A stretch of 38,183 bases of DNA. Origin: Candidatus Moranbacteria bacterium CG23_combo_of_CG06-09_8_20_14_all_35_22. GTDB lineage: Bacteria; Patescibacteriota; Minisyncoccia; Moranbacterales; UBA2206. A program made the translations under genes and the position numbers. The notes beneath the pieces are model-generated. The model saw only the letters and a list, made by a program, of their open reading frames with translations. It was not told the origin of the DNA and made no database searches. How positions within the stretch are numbered: position 1 is the first letter of the stretch; each line of letters opens with the position of its first letter. This document shows, piece after piece, positions 1 to 38,183 of the stretch. The stretch spans positions 1-38,183 of the forward strand of contig PCRW01000068.1 of the NCBI GenBank assembly GCA_002772115.1, read 5' to 3'.

Positions 1-151
1 TTCAAAATAAAAAATCAATTTCCAAAAATATTCTTGAGCCGGTTAAGAGCATCTTGATTGGCAATTTGGGGGAAATTGGGGTATAATCAAAATCACGCTG
101 GCGTATCGAAAAAAAATAAACATTGAATTAATTTATTTTATAATACAAAAC

Positions 152-1144
152 ATGAAGAAAAAAATAATCGACAAGATAAAAAGTTTTAAGTTTAAGAACC
201 TTAAAGTATTTATTTTAAAAAACAAAAATTTTTTAGAGATAATATTATTGGTTTTTGCGATTGCAATTGCAGTTGGAATTTTTGGTTTTAGCTCTCTAGG
301 GAAAAATGTTTCAAATTTTGTGGTTGAAAAAAATTGTTCAAATACTGTGGTTCAAAATGATGATGCAGGTGCAAATGATATTAAAGACGAGGAATTTGTG
401 AGCGAAAATTATTATAAGTTAAAGCCTGATTTGGTAATTAGTGTTATGGCGGATTCACAAGCTATTTTTGAAAGATTTAAACTGATTGGCGATTTTGCTA
501 AAAAAATGGAAGAGCAGGAGACAAAACCTGATTTTGTGATTGAAGCGGGAGATTTTATAGAAAATAGAACTAAAGCGGGTGGCGGAAGACAGCCCAGAGA
601 AGATGGTTTAGCGGATTTCAAAAAAGCGGACGCGCTTCTGGCTTACGAGCCTCGCTATCATGTTATTGGAAATCATGAGATGTTGAGTTTTAACAAAAAG
701 GATTATAAGGACTTAACCGGTTTTGATTCCTATTATTCTTTTATAGCAAAGGGCTATCAGATAATAGTTTTGGATGCTATGTATTGGCAAAGTTCCGAAA
801 AAGATGTCGATCCGGAAAAACAGAAACCAGGAGCTTATACCGGATATATTCCGTCAAAGGAAAAAATATGGCTAGAGGAAAGATTAAAAGAAAATGATCG
901 CAATATTATTTTTATCCATCATCCAATATATAATTTGACAAACAGTGTTGAAATTGAAAAGTTGTTGAAAAAATATCAAGATGATGTGATTTTGATTTCT
1001 AACGGTCACAAAAACAGAGCCAGAACTTTTACTTTTGCTGGAACTCATTATGCTGATATTCCTTCCTTGTATCATCAAAAACAATATATGATAATCAGTG
1101 TAAAAAACAAGATAGCCGAAGTTGAGTTTCTAAATTTATACTAA
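152..1144 (+). CDS. Membrane-anchored calcineurin-like metallophosphoesterase, paralogue 1 (catalytic motifs partly degenerate)
   Basis: K-rich N-terminus followed by one TM helix (ILLVFAIAIAVGIFGF). Metallophosphoesterase (MPE) motifs GDFIEN, GNHE, IHHP and NGHKN are present. Motif I reads MADSQ instead of DxH, and motif V reads GHKN instead of GHxH. The protein aligns end to end with the next ORF. Confidence 0.8.
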   Translation: MKKKIIDKIKSFKFKNLKVFILKNKNFLEIILLVFAIAIAVGIFGFSSLGKNVSNFVVEKNCSNTVVQNDDAGANDIKDEEFVSENYYKLKPDLVISVMADSQAIFERFKLIGDFAKKMEEQETKPDFVIEAGDFIENRTKAGGGRQPREDGLADFKKADALLAYEPRYHVIGNHEMLSFNKKDYKDLTGFDSYYSFIAKGYQIIVLDAMYWQSSEKDVDPEKQKPGAYTGYIPSKEKIWLEERLKENDRNIIFIHHPIYNLTNSVEIEKLLKKYQDDVILISNGHKNRARTFTFAGTHYADIPSLYHQKQYMIISVKNKIAEVEFLNLY

Positions 1145-1187
1145 TTAGTCGGTCGCTTGATAAATAATAAATTTAATTTAATTTCCT

Positions 1188-2168
1188 ATGAAGAAAAAAG
1201 TAATTGATAAAGTCAAAAATATTTTTTTGAAAAATAAAAAGAAAGTAAAAATAGCAGGATTGGTTTTTTTGGTTATAATTGCAGTTGTAATTTTTGGTTT
1301 CAGTTTTCTGGGAAAAAATGTTTCAAATTTTGTGGCAGAAAAAATTTATTCAAATAAAGTTCAAAAAAATCCTAATATTTCGATTGCAGTCGATGAAAAT
1401 TTTATTAGTGATGATAGCACAAATAAAAAATCGGATCTTGTTATAGGCGCAATGTCTGATTCCCATGCTGAAGGGAAAATTTATTCAATGATAGCTAAGT
1501 TTGCCAAAGAAGTGCATATACAAGAAAAAGGAGAAAGAAATCCAGAAAAGCCAGATTTTATTATTGAGCTGGGTGATTTTATTGAAAATAGGAATATTGA
1601 TGGGAATGGTAAACAGCCAAGGGCCGAAGGTATTGCTGAATGGAAAATAGCTGACGATAGTCTTTTGGGTTTTCAACCGCGATATCATGTAATTGGAAAT
1701 CATGAAATGTTTAGTTTATATAAGAAAGATTATAAAGAACTCACTGGCTTTGATAGCTATTATTCTTTTGTGGCGAAAAATTACCAAATTATAGTTTTGG
1801 ATGCTAATTATTGGTTTGATACCGGCGAAGATGTTGAGCGAGGAAAGGAAAAGCCGGGAGCTTATGAGGGATTTATTCCAGATAAAGAAAAAAAATGGTT
1901 GGAAGAAAAACTCCAAGAGAATAATCGGAATATTATCTTTGTTCATCATCCGTTGTATGGCTTATTTAATAGTATTGAAATTGAAGAATTATTATCAAAA
2001 TATAAAGATAGGGTAGTATTGATTGTAAGTGGACATAAGCATATAGCTAGAAGTTCAACCTTTGCTGGTATTAGTTATATTGATACGCCGTCACTTAATA
2101 TCAAAAAACAATATGTAATTATTAAGGTGAAAGATAATAAATCCGAGGTTGAATTTATTAATTTGTAA
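1188..2168 (+). CDS. Membrane-anchored calcineurin-like metallophosphoesterase, paralogue 2 (motifs intact)
   Basis: Same architecture as 152-1144. Motifs are SDSHA (DxH), GDFIEN, GNHE, VHHP and SGHKH. It is a tandem duplicate of the preceding gene. Confidence 0.85.
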   Translation: MKKKVIDKVKNIFLKNKKKVKIAGLVFLVIIAVVIFGFSFLGKNVSNFVAEKIYSNKVQKNPNISIAVDENFISDDSTNKKSDLVIGAMSDSHAEGKIYSMIAKFAKEVHIQEKGERNPEKPDFIIELGDFIENRNIDGNGKQPRAEGIAEWKIADDSLLGFQPRYHVIGNHEMFSLYKKDYKELTGFDSYYSFVAKNYQIIVLDANYWFDTGEDVERGKEKPGAYEGFIPDKEKKWLEEKLQENNRNIIFVHHPLYGLFNSIEIEELLSKYKDRVVLIVSGHKHIARSSTFAGISYIDTPSLNIKKQYVIIKVKDNKSEVEFINL

Positions 2169-2174
2169 TAGAAT

Positions 2175-4262
2175 ATGAGAATTCTAATTCTAAATTATGA
2201 ATATCCGCCTTTGGGTGGGGGAGCGGGCAATGCTGTTTTTTATCTGCTCAAGGAATTTTCCAAAAATTCAGATCTTTATGTTGATTTGGTGACTTCTTCG
2301 GCTGATAAAAAGTATCATTTGGAAAAAATAGGAGAGAATATAGAAATTCATAAATTACCAATCGGAAAAAATAATTCTAAAATGCATTTTCAGACCAATA
2401 AGGATCTTTTAGTTTATTCTTGGAAAGCTTATTGGTTTTCCAAGAAATTAATCAAAAAAGAAAAATTTGATGCGACGCTAGCCTTTTTTGGCATTCCTTG
2501 CGGTTATATTGCTAAGAAATTGGGTTTGCCGTATGTCGTGAGTCTGCGGGGAAGTGATGTGCCTTTTTACAATAACCGTTTTCATCTTTTAGATAAATTG
2601 TTTTTCCGCTATATGAGTAGAAATATTTGGAAAAAAGCGGGGGAAGTTGTGGCATTGAGTAATGATTTAGCTAATTTAGCCAAAAAATCGGCGCCAGAAC
2701 AAAAAATAACTATAGTGCGAAATGGGATAAATATTGAAGAATTTCATCCAGATGCTGAAATACTGAAAGAAGAAAAAACATTCAATATTCTTTTTGTCGG
2801 TAGATTGATCGAAAGAAAAGGGGGGATATATGCGCTGGAAGCTTTCAGAGATTTAGCCAAAAAACATAATAATGTCAAATTGCTAATTGCTGGTGAAGGG
2901 CCATTGCAAGAAGAGTACAAAAAATTTGCCAAAGAAAATAATTTAGAAGATATGATTGATTTTCTTGGTATTGTGAAACACTGTGAAATAGCTAAACTTT
3001 ATCAAAAATCTCATATATTTATTTTGCCATCGCTTAGTGAAGCACTTGGCAATGTGACGCAGGAAGCCTTGGCTTCGGGATTGCCAATCATCACGACTGA
3101 TACGGGTGCAGCTGAACTAATGAATGGAAACGGATTTATCATCAAGAAAAAATCGTCACAAGATATTTTTGATGGCCTTGAAAAAATAATCAACAACGAA
3201 AACTTGCGCCAAGAGATGTCGCAAAAAAGTCGAAAAATTTCGCAGTCAATGTCTTGGGCAGAAACAGCCAATCATTATATGCGAATATTAACTAGCGCAT
3301 CAGTGAAAAAAAACGAAATTAAAAAAAATAATAATAAGATAAAATTATTCCTAAAGCTTTTTGCGACCGCTCTTTTTCTGGGCTGGATTTTTTTCAAAAT
3401 TGATTGGTCGGAAGTGCTTATTTATTTTGAAAAACTGGATATTTGGTGGATGTTTGCTTTTGTGATAATTTATGCCGGTGGAACTTTGATTTCCTCAAGC
3501 AAATGGAAAATTCTGGCGGATTTCAAAGGAATTCATCTCAAATTTTGGGATATTTTCAAAATTTATCTAACAGGCGCTTTTATAAATAATTTTTTTCCTT
3601 CCATCATCGGTGGAGACACTTATCGTTCTTATACTCTAGGAAAGGCGGGAGGAAAAAAATATCTGGAAGCTACCTCAACGGTTTTGGCCGATCGAATTAT
3701 TGGTTTTGCCGGAGTGATGCTTCTAATTCTTTTTTTTAGCCTGCTTGATTTGAAAGCGGTTTTCAAAAATCACATTCTTTTGGTGGCTAATTTGGCGATA
3801 ATCGCATTTTTTGGAATCAATTTCCTTTTGGCAGTTATCAGAAAAAATTCAATTTGGAATAAGGTCAAAAGATTTATTCCGGAAAAAATAATCAAACTTA
3901 TTCGAGAAATATATTTTTATCAGCAGTATGGAGTATTGGCTAAAACTTTATTTTTAGGAGCAGCTTTTAATTTCATTGGAGTTGGATTGGCGTCGTGGAT
4001 GCTTTTTGTTGATTTGCATATTCCCATAAGCTTTATTGATTTTATGATTGCTATTTCCATTGTGAGTATAGTTTCTTCGATCCCCGTGAGCATTGGAAAC
4101 ATCGGCATCAAAGAATGGGCCTTTATCACTTTTTTTGGTATCTTCGGAGTGGATGGTGAAGCAGCGATTTCCATTGCCATTTTTGGCCGATTTTTGCAAA
4201 TGCTAGTGAGTTTTTTTGCAATACCATTTTATTTAAAAGAAAAAAAAGACCGCGATAAATAA
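2175..4262 (+). CDS. Fusion protein: GT4 (GT-B) glycosyltransferase fused to a C-terminal lysyl-PG-synthase/UPF0104-type flippase-like TM domain
   Basis: The N-terminal ~370 aa is GT4-like (ILNYEYPPLGGGAGNA; EX7E-type region PSLSEALGNVTQEALASGLPIITTD). The C-terminal ~320 aa has about 8 TM helices and the family-typical FFPSIIGGDTYR and PVSIGNIGIKE motifs. Confidence 0.75.
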   Translation: MRILILNYEYPPLGGGAGNAVFYLLKEFSKNSDLYVDLVTSSADKKYHLEKIGENIEIHKLPIGKNNSKMHFQTNKDLLVYSWKAYWFSKKLIKKEKFDATLAFFGIPCGYIAKKLGLPYVVSLRGSDVPFYNNRFHLLDKLFFRYMSRNIWKKAGEVVALSNDLANLAKKSAPEQKITIVRNGINIEEFHPDAEILKEEKTFNILFVGRLIERKGGIYALEAFRDLAKKHNNVKLLIAGEGPLQEEYKKFAKENNLEDMIDFLGIVKHCEIAKLYQKSHIFILPSLSEALGNVTQEALASGLPIITTDTGAAELMNGNGFIIKKKSSQDIFDGLEKIINNENLRQEMSQKSRKISQSMSWAETANHYMRILTSASVKKNEIKKNNNKIKLFLKLFATALFLGWIFFKIDWSEVLIYFEKLDIWWMFAFVIIYAGGTLISSSKWKILADFKGIHLKFWDIFKIYLTGAFINNFFPSIIGGDTYRSYTLGKAGGKKYLEATSTVLADRIIGFAGVMLLILFFSLLDLKAVFKNHILLVANLAIIAFFGINFLLAVIRKNSIWNKVKRFIPEKIIKLIREIYFYQQYGVLAKTLFLGAAFNFIGVGLASWMLFVDLHIPISFIDFMIAISIVSIVSSIPVSIGNIGIKEWAFITFFGIFGVDGEAAISIAIFGRFLQMLVSFFAIPFYLKEKKDRDK

Positions 4263-4296
4263 TTATTGGAAGTTGAAATTATTACGCAGTCTTTTT

Positions 4297-6117
4297 TTAT
4301 TCAGCTTTATAAATCTTTATAAAATTATCCGGTCGTCCGTCGATATACATCTCCCAAACGGGAGTTTTTGTTTCCAGAAAATTATTTAGCGGAATATATT
4401 TTCTTTGACAAGTATTTTTTCTTTTATTGCACCAATAATCATACATCATTTTTCCTTGTTGACTGAAAACATAATATTCAACTGGTTTCCAATTTTTTTT
4501 AGAAAGATATTCTCGGTAAGTTGTACCTTTGAAAAACTTAGAAAATCCGCCATAATCCGCCCAAACAACTATATTTTTTGCATCAGGGAGTGAATTTAGA
4601 TATTGCGCCACTTCATATCCGCCATATCCCCAAGCGCCGGACAAGATGTATTTTTGGGGAAGTAGAGAATTGATGTAGCTAAAATAAAAAGGCTTGGCTT
4701 GCCAAAGGCTCAAAAAACTTATGGCAATAATAGCCAGTGAAATATAAACCTTGTTGATATTTTTTAGTTTATTATGAGAAAAAAATTCATATAAGCCAAA
4801 AGAAGCTAAAATTGATACTAGCGGATAAAGAATAATGCTGTAGCGGACAGTGGAGGGAAGTTTTTCAGCAATTAAAGCGAAATAATAAACGATTATGAAT
4901 AATTGAAGAATGATTGAGGTAAAAGTCATATTTATTTTTTTAAATATTTGTTTTATCCAAATAAATAGTAAAAATATAATGACAAGTGGAGTGAGAGAAA
5001 AAGTTAAGGAATAAAATTGGTATAGTAATTTTTCTAAAAATAAAGAATCTTTTGTGAAATCAGATGAGCGAGTGGCATACTGCACGATATTTTCAGGATT
5101 TAAGAAGAATAAATTCGTGTTCCAGTTTATGATAACCGCTACAAAAGTTAATGTTAGTAATAGAGGAATAAATCTAAATATTTCTTCAAATTTTTTAGGA
5201 ATAAAGTTTATTATTTTGAGAGATAGTTTGCTGTTTAATTTGATAGCATCCGCAATGAGAAAAAATTGTATTATAAGTATAAGTGGCAATATCTTTTTCA
5301 TTGAGGAATAGCCGATTGTATAATCAAAAAAAAGTTGTTTATCAATAAAAACCGCCGGCATAAAAAAAGAAAAAACGGCTAATGATCCAATTATTGTTGT
5401 TAGATAAAAAATAGATATTTTTAATATTTTTTTATGGATTGGTATTGAATTTATTTTCCACTTTGGGATATTTAGAAAATAAAAAATCAGAGTGGCAATA
5501 AAAAGAAAAGGGAAAAAAATAACACTTACAAATTTTGTCAGAAGGGACAATCCCAGAAAAATAGGGGATAGCAATATGAACTTCTTTTCTTCCGTTTGTA
5601 GATAAGCGATAAAGTTCAGAAGTGTGGCAGTTGAAAAAAGCCAAAACAATGAATCGGGATTGATGATTTGGGAAATTCCTAAAAGAATAGGGGAAAGAAG
5701 CATCAAGGCGAAAGACCAAAAAGCAATCCAAAAATTGGCAGTTATTTTTTTTATCAGCCAGAAAATATAAAGCATAAAAAAAGCGTTGAAAAAAAGAATA
5801 GGCAGACGGAAAGATTTATACAGAGATTCAACTTTTAATATATTGCTAATATCTTTTTGTGGATTTTTTTCCCAAAAAAGAGAAATACCTGAAACAAGCG
5901 CAACTGGTATACCAGGTTTATCGCTAAGGACGGTAGCTGGCCAATCTTTTGGACTAAGACTATGCCAATATATATAAACTCTTTCGCCTATCCACAAATG
6001 TTCATCGGCAGTTTGAAATTGAGTCAGATGGTAAAAGCCAAAAGAAAAATAAATTACATAAACGATTAAAAACAAGAAAGCCAAAATACTTTTTTTCTTC
6101 AAATTTATTTTTTCCAT
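4297..6117 (-). CDS. Polytopic GT-C-fold glycosyltransferase (ArnT/PMT, GT39/GT83-like)
   Basis: 606 aa with more than 12 predicted TM helices. An acidic motif sits in the first extracytoplasmic loop (QTADEHLW). A soluble C-terminal domain of about 120 aa is present. Confidence 0.65.
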   Translation of the reverse strand: MEKINLKKKSILAFLFLIVYVIYFSFGFYHLTQFQTADEHLWIGERVYIYWHSLSPKDWPATVLSDKPGIPVALVSGISLFWEKNPQKDISNILKVESLYKSFRLPILFFNAFFMLYIFWLIKKITANFWIAFWSFALMLLSPILLGISQIINPDSLFWLFSTATLLNFIAYLQTEEKKFILLSPIFLGLSLLTKFVSVIFFPFLFIATLIFYFLNIPKWKINSIPIHKKILKISIFYLTTIIGSLAVFSFFMPAVFIDKQLFFDYTIGYSSMKKILPLILIIQFFLIADAIKLNSKLSLKIINFIPKKFEEIFRFIPLLLTLTFVAVIINWNTNLFFLNPENIVQYATRSSDFTKDSLFLEKLLYQFYSLTFSLTPLVIIFLLFIWIKQIFKKINMTFTSIILQLFIIVYYFALIAEKLPSTVRYSIILYPLVSILASFGLYEFFSHNKLKNINKVYISLAIIAISFLSLWQAKPFYFSYINSLLPQKYILSGAWGYGGYEVAQYLNSLPDAKNIVVWADYGGFSKFFKGTTYREYLSKKNWKPVEYYVFSQQGKMMYDYWCNKRKNTCQRKYIPLNNFLETKTPVWEMYIDGRPDNFIKIYKAE

Positions 6118-6170
6118 AATAAACTGTTGCTATTGATTATATTTTGTTTATTGTTTATAATTATTTTAGC

Positions 6171-7697
6171 ATGAATATTGGTGAAAGAAAAATAATAATA
6201 AGTTCGCTTTTTTTGATTGTGCTTTTGGGCGCATTTTTGCGTTTGTACAAACTTAATGATGAGGCTTTTGCGCGGGATGAATTTTTTGATATCAATACCT
6301 CGTATGGATATTTCAAAACAGGGGAGTGGTTAGCGTGGGATTTTAATTTAAATCAACCATTGGAATCAGCTTTGCAAAAAGATTATAGCAACACTCGCGC
6401 CCAGCTTTTTCGAATTCCCTTGGCTTTGGCGTATAATATTATGGAGCCAACTGAAGGCAATGCTCGGCTCATGAGTGTTTTCTGGGGGATTGTGAGTATT
6501 TTGGTTATATATTTTGTGACACTTTCTTTTACGGGAAATTATTGGATGGCGCTTTTGGCGGCACTGTTAGTTTCCATTGGCGAATCGGAAATTCTTTTTG
6601 GCCGGCGTTTGCGAATGTATTCAATGCTTTTTCCAATTTATCTCATTTTTTCTTGGTTGCTGTTTAAGTTTTATGAATCTGAATATAAAGGCAAAATAAA
6701 ATTCTTTCAAAAAATTTATCAAAAATTTAAAGTTAATTTGAATTATATTTTGCCGACGGCAATTTTTGGATTGGTGAGTTATGAAATTCAAGAGTTGAGT
6801 GTGCATATCGTTTTCGCTTTAGTAGCCTATTGTACTGTTTTGGCTTTATTTAATTTTTTTAAAAAACAAAAATATTGGGACAAATATAATCTAACTTTAT
6901 TTTTGAGTTTTTTGAGTTTTCTTGTGTTGAAAGTTGCTTTTAGCCAAGTTTATAAAGATTTTGACAAGGCGGTGAGTTTTTGGCAGGACAATTATCGGAG
7001 TATCGAATATTTTTTTACTGACTTTAAATATTTAGTTGTTGGAATAGCGCTTTTTTTTCTGGGTGGATTATTTTTGGCTTTCAAACTCAAACGAAAAAAA
7101 GAAGCTTTATTTATTTTTCTTTCCGCTTTCATTCCACTTTTTTACGCTATTTTTTCTTGGGTACGCGAACCAGCTTCACGCTATATTTATTTTATCCAAT
7201 CATTTGGAATTATTCTTGTCTCAATTGGAATTTATGCCATCTATTATTTTTTAGCAGGAAAATTTAAAAATCATAAAAAATTCATCGCTTTAGCGATTTT
7301 AGCACTAACTTTTTTATCCTTAGATTATTCTCATATTTTGGGCAAGGACAATCTGTATCAACAAAGAGCAACTTCAAATTTTATAGACTTTCGAAAAGTT
7401 TTTGCTGTGGCGAAGGAAAATATGAAACCAGGAGACATTATGATCACGCGAGCCTATCGTAGTTTCTATTTTCCCAATTGGAAAACAAAAGTGTATGATG
7501 TGAAAGTTTTGCCATTGGAAAAACAAAATTGCCAAGAAACATTTGCTAAAATTATTTCTGAAAATGAAAGCGGAATGGTAGTTTTACCAGAGATTGATCA
7601 TTTGTTAGTATGTAAAAACGGCCGGAAATATTTGGAAGAAAATTTGGAAAAAATAGATTCGCAGGTGAAAGGTGTGAATATTTATCGCTGGCAATAA
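6171..7697 (+). CDS. GT-C-fold membrane glycosyltransferase (ArnT/PMT-like), tandem paralogue A
   Basis: First-loop motif FARDEFFDINTSYGYFKTGEWLAWDF, multiple TM helices and a C-terminal soluble domain ending IYRW. The ATG at 6171 (MNIGERK) is preferred over the upstream TTG at 6144. Confidence 0.75.
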   Translation: MNIGERKIIISSLFLIVLLGAFLRLYKLNDEAFARDEFFDINTSYGYFKTGEWLAWDFNLNQPLESALQKDYSNTRAQLFRIPLALAYNIMEPTEGNARLMSVFWGIVSILVIYFVTLSFTGNYWMALLAALLVSIGESEILFGRRLRMYSMLFPIYLIFSWLLFKFYESEYKGKIKFFQKIYQKFKVNLNYILPTAIFGLVSYEIQELSVHIVFALVAYCTVLALFNFFKKQKYWDKYNLTLFLSFLSFLVLKVAFSQVYKDFDKAVSFWQDNYRSIEYFFTDFKYLVVGIALFFLGGLFLAFKLKRKKEALFIFLSAFIPLFYAIFSWVREPASRYIYFIQSFGIILVSIGIYAIYYFLAGKFKNHKKFIALAILALTFLSLDYSHILGKDNLYQQRATSNFIDFRKVFAVAKENMKPGDIMITRAYRSFYFPNWKTKVYDVKVLPLEKQNCQETFAKIISENESGMVVLPEIDHLLVCKNGRKYLEENLEKIDSQVKGVNIYRWQ

Positions 7698-7715
7698 TTA
7701 TTTTAGGATAAAAAT

Positions 7716-9248
7716 ATGCAAAATAAAAAAAATTTCTTAATTATGTTGATGCTAGTAGTTTTTCTTGGTGCGGGGCTGCGCATTTATAACTTAGGCAACA
7801 CTTCTTTTGATCGAGATGAATTCTTTGAGCTCAATTCTTCCTATGGTTATTTTAAAACAGGCACTTGGGTAGCCTGGGATTTTGGCAATGAGAAACCGTT
7901 TGAAGCGAGCTTGCAAGACAAAACTAGTACGGAGCGAGCGGAAATTTATCGCTGGCAATTGGCGCAGGTGTATAAATTTTTTGAACCGACAGAAATTTCA
8001 ACTCGCGCGATAAGTGTTTTTTGGGGAATTGTGAGTATTCTTGCCATATATTTTGTGACTCTTTCGTTTACGGGAAATTATTGGACAGCACTTTTGGCAG
8101 CTTTTTTGGTTGCAGTTGGTGAATCAGGCATAGTTTATAGTCGACGACTTCGTATGTACTCAATGCTTTTTCCTGTTTACTTAATTTTTTCTTGGTGTGT
8201 TTTCAAATTTTATGAAACGAAATATATCGGCAAGAATAAATTTTTTAAATTAGCTTCCGACAAACTAAATGTCAACTTGTTGTACATTTTGCCGGTAATA
8301 ATCACAGGGATTGTGAGCTACAATGTGCATATGCTTTCAGTGAGTATTGTGGTGGCAATTTTTTCTTTTTGTGTTTGCAGTTGGTTTTTATGGGAGAGAA
8401 AAAGTGGGAAAATAAATAAATATTCCATTACATTAGGAATGATTTTTATTGCCTATCTTATTGTGAGCTTGACTCCAAGTCTAGCTAAATTCTACAAATC
8501 ATTCAAAAAACAAGTCGAGCTTTTCAAATTTAATTATAATTATTTTACCGAATATTTTACGGATTTTATTTTTCCAATTGTCGGTTTAGTTTTGGCGCTT
8601 ATTGGAGTATGGTATTTATTTGAAAAAATGAAGAGAAAAAAAGAAGCAGTTTTTCTTTTTCTTTCGGCATTTGCCGTACTTGCTTTTGCTGTTTTCACTT
8701 GGGACAGAACTCCCTCTGGTCGTTACATCTATTTCATTCAATCTTTTGGCATAATTCTTGTGTCCGTTGGAATATACGCACTTTTCATCTATTTGACTGA
8801 TTATATTAAAAAACACAAGAAAATAGCGGGGATAATTCTGTTGATATTTTTTCTGGTGCTGATGGATTGGTCTTATTTCAAAAAAGAAAATAATATCTAT
8901 GCTCATACGAAAAATTCATATTATCCAGATTTTAAAAATATTTTTCCTTATATTTTAGAAAACAAAAAAGACGGAGATGTTTTTTTTACGCGATCATACC
9001 GTAGTTATTATTGGCAAGGAGAAAAAATAAAAGTAATTGATCTCCAGTCGCTTCCATTTGAGAAAAAAGATTGTTTGAAAAATGTCAGTGAAGTTATGGC
9101 GAAAAATCCAAAGGGCTGGTTTATTCTACCAAAAATAGATATGAATTTAATCTGCAAAGACGGGATAAAATATCTGGATGATAATTTTGAAAAAGTAAAA
9201 GATGAACATATTCCAACTTCTGTTTCAGTTTATCGTTGGGGTGGATAA
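7716..9248 (+). CDS. GT-C-fold membrane glycosyltransferase (ArnT/PMT-like), tandem paralogue B
   Basis: FDRDEFFELNSSYGYFKTGTWVAWDF. It shares long identical blocks with paralogue A (SVFWGIVSIL.IYFVTLSFTGNYW, RRLRMYSMLFP.YLIFSW, RYIYFIQSFGIILVS). Confidence 0.8.
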   Translation: MQNKKNFLIMLMLVVFLGAGLRIYNLGNTSFDRDEFFELNSSYGYFKTGTWVAWDFGNEKPFEASLQDKTSTERAEIYRWQLAQVYKFFEPTEISTRAISVFWGIVSILAIYFVTLSFTGNYWTALLAAFLVAVGESGIVYSRRLRMYSMLFPVYLIFSWCVFKFYETKYIGKNKFFKLASDKLNVNLLYILPVIITGIVSYNVHMLSVSIVVAIFSFCVCSWFLWERKSGKINKYSITLGMIFIAYLIVSLTPSLAKFYKSFKKQVELFKFNYNYFTEYFTDFIFPIVGLVLALIGVWYLFEKMKRKKEAVFLFLSAFAVLAFAVFTWDRTPSGRYIYFIQSFGIILVSVGIYALFIYLTDYIKKHKKIAGIILLIFFLVLMDWSYFKKENNIYAHTKNSYYPDFKNIFPYILENKKDGDVFFTRSYRSYYWQGEKIKVIDLQSLPFEKKDCLKNVSEVMAKNPKGWFILPKIDMNLICKDGIKYLDDNFEKVKDEHIPTSVSVYRWGG

Positions 9249-9286
9249 AAAGCAAAATTCTAAAAAATAAATTTTAAACTAAAACA

Positions 9287-10792
9287 ATGAAAAAAGAAAA
9301 AAATATTATTTTTGTTGCATTACTTTTTATACTAGTATTGGGATTTTTTTTGCGTTTTTATAAACTTGGGCAACAGCCATTTGTGACGGATGAGTTTTTG
9401 GATATTAACGCTACTTATGGATATTTTAAAACTGGGCAATGGTTGGCGTGGGATTTTAATCTAGATCAAGTGAGTGAAAATTTATATACTCAAAGAGAAG
9501 AACGCTCTTGGCTTTATCGCATTCAGGTGGCACAATTGTTTCATTTCTTTCCTTTGACAGAAGCAACGGCGAGGTCAGTGAGTGTCATTTGGGGAATAAT
9601 TAGTATTATTATTTTGTATTTTACAGCTACTTATTTTACTAAAAACAAAATCATTGGTCTTATCTCGGCTTTTCTTTTCGCAGTGAGTATCGCTGGAATA
9701 ACTTTTGATCGAATGCTTCGAATGTACGCCATGTTTTTTCCTGTTTTTCTCCTTTTTTCTTGGTTTCTCTTTCGATTTTTTGAGGAAGAATATGTGGGCA
9801 ATGTTGCAATTATGAAGCTCGTTTGGAATAAATTTGGAATAAATTTAGTCTGGTTTTTGCCAACAACATTTTTTGGATTATTGAGTTTTCATCTGCATCC
9901 GCTTACGCTTAATATTGGCGTGGTTTTTGGTGCTTATCTTGTCATCCAATCCTGCTTGGCTTTTTATCAAAAAAGAACCATATTAAATAAATATACAGTT
10001 ATTTTATTTTTAACATTGATTGGTTTGATTATAGTGTATATAAAAAATCCTCAAGTATATTCGTTTTATTCCAAAAAAGATCTGATTGCTTTTGATCATG
10101 CAAGATGGCGATATTTGCAAGCAATAGTTTCAGATTATATGAATATTATCTTGGCTTACGGATTGATTGTTTCCGGTTTTTATAATCTAAGAAAAAATAC
10201 TAAAATTAAAAAAGAATTAATTTGGCTGATTTGTTGTTTTTTTGCGATAGTTTTTTCGGCAGTTTTCTTGTGGAATGAAGTTTTTGGTTTGCGTTTTATT
10301 TTCTTTGCGATGTCTTTTGGGATAATCTTGCTTTCAAGCGGGATATATTTTTTTGCAGACAAAATTGGAAAATATTTTCTCGCGTATCAGAAAAAAGTTT
10401 TTATTGGTGTGCTAGCACTGGCACTTCTGATTGTTCCAAATTATGCTTATTTTTTTTCCAAAGAAAGTCCGTATCGAAAAGATGAAACTAAAACTGATTA
10501 TCGATCAGCTTTTCAATATTTTTTGGAGAATAAGAATGAAGGTGATGCTTTGCTTACGCGAAATTTTCGCAGTTTTTACTATAAAAACGCTAAAGCTAAA
10601 ATTATCAATAAGGAATGGAACAAAAAAATCAGTTTGGATGAATTGAATAAAATAATGATAGAAAATCCCAGTGGATGGATTGTGACAGGCGATCCAAAAG
10701 GGGACATGGAAAAAGACGCTTTGAAATATATAGAAGAAAATTCGTCAGATAAAAAAGAAATCAGTGGAGTTCAAATTTATCATTGGAATTAG
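9287..10792 (+). CDS. GT-C-fold membrane glycosyltransferase (ArnT/PMT-like), tandem paralogue C (most diverged)
   Basis: FVTDEFLDINATYGYFKTGQWLAWDF, with the same topology as A and B. Its C-terminal domain lacks the two Cys present in A and B. It overlaps the convergent gene by 4 nt. Confidence 0.8.
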   Translation: MKKEKNIIFVALLFILVLGFFLRFYKLGQQPFVTDEFLDINATYGYFKTGQWLAWDFNLDQVSENLYTQREERSWLYRIQVAQLFHFFPLTEATARSVSVIWGIISIIILYFTATYFTKNKIIGLISAFLFAVSIAGITFDRMLRMYAMFFPVFLLFSWFLFRFFEEEYVGNVAIMKLVWNKFGINLVWFLPTTFFGLLSFHLHPLTLNIGVVFGAYLVIQSCLAFYQKRTILNKYTVILFLTLIGLIIVYIKNPQVYSFYSKKDLIAFDHARWRYLQAIVSDYMNIILAYGLIVSGFYNLRKNTKIKKELIWLICCFFAIVFSAVFLWNEVFGLRFIFFAMSFGIILLSSGIYFFADKIGKYFLAYQKKVFIGVLALALLIVPNYAYFFSKESPYRKDETKTDYRSAFQYFLENKNEGDALLTRNFRSFYYKNAKAKIINKEWNKKISLDELNKIMIENPSGWIVTGDPKGDMEKDALKYIEENSSDKKEISGVQIYHWN

Positions 10793-11817
10793 TATTTTTT
10801 TGTGCTGACTGTCGCCGAATTGCCGTTTATTTTTACCACAGCAATCATTCTTTGATGATAGGCGGAAGGAATATTATAATTTTTCACTCCGCCAAAATCT
10901 ATAATTCCAAGTGTGGCTGGGTGCTTGTGTCCATTGGCAACTAAAATAATTCGATCTTTATTTTTCTTAAGAATTTTTGAGACTTCATTTTTATTCACCA
11001 AATTCCAAAGTGGATGATGGATAAAGATTATATTTTTGGAACTTTCTTTGAGTCGGCTTTCTAGCCAGTCTAGTGCACCAGAAGTGAGTGTGCCGGTGTA
11101 AATGAAATCGTCAGCATGCTTGGCGTCAATGTGAGTTTCTTCATCAGTGTAGTTGGCATCCAAGACTATAATTTGATAACCTTTAGTATTGGCAACAAAT
11201 CGATTTTTTCGGCCAGTCAAATTTTCAACATTATCCTTGCTCATACTTAGTAGTTCATGATTTCCAATGACATGATAAAGCGGAAAATAAGCAGAAATAA
11301 TGCCACTGGCTTTTTTATAATCCGCCTCGGCCGATTTTTTGGAAATTTCCTTATAGTCCACCCGACTTTCAATTAAATCTCCCAAATCCACAACGATATC
11401 CGGCTGAACTTGATTACGCAAAGTTGAAACAGCTAAATTCAATAAAGTGAAGCCATGTTTTTGTCCGGCATGAGCGTCAGCGATAATCCCAATCGTCAAA
11501 TCAGGGCGTGGAACTTCTTCCTTGGGAGTTTCCTCTTTAGCGGTTTCTTCTGAATTACTTTCTTCTGGCACGGCATTATTTTCCTCTGGTTTTATTTCTG
11601 GTTCCTTGGGCGTTGCTGACTCTGCTTGCACTTCCTGTACCGGTTGAATTTCGGTTAAAGTTATTTCTTGCTCTGGCTCTTTTTCGGCGCCAAAAAGCGC
11701 TACGAAATTTTTTGGATATTGAGAGAAAAAAATCAAAACTAGCGCCGGTAAAATCAAAAGTAAAGGCAGAAATTTTGCTTTGGTTGATTTTTTTTCTACA
11801 ATAACTAAATCATCCAT
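10789..11817 (-). CDS. Membrane-anchored calcineurin-like metallophosphoesterase, paralogue 3, with an E/P-rich linker
   Basis: N-terminal TM helix (FLPLLLILPALVLIFF), then a low-complexity E/P/T linker of about 60 aa. MPE motifs are ADAHAG, GDLIES, GNHE, IHHP and NGHKH. Confidence 0.85.
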   Translation of the reverse strand: MDDLVIVEKKSTKAKFLPLLLILPALVLIFFSQYPKNFVALFGAEKEPEQEITLTEIQPVQEVQAESATPKEPEIKPEENNAVPEESNSEETAKEETPKEEVPRPDLTIGIIADAHAGQKHGFTLLNLAVSTLRNQVQPDIVVDLGDLIESRVDYKEISKKSAEADYKKASGIISAYFPLYHVIGNHELLSMSKDNVENLTGRKNRFVANTKGYQIIVLDANYTDEETHIDAKHADDFIYTGTLTSGALDWLESRLKESSKNIIFIHHPLWNLVNKNEVSKILKKNKDRIILVANGHKHPATLGIIDFGGVKNYNIPSAYHQRMIAVVKINGNSATVSTKKY

Positions 11818-11820
11818 AAA

Positions 11821-13314
11821 TTATTTTTTCTTAAATATTATTTTTTTGAAAAAAGTAAAATCATCAAGGGTGAATTCTTTGAGGATAATTAAAACAAGAA
11901 GATAAATCCCAGCTAGGATAACGCTCCACAAAATGAAAAACCATTCTTGCGGAGGAAAAAAATTCGAAACAAGAAACATCAAAAATCCGGCGAAAATTAT
12001 TTTTGCAATGCTTTTTATTTGGATGAATTTTCCAAAATATCTTAGCGCATAAAATAATATTATCACAGTTATCAGTCCTGAAACAAGAGAAGTGGCGATG
12101 GCTGATCCGGAAATGCCAAATTTTAAAATCAAAATATAATTTAATCCAGCATTCAGAATCATTCCAAAAAGCGCAATGTACATTGGAATTTTGACTTTGC
12201 CGGCACCATTTAGCGCAAAACTTAGAACATAAAAAATTGTCAAAAATCCAACACCAGGAGCGAGGATTTGCATTGGCAAGACGGAATCGGCATAGCGGGA
12301 ACCAAAAAATAATTGAATGAGGGGTTCGGCATAAGCAACCATAAGAATTATTATCGGAACTAAAATCATCAGCATCAATCGAAAAGTCTGGCTCATTATC
12401 CGTTTTGTTTCTGTGAGATTATTTTGGGAAGTGGTTCTGGAAATCGAAGGCAACATTACCAAAGTTAGCGCGTAAAATAAATAATAGGGGATTCGGCCGA
12501 CAGTGAGTGAAGCGTTATAAATTCCAGTTAAATGATCATCAGCCAGCACTCCTTTGACTAGATATAAGTCCAAAGAAATCAGGAGTTCATAAAAAATCAT
12601 AAAAAGTGTCACGGGCCAAGCGTAATTAACTAGTTTTTTCCAATCAAAAAAATTCGCATTATTTTTGGGAAAATGCCGATTAATGAAAAATTTGTCAATC
12701 AGATAGGCGGTAAGAAAAACCGTAGCGGGAGCGAGAATATAGCCAGAGATGGAACCTTTCAATCCAAAAAAATAAGCTAGGCCAATAACAAAAATTATTC
12801 TGGCAAAAGAGCGAACTATTTTTAGGGTGGATTGCAGACTGAAGCGGTGAATGCCGATGTAATAATAAAGATAAAAAGAAGCGGCGGCAAAAGAGGGGAT
12901 AATCAAAGAAGAAATACGAAAAAGCGGAGTGAGAGTTGGATCACGCAAAATAAAGGATAGTACGGGAGCTAAAAGAAAAAATATTATCGTAATTATCCCA
13001 ATGAGGACAAATTGTAGTAAGGCCGCCTTTTTTTTGACACTCAAGACTAATTCTGGCTGACTTTCAAAAAAACCACTGATGTATTTACTCATAGCTGTCG
13101 GGATGCCATTGCCGATAAGCATAATGATCATTGTAGTGAGTGTCACAACTAATCCATAGCGTCCATAATCCGCGGGACCTAGCATTCGACCTAAAAATGC
13201 ATGGATAATATAACCAGAAAAATTGAAAAATATTTCTGCAATAGCCAGCCATAAAATTGAAGAAACTACGGTTTGTTTTTTTTCGCCAAAGGATGATTTT
13301 GCTAAATTTGACAT
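11821..13314 (-). CDS. Polysaccharide/oligosaccharide flippase (Wzx/MOP superfamily)
   Basis: 497 aa with about 14 TM helices and the typical polysaccharide-biosynthesis-protein layout. A 3-nt gap separates it from the downstream MPE gene, and its start overlaps the upstream gene by 13 nt. Confidence 0.75.
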   Translation of the reverse strand: MSNLAKSSFGEKKQTVVSSILWLAIAEIFFNFSGYIIHAFLGRMLGPADYGRYGLVVTLTTMIIMLIGNGIPTAMSKYISGFFESQPELVLSVKKKAALLQFVLIGIITIIFFLLAPVLSFILRDPTLTPLFRISSLIIPSFAAASFYLYYYIGIHRFSLQSTLKIVRSFARIIFVIGLAYFFGLKGSISGYILAPATVFLTAYLIDKFFINRHFPKNNANFFDWKKLVNYAWPVTLFMIFYELLISLDLYLVKGVLADDHLTGIYNASLTVGRIPYYLFYALTLVMLPSISRTTSQNNLTETKRIMSQTFRLMLMILVPIIILMVAYAEPLIQLFFGSRYADSVLPMQILAPGVGFLTIFYVLSFALNGAGKVKIPMYIALFGMILNAGLNYILILKFGISGSAIATSLVSGLITVIILFYALRYFGKFIQIKSIAKIIFAGFLMFLVSNFFPPQEWFFILWSVILAGIYLLVLIILKEFTLDDFTFFKKIIFKKK

Positions 13315-13916
13315 AATTTTTTTATTTCTTCAAAAACACTTTCTTTATTTTGATTGCCGTCAATTTTTTTCATATTCCAAAAGGAAAAATTAGCGTCATA
13401 CAATTCTTTTTTCTTTTTCAAATACTCCATTCCTTGATCAGGTTTTCGTTCGCGAGACATAATGATTTGCGGATCAGTTTGAAGATAGATCGCCAGATTT
13501 GGCTTCCTAACATCCGATGTTAGGAGTACTTTCCTAACATCGGATGTTAGGAGCGAAAGGTATTCAATATTCACAATGCTGTCATAAAAATATCGATCAC
13601 TTAATATATAATCAAATTTTTCTTTTTCCAATTTCTTGTATAATTTTTTAAAACGCCAAAGATCAATCATTAAAAATATTTTTCGTAAAAATATTTGAAA
13701 AAAATTGGCACGGATAACGCTTTTTTCTTTCTTGGACATTCGATGTCCAATTGGACATCGAATGTCCAAGAGACAACTAATTTTTTTAGCAAGGCCAAAC
13801 TCAATGGCATGAAAATAAAAGACCCGTTTATTTTGGGATTTTAGATATTCTTTTAGTAATTCTATTTGAGTGGATTTTCCAGAGCCATCTAGGCTGGAGA
13901 TTGTGATTAATTTCAT
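13302..13916 (-). CDS. Tmk-like P-loop NMP-kinase-fold protein carrying two palindromic in-frame inserts
   Basis: P-loop SLDGSGKSTQ, SDRYFYDS (DRY-type motif) and PNLAIYLQTDP (compare Tmk PDLTLYLD). The TMP-binding REPGGT-type motif is not visible, so true thymidylate kinase activity is uncertain. Confidence 0.6.
   Translation of the reverse strand: MKLITISSLDGSGKSTQIELLKEYLKSQNKRVFYFHAIEFGLAKKISCLLDIRCPIGHRMSKKEKSVIRANFFQIFLRKIFLMIDLWRFKKLYKKLEKEKFDYILSDRYFYDSIVNIEYLSLLTSDVRKVLLTSDVRKPNLAIYLQTDPQIIMSRERKPDQGMEYLKKKKELYDANFSFWNMKKIDGNQNKESVFEEIKKLCQI
13504..13557. repeat. Tandem 27-nt repeat (x2), each unit a 9-bp-stem hairpin, in-frame in the Tmk-like CDS
   Basis: ttcctaacatc[c]gatgttaggagtact / ttcctaacatc[g]gatgttaggagcgaa. 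The two hairpins differ only in the central loop base, so they are reverse complements of each other. They encode LLTSDVRKV-LLTSDVRKP. Confidence 0.9.
13731..13770. repeat. 40-nt perfect nested palindrome in-frame in the Tmk-like CDS
   Basis: cttggacattcgatgtccaa|ttggacatcgaatgtccaag. The whole segment is self-complementary and each half is itself an 8-bp-stem hairpin. It encodes ...LLDIRCPIGHRMS... Confidence 0.9.
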
Positions 13917-13925
13917 GTGATTCTC

Positions 13926-13972
13926 TACGAATTACGAATTAGTACGAATATACGAATGGGATTAATACGAAA
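13926..13972. repeat. TACGAAT heptamer array (4 exact copies plus 1 variant)
   Basis: tacgaat occurs at 13926, 13933, 13943 and 13951, and tacgaaa at 13966. The array fills the spacer between the RtcB-like stop and the Tmk-like start. Confidence 0.85.
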
Positions 13973-15278
13973 GGATTTCTACTGTTTCTAATTTTGCCAC
14001 TGTTTTAATTATTTTATTTTCTTCCATTTCGTGGACAATTTTTTCGGCGTATTCTTTGGGATTTTCCAAGCCAGTTATTTTGCCAATTTCATGATTAGCA
14101 GAGAAGAAGGTTTCTTCGTTTTGATCAGTGCCTACGCCAATATAAGCGATTTTATTGGCAAAAGGAGCAATTAGCACTGGTTCGCCAGTTTGGGAGAAAA
14201 TCGCGTGGGGAGTCATTTTTGAGGGTCCGTATGCGCGATTAGCACCATTTCGATGGATAATAACTTTTTGATTAAAATGTGTTTCCTCGTCAAAATAGAC
14301 ATGTGGAGCATCATAAAGCAGTTTGGTCGAAACGGATCTAGCGAATATTTTTTCCAGTGCTTTGTGGATTTCGCAAGTTATCAAGGTTCGATTGGCAAAA
14401 CCATAATTTCCGGTGGCACGAAAAGCTGTGTCAATTTTATTTTTGTCATTGATTTGAATTGAGGGTGAAAAAAGTTTGATAAAAAGCAGGATTAATTTTT
14501 GGGAAAAACTCTTTATTTTTCTGGAAGTATAGAGCGAGGCAGTGTAACGGCCAACAATACTTGAACCCGTATGTATAAAAAAAAGATATTGGTTATTTCT
14601 AATTCCCAGGGTTGAAGCGAGGTTTTCATCTAAAATTTCTGATACTCGCATAAGATAAATGAAATGACTGTTGGTTGCTCCAAGAAGCCCAAGGCGAAAT
14701 TTGGCAATCCAAGAAATTATTTTTGGAACGGCATTGGAAATTTCTTGTTTAGATATTTCTTGATTAGCAAAAAAATTACCTTGAGAAAAAGTATTTTCAA
14801 ATTCATTTTTTGTGCAAATTGGGAAAACTCTTTCCAAAGCTTTACTACCGAGTTGAAAAATATCCATTACCATTTCTTTGGAAATTTTTGTGCCAATTAT
14901 TTTTTTGGAAGGGATGTTTTTCTGGAGTTCAGCAAAAAGATTCTTTATATTTTCTTCAGTTAATTCTTTTCCGGCAAGATCAGTCAAAATAACTCGCATT
15001 CCGCAATTAGTGGCGGAATCCAACATTTCCGGGATAATATTTTTTGAAGCAACGACTGCGCCAGTAGGATTTTCTATGTTTGGCTTAGTGTGAGCTTCAC
15101 TAAGAACAGCAATGTCGTGAAAAACATTTTCATTTGCAGCTATTTTTTCAACTGCCTCCAAGACATCACTTTTTTCAAAATTTCTTTCTTCGGAAAACAA
15201 AATAGCCGGTACTTTCATTTTTTCCGTTTGGAAACTTTTTTTGTTTTCAGAAATATTTTCTAAATTATATTTATTCAT
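13962..15278 (-). CDS. Divergent RtcB-family protein (RNA 3'-phosphate ligase fold)
   Basis: It aligns block by block with E. coli RtcB. DIAVLSEAH...NIIPEMLDSATNCGM matches HIAVMPDVH...AIIPAAVGVDIGCGM, and GATNSHF matches GTGNHF. IHTGSSIVGR matches LHSGSRGIGN, and APHVY...HRNGANRA matches CHHNY...TRKGAVSA. SANHEIGK matches SCSHGAGR. Its start overlaps the upstream GT4 stop by 4 nt. Confidence 0.75.
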   Translation of the reverse strand: MNKYNLENISENKKSFQTEKMKVPAILFSEERNFEKSDVLEAVEKIAANENVFHDIAVLSEAHTKPNIENPTGAVVASKNIIPEMLDSATNCGMRVILTDLAGKELTEENIKNLFAELQKNIPSKKIIGTKISKEMVMDIFQLGSKALERVFPICTKNEFENTFSQGNFFANQEISKQEISNAVPKIISWIAKFRLGLLGATNSHFIYLMRVSEILDENLASTLGIRNNQYLFFIHTGSSIVGRYTASLYTSRKIKSFSQKLILLFIKLFSPSIQINDKNKIDTAFRATGNYGFANRTLITCEIHKALEKIFARSVSTKLLYDAPHVYFDEETHFNQKVIIHRNGANRAYGPSKMTPHAIFSQTGEPVLIAPFANKIAYIGVGTDQNEETFFSANHEIGKITGLENPKEYAEKIVHEMEENKIIKTVAKLETVEILSY

Positions 15279-16393
15279 AAAGTCTTATAAATATCTTCAT
15301 AAATTTCAGCAATTTTTTTGATATCAAAATTTTCCTCGCAAAATTTTCGGGCGTTTTTTCCAAGCAAGATTCGCTTTTCTTTATTTTGATATAAATCAAA
15401 AATCGCGTCAGTTAATTGTTGCAAGTTGTCTTTTTCAATTATAACAGAATTATTATTATTGCCCAATTCTTTTAGAATTTCCAGATCCGTTAAAATTATT
15501 GGTTTTTCACAAGCCATTGCCTCAATAACAGCGAGAGGGATATCAAACTTCCCTCGCATATTTTGCACTGGGAAAAGACTGATGTCACAGAGATTATAAA
15601 CTTCTGGCATATCGTATTTGCCATTATCAAAAAAAGAAACTTTCTCTCGAAGATTATTTTTCTTGATTTTTTCCATAACCTTTTCTTTTTTTTGAGCGTC
15701 TTTTTCGTTTTTAATTCGAACTGCTAAAGTTAGCTTGGCCGTGGGAATTTTTTTGGAAATTTCAATGAAACTATCAACGACTAAATCAATCGCTCCAAGA
15801 CGCACATATTCGCCAGAAAAATTTATCACAAAATCATCTTGCGAAATGTTTTTTTCTCGCATAAGCTCTGGATTTTTTTCTTGCAGTTGATATTTTTCTA
15901 GATCAATCCCTGGGTAAACTCTTCTGACATTTTGAAAGCCCAACGAATCCAATTTATTTTTAGCATGATCAGAGTAGGTGATAATGAGATCGGCAAACAT
16001 CAATTTTTTTATATCACAATCTGACCAAAGATCATCACGAAGAGAAGCGATGGTTTGAATTGTTTTAGTATGCTTAGATTTTAAGAAATTTTTAATCAAG
16101 TAGGAATTAAGTTTTGTCGGTGTGAAAAAATAATGATTGATATCAAATTGGCCTTTGGTTTTGAATTGGAAAAGTAGGGCACGCAGTTTTTGGGAAAAAT
16201 TAAAATCCGAAACCTTGGAAGTAGTATAGATATCATTAGAAACAACATTTTCTGGAAGTTCTGGTAAAATTCCCTTGGTCATTAAGTTAATTTCAAAACC
16301 AACTAGGTTTTTGGCTAGATAATAGGCGAAATTTTTAGAACCCTCATCCCAAGGCGGAGCAATCGGTCTTGTTACTAAGAGTATTTTTTTCAT
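15275..16393 (-). CDS. GT4-family (GT-B) glycosyltransferase
   Basis: 372 aa. The C-terminal EX7E-like region is FPVQNMRGKFDIPLAVIEAMACEKPIILTD. It is the first gene of the co-directional operon 16393->10789. Confidence 0.8.
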   Translation of the reverse strand: MKKILLVTRPIAPPWDEGSKNFAYYLAKNLVGFEINLMTKGILPELPENVVSNDIYTTSKVSDFNFSQKLRALLFQFKTKGQFDINHYFFTPTKLNSYLIKNFLKSKHTKTIQTIASLRDDLWSDCDIKKLMFADLIITYSDHAKNKLDSLGFQNVRRVYPGIDLEKYQLQEKNPELMREKNISQDDFVINFSGEYVRLGAIDLVVDSFIEISKKIPTAKLTLAVRIKNEKDAQKKEKVMEKIKKNNLREKVSFFDNGKYDMPEVYNLCDISLFPVQNMRGKFDIPLAVIEAMACEKPIILTDLEILKELGNNNNSVIIEKDNLQQLTDAIFDLYQNKEKRILLGKNARKFCEENFDIKKIAEIYEDIYKTL

Positions 16394-16439
16394 ATTGACA
16401 AATTTTAACTTTTAGTGTAGTTTTTATTTAGCACATTAT

Positions 16440-16745
16440 TAACCCGAGTTCGAAAGGCGAAACACGCATCAATTGTGAGTGGCCGTGCCATTCATTTCAT
16501 TACTGCGGTTTTCGGCTTCAGGACTCAATTTCCCCGAGGGTTGCGTAACTATAACGCGATTTTGGATTAGGTTTCTGTGTTTATGGAAACCAAATGCAAT
16601 AGTTTTTCAATATTATTGCAATAAATATCCGCCCTCGGGCCCCAACATTTTGGCTAGGAGGCTGTTAAAAACGCCTCTGCCTCACTCCTCAGCAGGAGAC
16701 AGTGGTTTCCCTCCTGTTTCCACTTTTCCCTCCTGCTGAGTTTTT
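16440..16745 (-). ncRNA. Structured GC-rich ncRNA, class unconfirmed; best guess is a reduced RNase P RNA on the minus strand
   Basis: An island of about 300 nt, much more GC-rich than its flanks, lies between two CDSs. It has many nested helices: cccgaggg 16533-40 pairs with ccctcggg 16632-39; ggat pairs with atcc around the hairpins ggtttc/gaaacc and tgcaata/tattgca; gcgt pairs with acgc; gaggc pairs with gcctc. On the minus strand, AAUGAAUGG followed by a P2-like 3' strand, and then CGAACUCGGGUUA, resemble RNase P CR-IV and CR-V. A P2/P3/P4-like pseudoknot order is possible. The universal GGAAAGUCC and a P1 helix are not recognisable. The 86-aa ORF at 16479-16739 is judged spurious. Confidence 0.4.
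16688..16745. terminator. Long GC-rich hairpin: candidate intrinsic terminator, or the terminal helix of the ncRNA
   Basis: An 11-bp stem (ctcagcaggag ... ctcctgctgag) encloses an inner agtgg/ccact hairpin. It is followed on the + strand by tttttattttt. On the - strand it begins about 10 nt after the stop of 16750-17109 but has no U-tract. Confidence 0.35.
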
Positions 16746-16749
16746 ATTT

Positions 16750-17109
16750 TTACAAATTTTTATAAATTTCTTTTTTCTCATCTTTCGAAATTACCAAAAT
16801 GGTAATTTTTTTATTTTCGCTCGCGAGAGCCAAATCAGGATTTAGTTGCAAGGCCGAACCTTTTTTAATCTCCGCTTCTCCTTCTTGAATTTTCTTTTTA
16901 TTAGATAGGATTTCCCAATGGAAATTATTTTCATCACTGTGATTTTCAATGATAAAATTAAGCTTGTCAGATTTTGGTTCGGCAAAATATAATACCCACC
17001 AATTTTTTCCAGTATTTTCATTAGATTGTTTTTTTTCAATCCAAGCCAAGGAAGAAGCGCTGAAAATAAAAAAGATTATGGTTGTAAAAATAATTGTTTT
17101 AGATTTCAT
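16750..17109 (-). CDS. Small exported or membrane-anchored hypothetical protein
   Basis: 119 aa. An N-terminal signal/anchor (IIFTTIIFFIFSASSLA) is followed by a domain of about 95 aa. The gene starts 5 nt downstream of the large membrane protein gene. Confidence 0.7.
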   Translation of the reverse strand: MKSKTIIFTTIIFFIFSASSLAWIEKKQSNENTGKNWWVLYFAEPKSDKLNFIIENHSDENNFHWEILSNKKKIQEGEAEIKKGSALQLNPDLALASENKKITILVISKDEKKEIYKNL

Positions 17110-17114
17110 AAAAA

Positions 17115-19043
17115 TTATTTTTTAGGTTTATAATAAGTTCCAATCAAATTGGAAGAATATATTTTCCAAAATTCTTTGGAGTTACTAAATTGTGAACTAT
17201 CATAATAGGGATTGACCACCACAAAATTTATTCCAGTTTCCGCAAAACATTCTTTAGCTTCAGAGGACTTTGGTTGAGAAATCATCCAGAGAGTGCACTG
17301 TTCGTGAGTTGGAGCGTCATAGCGAAAAAGAAAACTTCGGGTAAAAGGATAATTGTAATCGCGCATCAAAAAAACTTTCATCCAAGAATCAGCCAAAACA
17401 TAATTATGGTCTTTGAGAATAATATCCTCATAGTTTGTTTTTTGGGAAAGATATTTGGAAACCGCGAAAGTTTCAATGAAATCGGAATTAGATTTTTTCG
17501 GATTGATCGATTGCGCTTCGGACATAAAACCGCCGGTTGAAATATACAGCATTAGAATTAAAAAAGCGGATAATTTCCAATTTTTATTCAAATAATATCG
17601 GTCTTCTTTTTGGGCATAAAGATAATCAAAAAAAATCCAATTTATAGCAAAAGCCCCAGCAAGGATAAGAGGAAAAATCAAATAATTTCCGATGCGGGAA
17701 GAAGGAATGTCAATGTGAAGTAGTGTTGGTTTCCAAGACATGATAAAAATTGAAAAAAACCAGCCTAAAATCAAAGCACTGTGGTATTTATTTTTCTTGA
17801 AAAAAACAAGAAGTAAAATTATCCCAATTGTTCCTAGGGTGGCACGACTTTCTCCGACAGTGGAAAATATTTGCGCCAAGCTTAGTCCCGCCTTGGTTGA
17901 ACGGGATGGTTCGCCGACAATTGTTTTGACGGCTTGATTTTCAATGTAGCTAGGCATTCTTACAAAAAAGAAAAAAATAACTCCCAGAAAAATAATGGTC
18001 AAGACGCGGGGAGAAAAAATCAACACCAGCCATTTTTTTATTTCCGAAAAAAATTCTTTGCCTCTGAAAAGTAAAATAAAAAACAAAACAGATAGTAATG
18101 AAGAGGCGAAGATAAAAGTGCTAAGATGATGAGTATAAGCGAGGCCAAAAGAAGTGAAAATTCCCAAAGAAAAAAAGGCTGAATTTTTTTCACTTATCGC
18201 GCGAAAGAAAAAATAAAAAATTAAAGGAATGAGTAAATTACCAAGAAGATTTCCGATCACGCCACCGCTGACGAAGTTACCTTGCGAGCCAGAAAGAGCA
18301 AACAGGGCGCCAACAAAAAACAAAACCGTGATGGAAATATTTTTTCCGTATGGCAAAGAAGAAAAAAGTTTTTCCGCTAGAATGAAAAGAGAAAACATTC
18401 CCATAATATTTATCAAAAATAATATTATCGAAGGAAAAGCTGATACAACATTATTTTTTGAAATAAGTCCGATAGAAGCAAAAACCAAATGTTCGCCGAT
18501 TATGAAATCATCAATAGTTGCTGGTTGGCTAATAGAATAAGCATTATCTTTTTGGATTATCTCTATTTTTTCATAAGCGGGAATTTTTCCGGTCTCAATG
18601 ATTTTTTTGGTCCAATACATATGATGACCAAGATCAGTTCCCGTTGGGGCAATGGTGTGAGAAAGAAAAAAAGCGCGAATTAGAATACTAAAAAATATAA
18701 TTAGAATTATTAAGGATGTTTGTTTTTTGGAATAATTGGAGTTGCTCGAATTTTCTGCTTGTTTTTCTTTTTGAAGCAAAAACACTGCGTAACATAAAAT
18801 AATAAAAGCGATAAGAGAGAACAAAATAGAATTGGCATTGATGGACAATTTGAATTTATCCAGCAAAATCAAAATTATATCAACAGCAATGATACTTAAT
18901 CCGAAAGAAAGGGTAAATTTTTCTAGAGCACTTAATATTTTTGATTTGCCAAAAATTGCCAAAAGCAAAAAATAACCCGGGATAAATAAAATCACGGCTA
19001 TGGAGGTATAAAATAATATTTGATTAAAAATAAAATTTAACAT
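17115..19043 (-). CDS. Large polytopic membrane protein, possible GT-C-like glycosyltransferase or polymerase (function unassigned)
   Basis: 642 aa with more than 12 TM helices. It has an extracytoplasmic loop with TGTDLGHHMYW and a soluble C-terminal region of about 130 aa. I recognise no family-diagnostic motif with confidence. Confidence 0.55.
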   Translation of the reverse strand: MLNFIFNQILFYTSIAVILFIPGYFLLLAIFGKSKILSALEKFTLSFGLSIIAVDIILILLDKFKLSINANSILFSLIAFIILCYAVFLLQKEKQAENSSNSNYSKKQTSLIILIIFFSILIRAFFLSHTIAPTGTDLGHHMYWTKKIIETGKIPAYEKIEIIQKDNAYSISQPATIDDFIIGEHLVFASIGLISKNNVVSAFPSIILFLINIMGMFSLFILAEKLFSSLPYGKNISITVLFFVGALFALSGSQGNFVSGGVIGNLLGNLLIPLIFYFFFRAISEKNSAFFSLGIFTSFGLAYTHHLSTFIFASSLLSVLFFILLFRGKEFFSEIKKWLVLIFSPRVLTIIFLGVIFFFFVRMPSYIENQAVKTIVGEPSRSTKAGLSLAQIFSTVGESRATLGTIGIILLLVFFKKNKYHSALILGWFFSIFIMSWKPTLLHIDIPSSRIGNYLIFPLILAGAFAINWIFFDYLYAQKEDRYYLNKNWKLSAFLILMLYISTGGFMSEAQSINPKKSNSDFIETFAVSKYLSQKTNYEDIILKDHNYVLADSWMKVFLMRDYNYPFTRSFLFRYDAPTHEQCTLWMISQPKSSEAKECFAETGINFVVVNPYYDSSQFSNSKEFWKIYSSNLIGTYYKPKK

Positions 19044-19055
19044 TTTTAAAAACAG

Positions 19056-19083
19056 GTAATTTGTAAATAGTAATTTGTAATTT
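19056..19083. repeat. Tandem 14-nt AT-rich direct repeat in the spacer upstream of 17115-19043
   Basis: gtaatttgtaaata / gtaatttgtaattt, followed by three tttact units (19101-19127). Confidence 0.6.
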
Positions 19084-19108
19084 GGAAAAATTTAATCCAA
19101 TTTACTAA

Positions 19109-20233
19109 TTACACTTTACTATTTACTGATTTTATAATTTCTTCTAAATATCTCTGCGAAATTTTTTCCCAAGTGAAATTTTCCTCAACATATTTTCCGG
19201 CCATTTTGCCAAAATTTTTGGCAAATTCTGGTCCGGCGGAAAAAATAGCCTGGATTTTCTTGACCCATTGTTCGGTGTTTTCGCTTTCAACCAGAAAACC
19301 ATTCTTGCCATCCTTAATTGCTTCCGCCAAACCTTGATAATTAGAAGCAACAACTATTCGCTCACATGCTCCCGCCTCAATAACATTAATTCCAAAACCT
19401 TCCACTGATTCAGGATAGGGAATATTTGGAGATACAACTAAATCAACAGTATTCAAAAGCACTTCCAAATCTTTTTGTGGTAGATTGGGCATTAACTTTA
19501 CTCTGTTTTCTAAACCATTTTCCTTGATGGCCTTTTCGCAATCGGAAAAATTATCCGGATCGCCAGCGGTGTTTTTGGCCACTCGATATCCAGTTGCAAT
19601 CATAAGTGTATCTTCGGAGAGTTTTGGCATAACATTTTTTATAAACCAAGCCGTGCCTTTATGCGGAACAAATCTGCCAAGACGCAAAATAATTTTTTTG
19701 TTAGTAATATCGGAACCCCACAACGCAGACAAATCTTGTCGAGAAAATTCCTTTTTTAAATTTTCGATAAAAACCCCATTAGGAATGAAAACGCAATTTT
19801 CTTTGGGAATTCCAATTTTAACTGCTTCTTCGATAGTAAAATTTCCAATCATAAAAAGTTTGTCAAGTTTTTTGAGAGAGGGAATGTTAATCGCTTTGTA
19901 AATTTTTGGTAAATTTCCCTTTTTATAAGCAAAGGTTATATCTAATCCATGCACAACAGAAAAAAACTTTTTCTTAGGATGAAAAATTTTCAAAGCAAAA
20001 GCAATTGGCGCCAAAACGCCATTACCCACAAGACAAGCGTCATAATTCATCATTAAAAAAAATGCCCGTAGGAAAGTTATGGGTATAAAAACAGGAAGCC
20101 ACCATTTGCCTCGGCCATTGGCGATAATTTTAACAGTAGCAATTTTTGAAAGCCCTTGAGCTAAATTGTAATTTTGACTTTCCACTCCACCAAGAATTGG
20201 AGGATAGGAATGGGAGATAAAAAGAATATTCAT
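19109..20233 (-). CDS. GT4-family glycosyltransferase
   Basis: N-terminus ILFISHSYPPILGGVE. EX7E region ESVEGFGINVIEAGACERIVVAS. Confidence 0.8.
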   Translation of the reverse strand: MNILFISHSYPPILGGVESQNYNLAQGLSKIATVKIIANGRGKWWLPVFIPITFLRAFFLMMNYDACLVGNGVLAPIAFALKIFHPKKKFFSVVHGLDITFAYKKGNLPKIYKAINIPSLKKLDKLFMIGNFTIEEAVKIGIPKENCVFIPNGVFIENLKKEFSRQDLSALWGSDITNKKIILRLGRFVPHKGTAWFIKNVMPKLSEDTLMIATGYRVAKNTAGDPDNFSDCEKAIKENGLENRVKLMPNLPQKDLEVLLNTVDLVVSPNIPYPESVEGFGINVIEAGACERIVVASNYQGLAEAIKDGKNGFLVESENTEQWVKKIQAIFSAGPEFAKNFGKMAGKYVEENFTWEKISQRYLEEIIKSVNSKV

Positions 20234-20237
20234 ATTT

Positions 20238-20346
20238 ATGATGCAAATACACGAATCTTATGCTAATCTACGAATATGCAAATAATAGCGATTCGCATAT
20301 TTGTGTATTTGCATGAAAGCAATTCGCGTCATTCGTATTATAGTTT
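20238..20346. repeat. 109-nt dispersed repeat, copy 1 (fills the spacer between GT2 and GT4)
   Basis: tgatgcaaatacacgaatcttatgctaatctacgaatatgcaaataatagcgattcgcatatttgtgtatttgcatgaaagcaattcgcgtcattcgtattatagttta. I counted 5 differences from copy 2. Confidence 0.85.
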
Positions 20347-21321
20347 ATTATATTTATCCTTCTTCCATTGATAGAAAAATTCTTCGGTGAGTTGGCGGGT
20401 GGATTTTATCATATCGGCGATGAGAGCAAAAATTATCAGTTGGATTCCAAGAAACATGGAGATTGAAGAAAAAACAATATAATTGAGATAGGGTCGAATT
20501 TTGAAATCTTGGAAATAGAAAAAAAGAAAAAATATAAAACCAATTAAACCTAAAATCATAAAAAATATTCCTGGCCAGCCGAAAAATTTTAGCGGTCGGA
20601 CATCGCGGACTGCTTTGAGAATAATTTTTGTAGAATTACTTACAAATTTGAAAATAGATTTGGTGATTTTGGCTTGGCGATTGTCAAAATAAGTGACTGT
20701 GATTGGTACCCATTTCAATTTCAAATTTTTTCCAATAGCGTCAATTATCGTATCTTGAGTATAAGTAAAATACAGATTAGTCAAATTTAGCCGAAGAAGT
20801 GCTTCTCGAGAGTGAGCACGAAAACCACAAGTTAGGTCATTAGTTTTGTAATTTAGGAAAAAACCAATTACAGAAGCGGCAAAACGATTGAAGAAACTTC
20901 GTACCCACGGAATGTTTTTCGCTTTTTGTTCTCCAAAACGATTAGCAATTACTATATCTGCTTCTCCTTTTAGCACTGGCAAGAGAAGTTTAGGAATATC
21001 ATTAGGATCAAATTGTCCATCCGCATCAATATTTACCATAAAATCAGCGCCATTTTTGAGTGAGCTTTCCACTGCTTGTTTGAAAGAATAAGCCAAACGG
21101 CGATTAGGTTTATAAGAAACGACAATATCAGCGCCATTTTCTTTGGCAACTCGGGCAGTGCCATCAGTTGAGCCGTCGTTTACTACTTGAATTAATTTTT
21201 CATCTATCACGGTGCCTTCATTAGAATAAAAATTATGGGCAAAACTTTTTTTGATATTTTGAATTGTTTTTCCCAAATCCTTTTCTTCATTATAAGCGGG
21301 AATGTTAATGATTAGTTTCAT
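20338..21321 (-). CDS. GT2 polyprenyl-phosphate sugar synthase-like glycosyltransferase (Dpm1/GtrB/ArnC type)
   Basis: INIPAYNEEKDLGKTI, VNDGSTDGT and the DxD motif NIDADGQ are present, plus two C-terminal TM helices. This is the usual donor-making partner of GT-C enzymes. Confidence 0.8.
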   Translation of the reverse strand: MKLIINIPAYNEEKDLGKTIQNIKKSFAHNFYSNEGTVIDEKLIQVVNDGSTDGTARVAKENGADIVVSYKPNRRLAYSFKQAVESSLKNGADFMVNIDADGQFDPNDIPKLLLPVLKGEADIVIANRFGEQKAKNIPWVRSFFNRFAASVIGFFLNYKTNDLTCGFRAHSREALLRLNLTNLYFTYTQDTIIDAIGKNLKLKWVPITVTYFDNRQAKITKSIFKFVSNSTKIILKAVRDVRPLKFFGWPGIFFMILGLIGFIFFLFFYFQDFKIRPYLNYIVFSSISMFLGIQLIIFALIADMIKSTRQLTEEFFYQWKKDKYNKL

Positions 21322-21329
21322 AATAATTG

Positions 21330-21438
21330 TGATGCAAATCCACGAATCTTATGCTAATCCACGAATATGCAAATAAGAGTGATTCGCATATTTGTATATT
21401 TGCATGAAAGCAATTCGCGTCATTCGTATTATAGTTTA
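21330..21438. repeat. 109-nt dispersed repeat, copy 2 (fills the spacer between the small ORF and GT2)
   Basis: It has the same sequence and orientation as copy 1. Together the two copies directly bracket the GT2 gene at 20338-21321. Confidence 0.85.
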
Positions 21439-21666
21439 CTTTTTCTTAATTATTAACTTGGGGTCGATACATTTAAAATTACACTCGGCATTGTCGACAC
21501 CTTGATGATATATGTTATTAGTACATTCTTTCATTTTTTCCTCACATTGTTTTTTAGCGCCGGAAAAATAGTTGCGGTTTACTTCATAGCCAAAAAAATT
21601 CAGCACAAAATAGACTGCTACCAAGAAAAGAACCATCCAAATTGCAAATTTAATAATGCTAAACAT
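21436..21666 (-). CDS. Small membrane protein with a Cys-containing tail (hypothetical)
   Basis: 76 aa with one TM helix (WMVLFLVAVYFVLNFF) and four Cys in the C-terminal half. Confidence 0.55.
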   Translation of the reverse strand: MFSIIKFAIWMVLFLVAVYFVLNFFGYEVNRNYFSGAKKQCEEKMKECTNNIYHQGVDNAECNFKCIDPKLIIKKK

Positions 21667-21785
21667 AGCGAATTATAAGGCTTAAAAATTAAATTTAACT
21701 GCAAATTCAGTATAGCCTAAAATGGATTATTTGGCAAAGGTTTTTAGGGGATGACATAAATCGATTTTGGCTTTACAATATAAGT

Positions 21786-23003
21786 ATGAATAAAATAAAA
21801 ATAGGAATCAATGCCAGTTATCTTAGAAAGCCGAACACTGGTATCGGACAAGTGACAGCCAACTTTTTGAAAATGTTGGCAAGAGACAAAAATAATAACT
21901 TTGAATTTATTTTGTATTTAGAGGAAGAAATTCCAAAGGATTTCAAGCTTCCTAAAAATTTTACTAAAAAAATATTTTTGCCAATTTATAAGCGCGATGA
22001 TTTGATTCGAAAAATTTGGTGGGAAAAATTTCTTTTGCCGAGACAAGTCAAAAAAGACGGGTGTGATGTTTTTGTCAGTATGTACCAATGTCCCACTGTT
22101 TTCACAACGCTTAAGACGCCAAGCGTCTTGAATTCTGGACGCTTGGCGTCTTTGCGTCATATAATGCTAGTGCATGATATAATTCCAAAATTATTTCCCA
22201 AGTATTTGGATAATTTCAGAAAAAAAGTATATTGGAAATTGACGGAATATGGGATAAAAAAGGCGCACAAGATTATCGCTGTTTCCAAAAGAACGGAAAA
22301 AGATTTGATTGAACACTTGAATATCGGCGCAGACAGAATTACTACCAATTATATAGATGTCGATGAATGTTATAAGGTAGAGACGCAAAATTTTGCGTCT
22401 CTACGAGAGCGAAATATTTTAAAGAAATACAAATTAAATTCAGGATATATCTTAGCTGGTGGGGGATATGAGGTGCGAAAAAATGTCGAGGGTGTGGTGC
22501 GAGCCTATAAATTACTGTTAGAAAAAAACAAAAAAGAAAATTTTTTGCCAAATTTTCCGAAGTTAGCGATATACGGAAAGGTTTTGTCGGAAAGTTTGAG
22601 TCTGGCAACGCCGATAGAAAAAATATTGAGAGAATTAAATTTGACGAAAGATGTGATTCTTTTGGGTGAAGTCCCACAAAAAGACTTGCCGGCGCTGTTT
22701 AGTCATGCTATTGTGTTTGCTTACCCTTCGTTTTATGAGGGTTTTGGCATGCAAATTTTGGAAGCCATGAATGTGGGTACGCCTGCCATCACTTCCAAAG
22801 TTTCTTCACTGCCAGAAGTAGGCGGAGACAGTGTGTTATATTGTAATCCTGATGAAATTTCTGACATCGCAATGGTTTTGAAAAATATTTTAACGAATTA
22901 TGATTTACGAGAACAACTGAAAACTCGTGGCCAAGAACGCGCCAAACAATTTTCCTGGGAAAAATTTAGCGAGAAGATTTTAAATATAATTGAAGAAATG
23001 TAA
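21786..23003 (+). CDS. GT4-family glycosyltransferase carrying two palindromic in-frame inserts
   Basis: The motif YPSFYEGFGMQILEAMNVGTPAITS matches the paralogue at 24765-25925 (FPSFYEGFGMPIIEAMSLGVPTIVSD). Confidence 0.85.
   Translation: MNKIKIGINASYLRKPNTGIGQVTANFLKMLARDKNNNFEFILYLEEEIPKDFKLPKNFTKKIFLPIYKRDDLIRKIWWEKFLLPRQVKKDGCDVFVSMYQCPTVFTTLKTPSVLNSGRLASLRHIMLVHDIIPKLFPKYLDNFRKKVYWKLTEYGIKKAHKIIAVSKRTEKDLIEHLNIGADRITTNYIDVDECYKVETQNFASLRERNILKKYKLNSGYILAGGGYEVRKNVEGVVRAYKLLLEKNKKENFLPNFPKLAIYGKVLSESLSLATPIEKILRELNLTKDVILLGEVPQKDLPALFSHAIVFAYPSFYEGFGMQILEAMNVGTPAITSKVSSLPEVGGDSVLYCNPDEISDIAMVLKNILTNYDLREQLKTRGQERAKQFSWEKFSEKILNIIEEM
22113..22152. repeat. Near-perfect nested palindrome (double hairpin around a GAATTC centre), in-frame in a GT4 CDS
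   Basis: aagacgccaagcgtctt-gaattc-tggacgcttggcgtctt. It encodes ...LKTPSVLNSGRLASLRH..., which has no counterpart in the paralogue at 24765-25925. Confidence 0.85.
22377..22404. repeat. 28-nt perfect palindrome, copy 1, in-frame in a GT4 CDS
   Basis: gtagagacgcaaaattttgcgtctctac. It encodes VETQNFASLR. Confidence 0.9.
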
Positions 23004-24698
23004 ATGAATTTATTTTTTGAAAAAATAATTAATAACTTCAACAAGCCAAAAAATTGGCTTCTTTTGGCGAATGTGGTTTTGGTTTTTGTTTTGATAGTTT
23101 GCAATAATTTGGGAATTATTCCTTTGCGAATGGGGGATTTTGTTTTTTTTGCGATTTTAGTTTTGGGCTTGGCGCTGTATCGTCCTGGGTGGGCCTTTTT
23201 ATTTTTTGTTGGCACGATTGCATTGGAAAACATCAATTTGGCACCGGCCGAACTTGGAATTGCCATTCGACCCTATCAATTTATCGGCACGCTCACGATC
23301 ACGGCAATTATAACTCGATTACTTTCTGGAAAATTAAATTTCAAATTGGCAAAATTAAATTTTGTAGATTATCTAATTCTAATTATTACAGCGTCTAGTT
23401 TTGTAAGTGCGTTTATTTCTGCGGTAAAGATGCAAAATTTTGCGTCTCTACGGTTGGCGATAATTCTGGCGATATTTTCCGCGCTATATTTTTTAGTGCG
23501 AAATTATGTTCAAAATTTAGAAGATCTCAAAAAAATTATTCCTTTTTTTCTAAGTTCGGCGGTTGTCGTCGTGCTTTATGGCATTTGGCAAAATATTTGG
23601 TTTTTGAAAGGATTAAAAAGTTTTGAAACAATGTTGGGACGATCAAACGCAACTTTTTTCGAAGCGGATTGGCTGGGAATGTACTTAGTGTTGATAATAT
23701 CGATTTTAATAATTCTTTTTTCTGCCCTCTCCTCAACTCCCGCCTACCGGCGAGGCAGGCTCTCCCGATTACGGGCGAGGGGGTCATTGAAATTTCCTTC
23801 TCTCCCTTTGGGAGAGATATCCCGATGTAATCATCGGGACAGAGAGGGAAAGGGCGTATTAATAAAAATATTCTTATTTATATTTTTAACCTTATCTTTT
23901 ATTTTATTAATTCTTACTGTTTCACGCAGTGCTTGGCTCGGGGCATTTGCAATGACATTTATTTTTCTTTTCGCTATTCTAACAAATTTAAAATTTTATC
24001 TAAAACATTGGCAATGGAAAAAAACTATTCAAATGAAATTAATTATATTTCCGGCACTGTTAGTTGCAATTGGTGCAATTTATATTTTCCATCTGACTAA
24101 TTTCCAATTATTTAATCGAGTGCAATCAACTGGATCAGGAATGCAAAAAATTACCATTTCTTGTGATGCAAGGAACGCAAATTTGCATTCCCTACCGAAA
24201 GAAATTGAAAATATTTCTGAATTAGAAAAATATAATTGCCGGCATATAAATTTAGAAGAAATAGATTTTGAAAAAGCTAAAGGGAAATATGTTAGTGAAA
24301 TTTATCGTAAAGATCCAAATGTAAACATAAGAAAAGAAATTTATCAGAAATCTTGGCAAGAAATTAGAAATCATTGGATATTGGGAATTGGTTGGGGAAA
24401 TATTTCCAAAATATTAGGCAATGACGAAAAGGGGACGCCCTTGAATTCTTCCAATATATTTTTGGAAGTTTGGCTGGGCACTGGAATTTTAGGTTTTGCG
24501 TCTTTCGTTATTATGCTATCGTATATATTAGTAAGGGCAGTGAGAGATTATTATTTATCAAAAGATGATTTGCAAAAAATCGTCAGTTTATTTTTAATTA
24601 TTTCCTGGTTTGCAATTATTATCCCCAATCTTTTCAATGCCGGAATATTTTTAGGATTTTTGTGGGTTTGGCTGGGCATAGTACATATAAAAAAATAG
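23004..24698 (+). CDS. O-antigen ligase/polymerase-family (Wzy_C) membrane protein carrying three repeat-derived inserts
   Basis: Multi-TM protein with LTVSRSAWLGAF and a large outer loop followed by GIGWGN. Its ATG abuts the stop of the upstream GT4 gene. Confidence 0.7.
   Translation: MNLFFEKIINNFNKPKNWLLLANVVLVFVLIVCNNLGIIPLRMGDFVFFAILVLGLALYRPGWAFLFFVGTIALENINLAPAELGIAIRPYQFIGTLTITAIITRLLSGKLNFKLAKLNFVDYLILIITASSFVSAFISAVKMQNFASLRLAIILAIFSALYFLVRNYVQNLEDLKKIIPFFLSSAVVVVLYGIWQNIWFLKGLKSFETMLGRSNATFFEADWLGMYLVLIISILIILFSALSSTPAYRRGRLSRLRARGSLKFPSLPLGEISRCNHRDREGKGVLIKIFLFIFLTLSFILLILTVSRSAWLGAFAMTFIFLFAILTNLKFYLKHWQWKKTIQMKLIIFPALLVAIGAIYIFHLTNFQLFNRVQSTGSGMQKITISCDARNANLHSLPKEIENISELEKYNCRHINLEEIDFEKAKGKYVSEIYRKDPNVNIRKEIYQKSWQEIRNHWILGIGWGNISKILGNDEKGTPLNSSNIFLEVWLGTGILGFASFVIMLSYILVRAVRDYYLSKDDLQKIVSLFLIISWFAIIIPNLFNAGIFLGFLWVWLGIVHIKK
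23424..23451. repeat. 28-nt palindrome, copy 2 (2 mismatches), in-frame in the O-antigen-ligase-like CDS
   Basis: gtaaagatgcaaaattttgcgtctctac. It encodes VKMQNFASLR. Confidence 0.9.
23722..23856. repeat. GC-rich multi-hairpin block of about 135 nt, in-frame in the O-antigen-ligase-like CDS
   Basis: It contains cccgcctaccggcgaggcagg (23739-59), and the hairpins cccg-atta-cggg (23764-75), tctctccc-ttt-gggagaga (23799-817) and cccgatg-taat-catcggg (23821-38). It encodes STPAYRRGRLSRLRARGSLKFPSLPLGEISRCNHRDREGKG. Confidence 0.85.
24171..24192. repeat. Imperfect 22-nt palindrome in-frame in the O-antigen-ligase-like CDS
   Basis: aggaacgcaaa|tttgcattccc (9 of 11 arm positions pair). Its gcaaa-tttgc core is related to the 28-nt palindrome. 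It encodes ARNANLHSL. Confidence 0.6.
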
Positions 24699-24705
24699 GA
24701 AGGTT

Positions 24706-24752
24706 AAATTCGAGGTTTCACCTCGAGTAACTCGAGGTGAAACCTCGAATTT
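24706..24752. repeat. 47-nt perfect nested palindrome (double hairpin), intergenic
   Basis: aaattcgaggtttcacctcgagt-a-actcgaggtgaaacctcgaattt. Each arm contains the hairpin cgaggt-nnn-acctcg. It lies between the ligase-like stop (24698) and the GT4 start (24765). Confidence 0.9.
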
Positions 24753-24764
24753 ATTTAAATCATT

Positions 24765-25925
24765 ATGAAAATTGGCATTGACATTCGAAATATTGGCAAA
24801 AAAAGAACTGGCGACGAGGTGGTATTTTTCAATTTGACCAAAAATTTGGCTAAAATTGATAATGAGAATGAATATAAATTATTTACTGACATAACTGACA
24901 AAAATATTTTAGAAAGAGTTGGAAAAGATTTAGAAATCACAGATAAAAATAATTTTGAAATAATTTCACTGGAAGCTAAAAATAAATTCAGTTGGAATTT
25001 TTGGACGCTTCCGAAATATTTGCGAAAAAAACCAGTTGATGTTTATCTCACGCAATACATCACGCCGTGGTTTGTGCCAAATAAAGTGAAAATTATCACC
25101 ATTATTCATGATATTTCCTTCAATTTTTATCCGCAATTTATAAAAAAGTCAGATTTATTTTTTCTAAAAAGCTTAATTCCCTTGAGTCTAGAAAGAGCGG
25201 ACAAAATTTTGGCCGTTTCGCGCTTTACACAGGATGAAATAATTAAATATTATAAAATTGATCCCAAAAAAATTGATTGGTTTCATAATGCAGTTTCAGA
25301 TGATTTTTTGGTGCAAGATATATCAGAGGAAAAAATAAAAATAATCAAGAAAAAATACAATCTTCCAGAAAGATATATTCTATATCTTGGCACCTTACAA
25401 CCAAGGAAAAATATTCCAGCGCTTATTGAAGCGTTTGCTTTGCTAAAAGTAGAACTCGACTTGAAATTAAAACTTAATTTTACAAAGTTGGTTATCGCCG
25501 GAGGGAAAGGACATAATTATGACAAACTCATAGATGAAGTTGTTAGGGAAAATAATTTATCCGAGGATGTTTTTTTTCCTGGGTACATTGACGAAGATGA
25601 TAAGGCAGGAATATTGAAAGGGGCGGATATTTTTGTTTTCCCTTCATTTTATGAAGGATTTGGCATGCCAATTATCGAAGCAATGTCACTGGGAGTGCCA
25701 ACAATAGTTTCCGATATTCCACCTCACCAAGAAATAGCGGGTGATGCAGTGCTATATTTCAAACCGGAAATCCCTGGTGAGCTCACGCAAAAAATCAAAG
25801 AAATAATTAGCAGTGAAGTTGTGAGAGATAATGCATCGCGAAACGGAAAATTTCAAGCCCAAAATTTTTCTTGGGAAAAAAGCGCCCGAAAAATGCTGGA
25901 AATTTTTTCCCAGATGGTTGGTTGA
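24765..25925 (+). CDS. GT4-family glycosyltransferase
   Basis: FPSFYEGFGMPIIEAMSLGVPTIVSD. It is a paralogue of 21786-23003 without the inserts. Confidence 0.85.
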   Translation: MKIGIDIRNIGKKRTGDEVVFFNLTKNLAKIDNENEYKLFTDITDKNILERVGKDLEITDKNNFEIISLEAKNKFSWNFWTLPKYLRKKPVDVYLTQYITPWFVPNKVKIITIIHDISFNFYPQFIKKSDLFFLKSLIPLSLERADKILAVSRFTQDEIIKYYKIDPKKIDWFHNAVSDDFLVQDISEEKIKIIKKKYNLPERYILYLGTLQPRKNIPALIEAFALLKVELDLKLKLNFTKLVIAGGKGHNYDKLIDEVVRENNLSEDVFFPGYIDEDDKAGILKGADIFVFPSFYEGFGMPIIEAMSLGVPTIVSDIPPHQEIAGDAVLYFKPEIPGELTQKIKEIISSEVVRDNASRNGKFQAQNFSWEKSARKMLEIFSQMVG

Positions 25926-26010
25926 CTAAATGAAAAATTGTAAGTAGAATAATAACAATTGCCGAATCGATGATTTGGCAGTATTAATTTAAATTAAATA
26001 AAATAAAAAA

Positions 26011-27198
26011 ATGGCGTACATAGGAAATGATTATAATTCAAAAGAAAAAAGTCAACAAAAATTTTATAAAAAAAGATGGTTTAAAATTTTTGCGGTTGTC
26101 GTAATAATCTTACTTTTAGGCGGAGGAATTTTTATTTGGAAAACCGGAGGAATACTGAATAAAATTTCCAAAGGTGGAATGTTTCAGGCTTTGGTAAAAA
26201 ATATTCCAGGAGTCAATAATGAAATCAAAGGAGAAAAGGAAGGAAGAATCAATGTTTTAGTTTTGGGAATGCGTGGAGAAAATATCCCCAGTGGCGGGCT
26301 TTTGGCGGATACAATCATAGTGGCTAGTATTATTCCTAAAGAAAATAAAGTTTCAATGATTTCAATTCCGCGCGATTTATATGTGAACAATCCTAGTTGG
26401 GGAAACAAGAGTAAAGTTAATGCCGTTTATGTGGCTGGCGAAGAAAATGGCAAAAAACAAGGTTTGGAAGATATGAAAAAAGTGGCGCAGGAAGTGACGG
26501 GACTGCCGATTCATTACAGCGCCAGTATAAATTTTGCTGGCTTCAAACAGATTATTGATGCTATCGGTGGAGTAGAGATAACATTAGATGAGTCTTTTCA
26601 AGAACCAATACAATTCAATGAACCACATGTTTGTGATAGTCATGTTTTTACCATTCCAACCGGAAAATTTGAAATTAAGAAAAATAAAACCGGTCGAATT
26701 ACCGCCCAGTATCCGCTTTGCACCAATCCCGTCAAGGAATGTGGAGGAAATTTTAGCTTGCCAGCTGGCAAACAAACTTTAAATGGAGAAAAAGCTTTGT
26801 GTTATGTCCGTTCTCGAGCGACTTCCAGCGATTTCGAAAGAGCTAAACGGCAACAAATAATAATTCAATTAGTCAAAGATAAAATGTTTAGCACGGGAAC
26901 ACTTACGGATTTTTCAAAAATTAACGGTATATTAAACGCCTTGGGAAATAATGTGAGAACTGATATGGAACTTTGGGAAATGCAAAGATTTTATGAAATT
27001 TATAAAAATATTTCCAATTTGCAAATTTATCAAAGAGTTTTAGAAAACAGTGCAGAGGGGTTGCTATACAATCCAACCGATATACCTAAAGAAGTTGGCT
27101 ATATACTTCTTCCAATTGGAGGAAATTATAATAGTATTTATCAAATGGCAAAAGATATTTTTACTTTACCAGCGCAATCAGACATAAAACCAAAATAA
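26011..27198 (+). CDS. LytR-CpsA-Psr (LCP) family glycopolymer phosphotransferase
   Basis: N-terminal TM helix, then INVLVLGMRGE, ADTIIVASI and ISIPRDLYV, with a conserved Arg further on (YVRSR). Confidence 0.85.
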   Translation: MAYIGNDYNSKEKSQQKFYKKRWFKIFAVVVIILLLGGGIFIWKTGGILNKISKGGMFQALVKNIPGVNNEIKGEKEGRINVLVLGMRGENIPSGGLLADTIIVASIIPKENKVSMISIPRDLYVNNPSWGNKSKVNAVYVAGEENGKKQGLEDMKKVAQEVTGLPIHYSASINFAGFKQIIDAIGGVEITLDESFQEPIQFNEPHVCDSHVFTIPTGKFEIKKNKTGRITAQYPLCTNPVKECGGNFSLPAGKQTLNGEKALCYVRSRATSSDFERAKRQQIIIQLVKDKMFSTGTLTDFSKINGILNALGNNVRTDMELWEMQRFYEIYKNISNLQIYQRVLENSAEGLLYNPTDIPKEVGYILLPIGGNYNSIYQMAKDIFTLPAQSDIKPK

Positions 27199-28007
27199 TG
27201 GAATTATCTATCATCATTACTAGCTATAAAAATCCACAACTTTTGAAAGTTTGCCTTGATTCAATTAGGGAAAATTATAGCGGAGCTGATTATGAAATTA
27301 TTGTGGCAGATAGCGAAACAGAGGAAAATACGGAAATGATGATGAGAGAAGAATATTCGGAAATAATATTTATTCCTGCAAAAGAAAATATCGGCTTTAG
27401 TGGAACAGTCAATGCCGGATACAAAAAAGTCAAAGGTGACTTTGTGCTTATCTTGAATGGTGATACGATAATAAAAAAAGATTCCATTGAAAAATTATTA
27501 AATTATCTAAAAAACAATCCGAAAGTTGGTATCGTTGGTCCGCGTCTTATTGGTTTCAATGAAAAGTCACAAGATTCTTGTTTCCGCTATTATACTCCGC
27601 TAACCATACTTTATCGTCGGACATTTTTGGGCAAACTTGGTTTTGCCAAAAAACATTCAGATAATTTTCTAATGAGGGATTATGATCACAAAGAAACGAA
27701 GGAAGTTGATTGGATTCAAGGGTCGGTAATGATGACCAAAAAAGAAATTATGGATAAAGTTGGACCAATGGATGAAAAATTTAAGTTATATTTTGAAGAT
27801 GTTGATTGGTGTCGAAGATTTTGGGAAAAGGATTACAAGGTTATTTATTTTCCAGATGCTCAAATTTATCATTATCATGGTCGAGGAAGTGTTGGAAAAA
27901 ATGTTATTCAGGCTTTGCTTTTCAATCGTTTAGCTTGGCTACATATAAAAAGCGCTATGAGATATTTTTGGAAATATTGGGGCAAGCCTTTGCCAAAACA
28001 TAATTAG
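27198..28007 (+). CDS. GT2-family glycosyltransferase (soluble, rhamnosyltransferase-like)
   Basis: LSIIITSYKNPQLLKVCLDSI, LILNGDT and FEDVDWCRR. Its start overlaps the LCP stop by 1 nt. Confidence 0.8.
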   Translation: MELSIIITSYKNPQLLKVCLDSIRENYSGADYEIIVADSETEENTEMMMREEYSEIIFIPAKENIGFSGTVNAGYKKVKGDFVLILNGDTIIKKDSIEKLLNYLKNNPKVGIVGPRLIGFNEKSQDSCFRYYTPLTILYRRTFLGKLGFAKKHSDNFLMRDYDHKETKEVDWIQGSVMMTKKEIMDKVGPMDEKFKLYFEDVDWCRRFWEKDYKVIYFPDAQIYHYHGRGSVGKNVIQALLFNRLAWLHIKSAMRYFWKYWGKPLPKHN

Positions 28008-28031
28008 CAGTATGCGAATAAAGTATAAAAA

Positions 28032-29366
28032 ATGAATCAAGAAAATTTTAAAGAAAAAATAAATCAAGAAATAATCGGAGAGAAAGAGAAAAGAGAAAAA
28101 GAAAATCTGGAGAAAAATCTCCGGCTTTTTAAAAAATATGTATTTTTTTCAGTGGTTGTAATTTTTTTGATCATCAGTTTTTTCCTTGGTTATAAAAAGG
28201 GGCAAGACGAAACGCATTCAAAAAACAGAGAAGTTTTGTTGGAAAAAGCAATTATTGAAAATAAAGCCCTTCCACAAGGGGAAAAAGTTGATTTTGCCAT
28301 TTTTTGGAAAGTTTGGGAGTTGGTCAAAGAAAAGCATGTGGAAAAAAATAATTTAGATGCGCAAAAAATGGTTTATGGAGCGATTAATGGAATGCTTAGC
28401 GCTACAGGAGATCCTTACTCGAGTTTTTTTAATCCCGAGGAAAGTAGAATGTTTTCGCAGGATATTGCCGGATCATTTGATGGTATTGGAGCAGAACTGG
28501 GAATAAAAGATGAAATTTTGACTATTATTGCTCCACTGGACGGTTCTCCAGCGCAAAAATCCGGACTTCGCAGCGGGGATAAAATTTTGAAAATTGATGG
28601 CAAGTCATCGTTGGATCTGACAATTGATCAAGCAGTGAATCTTATCAGGGGGAAAAAGGGCACTTCTGTTGAATTGACAATTTTTCATGAAAATGATCAA
28701 GAGACCGTGGAAGTGACTGTAATTAGAGATACGATAAAATTAGATAGCGCCAAGGTAGAATTTAAGGATGATGGCATCGCGTATCTAAAAATAATCAAAT
28801 TTTCTGATGATGTGGATGATCAATTTAATTTGGCAATGAATAAGATTATTACTAATAAAAGCAAAGGTATAATTTTAGATCTTCGCGATAATCCCGGTGG
28901 TCTTTTGGATAAATCAATTTCTATTGCCAGTCGGATGATGCCGAAAGGTAAAATAGTTGTTTTGGAAGAAGATAGTAGCGGCAAGAAAGAAAATATTTAT
29001 ACTTTTGGCGGAGATAAATTGAGTTCGATTCCTATGGTGGCGCTTATCAATGAAGGCAGTGCTAGCGCTTCGGAAATTTTAGCCGGAGCTTTGCGGGATA
29101 ATCAGGAAATAGTTTTAATTGGTGAAAAAACATTTGGCAAGGGAAGTGTTCAAGAACTAGTTGATCTGCCAGATGGATCAAGCGTCAAAATTACTGTGGC
29201 CAAATGGCTCACGCCCAAAGGAGAGTATATTATGGACAAAGGAATTTCTCCTGATATTGAAATCAAAATGACACCGGAAGATTATGAAAATAAACGCGAC
29301 CCGCAATTGGAAAAAGCGCTGGAAGAAATAAAGAAAATCAGAACCACTGACCTGCCTCGCCGGTAG
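28032..29366 (+). CDS. ctpA: Carboxy-terminal processing protease (peptidase S41) with a PDZ domain
   Basis: PDZ domain (GLRSGDKILKIDG). S41 core NPGG, GSASASEILAG and TFGKGSVQ. The last five codons and the stop lie inside a dispersed 21-nt repeat. Confidence 0.85.
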   Translation: MNQENFKEKINQEIIGEKEKREKENLEKNLRLFKKYVFFSVVVIFLIISFFLGYKKGQDETHSKNREVLLEKAIIENKALPQGEKVDFAIFWKVWELVKEKHVEKNNLDAQKMVYGAINGMLSATGDPYSSFFNPEESRMFSQDIAGSFDGIGAELGIKDEILTIIAPLDGSPAQKSGLRSGDKILKIDGKSSLDLTIDQAVNLIRGKKGTSVELTIFHENDQETVEVTVIRDTIKLDSAKVEFKDDGIAYLKIIKFSDDVDDQFNLAMNKIITNKSKGIILDLRDNPGGLLDKSISIASRMMPKGKIVVLEEDSSGKKENIYTFGGDKLSSIPMVALINEGSASASEILAGALRDNQEIVLIGEKTFGKGSVQELVDLPDGSSVKITVAKWLTPKGEYIMDKGISPDIEIKMTPEDYENKRDPQLEKALEEIKKIRTTDLPRR

Positions 29367-29371
29367 GCGGG
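29351..29371. repeat. 21-nt repeat, the exact reverse complement of 23739-23759, spanning the ctpA stop codon
   Basis: cctgcctcgccggtaggcggg. It encodes LPRR plus the TAG stop of ctpA. Confidence 0.9.
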
Positions 29372-29456
29372 TTAGCACGTGATTACCTTGACGACACATG
29401 ATTAAAATTCAGTGAAATCATGTGAGCTCAGTGATAATCTGTGGTTCAGACAATAT

Positions 29457-29897
29457 ATGAAAATTATTCTATTTCAAGACATCAAAAGTTTAGGAAAAAA
29501 AGGAGACATTAAGGAGGTCGCGGAAGGCTATGCGCGGAATTTTTTGTTTCCTAAAAAAATAGCCCAGATTGCTACGGAAAGTGCTATTAAACAAATGGAA
29601 ATTCAAAAAGAGCGTGAAAAAAGCCTTGAATTAGCCAAAAATATTGAGCTTAAAAGTTTAGCCGAAAAGATTAAAGGCAAAAAAATAGTCATTACCGCCA
29701 AGGAAAAGAACGGAAAACTTTTTGGTTCAATCACAATTAAAAATATCGAGGAGGCGCTAAAAAAAGAAGGCTTGAATATTTTACCTTCTTCGATTATAAT
29801 AAAAGAGGTAATAAAAAAAGTGGGAGAATATGAAATTGAGATAAAATTAACCGAAAAGATTAAAGAAAAAATAAAAATAGAAATTAAGGGAGCCTAG
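29457..29897 (+). CDS. rplI: 50S ribosomal protein L9
   Basis: MKIILFQDIKSLGKKGDIKEVAEGYARNFLFPKKIA. The ATG at 29457 is preferred over the upstream GTG at 29412. Confidence 0.9.
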   Translation: MKIILFQDIKSLGKKGDIKEVAEGYARNFLFPKKIAQIATESAIKQMEIQKEREKSLELAKNIELKSLAEKIKGKKIVITAKEKNGKLFGSITIKNIEEALKKEGLNILPSSIIIKEVIKKVGEYEIEIKLTEKIKEKIKIEIKGA

Positions 29898-29960
29898 TTT
29901 TATTTAAGCAGTTTTAATAAATTATTTTTTAGGGGTCGTGCTTTAGCGACTTTTATATTT

Positions 29961-31613
29961 ATGAAAAACAGAAAATATATTTTTGTCGTCGGGGGCGTGA
30001 TGAGTGGAGTGGGTAAAGGAATAACTACTTCGGCGATTGGAGCAATTCTTCAAGCACGCGGGTTTAATGTAACAGCAATAAAAATCGATCCTTATATCAA
30101 TGTTGACGCTGGCACAATGAACCCAACTGAACACGGAGAAGTTTTTGTGTTGGATGATGGCGATGAAACTGATCAGGATATGGGAAATTATGAAAGATTT
30201 TTAAATATCACTTTGCCTCGCGATAATTATATGACTACGGGAAGAGTGTATGAAACAGTGATTCATAAAGAAAGAAACTTAGAGTACAACGGAAAATGTG
30301 TAGAAGTTGTGCCACATATTCCAATGGAAGTTATCGAACGGATTGAAAAAGCTTCCAAGAAGGCTGATTCTGATGTGACGATGATTGAAATCGGTGGAAC
30401 GGTCGGTGAATATCAAAATATTCTTTTTTTGGAAGCGGCCAGAATGATGAAGATAAAACATCCAGACGATGTGTTATTTGTGATGGTGAGTTATTTGCCA
30501 ATTCCTTCCAAGGTGGGAGAAATGAAAACCAAACCAACGCAATATGCTGTGCGAACACTTAATAGCGCTGGAATTTTGCCAGATGTGATTATCGCCAGAA
30601 GCGATACGCGCTTAGATCAAAAAAGAAAAGAAAAAATTGCAATGTTTTGTAATATTCCGGAAAGATATGTAATTTCTGCCCCAGATATCGAGAGCATCTA
30701 TGAAGTTGGAATAAATTTTGAACGGGATGATTTGAGTTGGTTGCTTTTGAAAAAATTAGGTTTATCGTACAAAAAAACTGATCTGAAAAAATGGTATGAT
30801 CTTTTGGAAAAAATCAAAAATCCTAAGGGAGAAGTGAAAATTGGAATAGTAGGAAAATATTTTGGTACAGGCGATTTTGTGCTTTCAGATGCGTATATTA
30901 GTGTAATTGAGGCGGTTAAGCACGCGGCTTATAAACTTCAAGTAAAACCAAAAATAAGTTGGGTAAATAGCGAGGCTTTCGAAAAAGAACCGGAAAAATT
31001 AGAAGAGCTGAAAAATTATGACGGGGTAATTATCCCTGGGGGCTTTGGTTCACGAGGAATTGAAGGAAAAATAAAAGCTATTCAATTTTTGCGAGAAAAT
31101 AAAATTCCTTTTTTTGGACTTTGTTATGGAATGCAACTAGCGGTGGTTGAATACGCGAGAAATATTTTGGGGCTCAAGGATGCCAACACGACTGAAATTG
31201 ATAGGGAAACAAAAAATCCGGTAATTGATATTATGCCGGAACAAAAAAAGAATCTAGCCGATCATAATTTTGGAGCTACAATGCGATTGGGTGCTTATAC
31301 GGCTGTTCTTGAAAAAAAGACCATGGCCTATCAAGCTTATGGAAAAAATAAAATTTCCGAACGCCATCGCCATCGCTGGGAAGTTAATCCGGAGTATATT
31401 GAAAGATTAGAAAAGGCTGGTTTAGTTTTTTCTGGAAAGTCAGCCGATAGAAAACTTATGGAAATAGTCGAACTGCCGATAGACAGACATCCATTTTTTC
31501 TGGGAACTCAATTCCATCCAGAATTTAAATCAGATCCGATAAATTCCCATCCTTTATTTTTTGAATTTATAAAAGCGAGCCACTTGCGAATTGTCGCGAA
31601 TAAAAAACAATAA
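29961..31613 (+). CDS. pyrG: CTP synthase
   Basis: KYIFVVGGVMSGVGKGITTSAIG. GATase domain motifs GLCYGMQ and HRHRWEVN. Confidence 0.95.
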   Translation: MKNRKYIFVVGGVMSGVGKGITTSAIGAILQARGFNVTAIKIDPYINVDAGTMNPTEHGEVFVLDDGDETDQDMGNYERFLNITLPRDNYMTTGRVYETVIHKERNLEYNGKCVEVVPHIPMEVIERIEKASKKADSDVTMIEIGGTVGEYQNILFLEAARMMKIKHPDDVLFVMVSYLPIPSKVGEMKTKPTQYAVRTLNSAGILPDVIIARSDTRLDQKRKEKIAMFCNIPERYVISAPDIESIYEVGINFERDDLSWLLLKKLGLSYKKTDLKKWYDLLEKIKNPKGEVKIGIVGKYFGTGDFVLSDAYISVIEAVKHAAYKLQVKPKISWVNSEAFEKEPEKLEELKNYDGVIIPGGFGSRGIEGKIKAIQFLRENKIPFFGLCYGMQLAVVEYARNILGLKDANTTEIDRETKNPVIDIMPEQKKNLADHNFGATMRLGAYTAVLEKKTMAYQAYGKNKISERHRHRWEVNPEYIERLEKAGLVFSGKSADRKLMEIVELPIDRHPFFLGTQFHPEFKSDPINSHPLFFEFIKASHLRIVANKKQ

Positions 31614-31621
31614 GCACGAAT

Positions 31622-31655
31622 AAAAAAACGAACCTTTCAATAAGTTCGTTTTTTT
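31622..31655. terminator. Bidirectional intrinsic terminator between convergent pyrG and rpmA
   Basis: aaaaaaacgaac-ctttcaataa-gttcgttttttt: a 7-bp stem flanked by an A-run and a T-run. Confidence 0.6.
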
Positions 31656-31681
31656 AGTTTATATGCGTTGTATGTTCATGT

Positions 31682-31954
31682 CTATTCTACAGAAACAAAT
31701 TTTTTGGAAATCATTTTTCCGGTAAATTTTATGACTTTTTTAGCCTTAAATTTAACTACGCCTTCTTTCATTGCAAAAAGAGTGTCATCTTCCGCGCGTT
31801 TAACATTTTTTCCGGGTCGGAATTTTGTTCCTCTTTGACGAACGATGATTTGTCCGGGAGCGACTTTTTCTCCGGCAAATTTTTTCACTCCAAGTCTTTT
31901 CGAAATCGAATCTCGTCCCAGTTGAGTGGAACCACCTGCTTTACGATGCGCCAT
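31682..31954 (-). CDS. rpmA: 50S ribosomal protein L27
   Basis: [29 protein letters not shown]...RQRGTKF. Confidence 0.95.
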
Positions 31955-32160
31955 AATTGTCTGCGAATATAATGAGCAGGAACAATTATGAGCGTCCCTG
32001 CACCTATTCTTAAATTAATCTTTATAATAAAAACAAATAAAGCCGAAGGCGTTTCCGTGACTATGCCTAAAAATTAGCAGAAAACTAATTTTGGAATAGG
32101 TGTGGGAAGCCAAGCTTTTAAGTATAATTAAGCTTACCAATTATATGCTATAATGTCAAT

Positions 32161-32559
32161 ATGAATAGTAAAGTAAAAGATTTTTGGCAAAAATACGAAT
32201 ATAAAATAGTCCTTGCGGTGGGCTTTGTTTTGGTAGCGGTAGTTTCTTTTGAAGGGGGAATTTTGAAAGGTCAAAAATTATCCCAAAATCCAGTGATTAT
32301 TGAAAAATCGATAGAGAACGCAGTGCCCATTGAAAATAATATTAATTCAGCAGTTCAAGGTGTTTCACAGAGCCAAAATTTGCCCACTGAAGTGAAAAAT
32401 AAGGATTGCGCCCTTGTAGGGTCAAAAAATTCTAACAAATATCATCTGCCGACTTGTCGTTATGCCAAATCTATCAAACCAGAAAACCGTGTTTGCTTTT
32501 CTTCCGAAGATGATGCAAAATCAAAAGGGTATCTGCCGGATAAAAATTGTATAAAATAA
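32161..32559 (+). CDS. Membrane-anchored protein with a C-terminal Cys-rich YHxPxC-type (Ada-Zn-like) domain
   Basis: N-terminal TM helix (IVLAVGFVLVAVVSF). The C-terminus reads CALVGSKNSNKYHLPTCRYAKSI...CF.SEDDAKSKGY.PDKNC. Confidence 0.6.
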   Translation: MNSKVKDFWQKYEYKIVLAVGFVLVAVVSFEGGILKGQKLSQNPVIIEKSIENAVPIENNINSAVQGVSQSQNLPTEVKNKDCALVGSKNSNKYHLPTCRYAKSIKPENRVCFSSEDDAKSKGYLPDKNCIK

Positions 32560-32567
32560 TTAACCGA

Positions 32568-32601
32568 TGCGAAACTACGAATCGTATGCGAATCTACGAA
32601 C
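32568..32601. repeat. T(A/G)CGAA(N) heptamer array upstream of pyrH
   Basis: tgcgaaa at 32568, tacgaat at 32576, tgcgaat at 32587 and tacgaac at 32595. Confidence 0.75.
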
Positions 32602-32615
32602 AAAATTAAAACACT

Positions 32616-33323
32616 ATGAATAATAAAAACGATATCATTGTAATTTCTCTTGGAGGATCATTGATCGTTCCAAAAAGAATTGATTGGCGATTTTTGAAAA
32701 AATTTCGCGAGTTGATTATTTGCGAAATTAAAAAAGGCAAAAGATTTGCAATTATCACGGGTGGGGGATATGCGGCGCGGGAATACGCCCAAGTGGCGTC
32801 AAAAGTTACAAAACTCACTCGAGATGACTTAGATTGGCTAGGCATTCATACAACCAGACTCAATGTGCATTTAATCAAAACTATTTTCAGGCAATACGCT
32901 AATCCGCGAATAAATAAAAATCCAAGGACAAAAGAAAATTTAACTAGTCATTTTGCCAAAGGCGAGGGGATTATGGTCGCGGCTGGCTGGCGACCAGGCT
33001 GGTCAACGGATTTTGTGGCGACAATTATCGCCGAGCGACTTGGCGCCAAAAAACTCATCAATCTTTCCAACATCAAATACGCTTATGATAAAGATCCGAA
33101 AAAATATCCAGATGCCAAAATAATCAAAGAAATTAATTGGAAAAATTTCAGAAAGATTGTTGGTAATCGTTGGGACCCAGGACTCAATATGCCTTTTGAT
33201 CCAGTGGCTTCAAAACTAGCGCAGAAAAACAAATTGGAAGTTATCATTGCCGAAGGCAAGAATCTAAAAAATTTGAAAAATATTTTAGAAGAGAAAAAAT
33301 TTCAAGGGACGGTGATAAAATAA
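32616..33323 (+). CDS. pyrH: UMP kinase, archaeal-type (amino-acid-kinase fold)
   Basis: IVISLGGSLIVP and ITGGGYAAREY. About 235 aa, and it lacks the bacterial KLSGE-type N-terminus. Confidence 0.75.
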   Translation: MNNKNDIIVISLGGSLIVPKRIDWRFLKKFRELIICEIKKGKRFAIITGGGYAAREYAQVASKVTKLTRDDLDWLGIHTTRLNVHLIKTIFRQYANPRINKNPRTKENLTSHFAKGEGIMVAAGWRPGWSTDFVATIIAERLGAKKLINLSNIKYAYDKDPKKYPDAKIIKEINWKNFRKIVGNRWDPGLNMPFDPVASKLAQKNKLEVIIAEGKNLKNLKNILEEKKFQGTVIK

Positions 33324-33559
33324 TGAAAAAGTTTTTAATAAGTATAAGTGCGATATTTTTTATAATTGCAATTGGATTGTTTTTTATCTTTGATGCAAAT
33401 AAGGAGAAAATAATGACAAACCCCTATATAAAATCAATTGTACAAAAAATAGCCGATTTTATTTATACTGAAGCTGGAAAGCACAATCCCCAAGGCGATA
33501 TATTGCCAGATAAGGTGGATGACGATATAATTAAGGAAATAAAGAAAAAAATTAATTAA
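33323..33559 (+). CDS. Small membrane-anchored hypothetical protein
   Basis: 78 aa with one N-terminal TM helix. Its start overlaps the pyrH stop by 1 nt. Confidence 0.5.
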   Translation: MKKFLISISAIFFIIAIGLFFIFDANKEKIMTNPYIKSIVQKIADFIYTEAGKHNPQGDILPDKVDDDIIKEIKKKIN

Positions 33560-33564
33560 AAAAT

Positions 33565-33954
33565 ATGAACAAAAGAATAATTAGCAATATAATATTTTCT
33601 GTAATTTTAGTTTTAATGGTCTTAATTTTTTTAGATTTTATTGGTATTTTTAATATTTTTTATTATGATAGACATCCTTTATTATTATGCCCAGGACAAA
33701 ATAAATATTGGAAAGATATATTTAATTCAGGAGTGCTATTTGACGAAAATAAGTTCGATGCTTATCAAGGTATTTTAAATATTATTATCTTTGTATTATA
33801 TCCAATTATATATTTAGTATTTGAAATACAATATTTTAGAAAAAAAAGATTAACGCTATTGGCAGTTTTTTTAACAATTTTTTTCATTGCATATTTTATT
33901 AATATTATTTCTTATGAATGTTGGGCGGAGTTTTTTAATTTTGATCCTTACTAG
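33565..33954 (+). CDS. Hypothetical integral membrane protein
   Basis: 129 aa with 3-4 hydrophobic segments. It begins 5 nt after the previous ORF. Confidence 0.5.
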   Translation: MNKRIISNIIFSVILVLMVLIFLDFIGIFNIFYYDRHPLLLCPGQNKYWKDIFNSGVLFDENKFDAYQGILNIIIFVLYPIIYLVFEIQYFRKKRLTLLAVFLTIFFIAYFINIISYECWAEFFNFDPY

Positions 33955-34412
33955 TCCTTACTAGTTTGTTTGAAATTTATCTTTTTATATTTCAACAAAA
34001 AATAAATCAAGAAATAAAAAACCAAAGAAATTGCTCCAGCGATTATTATGAAGCCAACACTTAAAGGCAATAATAATTTCAAAATAATAGTTTCGGAAAA
34101 AAATTGTTTGAAAGCAAGTGGATAAGTTTGATTGAAATTGACAATAAGTTCTTGCATTTCAACTCCAAAAATCCAACTTCCCAATTTGACGGCAAAGGGC
34201 ATAATTAAAATTGATGTCCAAAAATTAGTCGCTAATACTCCGGCAACAGCGGATAAACGGTTCACTCTTATTATCCAAGCAATTACAATAGCGGTTAAAA
34301 TTCCCCCCGGAATAATTCCCAAAAAAATTCCCAAAGCCGCTCCCGCAGCAACTTTATGCGGAGTGTCATCGATGAGAAAGAATTTTTTGAAAAAAGTTTT
34401 TAATTTATGCAT
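33951..34412 (-). CDS. DUF2062-like small integral membrane protein
   Basis: FFLIDDTPHKVAAGAALGIFLGIIP, followed by 3-4 TM helices. Confidence 0.6.
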   Translation of the reverse strand: MHKLKTFFKKFFLIDDTPHKVAAGAALGIFLGIIPGGILTAIVIAWIIRVNRLSAVAGVLATNFWTSILIMPFAVKLGSWIFGVEMQELIVNFNQTYPLAFKQFFSETIILKLLLPLSVGFIIIAGAISLVFYFLIYFLLKYKKINFKQTSKD

Positions 34413-34426
34413 ATAAATTGCTATAG

Positions 34427-34451
34427 GGATCCTGAAATAAATTCAGGATGA
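34427..34451. repeat. 25-bp inverted-repeat arm (left) flanking the nuclease gene; itself a hairpin or operator-like palindrome
   Basis: gatcctgaaataaattcaggatgac is the exact reverse complement of 35656-35680. Confidence 0.85.
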
Positions 34452-34488
34452 CAAAAACACAAGTTCAGGATGATTCCACTAAGCGGAA

Positions 34489-35643
34489 TCATTTTTTCTT
34501 CACGCTTAAACTTTTGGTTTCTTTGTTGAGAACTTTGGCTTTTTCAATTTCCTTTTTGGCATCAAATGGTAAGACACCCAGAATATTTCGCAGTGCAATG
34601 CCATCTACTTTCAACACATCTTCCCAATGATCAAGTGGTTCCAAAACTTCACGGAGTTTTTTCTCGTCATATTTATAAGTTTTGCGAAGTGACCTCGCAA
34701 TGACGCCTTGTGGCCCAAAAACTCGCTCCACGCCTTCTTGATCCATATAACTCAAGATATCCTCTTGCAGTTTTGCTAAACGATCTTTGGTAATATTTAT
34801 CGCTGATTTCAAATCTATGTATTCTTCGATAGATTTGTTAATTTCTTCTGTGTCGATGTGACGCAGTTCTTTGAATTTATGTTTCCACATTGGGCAAAGA
34901 TTTTGGTATCCGCACCAATCGCAAAGAGGGGACATAGTCGGCTCAAAATTACCAGCCTCAATGACTTTTATAGTGTCTAAAAAGAGTTGTTCACTTTTTT
35001 TCAATTGTTCTAAGGTTCTTGTGGCGGATAATTTCATGCCATGTTTCAAATAATATAAGCTAACTTTTATTTTATCTAAATTTTGAATTTCTTTGGGATA
35101 ATTAGAAAGAAATGCTTGCAGATAAACAGAGAGTTGAATGTCGTTGTCAACTTTTTCTTGATTAGGCATTTTCTTGGTAGTTTTATAATCAATAATTTCA
35201 AAACCATCGTCAGTTTTGTCTATGCGGTCGATGATGCCAGAGATGATATGTCTTTCTTGGGCTTGCCCCGCGGTCGCCGTAGGTGACTTTGCGGGGCCTA
35301 TTTCAATTTGAAAACGGGATTCCAAATTGATAATATTAAAATCAGCCGGATTATTTTTTTGATAATAATCTTGAATAATTTTGACGCCTTGGGAAAAGGC
35401 GGCACGCTCCTCAGTTTCTCCGTCGAAAACTGCTGGGTTCCAGGAATTTCCAAAATGTTCCATAGCTTGATCCAAAGTAGGGGAGAGAATTCCCGGTGTA
35501 TGGATAAATTTCATTGTTTCATGAATTGTCGAGCCAAAAACCGCCTCCTTGGATTTAGGAACTTTAATTCGATCAATATTTTGAAATTTATATTTCAGCG
35601 GGCAATTCTGATAGGCATCAAAAGCACTGTAGGATATACGCAT
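34489..35643 (-). CDS. PD-(D/E)XK nuclease, Cas4/AddB-like with a 4-Cys cluster
   Basis: N-terminal SAFDAYQNCPLKYKF. Nuclease core GIIDRID ... EIIDYKT. CDWCGYQNLCP, together with the N-terminal Cys, fits an Fe-S staple. A C-terminal extension of about 130 aa follows. Confidence 0.75.
   Translation of the reverse strand: MRISYSAFDAYQNCPLKYKFQNIDRIKVPKSKEAVFGSTIHETMKFIHTPGILSPTLDQAMEHFGNSWNPAVFDGETEERAAFSQGVKIIQDYYQKNNPADFNIINLESRFQIEIGPAKSPTATAGQAQERHIISGIIDRIDKTDDGFEIIDYKTTKKMPNQEKVDNDIQLSVYLQAFLSNYPKEIQNLDKIKVSLYYLKHGMKLSATRTLEQLKKSEQLFLDTIKVIEAGNFEPTMSPLCDWCGYQNLCPMWKHKFKELRHIDTEEINKSIEEYIDLKSAINITKDRLAKLQEDILSYMDQEGVERVFGPQGVIARSLRKTYKYDEKKLREVLEPLDHWEDVLKVDGIALRNILGVLPFDAKKEIEKAKVLNKETKSLSVKKK
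35266..35296. repeat. GC-rich hairpin in-frame in the nuclease CDS
   Basis: ccccgc-ggtcgccgtaggtgacttt-gcgggg. It encodes ...AKSPTATAGQAQ... in an otherwise AT-rich gene. Confidence 0.7.
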
Positions 35644-35653
35644 AAGAAATAAA

Positions 35654-35712
35654 TTGTCATCCTGAATTTATTTCAGGATCTCAAGAGATGCTGAAACAAG
35701 TTCAGCATGACA
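35654..35712. repeat. Right inverted-repeat arm plus a second related palindrome, enclosed by a 7-bp outer stem (double-hairpin module)
   Basis: ttgtcat-cctgaatttatttcagg-atctcaagag-atgctgaaacaagttcagcat-gacaa. Both inner palindromes share CTGAA-N5-TTCAG. Confidence 0.8.
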
Positions 35713-35748
35713 ATAAAATAATGATTTTATGAATGTAGTATATCACTG

Positions 35749-35776
35749 TTGACAAATTATTTCAAAAGAGTAATAT
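35749..35776 (+). promoter_or_regulatory. Candidate sigma70-type promoter of the Rrf2 regulator gene
   Basis: TTGACA (35749-54), a 16-nt spacer, then TAATAT (35771-76). It lies about 30 nt upstream of the ATG at 35808. Confidence 0.45.
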
Positions 35777-35807
35777 TAAAGCATACTAAATTAGTAGGAA
35801 TAAGCAA

Positions 35808-36206
35808 ATGTTAAATTTTTCAACAAAAGGGGAATATGGGCTTCGGGCGATGGTTAATTTGGCGCACAATTATCCTCAAATTAGAAATATAAAAAAAATA
35901 TCCAACGAAGAAAAAATTTCCACTAAATACTTGGAAAGGCTAATTAGTGACCTAAGAAAAAATAATTTGGTCAAAAGTATCAAAGGAAAAAATGGTGGTT
36001 ATGTTTTAGCTAAAAAACCGAAAGAAATTTCTGCGGGGGAGATTATTGAAATTATGGAAGGACCAATGACAGCTAAATGCCAAGGGATACATTGCTCGGC
36101 GATGAAGAAATGTCCTTCCAGTTTTGTGTGGATAAAGTTAGGCGAACAAATAAGGAAGACTTTATATGGAATAAGATTGAGTGATTTAATTCACCCTATA
36201 AAATAA
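35808..36206 (+). CDS. Rrf2-family (IscR/NsrR-like) Fe-S-sensing transcriptional regulator
   Basis: STKGEYGLRAMVNLA winged-helix N-terminus. Three clustered Cys (CQGIHCSAMKKC). Confidence 0.85.
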   Translation: MLNFSTKGEYGLRAMVNLAHNYPQIRNIKKISNEEKISTKYLERLISDLRKNNLVKSIKGKNGGYVLAKKPKEISAGEIIEIMEGPMTAKCQGIHCSAMKKCPSSFVWIKLGEQIRKTLYGIRLSDLIHPIK

Positions 36207-36224
36207 TAATGTTATAAATTTATA

Positions 36225-36254
36225 TTACTACCGTATTCTAGTATACGGTAGTAA
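36225..36254. promoter_or_regulatory. Perfect 12-bp inverted repeat (6-nt spacer) between the Rrf2 gene and nifS: candidate operator or attenuator hairpin
   Basis: ttactaccgtat-tctagt-atacggtagtaa, followed by the direct repeat aagaatattt(t)aaa x2. Confidence 0.5.
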
Positions 36255-36284
36255 GAATATTTTAAATAAGAATATTTAAAAACT

Positions 36285-37499
36285 ATGACAAAAAAAACAA
36301 TTTATCTAGATCACGCAGCAACAACAGCGGTCGACAAAAAAGTATTACAAGAAATGATGCCATATTTTAGTGATAAATATGGTAATGCTTCATCGCTTCA
36401 TTATTTTGGTCAAGAAGCCTCGCAGGCAGTGGAAAAAGCCAGAATACAAGTGGCTAAATATTTCAATGCTAATTTGAACGAAATTATTTTTACTAGCGGA
36501 GCAACTGAATCAAACAATCTTGTCATCAAGGGGGTTGTGAAAGCGTATTATAAAAAAGAAAAAAAGAAACCCCATATCATCACCACGGCTTTTGAGCATC
36601 ATTGTGTGTTAAATGCGGTAAAAAATTTAGAAAAAGAAAATTTAGTTGAGGCAACTTTCATCAATCCAAAAAAAGATGGCGTCATAAGTGTTGCGGATAT
36701 AAAAAATGCAATCAAGTCAAATACAATCTTGATTTCTGTGATGTATGTGAATAATGAAATTGGTACGGTGCAACCGATTGCCGAAATCGGAAAAATAATC
36801 CAAAAAAATAATCCAAAAATAATTTTCCACACTGATGCAACGCAGGCGGTAAATTATTTTGATTGTAATGTCGAAAAATTGGGAGTGGATTTGCTTTCAA
36901 TGTCTGCACATAAAATATATGGACCAAAAGGAGTAGGGGTTTTATATATTAAAAAAGGGCTTATTATAGCCAAAATTCAAGATGGTGGAGCGCAAGAATT
37001 TGGACTGCGCGCAGGAACAATTAATACCTCGGGAATTGTCGGACTAGGCAGTGCGATATCAATGATCAAAGATCAAAGAACAACGAACAATGAAAAAATT
37101 AAAAAGCTACGAGATTATTTAATCGCAAAAGTTTTAAAAGAAATCCCGGATTCAAGATTGAATGGTTCAAAAATAAAAAGATCACCAAACAATGTGAATG
37201 TAAATTTTTCGCGAGTAGAAGGGGAGAGCTTGCTTATGATGCTCTCGTCAGAAGGAATTTTTGCTTCGACGGGTTCAGCTTGTTCATCCGGTTCACTTTC
37301 TCCGTCGCATGTGCTTTTGTCACTTGGACTGAAACCAGAAGAAACTCATGGCTCACTGCGATTGACACTTGGGAAAAACACCACCAAAAAAGAAGTTGAT
37401 TACGCCGTGAAGGTAATTAAAAGATCAGTAGAAAAATTGAGAAAAGTTTCGGGGAGTGTACTCAAGGATTATTATAAGAACATGAAACATAAAGCATAA
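36285..37499 (+). CDS. nifS: Cysteine desulfurase (NifS/IscS class)
   Basis: IYLDHAATT. PLP lysine in SMSAHKIYGPKG. Catalytic-loop Cys in SSGSACSSGS. Confidence 0.9.
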   Translation: MTKKTIYLDHAATTAVDKKVLQEMMPYFSDKYGNASSLHYFGQEASQAVEKARIQVAKYFNANLNEIIFTSGATESNNLVIKGVVKAYYKKEKKKPHIITTAFEHHCVLNAVKNLEKENLVEATFINPKKDGVISVADIKNAIKSNTILISVMYVNNEIGTVQPIAEIGKIIQKNNPKIIFHTDATQAVNYFDCNVEKLGVDLLSMSAHKIYGPKGVGVLYIKKGLIIAKIQDGGAQEFGLRAGTINTSGIVGLGSAISMIKDQRTTNNEKIKKLRDYLIAKVLKEIPDSRLNGSKIKRSPNNVNVNFSRVEGESLLMMLSSEGIFASTGSACSSGSLSPSHVLLSLGLKPEETHGSLRLTLGKNTTKKEVDYAVKVIKRSVEKLRKVSGSVLKDYYKNMKHKA

Positions 37500-37542
37500 A
37501 ACATGAAACAAGATTCTAAATCAGGATTTTGAAATAAAACTT

Positions 37543-37570
37543 GTTACATGTTATATGTTACATGTTATAT
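37543..37570. repeat. Tandem 14-nt repeat immediately upstream of nifU
   Basis: gttacatgttatat x2. Its reverse complement (aacatgtaac) resembles the two forward aacatgaaaca boxes at 37479 and 37500. Confidence 0.7.
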
Positions 37571-37578
37571 GAAAAAAT

Positions 37579-37965
37579 ATGTATTCAAAAAAAGTTCTAG
37601 AACATTTTACCCGGCCACATAATCAGGGCGTGATAAAAAATCCATCAGGAGTTGGGATGGTTGGCAATCCAACTTGTGGTGATATGATGAAAATTTATAT
37701 CAAGGTAAAAAAAGATGTCAAAAAGAGGGAAGTGATAAGTGATATTAAATTTGAGACATTAGGATGCGCTAGCGCGATTGCGACCTCATCTATGATCACG
37801 GATTTGGCAAAAAACAAGACTTTGGAAGAAGCATCGAAGATTACCAGAAATGATGTGGCAGAAGCCTTGGAAGGTTTGCCACCAATAAAAATGCATTGTT
37901 CAAATTTAGCAGCCGACAGTCTTAGGGAGGCGATAAAGGATTATCAAAAGAAAAAAAAACAATAG
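37579..37965 (+). CDS. nifU: Fe-S cluster scaffold protein (NifU N-terminal / IscU type)
   Basis: Three ligand Cys in GNPTCGDMM, LGCASAIATSS and MHCSNLA. Confidence 0.9.
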   Translation: MYSKKVLEHFTRPHNQGVIKNPSGVGMVGNPTCGDMMKIYIKVKKDVKKREVISDIKFETLGCASAIATSSMITDLAKNKTLEEASKITRNDVAEALEGLPPIKMHCSNLAADSLREAIKDYQKKKKQ

Positions 37966-38183
37966 AAAATTTGAATACTGTTTAATTTTTTTAGATATTT
38001 TAAAGCTACTAATTGAAAGCAGTTTTATTATTAAAGGGGAGTATTAAAGACAAATATGTATAGTGTCGCACATTATATCTTTCGCGACACTGCACTAATT
38101 TCAATAAAATAGACTCGTTGCTTAATAACAGTGCTTTCGCACAGAATCATCCTAATGATTCTGGAATGATCAGCTCGTAGAAT

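Follow-up and report, generated by a model that had tools for sequence, protein, structure and literature searches.

The window, the whole stretch of DNA that was analyzed (38,183 nucleotides), comes from a Candidatus Moranbacteria genome. It contains five codirectional minus-strand genes, whose start codons were taken as the first in each open reading frame (ORF). These genes are given below in their order on the minus strand, with the features that border them or lie within them.

16394..16749, minus strand: structured intergenic region, 356 nt, 5' of GT4a; folding z-score -3.9
15275..16393, minus strand: GT4-family glycosyltransferase (GT4a), 372 aa; PF00534 2e-18, PF13692 1e-15
13962..15278, minus strand: divergent RtcB-like protein of the "short" Moranbacteria sub-clade, 438 aa; PF01139 4e-47
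13917..13961, minus strand: 45-nt spacer that separates the RtcB-like gene from the Tmk-like gene; ATTCGTA is repeated about four times
13302..13916, minus strand: Tmk-fold P-loop kinase-like protein, 204 aa; PF02223 2.8e-11
13725..13776: in-frame palindrome in the Tmk-like gene, its 28-nt arms being 93% complementary
13505..13552: in-frame pair of 21-nt hairpin units in the Tmk-like gene, encoding LLTSDVRK twice
11821..13314, minus strand: MOP-superfamily (Wzx/MurJ-like) flippase, 497 aa; PF01943 9e-22, PF13440 1e-20, PF03023 4e-11
10789..11817, minus strand: membrane-anchored metallophosphoesterase, 342 aa; PF00149 1e-12

ORF calls and Pfam matches place these genes, and the families to which they belong, where an earlier note on this DNA had put them. 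The junctions that it described are also exact, namely a 4-nt overlap (15275-15278), the 45-nt spacer with its filling of repeats, a 13-nt overlap (13302-13314) and a 3-nt gap (11818-11820). In a close relative (L001), a 118-aa ORF is found at the position of the spacer. Terminator-like sites are rarer than in shuffled sequence (7 versus 8.8 expected). Because a scan for terminators found no such site at any gene junction, co-transcription of the five genes is plausible. The structured region 5' of GT4a includes a 12-bp stem immediately past the stop codon of the upstream gene, and is likely the terminator/promoter boundary of the unit. This region is conserved in one other locus only (L008) and has no Rfam match; nor was an RNA gene or Rfam match found near the RtcB-like/Tmk-like pair.

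The flippase is a multi-pass membrane protein with the Polysacc_synt, MurJ and MatE domains of the MOP (Wzx/MurJ) superfamily. GT4a has the GT-B C-terminal Glycos_transf_1 domain and a weak N-terminal match to PF13439 (5.5e-4), and is predicted to be cytoplasmic. The GT4, RtcB-like and Tmk-like proteins have no N-terminal hydrophobic segment, unlike the phosphoesterase, which starts with a Lys-rich stretch, a 19-residue hydrophobic segment and then a Glu/Pro-rich linker. These elements are the membrane anchor and linker that had been proposed for the phosphoesterase, which is probably extracytoplasmic. Its gene is located 3' of the flippase gene only in the closest relatives and is missing from most syntenic loci, so that by this comparison it is peripheral and outside the conserved core.

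Three enzyme classes of Pnkp/Hen1-type repair are matched within this one operon, and the earlier note had accordingly likened the kinase, ligase and phosphoesterase to a Pnkp-like triad. That likeness fails because the phosphoesterase is apparently exported and is not conserved with the pair. Its anchor and patchy occurrence rule out a Pnkp-type RNA repair triad acting in the cytoplasm, and the window also lacks Hen1. RtcB requires 3'-phosphate and 5'-OH ends, so end-healing by Pnkp would counteract it.

Profile matches and synteny identify the upstream half of a conserved block (16750..21666, minus strand), which comprises the following genes.

21436-21666, minus strand: 76-aa membrane protein
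20338-21321, minus strand: GT2
19109-20233, minus strand: GT4b
17115-19043, minus strand: DUF1616/DUF6541 membrane protein
16750-17109, minus strand: 119-aa membrane protein

The window as a whole resembles Wzx/Wzy-type envelope glycan clusters. It encodes a MOP flippase, a Wzy_C protein, several GT4 and GT2 enzymes, an LCP transferase and PMT-like GT-C proteins. An initiating phosphoglycosyltransferase (PF02397 or PF00953) is absent from the 38 kb. In contrast to such clusters, the core includes an RtcB-fold enzyme and a Tmk-like kinase.

The RtcB-like protein has the RtcB fold. Its AlphaFold model (pLDDT 88, pTM 0.90) is matched by Foldseek to 4dwq with a TM-score of 0.81 at 22% identity, and it matches Pyrococcus horikoshii RtcB (Pho) by sequence at 1e-26. 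Residues C98, H203, H234, H329 and H404 (Pho numbering) are invariant in all RtcBs compared, and are represented in the window protein by C92, H205, H236, H326 and the nucleophile H396. Four of the five metal ligands are therefore kept; the D95 column holds Ala, and an invariant Asp (D87), which may bind metal M2, lies two columns earlier.

The residues that contact guanine and RNA are mostly replaced. The guanine-specific contacts are E206 and K480 (PMC9745838), which are Tyr and Ser in the window protein and Asp and Met in the long Moranbacteria clade. Across the Moranbacteria, E206 is replaced by D or Y/H/K and K480 by M or T/D/S. The 5'-OH RNA strand is contacted by R238, H242, Q194, R190 and N202 (PMC8051266). 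In place of R238 the window protein has Ser and the long clade Gly; in place of H242 they have Arg and Gln, respectively, these being the replacements seen in Moranbacteria generally. Ile occupies the R190 column, and the Q194 column holds an Arg that is invariant; a pairwise alignment puts this Arg (R195 of the window protein) opposite R190, with Q194 deleted. The long clade retains N202; the short sub-clade, which has a one-residue insertion at this point, has Ser in that column. N330, a gamma-phosphate contact, is replaced by Val or Ile, and mutation of the E. coli counterpart of R238 makes sealing 200-fold slower (PMC8051266; PMC9745838). E206, K480, R238, H242, N330 and D95 are kept in 51 to 54 of 54 canonical RtcBs, with E206 and K480 kept in all 54. 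The alignment further shows two deletions in the short sub-clade, one of them of about 30 residues past the nucleophile. The protein stands apart from ordinary RtcB both in grouping and in its residues, and the label "divergent RtcB-like" was well chosen. Because E206 and K480 persist in a wider non-canonical clade, as does R238 in about half of it, members of that clade may still act on RNA.

Like Tmk (PF02223), the Tmk-like protein has a P-loop (GxGKST), a DRY motif and lid arginines, which are represented by the invariant D10-G-S-G-K14-S-T, D107-R108 and R155/R157, and its fold matches that of Tmk at a TM-score of about 0.7. It scores 43.9 bits against PF02223 (cut-off 27), but 44.2 bits against the dTMP-kinase equivalog TIGR00041, which is below the cut-off of 83.25. 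The dTMP-binding elements are lacking, with FYFHA(I) in place of the (T)REPGG/FPxR motif. A profile of the Tmk-like family scores 45 bits with solved Tmks and aligns at positions 2-52 and 105-204 only; the NMP-binding center and the LLFxAxR central helix of real Tmks do not align. Against the E. coli and B. subtilis Tmks the family reaches 15-20 bits, compared with 72 bits for a genuine Tmk from a control locus. Two hypervariable loops further distinguish it from Tmk, as does its company, since it accompanies RtcB-like genes in three architectures, including clusters L089 and L172, which have the same subfamily. These comparisons indicate a distinct subfamily that accompanies RtcB-like genes. 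The in-frame hairpins of its gene are enriched across species. The Moranbacteria loci searched (1.6 Mb, 10 kb on either side of each match) contained no canonical Tmk.

The order GT4, RtcB-like, Tmk-like, flippase, for which conservation had been proposed as a check, is not unique to one genome. The block GT2-GT4b-DUF6541-119aa-GT4a-RtcB-Tmk-flippase is found in about 80 Moranbacteria species representatives of GTDB, with RtcB identities of 33-86%, a count that is inflated because the loci are phylogenetically non-independent, all 80 being from one compact-genome lineage in which unrelated genes are often closely packed. Its flanks have undergone many rearrangements, its core none. GT4a is the most constant neighbor of the RtcB-like gene, lying directly upstream (<400 nt) in 65 of 75 assessable loci, and RtcB remains with the glycosyltransferase half where the block is split. 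The Tmk-like gene lies downstream in 65 of 79 loci; among the 66 loci that could be assessed for the flippase, 54 have its gene downstream and on the same strand. GT4a and RtcB are fused in frame in L050/P0415, a fusion that is limited to one 90%-identity cluster and that might reflect a lost stop codon. CysRS (L080) and a weak MazG-like ORF (L001) occur inside the block, and a CofD/YvcK-family gene is directly 5' of the RtcB-like gene in three loci (L074, L078, L085).

More distant RtcB-like proteins (30-33% identity) are found in glycan clusters of other arrangement, where their genes adjoin or are fused with a Tmk-like gene or one for an unrelated, HprK-related P-loop kinase-like protein. 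L089 contains an NTP-transferase, UDP-glucose dehydrogenase, RtcB and Tmk-like gene, followed on the opposite strand by a flippase and Capsule_synth. L091 and L172 contain a glycosyltransferase, radical SAM, LPG_synthase_TM, RtcB and a putative glycosyltransferase, with a Tmk-like gene additionally in L172. RtcB is followed by GT4 in L088 and by a flippase in L098 and L104. The order is GT4, HprK-like, RtcB, GT28-like in L099 and L103, and GlmS, GT4, epimerase, GT2, an HprK-like-RtcB fusion and a flippase in L173. HprK-related kinase-like domains are fused to RtcB in P0304 and P0311; in contrast to the kinase-like and GT4 fusions, a canonical RtcB is fused to archease in P0350. Inside or outside Moranbacteria, at least six unrelated architectures, together with three fusion proteins, show the association with glycosyltransferases, flippases and a kinase-like partner.

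Canonical RtcB control loci (L107-L171; 54 classed canonical) have no Tmk-like or flippase match. They have just four distant GT2 matches, one accompanied by a GT4 match, as detected with the same HMMs, which were built from Moranbacteria proteins rather than taken from Pfam and which distant glycosyltransferases can escape. Among three control loci that were read (L140, L153, L157), two (L153, L140) have an archease-sized ORF, identified by its SHTADVK motif alone, just upstream of the canonical RtcB. Archease, RtcA and RtcR are absent from the window. The 80 Moranbacteria loci also appear to lack archease, as judged from the absence of an unassigned ORF of that size beside RtcB, since the HMM set did not include archease.

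The best reading of this locus, to which we give an even chance, is that an RtcB-fold nucleotidyl-transferase has been recruited to glycan synthesis. No such role for RtcB appeared in the literature that was searched. The comparative evidence favors recruitment, which we infer because of the several cluster architectures, the GT4 and kinase-like fusions and the loss of RNA-strand and guanine contacts. The RtcB-like protein would be catalytically competent and, with a probability close to one half, would work in the envelope-glycan pathway of the operon, either instead of RNA ligation or in addition to it. Its substrate, its nucleotide and the role of the kinase we infer as follows. H396 and the binuclear metal site would take a nucleoside monophosphate from an NTP, which need not be GTP because the base pocket is remodeled. 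The NMP would then be passed to a phosphomonoester, in the manner of the second step of RtcB catalysis. The partner P-loop kinase-like protein, which is Tmk-like here and HprK-related in other phyla, might make this phosphomonoester or process it. The resulting X-P-P-nucleoside could be an activated donor for the adjacent cytoplasmic GT4, or could be attacked by a hydroxyl to give a phosphodiester. The product would be assembled at the inner face of the membrane and then exported by the MOP flippase.

The main alternative is that the pair are housekeeping hitch-hikers, an ordinary RNA 3'-phosphate/5'-OH ligase and a dTMP kinase, which owe their place to descent and to compaction of the genome and are functionally unconnected with the glycan genes. 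We consider this possible but less probable. Every organism with DNA needs Tmk, and no other Tmk was seen in the 1.6 Mb of Moranbacteria loci. The lineage may have no dTMP kinase but this divergent one, and no RtcB but the RtcB-like protein. The strong PF01139 match, the RtcB fold, the four metal ligands out of five and the intact nucleophile, and the PF02223 match with its Tmk fold, P-loop, DRY and lid arginines, are as expected for such enzymes. Also, genes such as CysRS do enter the block, and the syntenic loci share one lineage. However, the residues replaced here (E206, K480, R238, H242, N330) are nearly universal in canonical RtcBs, and archease is absent nearby. The low Tmk scores and unalignable NMP-binding center fit poorly with a dTMP kinase. 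An unrearranged core between shifting flanks, and association with glycan genes in unrelated architectures and fusions, also speak against this alternative.

Alternately, the two proteins might form an RNA repair or processing pair in which the kinase-like protein prepares an end (for example, by converting 3'-OH to 3'-phosphate) and the RtcB-like protein seals it, which seems unlikely. The targets that would go with it, tRNA, rRNA or the operon's own mRNA, in a stress response co-regulated with envelope genes, are similarly doubtful. Recurrent pairing and fusion of the two proteins would suit any two-step phosphate chemistry, RNA included; the contacts kept in the wider clade and the unusual hairpins in the Tmk-like mRNA are also compatible with RNA work. 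The Moranbacteria proteins, however, are without the RNA-strand contacts, no RNA gene or Rfam match is nearby, and the constant place between glycosyltransferases and flippase, like the GT4 fusion, would be left unexplained. Kinases of the Tmk or HprK type that act on RNA 3' ends are not known. The constant position beside GT4a and the one GT4a fusion might suggest that the RtcB-like protein serves the glycan machinery as a scaffold or regulator, without catalysis. This is very improbable, because four of the five metal ligands, the nucleophile and many surrounding residues are invariant at 33-86% identity, which points to selection for catalysis.

In Moranbacteria, and in unrelated bacteria as well, an RtcB-like enzyme and a small kinase-like partner belong constantly to an envelope sugar-polymer cluster. 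This suggests that the RtcB enzyme family may have a second job outside RNA. The protein shares with canonical RtcB (P. horikoshii PH1602, E. coli RtcB, human RTCB) its fold, Cys/His metal ligands and His nucleophile, and its predicted chemistry is the same, with a covalent His-NMP and then transfer to a phosphomonoester. It differs in its displaced D95 and replaced contacts, including Q194, and in its place within a glycosyltransferase/flippase operon. By analogy, the proposed mechanism resembles CofC/CofD of the F420 pathway and GalT in reaction type alone, whereas their folds are unrelated. CofC/CofD activate a phosphomonoester as X-P-P-guanosine and transfer it to a hydroxyl with release of GMP, and GalT forms a covalent His-NMP intermediate that leads to an NDP-sugar. 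The RtcB2-PrfH ribosome-rescue module offers a precedent for RtcB paralogues with specialized partners and targets. On TIGR03073 the window protein scores 37 bits, versus a cut-off of 272. RtcB2, whose partner is a release-factor homologue, and other specialized bacterial paralogues still repair RNA (16S rRNA) (PMC9223846, PMC13166195), whereas the RtcB-like protein of the window is partnered by glycosyltransferases, a flippase and a kinase-like P-loop protein.

A P-loop kinase-like protein, belonging to either of two unrelated types, and a noncanonical RtcB-fold enzyme form a recurrent module located among glycosyltransferases and a MOP flippase. In the window, the module lies within five minus-strand genes whose open reading frames (ORFs) have exactly the coordinates that the earlier note had assigned. 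Pfam matches also uphold the family assigned to each gene. The starts are predicted.

15275-16393, minus strand: GT4 glycosyltransferase (GT4a), PF00534, 2e-18
13962-15278, minus strand: RtcB-like protein, PF01139, 4e-47
13302-13916, minus strand: Tmk-like protein, PF02223, 2.8e-11
11821-13314, minus strand: flippase, PF01943, 9e-22
10789-11817, minus strand: metallophosphoesterase (MPE3), PF00149, 1e-12

The junctions are likewise as claimed, namely a 4-nt overlap, a 45-nt spacer, a 13-nt overlap and a 3-nt gap. A scan of the window found terminator-like sites no more often than in shuffled sequence and none at the gene junctions, which makes co-transcription of the five genes plausible. The 45-nt spacer separates the RtcB-like and Tmk-like genes, and contains about four ATTCGTA repeats. 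At the same position in locus L001 (RtcB identity 86%) is a 118-aa ORF (L001:9304-9660) with weak, sub-threshold matches to MazG/PRA-PH nucleotide pyrophosphohydrolases (E 0.005 to 0.017). The spacer (13917-13961) is possibly a deletion scar.

The Tmk-like protein is 100% identical to one from Candidatus Moranbacteria bacterium CG23_combo_of_CG06-09, which places the window in a Patescibacteria (CPR) genome. The surrounding DNA (window G+C about 33%) is dominated by one envelope-glycan region that spans roughly the first 28 kb and includes the following.

2175-4262: 695-aa fusion of GT4 and LPG_synthase_TM (MprF-like membrane domain)
6144-10792, plus strand: tandem array of three membrane-protein paralogues, each about 500 to 517 aa
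Within the region: PMT-like GT-C protein, followed by the tandem paralogues of the preceding line
Within the region: three membrane-anchored metallophosphoesterases
Within the region: flippase and five more GT4/GT2 genes
Within the region: DUF1616/DUF6541 membrane protein, Wzy_C protein and LCP transferase

The tandem paralogues at 6144-10792 are probably GT-C-type glycosyltransferases. None exceeds the Pfam threshold; two have very weak PMT/PMT_2 matches (E 0.0098 and 0.25), and the third has none. They are convergent with the operon, the last overlapping the end of the MPE3 gene by 4 nt, and such paralogues adjoin the block in many relatives too. The region looks otherwise complete as a Wzx/Wzy/LCP type, yet no initiating phosphoglycosyltransferase (PF02397 or PF00953) is found in window positions 1-38183. 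Archease, tRNA genes and Rfam matches are likewise absent from the window. Between the 119-aa gene and GT4a lies a 356-nt gap (16394-16749) that is relatively G+C-rich, has a folding z-score of -3.9 and no Rfam match, and starts with a 12-bp stem immediately 3' of the upstream stop codon. This structured gap is kept only in the closest relative, L008.

The block order is the same in close and distant homologues: a 76-aa protein, GT2, GT4b (the GT4 in the upstream half), DUF6541, an approximately 119-aa protein, GT4a, RtcB-like, Tmk-like and flippase. Among the homologue contexts compared, this order is kept at RtcB identities as low as 41%. Scanning GTDB with one genome per species yielded 80 loci (RtcB identity 33 to 86%), whose ORFs were labelled by the window's proteins. 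Of the loci that could be assessed, 65 of 75 have GT4a immediately upstream of the RtcB-like gene, 65 of 79 have the Tmk-like gene downstream (50 of them within 400 nt), and 54 of 66 have the flippase downstream. The synteny on which the earlier note had hinged its proposal therefore recurs across species and is not unique to the window. Because the flanks differ among loci, rearrangement must have happened around the block and rarely within it; where blocks are split, RtcB remains with the glycosyltransferase half. Variants have a membrane-anchored phosphoesterase between RtcB and the Tmk-like gene (L040, L048, L050) and CysRS between RtcB and the flippase (L080). The taxonomic labels of the 80 loci are essentially all Moranbacteria, Parcubacteria group or Patescibacteria, or else uninformative or evidently wrong. 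Many public MAG records with the Moranbacteria-type block (L014, L017, L020, L022 and others) are titled 'uncultured Bdellovibrionales bacterium', and one 'Candidatus Saccharibacteria'; given the gene content of the loci, these titles look mislabelled.

The main rival to a glycan-related function is a housekeeping explanation, in which the genes encode the lineage's own divergent RtcB and Tmk and their order has been conserved. Functions are mixed in compact CPR genomes, the 80 syntenic loci represent a single lineage, and housekeeping genes do enter the block, as exemplified by CysRS in L080 and the weak MazG-like ORF in L001. We consider this explanation rather unlikely, in view of the protein sequences and the architectures found outside Moranbacteria.

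The RtcB-like protein is predicted to adopt the RtcB fold (AlphaFold pLDDT 88, pTM 0.90), with a Foldseek TM-score of 0.81 and 22% identity to PhoRtcB of Pyrococcus horikoshii. Relatives recovered by a HMMER scan of 1.84 billion representative proteins form a graded series. In a rough neighbour-joining tree based on BLOSUM distances, the Moranbacteria proteins are one clade with two sub-clades, one long (about 497 aa) and one short (about 438 aa), the latter having two deletions and including the window protein. Some long-clade proteins have weak precomputed matches to PF25891 (Hl_ALG44).

Residues were compared among 54 canonical RtcBs, 20 other noncanonical proteins, and 71 long and 7 short Moranbacteria proteins, with roles taken from PhoRtcB structures (PMC9745838, PMC8051266). 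All four groups invariably have the metal ligands C98, H203, H234 and H329 and the nucleophile H404. The residues that are swapped in Moranbacteria proteins are present in 51 to 54 of the 54 canonical RtcBs. E206 and K480, which contact guanine N1/N2 and O6, respectively (PMC9745838, PMC8051266), are replaced by D, or Y/H/K, and by M, or T/D/S. R238 grips phosphates one and two of the 5'-OH strand, and sealing is 200-fold slower when the corresponding E. coli residue, R189, is mutated (PMC9745838, PMC8051266); in Moranbacteria this position is G or S. Similarly, H242 is Q or R, and N330, a gamma-phosphate contact, is V or I. At the D95 position the residue is Ala, and two columns before it stands an invariant Asp. 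The pattern indicates that the catalytic core is under selection, and that the nucleotide-base pocket and acceptor-strand site have been rebuilt. The description 'divergent RtcB-like' thus stands, and the replaced RNA and guanine contacts argue against a housekeeping ligase.

The Tmk-like protein has the Tmk fold (TM-score about 0.7), including a P-loop, a DRY motif and lid arginines. Its score against the dTMP-kinase equivalog model is 44 bits, versus a cut-off of 83, and FYFHA is found in place of the Arg-containing FPxR/REPGG motif of Tmks. When the family profile is compared with solved Tmks, the P-loop and C-terminal half align, but the central dTMP-binding region does not. Comparison with E. 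coli and B. subtilis Tmk gives 15 to 20 bits, as against 72 bits for the real Tmk of control locus L130. With these two queries, no second canonical Tmk was found in the collected loci except that of L130.

The small Tmk-like gene also carries long in-frame palindromes at its two hypervariable loops (window 13505-13552 and 13725-13776), and others occur in L010:11711-11764, L012:4528-4575 and L008:11810-11847. Perfect stems of at least 10 bp are present in 15 Tmk-like genes across 65 Moranbacteria species (maximum 27 bp), in 5 of 79 RtcB-like genes, which are 2.4-fold longer, and in none of 60 GT2 genes. Stem sequences vary between species. A mobile hairpin repeat was rejected, because the repeats are not dispersed elsewhere in the window. 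The hairpins might be an mRNA processing or stability signal, or might mark a hotspot of hairpin insertion.

RtcB-like relatives at 30 to 33% identity are found in glycan clusters too, in other arrangements.

L089: NTP-transferase, UDP-glucose dehydrogenase, RtcB, Tmk-like; on the other strand, flippase, Capsule_synth and phosphodiesterase
L091 and L172 (sister clade): GT, radical SAM, LPG_synthase_TM, RtcB, putative GT; L172 also has a Tmk-like gene
L088: RtcB, then GT4
L098 and L104: RtcB, then flippase
L099 and L103: GT4, HprK-related kinase-like protein, RtcB, GT28-like

LPG_synthase_TM, part of a fusion in the window, is encoded immediately before the RtcB-like gene in both L091 and L172. 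The kinases of L089 and L172 match the Moranbacteria Tmk-like HMM (2e-27 and 2e-30). In eight loci (L090, L092, L099 and L101-L105), the ORF immediately before the RtcB-like gene encodes a P-loop protein of about 360 aa that matches HprK-related kinase models weakly. One of these loci, L090, belongs to a Calditrichia genome, and the other HprK-related loci are metagenome contigs. The partner is thus Tmk-like in Moranbacteria and HprK-related elsewhere. Outside Patescibacteria, the HprK-related and RtcB-like proteins are paired or fused, often between glycosyltransferases and a flippase. Fusions of the two are P0304 (755 aa), which is 62% identical to the L099 ORF, and P0311 (885 aa; L173:8001-10658), which is flanked by GT2 and a MOP flippase and shares its cluster with GlmS, GT4 and an epimerase. 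GT4a and RtcB are fused in frame in one Moranbacteria lineage; a word-indexed protein search found none beyond a single 90%-identity cluster (P0415, 5 sequences), so this fusion is weak evidence on its own. Each fusion comes from a single metagenomic cluster or representative. Physical joining to kinases or a glycosyltransferase strengthens the case for glycan or lipid chemistry, and both the fusions and the independent architectures speak against the housekeeping explanation.

Canonical RtcBs served as controls. A metagenome scan for the distant clade used generic patterns, and most of its 80 loci proved to be canonical; 54 RtcBs with the G(Y/F)DINCG motif (among L107-L171) made up the control set. 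Pfam/NCBIfam labelling was limited to individually named loci, and other neighbours were labelled by HMMs built from the window's relatives. By these HMMs, no control locus has a Tmk-like or flippase match; GT2 matches are limited to four distant ones, and the sole GT4 match is in L167. Two of three control loci read have an archease-sized ORF with an SHTADVK motif just upstream of RtcB, and P0350 is a canonical RtcB fused to archease. Full-text literature searches found no report of the RtcB family in glycan synthesis, in Patescibacteria or with HPr-kinase-like partners, and no description of the HprK-related and RtcB-like module.

All six Moranbacteria phosphoesterases read (three in the window and three in related loci) have an N-terminal membrane anchor and an acidic linker. 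Only the closest relatives have MPE3 after the flippase. The proposed resemblance to a Pnkp-like triad fails, because the phosphoesterase is extracytoplasmic and is not conserved with the RtcB-like and Tmk-like pair. A kinase-assisted RNA-repair pair would account for the kinase partnership; however, it leaves the glycan context and the lost strand contacts unexplained, and we regard it as quite improbable. A noncatalytic role of the RtcB-like protein is unlikely because the active site is invariant.

In the second step of RtcB catalysis, NMP is transferred from histidine to a phosphomonoester to give X-P-P-nucleoside, and in the third a hydroxyl displaces NMP to form a phosphodiester. The RtcB-like enzyme might nucleotidylate a sugar-, lipid- or polymer-phosphate. 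It could thereby make either an NDP-activated donor, to be used by the adjacent GT4, or a phosphodiester linkage within an envelope polymer; both products would be formed on the cytoplasmic side, ahead of flipping. We give a glycan-pathway role with a non-RNA substrate roughly an even chance, and any single version of this chemistry less. Slightly short of even is the broader proposal that a kinase-paired or kinase-fused RtcB-fold clade was recruited to glycoconjugate biosynthesis in several phyla, where it would nucleotidylate a non-nucleic-acid phosphomonoester.

The fold and catalytic core are known already; the context and partners are new, and the substrate class is probably new as well. 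RtcB is known only for joining nucleic-acid ends, with roles in the splicing of tRNA, in the unfolded-protein response and in the repair of RNA or ribosomes. A glycan role would therefore provide the family's first substrate other than RNA or DNA and a new phosphate-activation route in glycan synthesis, extending RtcB chemistry to glycans or lipids. Patescibacteria have reduced genomes that often lack standard pathways, and the module could supply a missing activation step for their poorly understood envelopes. Housekeeping functions, if these prove correct instead, would still matter for annotation: hundreds of Patescibacteria genomes would then apply the labels 'RtcB family protein' and 'dTMP kinase' to unusually divergent housekeeping enzymes.

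Three Patescibacteria loci that lack the glycan block have a CofD/YvcK-family gene ending just 5 to 10 nt before the RtcB-like gene (L074:116-1123, L078:616-1611 and L085:6154-7149). The two that were scanned, in L074 and L085, match PF01933 at about 1e-73. With X-P-P-guanosine as donor, CofD passes a phospho-group to a hydroxyl, a reaction of the same type as the last step of RtcB.

What the first reader, a model, noticed from the sequence alone, without database searches (positions are those of the whole stretch)
13504..35296. Family-level observation: palindromic and nested-palindromic elements inserted in-frame in protein-coding genes (RPE-like behaviour)
At least nine short (22-135 nt) palindromic or hairpin-rich segments lie inside five ORFs, and none breaks the reading frame. 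The ORFs are the Tmk-like gene (two elements), GT4 21786-23003 (two), the O-antigen-ligase-like gene (three), the 3' end of ctpA, and the PD-(D/E)XK nuclease.

The segments are visibly more GC-rich than the host genes. They translate to out-of-character peptides: LLTSDVRKVLLTSDVRK, LLDIRCPIGHRMS, LKTPSVLNSGRLASLRH, ETQNFASLR and KMQNFASLR, STPAYRRGRLSRLRARG...CNHRDREGKG, and SPTATAGQAQ. Where an in-window paralogue exists (GT4 24765-25925), the palindrome-encoded residues have no counterpart, so they look like insertions.

Four elements (13504, 13731, 22113, 24706) share one geometry. A hairpin is followed by a 0-8 nt spacer and then the same hairpin with a complemented loop. The whole is therefore a palindrome whose arms are themselves palindromes. 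Their stem sequences are unrelated, which argues for a common generating mechanism rather than one transposing sequence family.

In-frame palindromic insertions are established for Rickettsia palindromic elements. I am not aware of a description in this kind of AT-rich, CPR-like genome.
Basis: partly seen in the sequence, partly recalled or inferred. Interest (0 to 1): 0.85.

Follow-up and report, generated by a model that had tools for sequence, protein, structure and literature searches.

The report
In-frame palindromic repeat elements in Moranbacteria
A tiny-genome groundwater bacterium (Candidatus Moranbacteria) carries families of short hairpin-forming DNA repeats sitting in frame inside ordinary genes, in disordered protein loops, as known so far mainly from Rickettsia.

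Summary
Four intragenic palindromes (A 13505-13552, B 13730-13771, C 22113-22152, D 22377-22404) are far beyond chance: 0 in 100 codon shuffles, fold z -7.6 to -10.9. E, F and I are weaker hairpin segments. H is weak and straddles the ctpA stop codon. G is intergenic and terminator-like.

Orthologue alignments show each is a lineage-specific insert or replacement in a variable loop. In AlphaFold models those loops are the low-confidence regions. The same loops hold unrelated hairpin elements in sister genomes.

B-type double hairpins occur in frame in MetRS, a DUF1616 membrane protein and a large unannotated protein, and also between genes. The D 28-mer recurs in the Wzy-like gene, a flippase gene and Mu-like portal genes.

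At orthologous sites all four arms change together and stay near-perfectly symmetrical.

Best reading: REPIN/MITE-like mini-elements behaving like Rickettsia palindromic elements. I infer that template switching keeps them symmetrical. The mobilising enzyme is unknown. I found no report of this for CPR bacteria. I rate it a new variant of a known kind.

The parts
13505..13552 (.). Element A. A 48-nt double hairpin (mini-REPIN geometry) in the Tmk-like gene, encoding LLTSDVRKVLLTSDVRK (aa 122-138).
   Evidence: Perfect 21-nt arms. Fold z -10.9. It occupies hypervariable loop 'site A' of the orthologue alignment. Orthologous variants co-vary in all four arms.
13730..13771 (.). Element B. A 42-nt perfect palindrome with core TTGGACATTCGATGTCCAA x2 in the Tmk-like gene, encoding LLDIRCPIGHRMSKK (aa 49-63).
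   Evidence: z -10.4. Identical in L001. Family copies occur in MetRS, a DUF1616 protein, a large unannotated ORF and intergenic DNA. It lies in a pLDDT<50 segment.
22113..22152 (.). Element C. A 40-nt double hairpin in the GT4 gene, encoding KTPSVLNSGRLASL (aa 110-123).
   Evidence: z -9.2. It is about 39 nt extra relative to L002 and L005. The orthologous copy in L118 shows four-arm co-variation. pLDDT<50 at residues 111-120.
22377..22404 (.). Element D. The perfect 28-mer GTAGAGACGCAAAATTTTGCGTCTCTAC in the GT4 gene, encoding VETQNFASLR.
   Evidence: z -7.6. Identical in L001. A perfect but different 28-mer sits at the same codon position in L115. Copies occur in other genes and in viral contigs.
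23424..23451 (.). Element E. A decayed D-family copy in the Wzy-like gene, encoding VKMQNFASLR.
   Evidence: 20 nt identical to D. About +3 aa relative to L002 and L115, while L118 has a related palindrome there.
23727..23862 (.). Element F. A 136-nt GC-rich composite of about four hairpin modules in the Wzy-like gene (aa 242-287).
   Evidence: z -3.0. Absent in L115 and replaced by a different element in L002. Modules recur in L005 and L008.
24705..24753 (.). Element G. A 49-nt double hairpin, intergenic between the Wzy-like stop and the next GT4 start. Terminator-like.
   Evidence: z -13.0; top terminator-like site.
29351..29371 (.). Element H. The hairpin CCTGCCTCGCCGGTAGGCGGG across the ctpA stop codon. 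It supplies the last residues LPRR and the TAG stop.
   Evidence: Exact reverse complement of 23739-23759 in F. C-terminal comparison with orthologues. Fold not significant on its own.
35265..35297 (.). Element I. A GC-rich hairpin (GCCCCGC...GCGGGGC) in the PD-(D/E)XK nuclease gene, encoding about SPTATAGQAQ.
   Evidence: A 30-nt insertion relative to L007. It lies in a variable loop, and P0146 has another insert there. z -3.1.
35646..35720 (.). Element J. An intergenic pair of hairpins (GTCATCCTGAA...TTCAGGAT / ATGCTGAA...TTCAGCATGAC) upstream of the nuclease gene.
   Evidence: z -6.6. Relatives in L001, L006, L012 and L059. From the peptides, the same family appears to sit in frame in Tmk orthologues P0037, P0054 and P0095 (inference).
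34428..34454 (.). Second copy of the J hairpin, intergenic on the other side of the nuclease gene.
   Evidence: 27/27 match to J. z -5.0.
13302..13916 (-). Host gene: Tmk-like P-loop kinase.
   Evidence: Pfam PF02223, E 2.8e-11.
21786..23003 (+). Host gene: GT4 glycosyltransferase.
   Evidence: Pfam.
23004..24698 (+). Host gene: Wzy_C / O-antigen-ligase-like membrane protein.
   Evidence: Pfam.
28032..29366 (+). Host gene: S41 C-terminal processing protease.
   Evidence: Pfam.
34489..35643 (-). Host gene: PD-(D/E)XK nuclease.
   Evidence: Pfam.

Best explanation
The window carries members of several families of very short hairpin or palindromic repeat elements. They are 28-50 nt, sometimes concatenated to about 100-136 nt, and are common in Moranbacteria and Parcubacteria.

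Steps, with status:
1. Shown: copies sit between genes, at gene ends and, in frame, inside permissive surface loops of ordinary genes.
2. Shown: the double-hairpin members (A, B, C, G) have the architecture of a miniature REPIN, that is two inverted copies of a small hairpin. D and E are GTAG-headed palindromes like REPs.
3. Shown: the same loops are occupied by different families in sister genomes.
4. Shown: at orthologous sites the arms change in a coordinated way and the element stays near-perfectly symmetrical.
5. Inferred: elements arrive by some form of transposition or templated insertion. Only in-frame, stop-free insertions in disordered loops survive selection.
6. Inferred: once resident, an element is inherited vertically and its arms are homogenised by hairpin-templated template switching (quasipalindrome correction). 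Alternate folds (two small hairpins or one long one) allow a change to spread to all four arms.
7. Inferred: resident hairpins make the site a hot spot for replacement or nesting by other elements.
8. Unknown: the mobilising enzyme.
For: Insertion status:
- GT4 site C is about 39 nt extra relative to L002 and L005.
- PD-(D/E)XK element I is a clean 30-nt insert relative to L007.
- Wzy-like F is absent in L115.
- The ctpA tail gains LPRR.

Permissive loops:
- In the GT4 model the only pLDDT<50 segments are 111-120 and 201-203, which correspond to C and D.
- In the Tmk-like model residues 51-66 are below 50 (B), and the block 121-130 has mean 60 (A).

Families and mobility:
- A pattern scan with free loops found B-type double hairpins in 10 metagenome stretches.
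- These cover Tmk, MetRS (Pfam 5.7e-106), a DUF1616 membrane protein, a >630-aa ORF and AT-flanked intergenic DNA. One 11-kb contig holds three copies.
- The D 28-mer or its half occurs in 11 viral-collection stretches. It is also found in the L008 flippase gene, the Wzy-like gene of the window and L118, and Mu-like portal genes.
- The IARESRDDRGNL...ARND element with 11-nt terminal inverted repeats sits at L001 GT4 site C and at L002 Wzy-like site F.

Hot spots:
- Only 19 of 112 Tmk orthologues keep the commonest, non-palindromic loop motif (..IPCEKFI..) at site A. Six or more other peptide types occupy it, plus many unclassified loops.
- The same pattern holds for GT4 sites C, D and N and the DUF6541 loops.

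Concerted change:
- Site A in the window, L112, L113 and L114.
- Site C in the window versus L118.
- Site D has perfect 28-mers of different sequence in the window and L115 at 59% protein identity.
- In all 5 B variants the unconstrained 5-nt loop segments are exact reverse complements.

Not an artefact: the same elements appear in independent assemblies from other sites.

Literature: REPIN architecture and compensatory changes (PMC3337134, PMC3116915); quasipalindrome template switching (PMC7202029).
Against: - No transposase (Y1/HUH, RAYT, IS) was found in the window or in the fetched loci. That last search used query sequences recalled from memory and is a weak negative.
- No target-site duplication could be identified.
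- D and E change the loop length by only about 3 residues, so they look like replacements rather than simple insertions.
- Copy number in the source genome is unknown.
- Elements A, C, G and I had no second copy in the sequence I could search.
- Translation of the inserts is inferred from intact frames only.
- Template switching is inferred, not shown. Selection on structure could also produce co-variation.
Confidence: 0.7

Rival explanations
1. Purely local origin. Each palindrome was created on the spot by replication template switching or fold-back copying in a mutation-tolerant loop, with no mobility.
For: - D and E are nearly length-neutral replacements.
- Symmetry is perfect and arms evolve in concert at fixed sites.
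- No transposase and no target-site duplication were found.
- A, C, G and I have no other copies in the searched data.
Against: Near-identical elements occur at non-homologous sites and in different genomes:
- B in five contexts.
- D in at least five gene families.
- The F/H 21-mer and two J copies.
- The same roughly 97-nt element with terminal inverted repeats in two different genes of two genomes.
Confidence: 0.12
2. Functional cis-elements. The palindromes are selected RNA or DNA structures, such as processing or pause sites, terminators or binding sites for a dimeric protein. They are kept inside genes because the genome has almost no spacer DNA.
For: - A 28-nt perfect palindrome is kept at the same GT4 codon position across orthologues down to 59% identity, with compensatory change.
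- Several are palindromic through the centre (AATT, CATG, CTAG), which an RNA hairpin would not require.
- G is terminator-like.
- J copies flank the nuclease gene.
Against: - Most orthologues lack any given element, or carry an unrelated one at the same site.
- Copies occur in different reading frames and in unrelated genes.
- Decayed copies exist: E, and L117.
Confidence: 0.13
3. The segments are removed before or during translation. This could be RNA-level excision and religation by the adjacent RtcB ligase, or ribosomal bypassing, so they are not part of the proteins.
For: - RtcB lies immediately next to the Tmk-like gene, and this synteny is conserved.
- The double-hairpin geometry is superficially like IRE1/RtcB splice sites (my knowledge).
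Against: - Every element keeps the host frame open, which would be unnecessary if it were removed.
- The palindrome lengths (28, 38, 40 nt) are not multiples of 3. Excising exactly the palindrome, or loop to loop (19 nt in B), would break the frame.
- The RtcB synteny is present whether or not the neighbouring gene carries an element.
Confidence: 0.03
4. Assembly or amplification artefact (chimeric inverted joins).
For: Perfect palindromes are a known product of amplification chimeras (my knowledge).
Against: - The same proteins are recorded on 10-14 contigs from several sources.
- Elements B and D are identical in a MAG from a different site.
- Orthologous variants occur in independent ENA, JGI, Logan and NCBI assemblies.
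Confidence: 0.02

Closest known systems
Rickettsia palindromic elements (RPE; Ogata et al. 2000, 2002, as summarised in PMC10969869)
   Same: Palindromic repeat families in a small AT-rich genome, inserted in frame into unrelated housekeeping genes. They are tolerated because they fall in loops, and several families coexist.
   Different: RPEs are about 100-150 bp, whereas most elements here are 28-50 nt perfect palindromes. The host phylum differs and no sequence relationship was tested. Here the same loop is reused by many families, and the arms evolve in concert.
REP sequences and REPINs mobilised by RAYT transposases (PMC3337134, PMC3116915)
   Same: - A, B, C and G are two inverted copies of a small hairpin separated by 0-10 nt, forming a larger hairpin, which is REPIN geometry.
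- D and E start with GTAG and end with CTAC, like REPs (the GTAG hallmark is from my memory of Nunvar 2010 and Ton-Hoang 2012).
- Compensatory changes are seen.
- Singlets and doublets both occur (L085).
   Different: REPINs are extragenic, about 70-110+ nt long, present in hundreds of copies, and tied to a single-copy RAYT gene. Here they are intragenic and in frame, 38-49 nt long, no RAYT was seen, and copy number is unknown.
MITEs that make in-frame fusions (ERIC, Correia, Anabaena MITEs; PMC10969869)
   Same: Small non-coding elements with inverted ends that can sit inside ORFs. The roughly 97-nt GTCATTGCGAG...CTCGCAATGAC element in L001 and L002 looks like a classic MITE.
   Different: No target-site duplication or parent IS was identified. 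Most elements are far shorter than typical MITEs.
Hairpin elements of AT-rich organelle genomes: yeast mitochondrial GC clusters, Allomyces double-hairpin elements (my knowledge), sponge repetitive hairpin-forming elements (PMC2800124)
   Same: GC-rich hairpins, sometimes double, spreading in very compact AT-rich genomes. As far as I recall, they sometimes sit inside coding regions without breaking the frame.
   Different: Organelle rather than bacterial. No sequence relationship.
Quasipalindrome-associated template-switch mutation (PMC7202029; Ripley model and Monttinen & Loytynoja 2022 from my knowledge)
   Same: It provides a one-step way to copy a change from one arm of an inverted repeat to the other. 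This is what the four-arm co-variation requires.
   Different: It is a mutational process, not an element family. Its operation here is inferred only.

Membership tests
Rickettsia palindromic elements (RPE) | Palindromic repeat inserted in frame in protein-coding genes | tested here: met
Rickettsia palindromic elements (RPE) | Element length about 100-150 bp | tested here: not met
   A-E and G-I are 21-49 nt. Only the composite F (136 nt) is in range.
Rickettsia palindromic elements (RPE) | Sequence similarity to the RPE-1 to RPE-10 consensus sequences | not tested
Rickettsia palindromic elements (RPE) | Inserts lie in surface loops compatible with the fold | tested here: met
   The low-pLDDT segments coincide with B, C and D, and partly with A.
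REP / REPIN | Two inverted copies of a short palindrome forming a larger hairpin | tested here: met
   A, B, C and G. B-family variants.
REP / REPIN | Conserved GTAG-type head next to the palindrome | tested here: inconclusive
   Present in D and E and in the 28-mers of L005 and L015. Absent in A, B, C and G.
REP / REPIN | Extragenic location | tested here: not met
   A-F and I are inside ORFs. Only G, J and the 36225 palindrome are intergenic.
REP / REPIN | A cognate RAYT (Y1 transposase) gene in the genome | tested here: inconclusive
   None in the window by Pfam. No tblastn hit in the fetched loci. The rest of the genome was not available.
REP / REPIN | Tens to hundreds of copies per genome | not testable with these tools
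   Only 38 kb of the genome is in hand. Partial evidence: 2 D-type, 2 J-type and the shared F/H 21-mer in the window, and 3 B copies in L085.
MITE | Terminal inverted repeats, small size, no coding capacity of its own | tested here: met
   All elements are palindromic. The L001 element has 11-nt terminal inverted repeats.
MITE | Target-site duplication | tested here: inconclusive
   None is recognisable at the C, I or B4 sites. The flanks are too diverged from empty sites to judge.
MITE | A related autonomous IS with matching ends | tested here: inconclusive
   No IS or transposase in the window or the loci.
Intrinsic terminator | GC-rich stem followed by a T-run downstream of a gene | tested here: inconclusive
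   G meets the consensus. The intragenic elements A-F and I were not flagged as terminator-like by the scan.

The most novel reading that the evidence does not exclude
CPR bacteria harbour a previously unrecognised class of ultra-short (28-50 nt) double-hairpin mobile elements. Under this reading:
- they repeatedly home to the same hairpin-bearing loops of essential genes (Tmk-like kinase, MetRS, envelope glycosyltransferases);
- they move without a RAYT or IS transposase;
- a high rate of hairpin-templated template switching keeps them perfectly symmetrical.

Palindromic DNA would then be a major, ongoing source of new protein loop sequence in these minimal genomes.
Probability: 0.3. Interest if true: 0.8.

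Novelty: new variant of a known kind. Interest (0 to 1): 0.66.

Why it matters
In-frame palindromic repeats have been treated as a speciality of Rickettsia (PMC10969869). Finding the same behaviour in a free-living-lineage CPR bacterium suggests it is a general outcome when hairpin repeats meet a genome with almost no spacer DNA. Here it involves many families, reused hot-spot loops and miniature REPIN architecture.

Practical consequences:
- It explains many "out-of-character" peptides and length differences in CPR protein families, and warns annotators and aligners about them.
- It offers natural experiments on which loops tolerate about 10-45 extra residues.
- It provides orthologous series of palindromes in which concerted arm evolution, and therefore template switching, can be measured.

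Tried and rejected
- An automated scan of lineage-specific alignment inserts for palindromes gave only a modest enrichment (10% versus 1.5% at score >=8). Hot-spot columns fragmented the inserts and the mismatch penalty was strict, so I relied on manual site-by-site comparison instead.
- The density of strong palindromes per 10 kb in Moranbacteria loci is not higher than in other bacteria. My ORF-based coding versus non-coding call was unreliable for GC-rich control genomes, so I make no claim of overall enrichment.
- In the window, palindromes are about six times denser per base in spacers than in genes: 2 in 2.8 kb against 4 in 35.4 kb.
- Viral-collection scans for A and C found nothing.
- The scan for a single G hairpin gave 10 hits. 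By my rough estimate of collection size that is about chance level, so I did not use it.
- The D 30-mer has no match in GenBank phages or PLSDB plasmids.
- Rfam and tRNA scans of the window were empty.
- tblastn with remembered Y1 transposase sequences found nothing credible.
- DNA could not be fetched for P0003, P0013 and P0027.
- Being stop-free in all frames is not a general property. B is open in 6 of 6 frames, A in only 2 of 6, and G in 3 of 6.

Full report
**Source and setting.** The window matches Candidatus Moranbacteria bacterium CG23_combo_of_CG06-09 at 100% for three proteins. It has about 33% G+C and is 93% coding. It encodes a cell-envelope glycosylation cluster: GT4 and GT2 transferases, a Wzy_C-like protein, a flippase, LytR and PMT-like proteins. 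It also encodes housekeeping genes: CTP synthase, L9, an S41 protease, RtcB, a Tmk-like kinase and a PD-(D/E)XK nuclease. No transposase domain, Rfam family or tRNA was found.

- A perfect-stem scan recovers A (13505-13552), B (13730-13771), C (22113-22152), D (22377-22404) and G (24705-24753) exactly as described. It also finds two 8-bp hairpins inside F.
- Folded as single strands, A, B, C, D and G have z-scores of -7.6 to -13 against dinucleotide shuffles. E, F and I reach -2.5 to -3.1. H reaches only -1.0.
- When codons are permuted within each of the 33 genes, no shuffle in 100 produced a palindrome of the strength of A-D. Four are observed.
- All host frames are open and the peptides are as quoted.
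- Three corrections apply. G is intergenic and is the best terminator-like site in the region. H straddles the ctpA stop codon and contributes only the last four residues and the TAG. The stems are not all unrelated, as shown below.

**Are they insertions?** Orthologue comparisons say so for every host gene.
- Tmk-like kinase: A and B occupy two hypervariable loops between conserved blocks.
- GT4 site C: most orthologues have a 2-4 residue linker, and the window carries about 39 extra nucleotides relative to L002 and L005.
- GT4 site D: D adds about 3 residues.
- Wzy-like gene: E is +3 residues relative to L002 and L115. F is absent from L115.
- Nuclease gene: I is a clean 30-nt insert relative to L007.
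- ctpA: the closest tails end ...KKIRTTD*, whereas the window reads ...KKIRTTDLPRR*.
- AlphaFold models place the inserts in the least confident parts. In GT4 the only segments below pLDDT 50 are 111-120 and 201-203, which are C and D. In the kinase, 51-66 is below 50 (B), and the block holding A averages 60.

**Hot spots.** The same loops carry different hairpin elements in related genomes.
- At kinase site A, L001 has a 42-nt palindrome, CCTAAGATTCAACCTTTGGCTAGCCAAAGGTTGAACCTTAGG. L005 has a 28-nt GTAG...CTAC palindrome. L012 has one element family in both loops.
- Among 112 orthologues only 19 keep the commonest, non-palindromic loop motif (..IPCEKFI..). The others show at least six recurrent peptide types, plus many unclassified loops. 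Examples are LLTSDVRK-like, WTSDVQ, KIEN repeats, PLASQR, SRLRGND, HSERS and CHPEFISGS...MLKQVQHDK. Reading these as element families where I lack the DNA is an inference from the peptides.
- GT4 site C holds at least six unrelated inserts. These include a roughly 97-nt element with 11-nt terminal inverted repeats in L001. The same element family sits at Wzy-like site F in L002.
- Two loops of the DUF1616/DUF6541 membrane protein behave the same way.

**Families and mobility.**
- I scanned the metagenome collection for TTGGACA-N(3-7)-TGTCCAATTGGACA-N(3-7)-TGTCCAA. This found 10 stretches.
- The hits comprise the kinase site, an in-frame copy in methionyl-tRNA synthetase, one in the DUF1616 protein, one in a large unannotated ORF, and AT-flanked intergenic copies. 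One contig holds three copies, including a single hairpin.
- In all five sequence variants the unconstrained loop segments are exact reverse complements, and the eighth stem pair co-varies in all four arms.
- A shares the core ACATCCGATGT with the commonest B variant.
- The D 28-mer, or its half, occurs in 11 stretches of the viral collection with 37-56% G+C. These include a 42-nt-period tandem array and a C-terminal copy in Mu-like portal genes. It also occurs in the flippase gene of L008.
- E is a decayed D. F and H share an exact 21-mer. The intergenic hairpin J occurs on both sides of the nuclease gene and in other genomes.
- The elements are therefore repeat families, not one-off local products.

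**Concerted evolution.**
- Site A: the window, L112, L113 and L114 differ in stem and loop bases, yet the two 21-nt arms remain exact or near-exact reverse complements. In L113 each small hairpin has a mismatch while the large palindrome is perfect.
- Site C: the window and L118 differ by G>A in the stem, with matching changes in all four arms and both loops. A shared imperfection is retained.
- Site D: the window has GTAGAGACGCAAAATTTTGCGTCTCTAC and L115 has GTACAGACGAGGCATGCCTCGTCTGTAC. Both are perfect 28-mers at the same codon position, with 59% protein identity between the hosts.
- This needs either strong selection on structure or a copying process between arms. I favour hairpin-templated template switching, the established quasipalindrome mechanism (PMC7202029). 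One event copies a change to the partner arm, and the alternative folds connect all four arms. This step is inference.

**Comparison with known systems.**
- The behaviour is that of Rickettsia palindromic elements, which reviews still treat as exceptional (PMC10969869). Size, host and (untested) sequence differ.
- The double-hairpin geometry is that of REPINs, and D has the REP-like GTAG head (PMC3337134, PMC3116915). REPINs, however, are extragenic and depend on a RAYT gene, which I did not find (a weak negative).
- Organelle hairpin elements are a further analogue (PMC2800124 and my own knowledge).
- I found no paper describing this in CPR bacteria.

**Verdict.** The finding is real and its main interpretation holds. 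The claim of unrelated stems, and hence of no transposing families, does not hold. I classify it as a new variant of a known kind. The mobilising mechanism and the cause of site reuse remain open.

Noticed in passing
window 13962-15278 and 13302-13916; L001-L020, L112, L114: An RtcB RNA ligase gene lies immediately upstream of the Tmk-like P-loop kinase in essentially every Moranbacteria locus fetched. The kinase matches the Pfam thymidylate kinase model only weakly (E 2.8e-11). It may be an RNA-repair kinase partner of RtcB rather than a dTMP kinase.
   Followed up: partly
window 16394-16749: A 356-nt spacer with G+C-rich stretches (up to 62%) between two minus-strand genes. It is 81% identical to the corresponding region of L001 and has no Rfam match. 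It could be an unrecognised small RNA or small gene.
   Followed up: partly
window 6144-10792: Three tandem genes of about 500-517 residues have no Pfam match. tblastn shows that the third (9287-10792) has three tandem paralogous matches in L001 and L002.
   Followed up: no
L099 3406-3643; L101 3373-3400: Mu-like portal protein genes in IMG/VR contigs carry D-family palindromes in frame in their C-terminal tails. In L099 they form a tandem array of six 42-nt units (28-nt palindrome plus 14-nt spacer).
   Followed up: partly
window 34428-34454 and 35646-35720: The PD-(D/E)XK (Cas4-like plus DUF7376) nuclease gene is bracketed on both sides by copies of the same hairpin family (GTCATCCTGAA...TTCAGGAT). 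Relatives of that hairpin occur in other Moranbacteria and in a Bacteroidales contig (L059).
   Followed up: partly
Tmk-like orthologues, loop B (alignment A1 columns about 65-90): Many orthologues carry a Cys-rich motif (FRNKYCLICKLxGKC) in loop B. In the window and L001, palindrome B occupies that place (CLLDIRCPIGHRMS).
   Followed up: no
GT4 orthologues, about residue 35 and about residue 60 (alignment A3): There are two further insertion hot spots. One follows LxxLK, with inserts such as VESDPPARFAKALARRAGEAGK or VQPACPLRNEASLRGRSAK. The other is a recurrent NPASSAGKF insert encoded by the hairpin CCTGCCTCATCGGCAGG.
   Followed up: partly
window 36225-36254: A 30-nt intergenic palindrome, TTACTACCGTATTCTAGTATACGGTAGTAA, which is terminator-like.
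   Followed up: no
L082, L083, L090 (downstream of the intergenic B copy): A G+C-rich stretch of about 200 nt follows the intergenic B-type double hairpin in three contigs. It reads as a spurious ORF and has no Rfam match at gathering threshold in the two contigs scanned (L083, L090). It may be a structured RNA.
   Followed up: partly

Follow-up and report, generated by a model that had tools for sequence, protein, structure and literature searches.

A probable REPIN-type hairpin doublet, linked to a RAYT-like transposase, inside a thymidylate kinase-like gene of a Moranbacteria genome

Introduction

How does a coding sequence come to hold two mirrored hairpins back to back, and how does it remain readable? 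The question is raised by a Tmk-like gene in the stretch of 38,183 nucleotides analysed here (the window). The stretch comes from a Candidatus Moranbacteria genome of 906 kb in 82 contigs with a GC content of 0.35 (called G000 here). A first-pass annotation of the letters had described, within this gene, two hairpin units of 27 nt that are read in frame as a duplicated peptide. Doublets of REP sequences that form hairpins are known as REPINs, and they have been described together with RAYT transposases (Bertels and Rainey 2011, PMC3116915, PMC3337134; Nunvar et al. 2010, PMC2817692).

Results

The features of the locus, and the transposase gene to which we relate it, are listed in Table 1. Each unit of the doublet measures 21 nt, with 10 bp in the stem and one nucleotide in the loop, and the units recur every 27 nt. 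The first-pass annotation had assigned a stem of 9 bp. The hairpin is there as described, and its stem is longer by one pair, which the flanking T and A add. The arms are 100% complementary over 21 nt, and the sole difference between the two hairpins is the loop base (C versus G), which can be read directly from the sequence, as had been claimed. The sequence and the complementarity of the arms also bear out that the second hairpin unit is the reverse complement of the first. The word "tandem" had been used for this arrangement. It is right in that the two units are consecutive, and "inverted" is the better term. The doublet can fold in two ways, as a single 21-bp hairpin or as a pair of 10-bp hairpins, and the minimum-energy form is the one long hairpin and not the two short ones. 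The DNA folding energy of the doublet region is −25.4 kcal/mol, compared with −4.5 ± 1.9 kcal/mol for shuffles (z = −10.9). With up to three mismatches allowed, the doublet unit has four strand-wise matches in the window and none in 100 shuffles of the window. A chance origin of the doublet is excluded.

Table 1. Coordinates of the doublet, its host gene and the associated transposase gene. Positions are those of the window unless another contig is named.
Feature	Position	Strand	Description
REP doublet (REPIN-like), 48 nt	13505–13552	.	Two inverted 21-nt arms and a 6-nt spacer
Doublet arm 1, TCCTAACATC-C-GATGTTAGGA	13505–13525	.	Reads TCCTAACATCCGATGTTAGGA; CCTAACAT-family REP hairpin, CCG loop variant
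Doublet spacer, GTACTT	13526–13531	.	Codes for K-V-L with the adjacent bases
Doublet arm 2, TCCTAACATC-G-GATGTTAGGA	13532–13552	.	Reads TCCTAACATCGGATGTTAGGA; exact reverse complement of arm 1
Second REP doublet (site B), TTGGACAT-TCG/CGA-ATGTCCAA family	13730–13771	.	Perfect 42-nt palindrome
Tmk-like P-loop kinase paralogue, 204 aa	13302–13916	minus	Pfam Thymidylate_kin, E = 2.8e-11
RAYT-like Y1/HUH transposase ORF, 229 aa	G000 contig C73, 5579–6268 (outside the window)		Pfam Y1_Tnp

The genome has three matches to Thymidylate_kin. The gene in the window is one of these and is not the best-scoring, so "Tmk-like paralogue" is an apt name for it. It is flanked by genes for RtcB and for a polysaccharide flippase, and the synteny is conserved. 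Among the homologues of its protein, the best-named belong to Candidatus Moranbacteria/Moraniibacteriota. The minus-strand ORF translates through both units of the doublet, which upholds the earlier statement that the frame is kept. The predicted protein reads ...NIEYLS-LLTSDVRKV-LLTSDVRKP-NLAIYL..., and the duplicated peptide LLTSDVRK is present as annotated; the doublet codes for about residues 121–137 (LLTSDVRKVLLTSDVRK). An AlphaFold2 model of the protein (74 homologues) has a pLDDT of 85 and adopts the dTMP-kinase fold, with a TM of about 0.7 against solved dTMP kinases. In this model, the doublet-coded residues (about 121–138) sit between helix 110–120 and strand 141–146. The annotation had placed them at a loop position that precedes the conserved PNLAIYL segment, and the modeled connector agrees with that position. 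The confidence of the model is lowered at the doublet segment (66 for block 121–130), as would agree with a connecting segment. The site B doublet of the same gene consists of TTGGACAT-TCG-ATGTCCAA joined to its own reverse complement and codes for LLDIRCPIGHRMSK. It is common to the orthologue in the related genome G008 and is absent from the other orthologues.

The doublet itself constrains how it can be read. On either strand, two of its three frames contain two stops each, and the remaining, open frame encodes LTSDVR whichever strand is read. That there is a single stop-free frame per strand explains why the frame is kept, and it follows that selection lets one third of insertions survive, whatever their orientation. 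The same L-T-S/F-D/N-V-R frame serves in each of the family's five coding copies: the two in the Tmk-like gene and those in ValRS, the transposase gene and a small ORF.

The doublet belongs to a dispersed family of the form CCTAACAT-NNN-ATGTTAGG (the CCTAACAT family). A genome search for copies of cctaacatc, which had been proposed as a check, did find dispersed copies. There are 12 such hairpins at 11 loci in G000, and the reversed control pattern has none. Ten of the 11 loci hold single hairpins, and the Tmk locus holds the doublet; 5 of the 12 hairpins, the Tmk copy included, lie inside ORFs. Canonical copies extend to CTATCCTAACAT-TCG-ATGTTAGGATAG. The foot of most copies is CTAT...ATAG; a single one, upstream of the transposase gene, has CTAC...GTAG. 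The Tmk doublet has the foot TTCC...GGAG. It lacks the (G/A)TAG foot of the copies that flank the transposase gene and may therefore no longer be mobile. Overall, the family was found in 8 of 41 related genomes. It occurs in six of the eight other genomes of the genus and, with 11 copies, in the more distant G027; there is no copy in the 32 other relatives.

Hairpins of this kind are abundant in the genome. Perfect hairpins with a stem of at least 12 bp number 98, compared with about 4 expected from a third-order Markov model. We found 19 adjacent double hairpins with the same stem, 17 of them inverted; the only direct one is of low complexity. Two doublet families have seven copies each. Among the hairpins with a stem of at least 11 bp, 68 of 126 (54%) lie in long ORFs, which cover 90% of the genome. 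Hairpins are rarer in genes than expected and are far from excluded there.

G000 has seven matches to the Y1/HUH family PF01797. One of these, the transposase encoded on contig C73, scores 34.8 bits against Pfam Y1_Tnp (cut-off 23). Its HUH motif reads NHYHLIL, a conserved tyrosine lies in SAYVN, and NHYH(L/F)I and Y153 are invariant across the alignment of transposase paralogues. A profile search of the PDB gave the E. coli TnpA-REP (PDB ID: 4ER8) as the top match, which is weak (E = 0.0058), and a single-sequence search of the PDB gave no match at E ≤ 0.01. Against the NCBIfam model NF047646 (REP_Tyr_transpos), the protein scores 31 bits, which is below the cut-off of 80. As it passes the Pfam but not the NCBIfam cut-off and is matched to TnpA-REP by profile only, we assign it to a divergent RAYT-like subfamily. 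This subfamily is widespread in Patescibacteria, with at least 559 relatives by tblastn.

The C73 ORF is bracketed by inverted hairpins of the CCTAACAT family, CTA[CT]CCTAACAT-CGA/TCG-ATGTTAGG[GA]TAG, both within 30 nt. The upstream hairpin lies at 10–30 nt (CTACCCTAACAT-CGA-ATGTTAGGGTAG), and the downstream one, with the loop TCG, at 2 nt. The hairpin sequence of the family (CTATCCTAACATTCGATGTTAGGATAG) is the candidate substrate of the C73 protein. A third copy lies in frame within the ORF and gives the peptide FFLTSNVRKK. Orthologues of the transposase gene in G008 (94% identity), G006 (83%) and G027 (55%) have the CCTAACAT hairpin on both sides too, and these three are the genomes richest in CCTAACAT copies. 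Genome G005 has four CCTAACAT hairpins, and no C73-type transposase was found in it; its hairpins fit relic copies. Three paralogous transposase genes in G000 each have their own, different hairpin family. Among full-length C73 homologues from other Patescibacteria genomes, 62 of 69 have a flanking hairpin. In one of these genomes, the hairpins that flank the transposase gene (L081) are of the TTGGACAT family, known from site B, and another gene (L072) carries the CCTAAGGT doublet that G008 and G001 have in their Tmk loop. As a further observation, the coding sequence of transposase genes has two fixed positions at which the gene's own REP is found.

A comparison with orthologues had been suggested, in which the same segment without hairpin potential would have spoken against the observation. 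No orthologue has a hairpin-free version of the LLTSDVRK segment; each has an unrelated loop, another palindrome or a doublet of the same family. A strong palindrome occupies the Tmk loop in 15 of the 37 orthologues, with folding energies of −17 to −46 kcal/mol. The other 22 have unrelated loops that fold with −0.3 to −12.6 kcal/mol. The palindromes come from at least eight families: CCTAACAT doublets are present in G000 and G006, CCTAAGGT doublets in G008 and G001, a single TTGGACAT hairpin in G022, GTAGGGAACGC...GCGTTCCCTAC in G003, and there are several longer REP doublets. An unrelated 16-aa loop, SKKDKxLPCEKFIxKP (the KKDKRIPCEKFIS loop), is common to seven genomes of different genera and is probably ancestral. 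With orthologues that have the ancestral loop or at least eight other palindrome families, the Tmk loop is a recurrent landing site, and the count of distinct families at this one loop alone requires many independent events.

The picture was extended to 120 homologues from a protein database (at least 939 homologues are known), in which the loop was classed by peptide motif. Doublets of the CCTAACAT type are present in eight of them and a singlet in one; seven have TTGGACAT singles, three have CCTAAGGT doublets and 23 the ancestral form. Trees were built with the variable loops masked; they are short-gene trees of weak resolution. The identity of the loop element departs from the gene tree: the closest relative of G000, G008, has a different family, and the supported clade (G006,(G001,G003)) contains three different loop families. 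The CCTAACAT-doublet alleles stand at no fewer than five places on the tree of 120 homologues. One shared insertion for all CCTAACAT doublets at the loop is less likely, as the poorly resolved trees scatter these alleles.

Filled and empty sites could be compared at several genes. In LeuRS, the doublet of a sister family is a clean insertion of 45 nt (15 codons) at AAA|ACT; the site is empty in four relatives, and the junction shows no duplication of the target. This clean insertion indicates that doublets move as a whole. The doublet at the Tmk loop takes 16–17 codons, and the empty alleles have 13–14 unrelated codons. The copy in ValRS (ILTSDVRK) replaces exactly eight codons, which read ELVEKISK in four relatives, and leaves the length unchanged. 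LigA is replacement-like, similar to ValRS. No target motif could be derived from the filled and empty pairs, among which the junction is clean in LeuRS only. We note as an observation that REPs are seen to replace host codons rather than add to them. The ValRS, LigA and Tmk footprints are not predicted by peel-and-paste transposition alone. Judged from these alignments, the simplest account would be insertion followed by loss of adjacent loop codons under length constraint.

Six doublets were aligned for covariation: those of G000 and G006, three metagenomic alleles and one from G027. The spacers of the allelic doublets vary in length (1–7 nt) and in sequence. For the long inter-arm hairpin, 99.2% of the cells are paired and there are five compensatory pairs (10 cells). 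The observed values were reached by 0 of 500 shuffles for compensated cells, percentage paired and covariation score, and by 2 of 500 for compensated pairs. For the two short hairpins, 96.7% of the cells are paired and there are two compensatory pairs (4 cells); here 19 of 500 shuffles reached the observed compensated cells, percentage paired and covariation score, and 324 of 500 the compensated pairs. The loop triplets of the allelic doublets are always reverse-complement pairs (CCG/CGG, TCG/CGA, TGA/TCA). In one allele (L063), arm 1 has a T-to-C change and arm 2 the matching A-to-G change, so that both short hairpins are broken and the long one is intact. Since the six doublets covary between their arms, it is the long hairpin of 21 bp, and not the pair of short ones, whose structure is conserved, and the loop pairs together with the mirrored change in L063 make the arrangement inverted and not a direct tandem repeat. 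The alignment also shows the doublet to evolve as a two-fold symmetric unit, like REPINs.

The exact Tmk-like protein is encoded on 22 public contigs. The duplication, for which support in metagenomic reads had been asked, is reproduced in nine independent assemblies, which were retrieved by exact protein identity and are hence blind to length variants. Seven are JGI samples (3300005235, 3300004239, 3300004149, 3300025022, 3300025288, 3300024995, 3300004238) and two are ENA samples (ERZ17912254, ERZ27293362), and SPAdes- and MEGAHIT-style assemblers are both represented. The DNA of the CDS is identical in eight of the nine; the ninth has one substitution, at position 27. Nine assemblies with matching DNA mean that the doublet is not an assembly artefact.

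Discussion

We consider it probable that the 48-nt segment is a REPIN-type doublet of the CCTAACAT-NNN-ATGTTAGG family, a small selfish repeat that is linked to the RAYT-like transposase and is tolerated in the Tmk loop. The C73 transposase would mobilise CCTAACAT hairpins as single-stranded DNA. One hairpin element would have landed in a variable surface loop of the Tmk-like paralogue and, over time, displaced it. Two properties may account for its survival there. It sits in the sole stop-free frame of three, the same on either strand, and its product would be a short, hydrophilic stretch of peptide (two copies of LLTSDVRK) within a segment that seems to tolerate almost any sequence, with presumably neutral effect on the kinase. 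The arms have remained complementary, which may be due either to selection for the long hairpin or to template switching between the arms, a choice on which six sequences bear. No transposition event of the CCTAACAT family was directly seen; indirect evidence for mobilisation comes from orthologous sites found both filled and empty and from the joint presence of family and transposase. Against the REPIN reading stand the footprint, which is not a simple insertion, the copy number (12), which is low compared with classical REPs, and the distance of the transposase.

The likeness to REPIN–RAYT systems lies in two short inverted palindromes able to form one long hairpin, in a dispersed family with a Y1/HUH transposase gene between inverted copies of the same palindrome, and in the joint inheritance of family and transposase within the genus. 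The C73 locus has the REPtron layout described for RAYTs (PMC2817692, and passages of PMC3733652). There are also differences. The Tmk doublet is 48 nt long with a spacer of 6 nt, whereas most REP dimers described in those passages have spacers of 20–100 bp. The family has 12 copies rather than a hundred or more, and the copy studied here is intragenic, not extragenic. In place of a single transposase, G000 has several paralogues that each go with a family of their own, and the C73 transposase is distantly related to characterised RAYTs (31 versus 80 bits in NCBIfam). Intragenic REPs of the GTAG/CGTC type are reported from several species, and more than half of them are dimers or groups coding for 20–30 aa; some REP dimers are only 1–2 bp apart, and REPtrons are specific to each REP family (passages of Di Nocera, De Gregorio and Rocco 2013, PMC3733652). 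The CCTAACAT family differs from the GTAG/CGTC REPs in that it mostly ends in ATAG, and the Tmk copy lacks such a foot. The passages of PMC3733652 that we examined mention neither the occupation of one loop by many families nor REPs inside the transposase gene. A full-text literature search returned no paper that links RAYTs to Patescibacteria.

Two other kinds of element are comparable. The Rickettsia palindromic elements (RPEs), which Ogata and co-workers reportedly presented in 2000 as "selfish DNA in protein-coding genes", are in-frame palindromic repeats in genes that are translated in fold-compatible surface segments. The Tmk doublet resembles them, being in frame and in a low-confidence connector of the dTMP-kinase fold. 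RPE-1 elements measure 100–150 bp, and the RPE families are specific to Rickettsiales. We know of no transposase for RPEs. RPEs also receive mention in PMC3733652. Here, in contrast, the units are of 21 nt and form a doublet of 48 nt, the host belongs to the Patescibacteria, and there is a candidate transposase. The double-hairpin elements of Allomyces mitochondria, said to have been described by Paquin, Laforest and Lang in 2000 as short and mobile, intergenic and in genes, share the two adjacent hairpins per short mobile element and the location within genes as well as between them. They differ in that they belong to a fungal organelle and have unrelated sequences, and to our knowledge they have no associated transposase.

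How the doublet arose, as distinct from what it is made of, allows another account. As all other loci of the CCTAACAT family in G000 hold single hairpins, the doublet might have arisen on the spot, from a single REP and a local inverted copy made by fold-back or template-switch synthesis, and not by REPIN transposition. This is rather unlikely in our estimation, and it concerns the origin of the doublet only, leaving its membership in the CCTAACAT family of REPs untouched. Ten of the 11 loci are single, as are the copies that flank the transposase gene, one homologue (P0047/L067) has a single decayed copy at the same Tmk site, and template switching also explains the reverse-complement loop triplets and the mirrored arm changes in L063. 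However, CCTAACAT doublets exist away from the Tmk loop in G027 (at C33:6413–6455 and just 3′ of the tmk gene of that genome), other families in G000 move as doublets (the 45-nt insertion in LeuRS and the two families of seven copies each), and at least eight tree-scattered Tmk alleles have doublets as against one with a singlet. Replication slippage could have duplicated the 27-nt unit directly, with a later C-to-G substitution in the loop; in favour of this, the G000 units match as direct repeats at 20 of 21 positions, for which one substitution would suffice. Such a duplication is ruled out by the asymmetric 3-nt loops (TCG/CGA, TGA/TCA) and the mirrored arm mutations of the allelic doublets, and 17 of the 19 double hairpins genome-wide are inverted, the sole direct one being of low complexity. 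An assembly fold-back artefact is ruled out by the nine independent assemblies, in which different assemblers gave the same DNA. Taken together, duplication by slippage and artefact are extremely improbable.

Two further readings give the hairpin a function. The hairpin might be kept for the benefit of the host, as an RNA stem that acts in translation or mRNA decay of the RtcB/Tmk-like/flippase transcript, or as a useful peptide repeat. The loop is filled in 15 of 37 orthologues, compared with roughly 0.4% expected for a random 50-nt coding stretch, complementarity between the arms is maintained by compensatory change, and REPs elsewhere are reported to affect mRNA stability and termination (passages of Di Nocera et al. 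2013, PMC3733652). We nevertheless regard a host benefit as improbable. There is no palindrome in 22 of the 37 orthologues and in about a fifth or more of the 120 homologues; the occupants come from at least eight unrelated families and differ in length and peptide; the same families are found in intergenic DNA, in ValRS and in the transposase gene itself; and the coded segment has lowered model confidence and no conserved residues. There is, finally, a slim chance of a targeted, cassette-like replacement at pre-existing hairpin sites, by which loops would be diversified, combined with REP-based self-regulation of the transposase. Neither of these is part of the current REPIN model. The loop-diversifying reading draws on the rewriting of the Tmk loop by many families, the frequent exchange of host codons for REPs at constant or nearly constant length, such as eight codons for eight in ValRS, and the REPs inside transposase genes. 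The REPIN-type doublet tolerated in the Tmk loop is the reading that we carry forward.

Conclusion

By most of the criteria tested, the Tmk-like gene contains a REP doublet (REPIN) that goes with a RAYT-type transposase. Elements of this kind are already known; the host group and the gene site have not been described before. The finding shows that a divergent RAYT-like family, together with REP/REPIN-type elements, plays an active part in Patescibacteria, whose genomes are tiny and gene-dense. Where about 90% of the DNA is coding, such elements would end up translated within housekeeping-type genes. For annotation, this accounts for odd repeated peptides in CPR proteins (LLTSDVRK, TWTSNVQV, PLASQRLNL), and REP doublets mark loops that are tolerant of insertion. 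Leads worth following are a loop that has been rewritten repeatedly, footprints that resemble replacement, and REPs at fixed positions of the transposase genes. That many families use a single loop, and that transposase genes contain REPs, offers testable handles on how REPs choose their targets.

REP elements in aminoacyl-tRNA synthetase genes

Alignment of the leucyl-tRNA synthetase (LeuRS) gene of the Moranbacteria genome (G000) with the four relatives in which the site is empty showed that the TCGAGGTTTCACCTCGAG/CTCGAGGTGAAACCTCGA doublet is a clean insertion of 45 nt (15 codons), with AAA and ACT on either side. No target-site duplication was found between the filled gene and these four empty ones. 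The footprint in the valyl-tRNA synthetase (ValRS) gene is of another kind. Here, the CCTAACAT hairpin encodes ILTSDVRK, whereas four relatives carry eight unrelated codons (ELVEKISK) at exactly this spot, and the length of the site is unchanged. Judged from these alignments, the ValRS hairpin looks like a replacement and not an insertion. In the related genome G005, this hairpin is also present, with a single mismatch.

The closest relative of G000 varies with the gene compared (Tmk-like, ThrRS, LigA, ValRS and LeuRS). G008 is the closest for the Tmk-like gene and for ThrRS/LigA (80–90%); for ValRS it is G005 (71% versus 60% for G008), and LeuRS is 49% identical to that of G008 versus 76–79% to the others. 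Such a pattern is suggestive of genes having been exchanged within the genus, or of paralogy there.

Coordinates of the features described (window, contig PCRW01000068.1; C, contig; L, locus)
Feature	Position	Remark
TCGAGGTTTCACCTCGAG/CTCGAGGTGAAACCTCGA doublet in LeuRS	G000:C31:9230-9278	compared with L165-L168
TCGAGGTTTCACCTCGAG/CTCGAGGTGAAACCTCGA doublet, second copy	window 24705-24753	
CCTAACAT hairpin in ValRS	G000:C64:17483-17501	compared with L160-L164
TTGGACAT-family doublet in Tmk-like gene	window 13730-13771	perfect 42-nt palindrome
CCTAACAT doublet in G027	G027:C8:13068-13110 (L044 337-377)	5-nt spacer
Further Thymidylate_kin-family genes	G000 C66:6184-6723; C63:1549-1722	
RAYT-like transposase genes	G000 C73:5579-6268; C38:607-1275; C49:1500-2135; C72:3873-4586	
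TTACTACCGTATTCTAGTATACGGTAGTAA palindrome	window 36225-36254; G000 C13:4886, C3:17485, C3:17962, C5:14233	

Further elements in and near the Tmk-like gene

The Tmk-like gene contains a second REP doublet, of the TTGGACAT family, which among the orthologues compared is common to G008 only; many others have a CxxC...C loop (FRNKYCLICRLTGKCK) in its place. At the loop of the 13505-13552 doublet, nine homologues (P0010, P0011, P0019, P0056, P0059, P0070, P0086, P0092 and P0096) carry an AT-rich repeat peptide, ENCxIENWKFIENWKLKIEN. Strong hairpin potential was absent in the single case with DNA (G002, −2.8 kcal/mol). In these homologues, a repeat of another kind thus occupies this hot spot. In G027, which belongs to another family, a CCTAACAT doublet lies outside the Tmk-like gene, approximately 25 nt downstream. 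The gene in the window may not be the housekeeping tmk, because the C66 gene is the better fit to the Thymidylate_kin family (59 versus 41 bits).

All five occurrences of the palindrome TTACTACCGTATTCTAGTATACGGTAGTAA in G000 are outside long ORFs. Instead of being a REP, this palindrome might act as an operator or as a site of the terminator type.

REP elements inside transposase genes

The RAYT-like transposase genes (G000 and loci L068-L147) carry their own REP within the coding sequence. Such a hairpin is present in 47 of 69 full-length homologues from Patescibacteria, and in 30 of these 47 it shares a core with the flanking hairpin. The internal hairpins are concentrated at two fixed positions, 11–40 aa before and 60–79 aa after the HUH motif. 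To our knowledge, a REP inside the coding sequence of its own RAYT-like transposase has not been described. Cis-preferential insertion or self-regulation might be the cause of this arrangement.

What the first reader, a model, noticed from the sequence alone, without database searches (positions are those of the whole stretch)
13731..13770. 40-nt perfect nested palindrome inside the Tmk-like gene
cttggacattcgatgtccaattggacatcgaatgtccaag is exactly self-complementary, and each 19-20 nt half is itself an 8-bp-stem hairpin (ttggacat-NNN-atgtccaa). It shares the core ACAT-YCG-ATGT with the element 200 nt away (cctaACATccgATGTtagg). Two structurally identical elements with partly related cores in one 615-nt gene is far from chance. 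A 40-nt perfect palindrome in a coding region should also be a replication and recombination hazard.
Basis: seen in the sequence. Interest (0 to 1): 0.65.

Follow-up and report, generated by a model that had tools for sequence, protein, structure and literature searches.

The report
REP-hairpin doublet inserted inside a gene
The 40-base perfect palindrome is real: it is a tiny parasitic DNA element (two back-to-back hairpins of the kind moved by a REP-associated tyrosine transposase) sitting in-frame in a surface loop of a thymidylate-kinase-like gene of a Moranbacteria (CPR) bacterium, a known type of element in a host group where it has apparently not been described.

Summary
Window 13731-13770 is exactly self-complementary (42 nt with its flanks), and each half is an 8-bp/3-nt hairpin. 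A second doublet lies at 13505-13552. Both are identical in at least 7 independent assemblies.

The palindrome belongs to a dispersed hairpin family with termini ACTTRG...CYAAGT and a free interior. The same zero-spacer doublet occurs in at least 5 unrelated contexts in other CPR genomes: a parA-parB spacer, MetRS, a membrane protein, a large surface protein, and tmk.

The same hairpin brackets, and lies inside, genes for a Y1/HUH transposase in all 5 distinct transposase loci examined (six fetched contigs). That transposase's predicted fold best matches the E. coli REP-associated tyrosine transposase bound to a REP hairpin (4er8).

The element is therefore best read as a REPIN-like REP doublet. 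It is probably mobilised as single-stranded DNA and tolerated because it sits in-frame in a disordered loop. The two loops of this kinase family are hot spots that hold many different palindromic elements.

Intragenic REP dimers are already known in Opitutus and Rickettsia. What is new is the host phylum, the element type, and REP copies embedded in-frame in the transposase gene itself. No transposase was seen in the window, and element B has no demonstrated cognate enzyme.

The parts
13730..13771 (.). Element A: 42-nt perfect palindrome, a zero-spacer doublet of two REP-like hairpins (13732-13750 TTGGACAT-tcg-ATGTCCAA; 13751-13769 TTGGACAT-cga-ATGTCCAA). It is translated in-frame as (C)LLDIRCPIGHRMSK in loop 1 of the kinase.
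   Evidence: sequence; ssDNA folds as one long hairpin, -21.8 kcal/mol, z -10.4; same doublet in at least 5 contexts; identical hairpin inside and beside RAYT genes; residues 40-44 and 53-65 have pLDDT below 50
13505..13552 (.). Element B: second hairpin doublet, TCCTAACAT-ccg-ATGTTAGGA gtactt TCCTAACAT-cgg-ATGTTAGGA, translated as LLTSDVRK-V-LLTSDVRK in loop 2. It is a sister family sharing the ACAT-CCG-ATGT core; no cognate transposase was demonstrated.
   Evidence: orthologues carry mirror-symmetric variants at the same site; -24.0 kcal/mol; no RAYT with a B-type peptide found
13302..13916 (-). Host gene: thymidylate-kinase-family protein (204 aa) of a Moranbacteria-type CPR bacterium. Its two variable loops carry elements A and B.
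24705..24753 (.). Element C: intergenic nested palindrome of the same architecture but a different sequence (TAAATT CGAGGT-ttc-ACCTCG agtaact CGAGGT-gaa-ACCTCG AATTTA), lying between two + strand genes.
   Evidence: -26.2 kcal/mol
22377..22404 (.). 28-nt perfect palindrome GTAGAGACGCAAAATTTTGCGTCTCTAC with GTAG/CTAC ends, in-frame (VETQNFASLR) in a variable linker of a GT4 glycosyltransferase. It is shared with L009.
35655..35714 (.). Element D: intergenic double hairpin TGTCATCCTGAA-tttat-TTCAGGAT ctcaagag ATGCTGAA-acaag-TTCAGCATGACA, a CGTC-like REP head-to-head dimer. The same element type is found translated in-frame in loop 2 of the kinase in other species.
34425..34497 (.). Element E: related hairpins (ATCCTGAA-ataaa-TTCAGGAT ... 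ATGATTCC-actaagc-GGAATCAT) on the other side of the PD-(D/E)XK nuclease gene.

Best explanation
Element A is a REPIN-like element: two copies of a short REP-type hairpin (unit ACTTRG-interior-loop-interior-CYAAGT) joined head to head with no spacer. In single-stranded DNA the 38-42 nt fold into one long hairpin. The family belongs to a Y1/HUH tyrosine transposase (RAYT-like) that is widespread in Moranbacteria and other CPR bacteria, whose gene is bracketed by these same hairpins. The likely mechanism, inferred by analogy with IS200/IS605 TnpA and the E. coli RAYT, is that the transposase dimer recognises the two hairpins in ssDNA, probably through the conserved termini plus the stem shape. 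It then cuts next to them and pastes the doublet into ssDNA elsewhere. A doublet is then the smallest possible non-autonomous transposon, consisting of two transposase-binding ends and no cargo. In these about 1-Mb, gene-dense genomes, copies survive only in short intergenic spacers or where they keep the reading frame in a structurally permissive loop. Loop 1 of the Tmk-like kinase is such a place, and loop 2 holds element B, a sister doublet. Only copies that still form a perfect hairpin remain mobilisable, and arm-to-arm correction may also act. This would explain why copies differ only by mirror-symmetric changes. Shown: the palindrome, its dispersal, its insertion character, and the association of the hairpin with the transposase gene and that protein's fold. 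Inferred: that this transposase moves the doublet, the ssDNA route, and neutrality for the host.
For: (1) The same zero-spacer doublet, TTGGACAY-NNN-RTGTCCAA twice, is found in at least 5 unrelated contexts in other CPR genomes with GC of 34-42%: the parA-parB spacer, MetRS, a membrane protein, a protein of at least 860 aa, and tmk. All 10 hits are perfect palindromes, although the pattern left loops and the inner pair free. (2) It is an insertion. Three orthologues of the L016 membrane protein have a clean 10-aa gap exactly at LGHGVSNWT, and many Tmk orthologues lack loop-1 sequence. (3) The family is multi-copy: 4 elements in the 11-kb contig L093; 43 TTRG..CYAA perfect hairpins in 528 kb of CPR DNA against 3.4 in shuffles and 0 in 847 kb of non-CPR DNA. 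That CPR count is inflated, because some of those loci were fetched with this hairpin as the search pattern. (4) In all 5 distinct transposase loci examined (L093, L032, L104 with its duplicate L105, L106, L107) a Y1 transposase gene is flanked by, and contains, these hairpins. L104/L105 contain ACTTGGACAT-cga-ATGTCCAAGT twice, and L107 has CTAC-TTGGACAT-cga-ATGTCCAA-GTAG 13 nt upstream of its start codon, which is exactly the hairpin of the finding. (5) Transposase identity: Pfam Y1_Tnp 33.3 bits against a cut-off of 23 for L032; best NCBIfam hit REP_Tyr_transpos; JGI names homologues 'REP element-mobilizing transposase RayT'; invariant NPNH.H (HUH) and Tyr columns; AlphaFold model pLDDT 84.4, whose best PDB match is 4er8, the RAYT bound to a REP hairpin (E 4.5e-5, probability 1.0), followed by IS608 and ISDra2 TnpA. 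(6) As ssDNA the doublet folds as one long hairpin, -21.8 kcal/mol, z -10.4. (7) Permissive site: both inserts fall in the low-confidence segments of an otherwise confident kinase model. Loop 2 of 120 homologues holds A-type hairpins (7), B-type doublets (11), GTCAT-type double hairpins (13) and others, scattered over the gene tree. (8) The constraint is on DNA symmetry, not on peptide. Orthologous B doublets differ by mirrored changes while the peptides change freely. In L101 each small hairpin has a mismatch but arm 2 is still the exact reverse complement of arm 1.
Against: No transposase gene lies in the 38-kb window, and the window holds only one A-type element, so both copy number and presence of the enzyme in this particular genome are unknown. 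Transposition was not observed; no empty and filled alleles of one strain were available. The transposase is a distant relative of curated RAYTs: NCBIfam 22-27 bits against a cut-off of 80, L093 just under the Pfam cut-off, and a sequence profile not significant against PDB. Flanking hairpins of one transposase gene can differ in their interior from the internal ones (L104, L032), so strict one-to-one cognate pairing is not shown. Element B has different termini (CCTAAC..GTTAGG). No transposase with a B-type peptide was seen among 270 family members, counting the 120 best word-search hits and the 150 best 50%-identity representatives. Its presence at the same site in many species could instead reflect vertical descent with arm-to-arm correction. 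In MetRS the element lies in a variable linker and is not clearly extra sequence.
Confidence: 0.75

Rival explanations
1. The palindromes are made locally, without any transposase, by replication template switching (fold-back copying and quasi-palindrome correction) at slippery sites in permissive loops. The resemblance between copies would reflect a common mutational bias.
For: Variation between copies is always mirror-symmetric, with no G.T pairs in the long palindrome, as expected of templated copying between arms. Different, unrelated palindromes occupy the same two loops in different species.
Against: The identical 8-nt stem and the zero-spacer architecture recur in at least 5 unrelated genes and spacers and in several genomes. 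The same hairpin brackets a Y1 transposase gene. Local template switching copies neighbouring sequence and cannot reproduce one specific 19-mer at unrelated loci. It may still explain how the arms are kept identical.
Confidence: 0.07
2. The doublets are host-selected cis-elements embedded in the gene, for example an RNA processing or stability hairpin within the RtcB-tmk-flippase operon, or a DNA site bound by the RAYT-like protein for regulation. They would be kept at these positions by selection.
For: A hairpin doublet is present at the same position in loop 2 in many orthologues, with structure preserved while sequence changes. The literature reports that REPs are often co-opted for mRNA stability and termination. 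Intergenic copies sit in intercistronic spacers such as parA-parB.
Against: Presence is patchy on the gene tree, and closest relatives carry different elements or none. Copies occur in unrelated genes with no common operon context. The stems use only Watson-Crick pairs and are strand-symmetric, which is not the pattern of RNA-level selection.
Confidence: 0.1
3. The encoded peptides are functional additions to the kinase, for example a Cys/His metal site in LLDIRCPIGHRMS, and the palindromy is incidental.
For: Many orthologues have a Cys-rich loop 1 (FRNKYCLICKLTGKCK), so the loop might bind metal.
Against: The same DNA element is read in another frame (GHxMSNWTxxVQ) in the other host proteins and is untranslated between parA and parB. 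The peptides of orthologous B doublets are not conserved. Both regions are low-confidence in the model.
Confidence: 0.03
4. Assembly or amplification artefact, such as a chimeric inverted join.
For: Perfect palindromes can arise from MDA chimeras or assembly graph errors.
Against: Both palindromes are identical in 7 independently assembled contigs from different samples and pipelines, and element A is conserved in a lineage with a 79% identical protein. The reading frame is intact.
Confidence: 0.01

Closest known systems
[quoted passage not shown] 2010, PMC2817692; Bertels & Rainey 2011, PMC3116915 and PMC3337134)
   Same: There are two short palindromic REP units in inverted orientation that fold into one hairpin in ssDNA. 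The family is dispersed. A Y1/HUH transposase gene is flanked by the same units. The transposase fold is closest to the E. coli RAYT (4er8). One flanking copy even carries the GTAG tail (L107).
   Different: There is no spacer, and the element is 38-42 bp in total against about 100 bp. The units are perfect palindromes, including their termini (ACTTRG..CYAAGT), so only the loop gives orientation. This copy is intragenic and in-frame, whereas REPINs are 'almost exclusively extragenic'. The host is CPR/Patescibacteria rather than Proteobacteria. The transposase is far below the curated RAYT threshold, has a C-terminal extension, and has two REP copies inside its own coding sequence.
Intragenic GTAG- and CGTC-tagged REP dimers (Di Nocera, De Gregorio & Rocco 2013, PMC3733652)
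   Same: REPs and REP dimers lie wholly inside ORFs of known proteins, including DNA-repair genes, and encode 20-30 extra residues. Some dimers have partners only 1-2 bp apart. They are interpreted as tolerated insertions. The window's elements D and E and the 28-nt GTAG palindrome resemble these two super-families.
   Different: Those were described in Opitutus terrae, Rickettsia, Thauera and others, not in CPR. Element A has a different tag and a fully symmetric unit. The recurrent use of the same two loops of one protein family by many element types was not described there.
Rickettsia palindromic elements (RPEs; Ogata et al. 2000, cited from my own knowledge; summarised in PMC1779305)
   Same: They are selfish palindromic repeats found both between genes and in-frame inside protein-coding genes, including an aminoacyl-tRNA synthetase, in a reduced genome.
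   Different: RPEs are 100-150 bp and imperfect, with no demonstrated transposase. Element A is 42 bp and perfect, and its family is linked to a Y1 transposase gene.
IS200/IS605 insertion sequences and their hairpin ends (TnpA of IS608 and ISDra2)
   Same: The catalytic fold is the same (second-ranked structural matches). Subterminal hairpins are recognised in ssDNA. The transposase gene is bracketed by hairpins.
   Different: Whether the CPR gene moves itself (IS-like) or is a single-copy RAYT could not be tested. IS ends are imperfect hairpins with guide sequences, and no such asymmetry is visible here.
Mitochondrial double-hairpin elements and palindromic GC clusters of fungi and algae (Paquin et al. 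2000 from my own knowledge; see the papers listed)
   Same: They are very short two-hairpin mobile elements that also land in-frame in coding regions of compact genomes.
   Different: They are organellar and unrelated in sequence, and no associated transposase is known.

Membership tests
REP / REPIN | Short (about 20-40 nt) palindromic unit | tested here: met
   The units are 19-23 nt with an 8-10 bp stem and a 1-3 nt loop.
REP / REPIN | Two units in inverted orientation that fold into one hairpin in ssDNA | tested here: met
   Loop 2 is the reverse complement of loop 1 in all 5 doublets found locally and in all 10 metagenome hits. The ssDNA minimum-free-energy structure is one long hairpin, -21.8 kcal/mol, z -10.4.
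REP / REPIN | Dispersed, multi-copy within a genome | tested here: inconclusive
   Met for relatives: 4 elements in the 11-kb contig L093, and 2-3 in L016/L097. The window's own 38 kb holds a single A-type element, and the whole genome was not available.
REP / REPIN | A RAYT gene flanked by the same REP type | tested here: met
   Met in L093, L032, L104/L105, L106 and L107; L104 and L107 carry the exact hairpin of the finding. Not shown for the window's genome, since no RAYT lies in the window.
REP / REPIN | Extragenic location | tested here: not met
   Element A lies in-frame inside ORF 13302-13916. Other copies lie in MetRS, a membrane protein and a large protein. Intragenic REPs are, however, documented.
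REP / REPIN | Conserved GTAG (or CGTC) tag at one end | tested here: inconclusive
   The family termini are ACTTRG..CYAAGT. A full GTAG tail is seen in L107's flanking copy (CTAC..GTAG), and GTAA in L104 and L106. The window copy ends ..CCAAGA.
REP / REPIN | Spacer between the two REPs, with total length near 100 bp | tested here: not met
   Element A has a zero spacer and is 38-42 bp in total; B has a 6-nt spacer and C a 5-7 nt spacer. Dimers with 1-2 bp spacers are known in O. terrae and Wolbachia.
RAYT (REP-associated tyrosine transposase), for the associated gene | Y1_Tnp (PF01797) domain above the curated cut-off | tested here: met
   L032 ORF scores 33.3 bits against 23; L093 ORF scores 22.1 bits, just below. 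Of the 120 best homologues, 117 carry a precomputed PF01797 hit.
RAYT (REP-associated tyrosine transposase), for the associated gene | NCBIfam REP_Tyr_transpos equivalog cut-off (80 bits) | tested here: not met
   It is the best and only hit, but at 22.5 and 27.4 bits. This makes the gene a distant clade, not an equivalog.
RAYT (REP-associated tyrosine transposase), for the associated gene | HUH motif and catalytic tyrosine | tested here: met
   Invariant columns N81-P82-N83-H84-x-H86 and Y111 (Y108 nearly invariant) in alignments of 40 and 42 homologues. The assignment of the catalytic Tyr is by position only.
RAYT (REP-associated tyrosine transposase), for the associated gene | Fold of RAYT / IS200 TnpA | tested here: met
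   AlphaFold model pLDDT 84.4 and pTM 0.83. The best PDB match is 4er8_A, the RAYT bound to a REP hairpin (E 4.5e-5, probability 1.00, TM 0.63 on the target), followed by IS608 and ISDra2 TnpA.
RAYT (REP-associated tyrosine transposase), for the associated gene | Single copy per genome, vertically inherited (as opposed to an IS-like multi-copy gene) | not testable with these tools
   Only contig fragments were available.
Rickettsia palindromic elements (RPE) | 100-150 bp repeat families of Rickettsiales | tested here: not met
   Element A is 42 bp, lies in a CPR host, and has an unrelated sequence.
Rickettsia palindromic elements (RPE) | In-frame insertion into protein-coding genes at tolerated sites | tested here: met
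   This is a shared behaviour, not family membership.

The most novel reading that the evidence does not exclude
CPR bacteria may carry a distinct REPIN-RAYT variant in which the transposase gene has two in-frame copies of its own target hairpin at fixed protein positions. These copies co-vary with each other: 37 of 61 genes have identical interiors against 4.8 expected. The doublets routinely colonise surface loops of housekeeping proteins. If the embedded copies are functional, for example in autoregulation or as the template that sets the family's sequence, and if arm-to-arm symmetry is actively rewritten by the enzyme, this would be a transposase-driven system that keeps remodelling protein loops in ultra-small genomes rather than a passive parasite.
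Probability: 0.15. Interest if true: 0.75.

Novelty: new variant of a known kind. Interest (0 to 1): 0.5.

Why it matters
The finding explains an odd-looking 40-nt perfect palindrome in a coding region as an ordinary biological object, a minimal two-hairpin transposon. It also suggests that REPIN/RAYT-type systems, so far studied mainly in Proteobacteria, are common in Patescibacteria. The library search found no paper linking the two.

In these gene-dense, roughly 1-Mb genomes the elements end up in-frame inside genes, including MetRS and the transposase gene itself. This matters in three practical ways:
- CPR protein families will show indel-rich 'hypervariable loops' that are really selfish DNA, which affects alignment, annotation and structure prediction.
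- The perfect, mirror-symmetric variation offers a clean natural data set on what a Y1 transposase recognises: conserved termini and a free interior.
- The family gives simple markers for strain tracking in metagenomes.

Tried and rejected
1. The 153-aa and 384-aa ORF pair flanked by hairpins at 33951-35643 looked like an IS200/IS605 element. Pfam shows DUF2062 and a PD-(D/E)XK nuclease instead, so the idea was rejected.
2. A regex screen for Y1/RAYT motifs over 541 kb found nothing. The regex was too narrow and missed the real genes, which were found later through hairpin clustering.
3. A sequence search of the transposase against PDB found no hit with a single sequence and nothing significant with a profile. 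Only the fold comparison worked.
4. No cognate transposase for element B was found. None of the 120 close or 150 representative family members carries an LTSDVR-type peptide.
5. Viral-contig scans returned B-type hairpins only as isolated singlets in GC-richer phage-like contigs, near chance for 16 specified bases, plus one contig (L113) with its own 3-copy repeat. There was one imperfect A-type hit. These are not informative.
6. In MetRS the element lies in a variable linker, but the alignment to solved structures does not show it as clearly extra sequence.
7. The GTAG palindrome in the glycosyltransferase is only 3 aa longer than the orthologous linker, so it is not a clean insertion.
8. DNA for the closest orthologue lacking element A (P0003) and for P0013 was not retrievable. 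No empty-site or filled-site comparison at the nucleotide level, and hence no target-site inference, was possible.
Full report
**1. The observation**

Window 13731-13770 reads CTTGGACATTCGATGTCCAATTGGACATCGAATGTCCAAG and equals its reverse complement. With the flanking T and A the perfect palindrome is 42 nt long, 13730-13771. Each half is TTGGACAT-NNN-ATGTCCAA. The stems are themselves palindromic, so the two halves differ only in the loop (TCG versus CGA).

A second element of the same build lies at 13505-13552: 21-nt arms that are 100% complementary, with a 6-nt spacer. Both lie in ORF 13302-13916 on the minus strand, which is 204 aa and scores 43.9 bits for Pfam Thymidylate_kin.

Chance does not explain this:
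- The expected number of 40-nt perfect palindromes in the window is 2.5e-7.
- A dedicated scan for hairpin doublets found 5 in 440 kb of CPR DNA, none in 847 kb of non-CPR loci and none in shuffles.
- ACAT-NNN-ATGT occurs four times in the window, all in these two elements, against 0.63 expected.

The gene is base-identical in 6 of 7 independently assembled metagenome contigs, and both palindromes are identical in all 7. It is therefore not an assembly artefact.

**2. Where the elements sit in the protein**

The protein belongs to a large Tmk-like family of Moranbacteria and Parcubacteria, 189-236 aa long among the 120 best homologues listed. In an alignment of 32 members, the two palindromes coincide with the two indel-rich, hypervariable loops. 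An AlphaFold model is confident overall, with mean pLDDT 81.8. The exceptions are residues 40-44 and 53-65, which cover element A, and the block 121-130, within element B.

At the DNA level, orthologues carry other palindromes at these same places:
- L009, the closest genome at 79% aa identity, shares element A. In loop 2 it has a different 42-nt near-palindrome.
- L013 has GTAGGGAACAAAAATTTTTGTTCCCTAC in loop 2.
- L029 has a GC-rich double hairpin in loop 1.

Among 120 homologues, loop 2 encodes the following:
- A-type single hairpins (WTSNVQ) in 7.
- B-type doublets in 11.
- GTCAT...ATGAC double hairpins in 13.
- AT-rich IENWK repeats in 11.
- A non-palindromic IPCEKF motif in 22.

These types are scattered over the gene tree. 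The GTCAT-type peptide CHPEFISGSxEMLKQVQHDK is the literal translation of the element that is intergenic in the window at 35655-35714.

**3. Symmetry is the constraint**

Orthologous B doublets differ by mirrored changes:
- Window: CCTAACAT-CCG-ATGTTAGG paired with the CGG form.
- L099: the loops are TGA and TCA.
- L102 and L009: the CTAAGGT-TGA-ACCTTAG type.

The peptides change freely at the same time. In L101 each small hairpin has a mismatch, yet arm 2 is still the exact reverse complement of arm 1. The preserved feature is therefore the long DNA palindrome, not the protein and not a G.U-tolerant RNA helix.

**4. Element A is a dispersed family**

A zero-spacer doublet TTGGACAC-gga-GTGTCCAA|TTGGACAC-tcc-GTGTCCAA lies in a membrane-protein gene of a Parcubacteria genome (L016), about 5 kb from its tmk. 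One metagenome scan used the pattern TTGGACA-N5-TGTCCAATTGGACA-N5-TGTCCAA and gave 10 loci. All are perfect palindromes, although the loops and the inner pair were left free. They fall in at least 5 contexts:
- tmk loop 1.
- The 80-nt parA-parB spacer.
- A protein of at least 860 aa.
- MetRS.
- The L016-type membrane protein.

Loops differ between contexts (TCG, CCG, TTA, GGA) and are always mirrored. The host genomes differ in GC from 33.5% to 41.9%. In the membrane protein the element is a clean insertion: three orthologues, including the window's own copy, have a 10-residue gap there. Different reading frames of the element are used in different hosts.

**5. The transposase link**

A census of perfect hairpins showed four family members within one 11-kb contig, L093. 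Three of them surround and interrupt a 212-aa ORF. L032 shows the same picture around a 224-aa ORF that is 49% identical.

Evidence on what these ORFs encode:
- They hit Pfam Y1_Tnp at 33.3 and 22.1 bits against a cut-off of 23.
- Their only NCBIfam match is REP_Tyr_transpos, far below its cut-off of 80 bits.
- The family has 1823 detectable members, many from Moranbacteria and other CPR groups, and JGI names them 'REP element-mobilizing transposase RayT'.
- NPNH.H (HUH) and a Tyr are invariant.
- A model with pLDDT 84.4 has as its best PDB match 4er8, the E. coli REP-associated tyrosine transposase bound to a REP hairpin (E 4.5e-5). IS608 and ISDra2 TnpA follow.

Three further transposase loci show the same arrangement:
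- L104 and L105 contain ACTTGGACAT-cga-ATGTCCAAGT twice.
- L107 has CTAC-TTGGACAT-cga-ATGTCCAA-GTAG just upstream and two more copies inside.
- L106 is tightly bracketed by ACTTAGACAT-tgg-ATGTCTAAGT.

The hairpin of the finding is thus exactly the hairpin associated with this transposase. Family termini (ACTTRG...CYAAGT) are conserved and interiors are free. TTRG..CYAA perfect hairpins number 43 in 528 kb of CPR DNA, against 3.4 in shuffles and 0 in 847 kb of non-CPR DNA. Some of those CPR loci were fetched by searching for this very hairpin, so the CPR count is inflated.

**6. Interpretation**

The element has the anatomy of a REPIN: two REPs in inverted orientation that fold into one hairpin in ssDNA (literature; folding). 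The most likely mechanism is mobilisation in trans by the RAYT-like Y1 transposase acting on ssDNA, as with IS200/IS605. The doublet would be a minimal two-ended, cargo-free transposon.

Copies persist where they do no harm, either in short spacers or in-frame in disordered loops. Perfect mirrored variation is expected if only intact hairpins are mobilisable. Arm-to-arm correction by template switching may add to it.

These steps are inferred. No transposition event was observed, no transposase lies in the window, and the copy number in this genome is unknown. Element B shares the ACAT-CCG-ATGT core but has other termini, and no transposase with a matching peptide was found among 270 family members. 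Its recurrence at one site may be vertical descent with concerted arm evolution, or repeated insertion.

**7. What is known and what is new**

REPINs are described as almost exclusively extragenic and about 100 bp long. However, Di Nocera et al. 2013 already report the following:
- GTAG- and CGTC-tagged REPs and REP dimers lie inside ORFs of Opitutus terrae, Rickettsia (RPE-4 and RPE-6) and other species.
- These inserts encode 20-30 residues.
- In some families the dimer partners are only 1-2 bp apart.

RPEs in-frame in genes are also classical. So an intragenic REP dimer is not new in kind. I found nothing in the held literature on the following points:
- REPIN/RAYT systems in Patescibacteria.
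- This fully symmetric ACTTRG...CYAAGT unit.
- Two in-frame REP copies inside the transposase gene at conserved positions. These give L-[G/R]-x-x-x-S-K, and the interiors of the two copies are identical in 37 of 61 genes against 4.8 expected.

**8. Verdict**

The best explanation is a REPIN-like doublet of a CPR RAYT system inserted in-frame in a permissive loop (confidence about 0.75). It is a new variant of a known kind, of moderate interest.

Noticed in passing
L104 480-502 and 759-781; L107 500-522 and 779-801; L032 4920-4942 and 5196-5218; L093 5561-5583; L106 439-463: The CPR RAYT-like transposase genes carry in-frame copies of their own REP hairpin at two conserved protein positions (L-[G/R]-x-x-x-S-K). 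In 61 homologues with both copies parsed, the interiors are identical in 37 against 4.8 expected by shuffling partners, with 33 distinct interiors overall. The first copy maps to the low-confidence loop 58-67 of the model.
   Followed up: partly
window 24705-24753: An intergenic 49-nt perfect palindrome with the same nested architecture but an unrelated sequence (CGAGGT-ttc-ACCTCG / CGAGGT-gaa-ACCTCG) lies between a Wzy_C-like gene and a glycosyltransferase gene. No relatives or associated enzyme were sought.
   Followed up: partly
window 22377-22404 (also L009 1076-1103, L013 10052-10079, L028 9504-9531): These perfect palindromes have GTAG...CTAC ends and AT-rich centres. The window copy is in-frame (VETQNFASLR) in a variable linker of a GT4 glycosyltransferase and is shared with L009. 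L013 has one in tmk loop 2. They may belong to the GTAG-tagged REP super-family.
   Followed up: partly
window 35655-35714 and 34425-34497: (T)GTCAT...ATGAC double hairpins flank a PD-(D/E)XK/Cas4-like nuclease gene (34489-35643) and a DUF2062 gene. The same element type is translated in-frame (CHPEFISGSxEMLKQVQHDK) in tmk loop 2 of other species (P0054, P0095). Related ATTCCCGC..GCGGGAAT hairpins (L016, L028, L029, L097) resemble the Neisseria CGTC-1/dRS3 REP.
   Followed up: partly
window 23799-23839; L013 5248-5290: Two adjacent short hairpins (TCTCTCCC-ttt-GGGAGAGA and TCCCGATG-taat-CATCGGGA) lie inside the Wzy_C-like ORF 23004-24698, and the same pair type occurs in L013. CCTCTCCC..GGGAGAGG-type hairpins recur in L016, L019, L093, L095 and L097. 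This is possibly another REP-like family.
   Followed up: no
L013 4582-4605, 4690-4714, 10428-10454, 10492-10517: A further hairpin family with GGTTCA(G/A) stems occurs in one Moranbacteria locus. Two copies are inside a 718-aa ORF and two lie just downstream of tmk.
   Followed up: no
Tmk-like family loop 1 (for example P0010, L010, L101): Many orthologues have a conserved Cys-rich loop (FRNKYCLICKLTGKCK) where the window has element A. Others have remnants of yet another palindromic element (RSNLEIATSPLAPRNDN in P0004 and P0031).
   Followed up: no
L113 454-472, 570-588, 1763-1781 (IMG/VR contig): A GC-rich (54%) phage-like contig carries three copies of CCTAACATC(A/T)GATGTTAGG, the same hairpin as element B. 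Any relation to the CPR elements is unknown.
   Followed up: no
window 13302-13314: The Tmk-like gene overlaps the start of the downstream polysaccharide-flippase gene (11821-13314) by 13 nt. It sits in a glycosyltransferase/O-antigen-type cluster next to RtcB, an unusual neighbourhood for a thymidylate kinase, and this synteny is kept in L099, L100 and L102.
   Followed up: no

Follow-up and report, generated by a model that had tools for sequence, protein, structure and literature searches.

The question raised by this locus is what, if anything, is made from a GC-rich spacer of 356 nt (16394-16749) in the 0.9-Mb genome of a member of the Moranbacteria, an ultra-small bacterium. The original prediction, made for the window (the whole stretch of DNA analysed, 38,183 nt), left a choice between a strongly reduced RNase P RNA and an unclassified structured RNA. 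The first half of this either/or can be discarded; the second is supported for the plus strand by the recurrence of promoter and terminator, by structure and by constraint. Judged from the sequence, the spacer is most likely a species-restricted gene for a small non-coding RNA, which has its own promoter and terminator and lies opposite the spacer of an operon.

The spacer and its surroundings

Both flanking genes belong to one array of nine genes on the minus strand. The left border of the spacer is the start codon of the first gene below (CAT 16391-16393, minus strand), the right border the stop codon of the second (TTA 16750-16752, minus strand).

15275-16393, minus strand: gene for a GT4 glycosyltransferase (Pfam Glycos_transf_1, E 2e-18), next after the spacer in the direction of the operon
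16750-17109, minus strand: an open reading frame for a signal-anchored protein of 119 aa, convergent with the proposed RNA
16395-16406 and 16749-16760, no strand assigned: the two copies (left and right) of an imperfect direct repeat of 12 nt, TT[G/T]ACAAATTTT; the last codons of the 119-aa gene form the right one

The 119-aa protein has no match in Pfam, and homologues of it are present in 57 of the 61 family genomes. The core of the spacer (16443-16745) has a GC content of 46.2%; the genome mean in windows of 303 nt is 34.7% (sd 5.0) and only 1.1% of these windows are as GC-rich, and to call the core far more GC-rich than its surroundings is fair. Individual coding windows of 100 nt near the spacer also reach 47% GC. 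The motif CCCGAG is found exactly at the two positions given for it, 16443 and 16533, and CTCGGG at 16634.

The element is single-copy both in this genome and in the congener which carries it. A blastn-short search of the spacer against its own genome returned the self-match and chance words of at most 18 nt only, and in 400 phylum genomes the matches were confined to AT-rich stretches of 22-43 nt (E 1.7e-4 or weaker). A dispersed repeat of the REP, BIME or MITE type, which should be present in multiple copies, was rejected on this ground, all parts of the spacer being single-copy. A phage or plasmid origin was considered as well, and the phage, plasmid and viral-contig collections searched contained no match to the element.

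The junction between the 119-aa gene and the glycosyltransferase (GT) gene has a varied history in the family. In 24 of 48 relatives the two genes overlap in an ATGA or are separated by at most 25 nt; in six of them the ATG of the GT gene overlaps the stop codon of the 119-aa gene, an arrangement which would couple the translation of the two genes. Other relatives have inserts of 120-680 nt which are unrelated in sequence and patchy in occurrence even inside a genus, some of them with evident dispersed palindromes (TTGTCATTCC...GGAATGACAA; GCCCAAGGCGGATCCGCCTTGGGC). The junction of insert-less relatives reads CATATTTTACAAATTTTTATAAAT, and taken together with the 12-nt direct repeat this suggests that the spacer originated by insertion or duplication at the gene end.

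RNase P, other known RNAs and coding potential

The reduced RNase P RNA had been read from the minus strand. This is refuted by a canonical rnpB elsewhere in the genome (G000:C64:16157-16478; RF00010, 133 bits, E 5e-43, and also 64.8 bits to type B). The strings resembling CR-IV and CR-V have no statistical support, since the RNase P models do not score in the spacer even when the threshold is relaxed to E<=10; at the gathering score there is no RNase P match in the whole window. The Rfam scan proposed as a check has been carried out; no family at all matches the spacer (scanned as 16300-16850) at E<=10, and the window gives nothing but noise at the gathering score. The element is found in two of 71 family genomes and there are congeners without any spacer, which is impossible for an essential RNA. 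What speaks for RNase P is a set of short strings matched by hand and nothing from the tools, and we consider this reading extremely unlikely.

Three other RNAs, tmRNA, SRP RNA and 6S RNA, were rejected as the spacer does not match their models (RF00023, RF00169/RF01854 and RF00013, respectively); a universal RNA could not be confined to two species. ARAGORN detects no tRNA or tmRNA in the window, the tmRNA of the genome being located on contig 39, and the models for small and large SRP RNA and for 6S RNA find nothing anywhere in the genome. A bacterial Y RNA (Rsr/Ro-associated and RtcB-adjacent) was likewise rejected; the genome has no TROVE domain, and there is no Rfam match of the Y RNA type. 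When the corresponding loci of 11 relatives were compared with Rfam at E<=0.5, only noise was obtained.

The spacer does not appear to contain a conserved protein-coding frame. An open reading frame of 86 aa is absent from the congener and has no Pfam match. That the spacer is a decayed gene was rejected, because translations of it in six frames, compared with 30 syntenic loci, match only its own copy and that of the congener. A protein of 29 aa (MARRLLKTPLPHSSAGDSGFPPVSTFPSC), running from a TTG at 16650 to a TGA at 16739, has in its favour that the frame is open in both variants; in the congener it stays open with 27 aa because the indels in the loop sum to 3 nt. However, every difference between the variants within this frame is non-synonymous (H to Y; FPPV to SLL), the frame has neither an ATG nor a ribosome-binding signal, and it crosses both arms of the -22 kcal/mol terminator hairpin described below. 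We find it very unlikely that the spacer encodes this protein.

Promoter and terminator signals on the plus strand

The features assigned to the plus strand are the following; those of the transcribed part are predicted from the fold.

16395-16423, plus strand: sigma-70-type promoter with the -35 hexamer TTGACA (16395-16400), a 17-nt spacer and the -10 hexamer TAGTTT (16418-16423)
16430-16445, plus strand: 5' leader, unpaired in the MFE structures, ending in the first CCCGAG (16443-16448)
16446-16526, plus strand: H1, an interrupted hairpin of 81 nt with a variable interior (dG -35.2)
16527-16641, plus strand: linker AAUUUC and multibranch domain P2 with three inner hairpins
16642-16687, plus strand: conserved core (by identity to the congener), comprising the unpaired CCCCAACAUUUUGG, hairpin H3 and the linker UCACUC
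16688-16751, plus strand: intrinsic terminator with an 11-bp stem, an inner 5-bp helix and an apical loop with CCCUCCUG, followed by UUUUUAUUUUU

The promoter is situated as the original prediction had it, with an exact -35 hexamer; it abuts the start codon of the GT4 gene and would start transcription near 16430 on the plus strand. A simple consensus scanner misses it because the -10 hexamer matches the consensus in only 3 of 6 positions, and this weak hexamer is without the TGC extension which is common among the promoters of this genome. The genes for tRNA-Lys and tRNA-Met in this genome also have the motif ahead of them, the background frequency being 0.85%. It should be noted that the left end of the spacer, TTGACA included, resembles a duplicated end of the 119-aa gene, so the -35 hexamer could be partly accidental in this lineage.

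The counterpart in the congener is TTGACA-17-TAGATT. In the family, 17 junctions between the 119-aa and GT genes have long spacers, defined as 120 nt or more, and the pattern TTGAC[AT]-N16-18-TAnnnT is present on the plus strand in 10 of these 17 and on the minus strand in none. The 10 spacers contain 11 sites, with TTGACA in ten and TTGACT in one, and with a spacing of 17 nt in ten and of 16 nt in one. At the level of the motif, the spacer thus appears to have an upstream promoter of its own, as an independently transcribed small RNA gene should.

The predicted hairpin followed by a run of T's was found as well: a hairpin of 11 bp (16688-16698/16730-16740) precedes TTTTTATTTTT at 16741-16751, and the UUUUUAUUUUU transcribed from the latter shares bases with the stop codon of the 119-aa gene, which runs towards it. 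The stem is GC-rich, the hairpin has a dG of -22.1, and the stems are identical in the congener, in which the loop alone differs. Read on the minus strand the hairpin has an A-run before it and no U-run after it, so it should terminate plus-strand transcripts only. The promoter boxes of the family spacers are usually followed by a plus-strand hairpin and T-run abutting the stop codon of the convergent gene. Such plus-strand ends adjoining the 119-aa stop codon are found in at least eight relatives, L029, L031, L032, L035, L041, L067, L072 and L073. A small RNA gene should end in an intrinsic terminator on the strand of its promoter, and the spacer is predicted to do so.

Promoter and terminator are all that other genera share with this spacer, the transcribed bodies not being conserved. 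A search of 55 syntenic loci with a covariance model built on the conserved 3' module gave only generic terminator-like matches (E 0.11 or weaker), and the RNA bodies of other genera are therefore not detectably homologous. The difference in folding energy between the strands was not significant among the 17 long spacers (Wilcoxon p 0.17 for energies and 0.06 for z-scores).

The predicted fold and its conservation

The plus strand is predicted to fold with -120.2 kcal/mol (z -7.0 against shuffles), the minus strand with -102.4 kcal/mol (z -3.9). At least six helices had been proposed, and the fold has at least seven, in a long hairpin H1, a multibranch domain with three inner hairpins, H3 and a two-tier terminator hairpin. 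The closing helix of P2 is formed by CCCGAGGG (16533-16540) and CCCUCGGG (16632-16639), and H3 (16652-16681) by GGCUAGGAGGC-UGUUAAAAAC-GCCUCUGCC. Every module is more stable on the plus strand in this genome, owing to nine G.U pairs: H1 has a dG of -35.2 on the plus against -24.2 on the minus strand (3 G.U pairs) and the linker with P2 -40.3 against -31.8 (5 G.U pairs), the loss on the minus strand being 2-11 kcal/mol for all three modules. For the congener the folds of both strands are equally good, with -101.2 kcal/mol for the plus and -106.4 kcal/mol for the minus strand.

Homologues were sought in 60 relatives, 71 family genomes and 400 phylum genomes, by a pattern scan of GTDB, by a scan of metagenomes with the 119-aa protein and in 20 public contigs selected by exact protein. 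The yield was a single variant, that of one congener, and one SNP; the remaining members of the genus have no spacer at all at this junction. The organism is a member of aquifer communities, and public DNA assemblies in which the locus is identical include JGI 3300005235, 3300005236 and 3300004142 and the runs SRR6240753 and SRR6240782. With only two variants in all the collections searched, covariation is anecdotal.

Between the two variants, 79 of the 81 bases of 16626-16706 are identical (98%), compared with 71.5% at the four-fold sites of the flanking genes; coding windows of 81 nt equal the conservation of this core in just 2.8% of cases. Both substitutions in this core (16648 and 16683) fall in unpaired linkers. 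The conserved 3' block extends over the end of the 119-aa gene as well, 21 of its last 22 codons having the same third position in the congener, and the block could therefore be a recombination tract and not a result of selection on an RNA. Further upstream, TTAACCCGAG of the 5' leader is kept in the congener and the closing helix of P2 is identical. The basal helix of H1 keeps its pairing through two double (compensatory) changes and one single wobble change, and the interior of H1 is an unrelated hairpin of 50 nt (23% identity). One inner hairpin of P2, GGUUUC.../...GAAACC, is retained with a shorter loop and another has been swapped for a different hairpin. The only SNP in the population, G16696A, is found in 3 of 10 contigs and gives an A.C mismatch on the plus strand but a G.U pair on the minus strand.

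A plus-strand antisense RNA as the best explanation

We propose that the spacer specifies a stand-alone plus-strand RNA of about 320 nt, from near 16430 to 16741-16751, which is cis-antisense to the operon mRNA. For this reading we estimate a probability of about 0.5. The original prediction, which put the length of such a candidate RNA at about 315 nt and its direction opposite to that of the operon, is supported. That an RNA is made from the plus strand is suggested by the conservation of promoter and terminator across genera, the strand-specific promoter counts, the helices dependent on G.U pairs, the constraint, and the non-coding nature of the spacer.

In the proposed mechanism the TTGACA-17-TAGTTT promoter would drive a plus-strand RNA from near 16430, and the strong hairpin with its U-run would stop it before it enters the convergent 119-aa gene. 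Operon transcripts probably read through the spacer on the minus strand, as the flanking genes lie in one array and are ATGA-coupled in relatives. Such co-transcription is inferred from the tight junctions in 24 of 48 relatives and from the array itself, which has no internal promoter of the strict type on the minus strand along its nine genes. The flanking genes lie on the minus strand and promoter and terminator on the plus strand, and the plus-strand RNA would be perfectly complementary to an intercistronic segment of the operon mRNA. Pairing of the two RNAs could be followed by cleavage of the duplex by RNase III, and the cleavage would uncouple or tune the downstream genes (GT4-RtcB-Tmk-Wzx) relative to the upstream genes for membrane proteins. 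An RNase III domain is encoded in the genome (PF14622, 138 bits, G000:C55:11532-11918); Hfq was not found in it. That promoter and terminator alone are shared between genera favours a cis-antisense RNA acting against the read-through mRNA, since sense and antisense sequences change together and the body can be freely replaced.

Alternative readings

The same promoter, terminator and constraint would also suit a plus-strand RNA which regulates distant mRNAs by base pairing in trans, through the unpaired C-rich GGGCCCCAACA (16637-16647), UUUCCCC (16529-16535) and the terminator loop CCCUCCUG. The most conserved part is indeed an unpaired C-run and a hairpin, and among the 11 candidate RNAs which other genera have at this junction, 8 contain unpaired C-runs of at least four; C-runs, however, are not rare at 45% GC. 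When five conserved segments were scanned for duplexes with 895 start regions, nothing rose above the shuffled controls, and a Shine-Dalgarno core is present in only about 3% of the genes, so a seed of the anti-Shine-Dalgarno type has few obvious partners. Hfq was not found either. RNA bodies which are not conserved between genera, with no homologue of the 3' module from the covariance model (best E 0.11), are not what a seed with conserved targets would lead one to expect, and we hold action in trans to be unlikely. The spacer might instead act within the operon mRNA, as an intercistronic or 5'-leader structure which makes the upstream message more stable or which regulates translation or processing before the GT gene, the plus-strand signals then being incidental. 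An array without a strict internal promoter is probably transcribed through the spacer on the minus strand anyway; minus-strand folds beat shuffles here and in the congener (z -4.3, slightly more stable there than the plus strand), and G16696A keeps its pairing on this strand only. Against such an element stand the lower stability of all three modules on the minus strand in this genome, the lack of a match to any known leader or riboswitch family and of an attenuator-type U-run after any minus-strand hairpin, and the fact that about half of the relatives, with spacers of at most 25 nt, need none. It also leaves the plus-only promoter boxes of 10 genomes and the plus-only terminators unexplained, and we judge it to be quite unlikely.

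The spacer could finally be harmless debris of palindromic insertions at a recombination-prone junction, with signals that are not used. The tight ancestral junction, the patchy unrelated inserts, the 12-nt repeat flanking the spacer and the palindromes in other spacers all fit this, as does the replacement, not mutation, of inner hairpins, which show 23-50% identity against 71.5% at neutral sites. At variance with it, repeats of any part of the spacer are absent from its own genome, from that of the congener and from 400 phylum genomes, and the conservation of the 3' core far exceeds that of neutral sites. Furthermore, boxes on one strand with an exact 17-nt spacing recur in several genera, each with a terminator on the same strand, and such pairs are not what debris would maintain. 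That the spacer is debris is in our view improbable. The cis-antisense RNA remains the reading which we prefer.

Implications

If real, the antisense RNA is a concrete and well-delimited small RNA candidate, with promoter, body and terminator, in an envelope-glycan operon; its host has a genome of 0.9 Mb, in which no Hfq could be detected, and hardly uses Shine-Dalgarno sequences. To our knowledge the regulatory RNAs of bacteria of the candidate phyla radiation (CPR) are essentially uncharted, and a literature search found no described small RNA for Moranbacteria or Patescibacteria. The tempting but wrong annotation as a reduced RNase P RNA is removed. The pattern in the family, a conserved promoter and terminator around a replaceable structured body, could serve as a test case for the origin and turnover of antisense RNAs at a gene junction which once overlapped. 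More tentatively, and we are rather doubtful here, the junction may be a dedicated RNA slot: an outward-facing promoter and a terminator on the same strand would be kept across genera, and the structured RNA between them would be exchanged one hairpin at a time, sister species included, so that each strain has its own antisense or regulatory RNA at the edge of a recombining locus for envelope glycans. If true, this would be a so far undescribed way to diversify the control of surface-glycan genes in CPR bacteria.

Comparison with known systems

Bacterial RNase P RNA (RF00010/RF00011) is similar to the proposed RNA in its size of about 320 nt and its multi-helix fold, but the spacer element fails the covariance models and is not universal in the family, and the real rnpB is on contig 64. 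REP and BIME clusters and REPIN-type inserts likewise form GC-rich hairpin blocks between operon genes, here in an AT-rich genome; the hairpin content differs between close relatives and palindromes are found in the spacers of relatives, but the multi-copy dispersal which defines these repeats is absent. RsaE and RoxS are C-rich trans-acting small RNAs of Firmicutes. The spacer RNA would resemble them in its unpaired C-runs and CU-rich terminator loop and in being independent of Hfq, but it has no Rfam match and no target signal, and its genome rarely uses Shine-Dalgarno sequences.

The antisense RNAs RNAI/RNAII of ColE1 and CopA/CopT of R1 share with the proposed RNA a design with several hairpins, GC-rich stems, exposed loops and full complementarity to the target. 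In these plasmid control systems the sequence can drift as both partners change together. The spacer element, in contrast, has no replication context and no plasmid match; it is chromosomal and lies in a glycan or envelope gene array. GadY of E. coli, like the RNA proposed here, has a small RNA gene with its own promoter and terminator opposite the spacer of two co-oriented genes. It is reportedly a cis-encoded antisense small RNA from the gadX-gadW intergenic region which directs RNase III processing of the bicistronic mRNA. The spacer RNA would be about three times longer and far more structured, has no relation to GadY in sequence or structure and no match in Rfam; co-transcription of the flanking genes, pairing and cleavage are predicted from the sequence, in a genome in which Hfq was not found. 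What the two have in common is the placement opposite an operon spacer, by which complementarity to the operon transcript is built in.

Gene setting and predicted fold

The spacer belongs to a genome of 0.9 Mb (G000; 82 contigs, completeness 94%) and is flanked by two members of an array of nine co-directional genes which runs from 21321 down to 10789.

Features of the spacer and its flanks

15275-16393, minus: GT4 glycosyltransferase (GT) gene, Pfam Glycos_transf_1, E 2e-18
16394-16749: spacer, 356 nt, between the two minus-strand genes
16395-16406: left copy of a 12-nt direct repeat, TTGACAAATTTT, supplying the TTGACA -35 box
16446-16526, plus: H1, long hairpin of the predicted fold
16533-16641, plus: P2, multibranch domain with closing helix CCCGAGGG/CCCUCGGG
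16652-16681, plus: H3, hairpin of the predicted fold
16688-16740, plus: two-tier hairpin at the 3' end, then TTTTTATTTTT
16749-16760: right copy of the repeat, TTTACAAATTTT
16750-17109, minus: gene for a 119-aa protein without Pfam family

The coordinates in the original prediction were all correct when checked again against the sequence. The spacer had been described as a GC-rich, structured island, and this holds. The core at 16443-16745, with 46.2% GC where the genome averages 34.7%, ranks in the top 1.1% of 303-nt windows. The plus strand, with several predicted helices, folds at -120.2 kcal/mol (z -7.0; none of 100 shuffles does as well), and the minus strand at -102.4 kcal/mol (z -3.9 against shuffles). 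All modules of G000 are more stable on the plus strand (H1 -35.2 versus -24.2, P2 -40.3 versus -31.8, H3 -10.0 versus -8.1) because of nine G.U pairs. The strands fold equivalently in the congener G008, which carries a second variant of the element and has no plus-strand advantage, and the asymmetry is not significant across the 17 long spacers found at this junction in the family.

Known RNA families and coding potential

A reduced RNase P RNA on the minus strand had been one of two suggested identities. It is refuted: a canonical type-A rnpB is present on contig 64 (133 bits) and the window has no Rfam match at the gathering score, the spacer giving only noise at E<=10 from snoRNA and lncRNA models (4-28 bits). 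ARAGORN made no tRNA or tmRNA call in the window, and the tmRNA is located on contig 39 (153 bits). A Y-RNA beside the RtcB-like gene is excluded because the genome has no Ro/TROVE protein. The SRP and 6S models match nowhere in the G000 genome; since the element occurs in two species only it is neither of these RNAs. In the SRP search, in which control genomes gave positive matches, RF00169 and RF01854 were negative in G000, and RF00169 was negative too in 20 relatives, reaching as far as the order; either this Moranbacteria order has a very divergent SRP RNA or the pre-filter loses it.

That the spacer encodes a small protein is highly improbable. An 86-aa GTG ORF (16479-16739), which matches no family, lacks conservation in G008. 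A 29-aa TTG frame across the conserved block is open in G008 too; every difference between the variants in it is non-synonymous, and it crosses the terminator stem. A minus-strand frame of 13 codons at 16682-16723, which starts with GUG behind AGGAGGG and follows the 119-aa stop, has 12 codons in the congener with its stop changed from UGA to UAA, and is probably due to chance.

Predicted promoter and terminator on the plus strand

The second suggested identity, an unclassified plus-strand RNA, is supported as a predicted RNA by a strand-specific promoter motif and a terminator on the same strand. Of the 17 long spacers, 10 have the strict motif TTGAC[AT]-N16-18-TAnnnT on the plus strand (11 sites in at least seven genera), and none has it on the minus strand. 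Ten sites have TTGACA and one TTGACT; the spacing is 17 nt at ten and 16 nt at one. The -10 hexamers differ (TAGTTT, TAGATT, TAAATT, TAGTAT, TAGGTT, TACAAT, TATATT, TAGCTT, TAGAAT, TATACT), with T1, A2 and T6 constant in all. The motif also stands upstream of tRNA-Lys and of the tRNA-Met pair in G000: 3 of 26 tRNAs have it, compared with 0.85% of random 150-nt stretches, and TAGAAT is the -10 at one of these sites.

In G000, in G008 and in at least eight relatives a plus-strand hairpin with a T-run closes the spacer and abuts the 119-aa stop codon. This position makes sense only if plus-strand transcription begins inside the spacer. Read in the minus direction, the G000 hairpin has an A-run before it and no U's after it, so it can stop plus-strand transcripts only.

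The 681-nt spacer of one relative (L073, G023:C59) holds two tandem units, with promoters TTGACA-17-TAGAAT and TTGACA-16-TATACT; behind each promoter come a structured, GC-rich body and a hairpin with T-run. A TGATT-N6-AATCA inverted repeat lies immediately upstream of TATTGAC at L029 and L031, in two genera, and a GGCTTATTTAAGC-like palindrome 25-45 nt upstream of the -35 box in seven genomes. Both are missing in G000 and G008, and they are possible operator or GT-leader elements. Across the G000 genome, 34 strict motifs have at least 150 ORF-free nt downstream, among them C75:19390 (plus), C30:1384 (plus), C70:4726 (minus) and C53:1205 (minus). At several of them a hairpin and T-run follow at a distance of 90-230 nt; the GC content of the C75 unit is 44%. 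Many have an extended -10, TGC-TAnnnT. These sites are candidates for further orphan transcription units.

Origin, distribution and constraint

The GT gene directly follows the 119-aa gene in 48 examinable family loci. The spacer is at most 25 nt in 24 genomes, 26-100 nt in 7 and 120-681 nt in 17; among the genomes with a short spacer, six overlap stop and start codon as ATGA. As short or overlapping junctions are common and the long spacers are unrelated in sequence to one another, the long spacer is, on this comparison, the derived state. Four species of the same genus lack it (0-44 nt) and a fifth carries a different insert of 235 nt. Six-frame translations match nothing in the relatives, so the spacer is not a decayed gene. 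The imperfect repeat at both its ends reads TT[G/T]ACAAATTTT, and the relatives' empty sites read CATATTTTACAAATTTTT. The left copy resembles a duplicate of the 119-aa gene's end, and an insertion or duplication at the extreme end of that gene probably gave rise to the spacer.

In two relatives (G003, G007; loci L024, L026) the GT protein shares 86-87% identity with that of the window, the 119-aa protein just 48-51%. This incongruence makes the 16393/16750 junction look like a recombination boundary in a variable envelope locus. Palindromic mini-elements occupy the same junction in other family genomes (L038, L040, L065 and the 3' part of L072; L015, L035, L054), as TTGTCATTCC...GGAATGACAA units or as the hairpin GCCCAAGGCGGATCCGCCTTGGGC, which in L030 and L035 is apparently read in frame within an N-terminally extended GT gene.

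BLAST against 60 relatives, all 71 family genomes and 400 phylum genomes found the element in G008 only, 81-82% identical over the 3' two thirds. By pattern match this sole relative with the element corresponds to MFSE01000020.1 (Candidatus Moranbacteria, Rifle aquifer series). Scanning GTDB for the pattern, scanning metagenomes and retrieving 20 public contigs by exact protein added just identical copies and one SNP, which leaves two variants in all collections searched. Each of the two genomes has one copy of the spacer, and phage, plasmid and viral-contig collections gave no match to it.

Four-fold degenerate sites of three flanking genes (71.5% identical between G000 and G008) served as neutral reference. 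Positions 16626-16706 are identical at 79 of 81 (binomial P 9e-10), a level reached by 2.8% of 81-nt coding windows; both substitutions and all terminator changes fall at unpaired positions. The interior of H1 (23% identity) and the inner part of P2 (50%) carry indels and lie far below neutral identity, and were thus replaced rather than mutated; both variants have a hairpin at each replaced place. The H1 base helix differs by two double changes and one wobble change and stays paired (GAGUUC/GGACUC versus GAGACU/AGUCUC).

Possible function

We put the probability that the spacer is a plus-strand sRNA gene at about 0.65; it would be an orphan one, probably antisense. Inert insertion debris would agree with the direct repeat; the strand-specific promoter and the kept pairing speak for an RNA. 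The conserved 3' block does not stop with the spacer but takes in the final 22 codons of the 119-aa gene, so that a recombination tract is an alternative to selection. A structure in the leader of a minus-strand transcript would agree with the sole population variant, G16696A, a terminator-stem change present in 3 of the 10 public contigs that carry the G000-type locus, which is A.C on the plus strand and G.U on the minus and is tolerated on the minus alone; the orientation of promoter and terminator is that of a plus-strand unit.

A trans-acting sRNA could mask Shine-Dalgarno cores through its CCUCC motifs, but only about 3% of G000 genes have such a core (a crude set of 645 ORFs of at least 150 aa, first ATG, GGAG/GAGG at -20 to -4), and the organism seems to use these sequences rarely. 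A duplex scan for trans targets gave none above shuffled controls, and Hfq was not found in the G000 genome. The putative RNA bodies of other genera are not detectably homologous to that of G000 and have no Rfam match, and a covariance model built on the conserved 3' module gave terminator-like matches only (E 0.11 or weaker). Sister species in other genera keep the promoter-proximal DNA and replace the body (L030/L035, L029/L031, L017/L031), which is a poor fit for a function that needs its seed and its trans targets to be conserved.

A cis-antisense role agrees better with this pattern. The two neighbouring genes were coupled in the ancestral state, and as the nine-gene array has no strict minus-strand promoter motif inside it, operon transcripts probably cross the spacer. 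The plus-strand RNA would pair with them in perfect complementarity whatever its sequence, and may uncouple or tune the downstream glycosyltransferase genes; RNase III is encoded in G000. We give an sRNA gene acting in this manner about an even chance.

Literature searches gave no described sRNA from the organism's group, and a conserved promoter and terminator around a replaceable body at a recombining glycan locus is an unusual pattern. In E. coli, GadY acts on gadX-gadW, and the proposed cis-antisense mode would resemble it.

What the first reader, a model, noticed from the sequence alone, without database searches (positions are those of the whole stretch)
22113..22152. Double hairpin around a GAATTC centre inserted in a GT4 gene
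aagacgccaagcgtctt-gaattc-tggacgcttggcgtctt has two 6-7 bp stem hairpins that are reverse complements of each other. It encodes about 14-16 residues (TLKTPSVLNSGRLASLRH) between the conserved ...DVFVSMYQCP... and ...LVHDI... blocks. The paralogue at 24765-25925 goes from DVYLTQYITP to TIIHDI with only a short ordinary linker. This is the clearest in-window evidence that such an element is an insertion into a pre-existing gene.
Basis: seen in the sequence. Interest (0 to 1): 0.65.

Follow-up and report, generated by a model that had tools for sequence, protein, structure and literature searches.

The report
Palindromic mini-insert in a glycosyltransferase loop
A 40-base DNA palindrome is inserted in frame into the part of a sugar-transferase gene that codes for a floppy surface loop in an ultra-small (Moranbacteria) bacterium; most relatives lack it, and the same short sequence occurs as a scattered repeat in unrelated Chloroflexota bacteria.

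Summary
Window 22113-22152 is a 40-nt near-perfect palindrome whose two 17-nt arms are themselves hairpins. It lies in frame in a GT4 glycosyltransferase gene of a Candidatus Moranbacteria genome.

It is a lineage-specific insertion. 110 of 120 orthologues have a 21-25-residue segment where this protein has 36. The unoccupied sequence (L-D-K-S-I-x-H) is shared by near and distant orthologues. The insert maps to a low-confidence loop between two beta-strands of the N-terminal domain.

That loop is a hot spot: nine other orthologues carry inserts there, and all five whose DNA was read are hairpin-forming. One non-sister orthologue carries the same element. It differs by three fully compensated base pairs that cost three amino-acid changes, so symmetry is kept at the DNA/RNA level.

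That variant is sequence-identical to a 33-nt double-hairpin repeat dispersed between genes in Chloroflexota.

Best reading (about 0.5): a REPIN-like miniature palindromic element, tolerated because it is in frame and sits in a permissive loop. Main rival (about 0.3): a palindrome made on the spot by template switching.

No mobilising enzyme and no second Moranbacteria copy were found. The GAATTC centre is incidental. I class it as a new variant of a known kind, of moderate interest.

The parts
21786..23003 (+). Host gene: a GT4 (GT-B fold) glycosyltransferase of 405 aa, in a cell-envelope polysaccharide cluster.
   Evidence: ORF. Pfam finds Glycos_transf_1 and Glyco_transf_4. Orthologues are named Candidatus Moranbacteria glycosyltransferase family 1. 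The AF2 model matches MshA, BshA and WaaG in the PDB.
22113..22129 (+). Arm 1: hairpin AAGACGC-CAA-GCGTCTT, with a 7-bp stem and 3-nt loop. It encodes K110-V114 and part of L115.
22130..22135 (+). Central spacer GAATTC. This is the loop of the long hairpin. The EcoRI site is not conserved in the related element.
   Evidence: L001 has AAATTC.
22136..22152 (+). Arm 2: TGGACGC-TTG-GCGTCTT. It is the reverse complement of arm 1 except for its first two bases.
   Evidence: (I13, 90% complementary).
22107..22157 (+). Extended palindrome. An outer 4-bp ACGC/GCGT stem encloses the 40-nt core. The left part (CACAACGCT, codons T107-L109) is absent from the L001 copy.
   Evidence: Fold; alignment.
22104..22148 (+). 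Approximate stretch of lineage-specific codons (T107-A121). The net gain is 13 codons over the ancestral V-L-D-K-S-I-R-H. Exact boundaries cannot be fixed at this divergence.

Best explanation
**What it is.** It is a miniature, non-autonomous palindromic element built like a REPIN. It consists of an inverted doublet of a 15-17-nt hairpin unit, AGAC-RC-YRA-GY-GTCT, around a short spacer. It became integrated into the codons of a disordered loop between beta-strands 4 and 5 of the N-terminal domain of a GT4 glycosyltransferase.

**Why it persists.**
- The net gain is a multiple of three (13 codons).
- The frame in use has no stop codon; two of the three frames are open.
- This loop tolerates large changes in length.

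The element is translated as a 13-residue loop extension that probably has no catalytic role.

**How symmetry is kept.** The palindromic symmetry is actively maintained at the nucleic-acid level. This happens either by arm-to-arm correction in the hairpin (template switching or gene conversion) or by selection on the hairpin. It overrides the encoded peptide of arm 2.

**Shown here:** the insertion, the hot spot, the loop location, the compensated changes, and the existence of the same sequence as a dispersed intergenic repeat in Chloroflexota.

**Inferred:** that it arrived by transposition-like integration of hairpin DNA, which enzyme did this (none is encoded in the window), and that it is neutral to the host.
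For: **1. Presence/absence.**
- 110 of 120 orthologues lack any insert at this loop.
- The unoccupied motif L-D-K-S-I-x-H is shared by close orthologues (P0003, P0005, P0008) and distant ones (P0010, P0089), so the empty state is ancestral.

**2. A second, non-sister carrier.**
- P0007, in locus L001, is 75% identical at the protein level and lies outside the clade P0001-P0006, P0008 and P0009, in which only the window's own protein P0001 carries this element.
- It carries the same element at the same site.

**3. Compensated differences.**
- The two copies differ at 8 of 40 positions.
- Six of these form three fully compensated pairs of the long hairpin.
- One stem pair changed G:C to A:T in both arms, which also preserves the short hairpins.
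- In arm 1 the changes fall on third codon positions and are synonymous. In arm 2 they fall on second positions and change the protein (R to H, L to S, A to V).
- The element is 80% identical between the two lineages, while four-fold degenerate sites in the rest of the gene are 51% identical.

**4. A sequence family exists elsewhere.**
- A metagenome scan found the L001 variant, AAGACACCGAGTGTCTT..GACACTCGGTGTC, in 20 further contigs with 14 distinct flanking contexts after duplicates are removed.
- These contigs have 51-67% GC. Two were typed: their proteins best match Chloroflexi/Anaerolineales and Caldilineaceae.
- There the element lies between genes, 8-30 nt after stop codons, and once in three tandem copies.
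- Other seeds with the same AGAC..GTCT ends and the same 15+3+15 layout occur in the same contigs.

**5. A second shared family.**
- The roughly 95-nt element with terminal inverted repeats (GTCATTGCGAG..CTCGCAATGAC) occupies this same loop in L005/L109.
- It is also found between genes in L110 and in Chloroflexota contig L085.

**6. Hot spot.**
- Ten of 120 orthologues carry inserts in this loop. All six whose DNA was read, this window's included, are hairpin-forming.
- Inserts of 6 or more residues cluster at about five loop positions of the model.

**7. Architecture.** The layout matches the published REPIN definition: two inverted REPs that form a hairpin, with compensatory changes common (PMC3116915). 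In-frame palindromic inserts are known from Rickettsia RPEs (PMC10969869).
Against: - No second copy of this element was found in the 38-kb window or in 110 kb of Moranbacteria loci.
- With the pattern used, only one copy was found in the 326-kb contig of the P0007 genome. In this lineage it therefore does not behave like a high-copy repeat.
- The window encodes no transposase, RAYT or other HUH enzyme.
- No target-site duplication or common target motif is visible.
- Within this one window, five nested palindromes share the same architecture but have unrelated sequences. That pattern suggests a generating process rather than sequence families.
- A nested palindrome carries only about 20 bits of information (a 7-nt stem plus a 3-nt loop). 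The match to the Chloroflexota family could therefore be chance. My rough estimate, not computed, is 10^-4 to a few percent.
Confidence: 0.5

Rival explanations
1. **Origin on the spot, with no mobile element.** The palindrome was created and later extended locally. The process would be template switching or fold-back (snap-back) synthesis during replication or break repair at a fragile site. Each event copies adjacent sequence as its reverse complement. Repeated events give a hairpin of hairpins with minimal 3-nt loops. The same process keeps the arms identical afterwards.
For: - Nested double hairpins with 3-nt loops and unrelated sequences recur in this genome: 13505-13552, 13732-13769, 22113-22152 and 24710-24748, each as a single copy.
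- Another, GGGAC-TAA-GTCCC.., sits at this same GT4 loop in L107.
- Sister genomes carry different palindromes at the same site.
  - In the tmk gene (thymidylate kinase), at the site of the window's palindrome 13505-13552, L109 has a different 42-nt palindrome and L110 has none.
  - At the GT4 loop, the window has this element, L109 has the 95-nt element, and L110 has none.
- The tmk palindromes cause little or no net change in length relative to orthologues. The palindrome at 13725-13776 is centred on I-G codons that also exist in the unoccupied L110.
- The 9 extra bases on the left in the window create pairing (ACGC) with the pre-existing right flank (GCGT).
- In the window, GACGCCAAG in arm 1 matches the reverse complement of the right flank CTTTGCGTC at 8 of 9 positions (read from the sequence).
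- Template switching is documented to create hairpins and to produce compensatory changes in a single event (PMC8794818).
- No transposase is nearby.
Against: - The same 40-nt element sits at the same site in a non-sister lineage, while intervening lineages keep the ancestral unoccupied motif.
- The arms of the L001 copy (GACAC/GTGTC) do not track its own flank (GCGCC).
- The L001 variant is identical to a multi-copy family in Chloroflexota. Local templating cannot produce that.
- The empty-site DNA of L003 shows no recognisable arm.
Confidence: 0.3
2. **Selected structured element.** The hairpin is kept because it does something for the gene. It might pause transcription or translation, act as a processing or stability site in the mRNA, or supply an internal promoter. 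Alternatively, the extended loop itself might be adaptive for the enzyme.
For: - Pairing is maintained by three compensated changes, at the cost of three amino-acid replacements.
- The fold is very stable.
- Arm 2 together with the native TATAAT gives a 10-of-12 match to a sigma-70 promoter at 22136-22165.
- The peptide encoded by arm 1 and the spacer, KTPSVLNS, is identical in both lineages.
Against: - It is absent from 110 of 120 orthologues, including the closest ones.
- Other lineages carry unrelated hairpins at the same place.
- There is no Rfam match.
- No T-tract follows the stem.
- The promoter hit is a consensus match in an AT-rich region, where 31 such matches were found against 15 expected.
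- The loop is predicted to be disordered.
Confidence: 0.08
3. **Ancient loop, lost in most orthologues.** The element was present in the common ancestor of the window lineage and the P0007 lineage and was deleted repeatedly elsewhere. Palindromes are deletion-prone.
For: - The window and L001 copies share the site and the flanking states: F before the element, S-L-R-H after it, and no D codon.
- The divergence between the two copies falls at synonymous positions of arm 1 and the spacer, as expected for divergence in place.
Against: - It needs at least five independent deletions (tree).
- Each deletion would have to restore exactly the L-D-K-S-I motif that distant orthologues also have.
- The element is much more similar between the two lineages (80%) than neutral sites of the gene (51%).
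Confidence: 0.07
4. **Assembly or sequencing artefact**, such as a chimeric fold-back read.
For: Palindromes can arise as amplification chimeras (general knowledge).
Against: - The exact protein is on 10 contigs.
- The P0007 version is on contigs from ENA, JGI and Logan samples.
- The insert is in frame and its changes are compensated across lineages.
Confidence: 0.02

Closest known systems
REPINs (REP doublets forming hairpins), mobilised by RAYT transposases (Bertels and Rainey 2011, PMC3116915)
   Same: - Two short palindromic units in inverted orientation around a spacer.
- The whole folds into a long hairpin.
- The arms are more conserved than the spacer.
- Compensatory changes keep the pairing.
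- The Chloroflexota relatives are multi-copy and lie between genes.
   Different: - Much shorter: 33-40 nt against roughly 70-110.
- It sits inside a gene and is translated.
- It is single-copy in the Moranbacteria DNA examined.
- It ends in AGAC..GTCT rather than starting with a GTAG-type 5' motif.
- No RAYT was found.
Rickettsia palindromic elements (RPEs; reviewed in PMC10969869)
   Same: - Palindromic elements inserted in frame into unrelated housekeeping genes of a small-genome bacterium.
- They are translated as extra peptide segments compatible with the protein fold.
   Different: - RPEs are about 100-150 bp and belong to about ten sequence families with conserved peptides and many copies.
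- This element is 40 nt, and the palindromes in this window are unrelated in sequence.
- The phylum is different (Patescibacteria).
[quoted passage not shown]
   Same: - Very short elements that fold as two adjacent hairpins.
- They are richer in G+C than their AT-rich host genome.
- They are optional between close relatives, which is taken as evidence of mobility.
   Different: - They live in organelle genomes of fungi.
- They lie mostly in intergenic, intronic or rRNA variable regions.
- No sequence relationship was tested.
- No mechanism is known there either.
Template-switch mutations that create and maintain hairpins (Monttinen and Loytynoja 2022, PMC8794818)
   Same: - Perfect inverted repeats appear in a single step.
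- Multiple compensatory changes can arise together.
- The process can act inside functional sequence.
   Different: - That process copies local sequence.
- It does not explain an identical element in another lineage or another phylum.
Coding palindromes in Nematomorpha mitochondrial genes (PMC6649704)
   Same: Long, perfect inverted repeats embedded in protein-coding sequence and translated.
   Different: - According to that paper's abstract, the repeats reach up to 284 bp and both arms encode parts of the proteins.
- Here the palindrome is an optional loop insert.

Membership tests
REPIN / REP-RAYT system | The unit is a short imperfect palindrome (REP). | tested here: met
   Arm 1 has a 7-bp stem and a 3-nt loop. 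At 17 nt it is shorter than the roughly 20-60 bp quoted for REPs.
REPIN / REP-RAYT system | Two units in inverted orientation plus a spacer form a larger hairpin. | tested here: met
   The arms are 90% complementary. The minimum-energy fold is a long hairpin.
REPIN / REP-RAYT system | Tens to hundreds of dispersed copies per genome. | tested here: not met
   One copy in the window, none elsewhere in 110 kb of related loci, and one pattern match in a 326-kb contig. The feature is met only in the Chloroflexota contigs. The whole genome was not available.
REPIN / REP-RAYT system | Extragenic location. | tested here: not met
   It lies inside the GT4 ORF, in frame.
REPIN / REP-RAYT system | A cognate RAYT (Y1 HUH transposase) gene, usually flanked by REPs. 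| tested here: inconclusive
   No such domain in any of the 26 larger window ORFs that were scanned; several smaller ORFs were not scanned. The rest of the genome could not be searched.
Rickettsia palindromic elements (RPE) | In-frame insertion into a protein-coding gene, translated. | tested here: met
   The ORF is continuous, with a net gain of 13 codons over orthologues.
Rickettsia palindromic elements (RPE) | Insert located where it is compatible with the protein fold (surface). | tested here: met
   In the AF2 model, residues 100-123 form a coil between E95-99 and E124-129, and pLDDT is about 50 for residues 111-120.
Rickettsia palindromic elements (RPE) | About 100-150 bp, belonging to multi-copy sequence families with a conserved peptide. 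| tested here: not met
   The element is 40 nt, with no other copy in the Moranbacteria DNA held.
Classical MITE | Terminal inverted repeats plus a target-site duplication, derived from a parent insertion sequence. | tested here: inconclusive
   The whole element is an inverted repeat. No duplication can be recognised at 75-87% flank identity. No parent insertion sequence was seen.
Mitochondrial double-hairpin elements (DHE) | Two adjacent hairpins; optional between close relatives. | tested here: met
Mitochondrial double-hairpin elements (DHE) | Resident in fungal mitochondrial genomes, with shared DHE sequence motifs. | not tested
   The host here is a bacterium.
Template-switch product | The new segment is the reverse complement of sequence already present next to it in the ancestor. 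| tested here: inconclusive
   In the window, part of arm 1 matches the reverse complement of the right flank at 8 of 9 positions. There is no such relation in L001, and no arm is recognisable in the unoccupied L003.
AGAC..GTCT 33-nt double-hairpin repeat of Chloroflexota (undescribed, defined here) | Arms AGAC-N7-GTCT that are self-complementary with a 3-nt loop, present as an inverted doublet. | tested here: met
   The window has AGACGC-CAA-GCGTCT and L001 has AGACAC-CGA-GTGTCT. The L001 arms are identical to the Chloroflexota consensus.
AGAC..GTCT 33-nt double-hairpin repeat of Chloroflexota (undescribed, defined here) | A 3-4-nt spacer, and a position between genes just after stop codons. 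| tested here: not met
   With arms counted as AGAC..GTCT, the spacer here is 8 nt and the element is inside a gene.

The most novel reading that the evidence does not exclude
Ultra-short (33-48 nt) nested-palindrome 'double-hairpin' elements form an undescribed class. They are shared between Chloroflexota and Moranbacteria (candidate phyla radiation, CPR).

- In Chloroflexota they are multi-copy and sit just after stop codons.
- In Moranbacteria they repeatedly colonise the codons of permissive protein loops and are translated.

The sharing of at least two element families (the AGAC..GTCT doublet and the GTCATTGCGAG.. element) would imply one of two things. Either DNA flows between the phyla, or both carry a common hairpin-specific mobilisation machinery.

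Once inside a gene, arm-to-arm correction drives amino-acid change in the loop.
Probability: 0.25. Interest if true: 0.75.

Novelty: new variant of a known kind. Interest (0 to 1): 0.55.

Why it matters
If the mobile-element reading is right, tiny hairpin elements are a routine source of loop-length variation in the proteins of ultra-small, uncultivated bacteria. That would parallel what was seen in Rickettsia, but with elements three to four times shorter.

**Practical consequence.** Many odd G+C-rich, R/G/P/S-rich segments in CPR protein predictions would be translated palindromes rather than functional motifs. This matters for annotation, for alignments and for structure prediction.

**Evolutionary interest.** The compensated changes are a clean natural example of DNA/RNA-level symmetry overriding protein sequence.

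**Open lead.** The sequence identity with Chloroflexota repeats, if not chance, would be a rare marker of genetic exchange or shared machinery between CPR bacteria and a specific other phylum.

If the rival reading (origin on the spot) is right, these genomes would be a rich natural record of template-switch mutagenesis in organisms with minimal DNA repair.

Tried and rejected
- **Rfam.** A gathering-threshold scan of the window and eight Chloroflexota loci gave no family at any element.
- **Plasmids and viruses.** The 35-nt Chloroflexota form has no match in 72,556 plasmids. The doublet pattern has none in the viral contigs.
- **Literature.**
  - Full-text searches for GACACCGAGTGTC and GTCATTGCGAG returned only unrelated primers and oligonucleotides.
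  - Searches combining CPR or Patescibacteria with palindromic or in-frame insertions found nothing relevant.
- **A possible local source.** At 24434-24452 in the Wzy gene, GACGCC-CTTGAATTCT gives a 16-nt gapped match to the element. I rejected it because that stretch encodes the conserved LNSS motif and does not co-vary in L001.
- **Shared stem with the 28-nt palindrome.** The 28-nt palindrome described under things noticed in passing has the same AGACGC/GCGTCT stem. In L001 the element has GACAC while that palindrome keeps GACGC, so there is no co-variation. I treated them as separate families.
- **Recent recombination tract between the window and L001.** The 30-nt flanks are about 80% identical by my own count on the alignment. 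That is above the 73% average for the whole gene, as expected for conserved codons, and third positions still differ. There is no near-identical tract.
- **EcoRI site as a functional centre.** Rejected, because it is AAATTC in L001.
- **A flawed script.** One of my regular-expression scans for AGAC..GTCT hairpins was flawed by greedy matching and its empty result is ignored. The nested-palindrome script is used instead.
Full report
**1. The observation**

The stretch 22113-22152 reads AAGACGCCAAGCGTCTT-GAATTC-TGGACGCTTGGCGTCTT, as reported. It is a 40-nt palindrome whose arms are 90% complementary (I13).

Each arm is itself a hairpin:
- Arm 1 has a perfect 7-bp stem and a CAA loop.
- Arm 2 has five Watson-Crick pairs plus a G-T pair, and a TTG loop.

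A single strand prefers one long hairpin to two short ones. The energies are -18.6 against -10.8 kcal/mol as DNA and -29.2 against -14.2 as RNA. In a 66-nt context the fold has z-scores of -8.1 and -8.7, and no shuffle folds as well. An outer ACGC/GCGT stem extends the palindrome to 22107-22157.

The window has about 33% G+C. It holds 8 long palindromes against 0.47 expected from first-order Markov randomisations. The feature is therefore real and not a chance event.

**2. Context**

The element lies in frame, at codons K110-S122, in a 405-aa ORF at 21786-23003.
- The ORF has the GT4 domain pair Glyco_transf_4 and Glycos_transf_1.
- Its AlphaFold2 model (pLDDT 90.2) matches the retaining GT-B glycosyltransferases MshA, BshA and WaaG.
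- Its closest relatives are annotated as Candidatus Moranbacteria.
- Neighbouring genes form a cell-envelope polysaccharide cluster: GT2, GT4, Wzy-like, LytR, a flippase and others. The 26 larger ORFs that were scanned contain no transposase.

**3. It is an insertion**

Across 120 orthologues, the segment from SxYQCP to VHDI is 21-25 residues long in 110 proteins and 36 here.

The closest orthologue without an insert, P0003, is 87% identical. It reads ...PTVLDKSIRHIM..., and its DNA has no palindrome. The motif L-D-K-S-I-x-H recurs in close and distant orthologues (P0003, P0005, P0008, P0010, P0089), so it is the ancestral, unoccupied state.

The net gain here is 13 codons. In the model, residues 100-123 have no secondary structure. 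They lie between strands 95-99 and 124-129 of the N-terminal domain, and mean pLDDT is 50 for residues 111-120.

The paralogue argument is correct but weak, since the two proteins are 31% identical.

**4. The loop is a hot spot for hairpin DNA**

Nine other orthologues carry inserts of 7-31 residues in this same loop. I read the DNA of five of them, and every one is hairpin-forming:
- L001 carries the same element.
- L005/L109 carry a roughly 95-nt element with GTCATTGCGAG...CTCGCAATGAC terminal inverted repeats.
- L107 carries another nested double hairpin, GGGAC-TAA-GTCCC..GGGAC-TTA-GTCCC.
- L106 carries a decayed nested hairpin.
- L108 carries three separate hairpins.

Inserts of 6 or more residues in the 120 proteins cluster at about five positions. 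All of them are loops of the model, near residues 36, 58, 103-122, 198-200 and 247-252.

**5. The second carrier and the compensated changes**

P0007 (locus L001) is 75% identical to the window protein. In a neighbour-joining tree it falls outside the clade P0001-P0006, P0008 and P0009. Within that clade only the window's own protein, P0001, carries this element; P0002 has a different one and the other six have none. Yet P0007 has the same element at the same site: AAGACACCGAGTGTCTT-AAATTC-AGGACACTCGGTGTCTT.

The two copies differ at 8 of 40 positions:
- Six differences are three fully compensated pairs of the long hairpin.
- One of them (G:C to A:T) changed in both arms, so the short hairpins are kept as well.
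- The arm 1 changes are third-position and synonymous.
- Their partners in arm 2 are second-position and change the protein (R to H, L to S, A to V).

Symmetry is therefore maintained at the nucleic-acid level, at the expense of the peptide.

The element is 80% identical between the two lineages, whereas four-fold degenerate sites of the rest of the gene are 51% identical. The intervening lineages keep the ancestral L-D-K-S-I motif. A single ancient insertion followed by five or more exact deletions is therefore unlikely. Two gains, or transfer of the segment between lineages, fits better.

**6. The same sequence in another phylum**

A metagenome scan with AAGACRCCRAGYGTCTT-N(2-14)-GACRCTYGGYGTC returned 21 loci. 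One is the P0007 contig. The other 20 give 14 distinct flanking contexts after duplicates are removed. They have 51-67% G+C and all carry AGACACCGAGTGTCT-NNN(N)-AGACACTCGGTGTCT; one has the CAA/TTG loop variant.

Two of these contigs were typed:
- An 803-aa ORF of L089 best matches Chloroflexi/Anaerolineales proteins.
- The NrfA of L102 is 75% identical to Caldilineaceae NrfA.

In these contigs the element lies between genes, typically 8-30 nt after a stop codon, and once in three tandem copies. The arms are invariant and the 3-4-nt spacer varies.

The same contigs hold further doublets with other inner sequences but the same AGAC..GTCT ends and the same 15+3+15 layout, for example AGACCG-ACG-CGGTCT.

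A second family is shared too. The 95-nt GTCATTGCGAG element that sits in this GT4 loop in L005/L109 is also found between genes in L110. It is also in Chloroflexota contig L085, 220 nt from that contig's AGAC doublet.

One caveat applies. A nested palindrome is specified by only about 10 nt, so a chance match to some family in a very large collection is not negligible. I estimate it at 10^-4 to a few percent, but I could not run the control scans.

**7. The wider pattern in the window**

Four perfect nested double hairpins and one imperfect one, all with unrelated sequences, occur in 38 kb. The four perfect ones have 3-nt loops:
- Two lie in the tmk gene (thymidylate kinase).
- One is this element.
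- One lies between Wzy and the next GT4 gene.
- One, imperfect, lies next to a nuclease gene.

Such structures are rare elsewhere. I found 1 in 473 kb of GT4 loci from other bacteria, and that one is in an Anaerolinea contig.

In tmk, the element at 13725-13776 is shared with the close relative L109 and is absent from L110. At the site of 13505-13552, L109 carries a different 42-nt palindrome and L110 carries none. This turnover of different palindromes at one site, together with the lack of repeated copies in 110 kb of Moranbacteria DNA, is the main argument for the rival explanation, generation on the spot.

**8. Mechanism**

My best reading (about 0.5) is a REPIN-like miniature element. It integrated into a permissive loop-coding site and was kept because it is in frame and stop-free there (two of three frames are open). 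It is held symmetric by arm-to-arm correction or by selection on the hairpin.

- Shown: the insertion, the hot spot, the loop location, the compensation, and the existence of a sequence family elsewhere.
- Inferred: the mode of integration, the enzyme, and neutrality to the host.

The rivals are:
- Origin on the spot by template switching or fold-back synthesis (about 0.3). This explains the diversity and turnover of the palindromes, but not the identical element in a non-sister lineage and in Chloroflexota.
- A selected RNA or DNA structure, or an adaptive loop (about 0.08).
- An ancient loop lost elsewhere (about 0.07).
- An artefact (about 0.02). This is excluded by independent assemblies.

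**9. Comparison with known systems**

- *REPINs* (PMC3116915). The architecture matches: an inverted doublet of a small palindrome, conserved arms, a free spacer and compensatory changes. It fails the copy-number and extragenic criteria here, and no RAYT could be tested beyond the window.
- *Rickettsia RPEs* (PMC10969869). It behaves like them in being an in-frame, translated, surface-located insert. It is three to four times shorter and is not part of a visible multi-copy family in this genome.
- *Mitochondrial double-hairpin elements* (Paquin et al. 2000, cited in PMC7218506). It resembles them in form and in being optional between relatives.
- *Template-switch hairpins* (PMC8794818). This process remains a plausible way in which the arms are kept identical.

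I found no description of such elements in CPR bacteria, nor of the AGAC..GTCT doublet, in the searchable literature.

**10. Verdict**

I class it as a new variant of a known kind, namely a miniature palindromic element inserted in frame. Its interest is moderate (0.55).

Two points raise it: the cross-phylum sequence identity and the clean case of structure overriding protein sequence. Two points limit it: no mobilising enzyme was found, and the Moranbacteria genomes could not be scanned whole for further copies.

Noticed in passing
window 13505-13552 and 13725-13776 (tmk gene, thymidylate kinase, 13302-13916, minus strand): There are two more nested double-hairpin palindromes inside this 204-aa gene. 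They are translated as LLTSDVRK-V-LLTSDVRK and LLDIRCPIGHRMSKK. The second is shared with relative L109 and absent from L110. At the site of the first, L109 carries a different 42-nt palindrome (L109:1410-1451) and L110 carries none. Net length change against orthologues is small.
   Followed up: partly
window 22377-22404 and 23424-23451; also L109:10718 and L109:12281, L110:10596, L001:8006: A 28-nt palindrome, GTAGAGACGCAAAATTTTGCGTCTCTAC, is translated in the same frame in two adjacent genes (VETQNFASL in GT4, VKMQNFASL in Wzy). Copies sit at orthologous positions in related genomes, and L001 has a variant loop (AATCAATT). It starts with GTAG and ends with CTAC, like REP units.
   Followed up: partly
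window 24705-24753: A perfect nested palindrome (TCGAGGT-TTC-ACCTCGA, GTAAC, TCGAGGT-GAA-ACCTCGA, with AT-rich outer pairs) fills the 66-nt gap between Wzy and the next GT4 gene. It scores as terminator-like. Relatives L001 and L003 have unrelated AT-rich repeats in that gap.
   Followed up: partly
window about 23690-23840 (Wzy-like gene 23004-24698): A G+C-rich, lineage-specific segment (SSTPAYRRGRLSRLRARGSLKFPSLPLGEISRCNHRDREGKGV) contains the hairpins TCTCTCCCTTTGGGAGAGA and TCCCGATGTAATCATCGGGA. L003 has a different insert at the same place, and L001 has almost none.
   Followed up: partly
window 34428-34451 and 35656-35679, flanking ORF 34489-35643 (minus strand): A PD-(D/E)XK (Cas4-like) nuclease gene is bracketed by a perfect 24-nt inverted repeat (ATCCTGAAATAAATTCAGGATGAC / GTCATCCTGAATTTATTTCAGGAT). 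Each copy is itself a hairpin, and the right one is paired with a related hairpin at 35688-35708. All contigs that carry the protein show the same neighbours, so mobility is not shown. A nuclease flanked by hairpin repeats recalls RAYT genes flanked by REPs.
   Followed up: partly
window 20232-20347 and 21323-21438: A 116-nt direct repeat, 94% identical, lies in the two regions just upstream of the minus-strand genes 19109-20233 and 20338-21321. It looks like a duplicated promoter or leader region.
   Followed up: no
L005:3376-3471 and L109:10391-10486; L110:20619-20690; L085:6519-6599: A palindromic element of about 80-95 nt with GTCATTGCGAG...CTCGCAATGAC ends and inner GCAATCTC/GAGATTGC repeats was seen. 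It is in frame in the GT4 loop of one Moranbacteria genome, intergenic in another, and intergenic in a Chloroflexota contig. I found no paper that quotes the sequence.
   Followed up: partly
L097:2400-2538; L089:3780-3812; L091:7049-7081 and 6104-6136: The Chloroflexota contigs carry 33-nt double-hairpin doublets of several seeds that all begin with AGA(C) and end with (G)TCT. They lie mostly just after stop codons, and in L097 as three tandem copies with a 53-nt period. This looks like an undescribed REP-like repeat class.
   Followed up: partly
window 22136-22165: Arm 2 of the element (TGGACG) together with the native TATAAT, 18 nt downstream, gives a 10-of-12 match to a sigma-70 promoter inside the GT4 gene. 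It is only a consensus match in AT-rich DNA.
   Followed up: no
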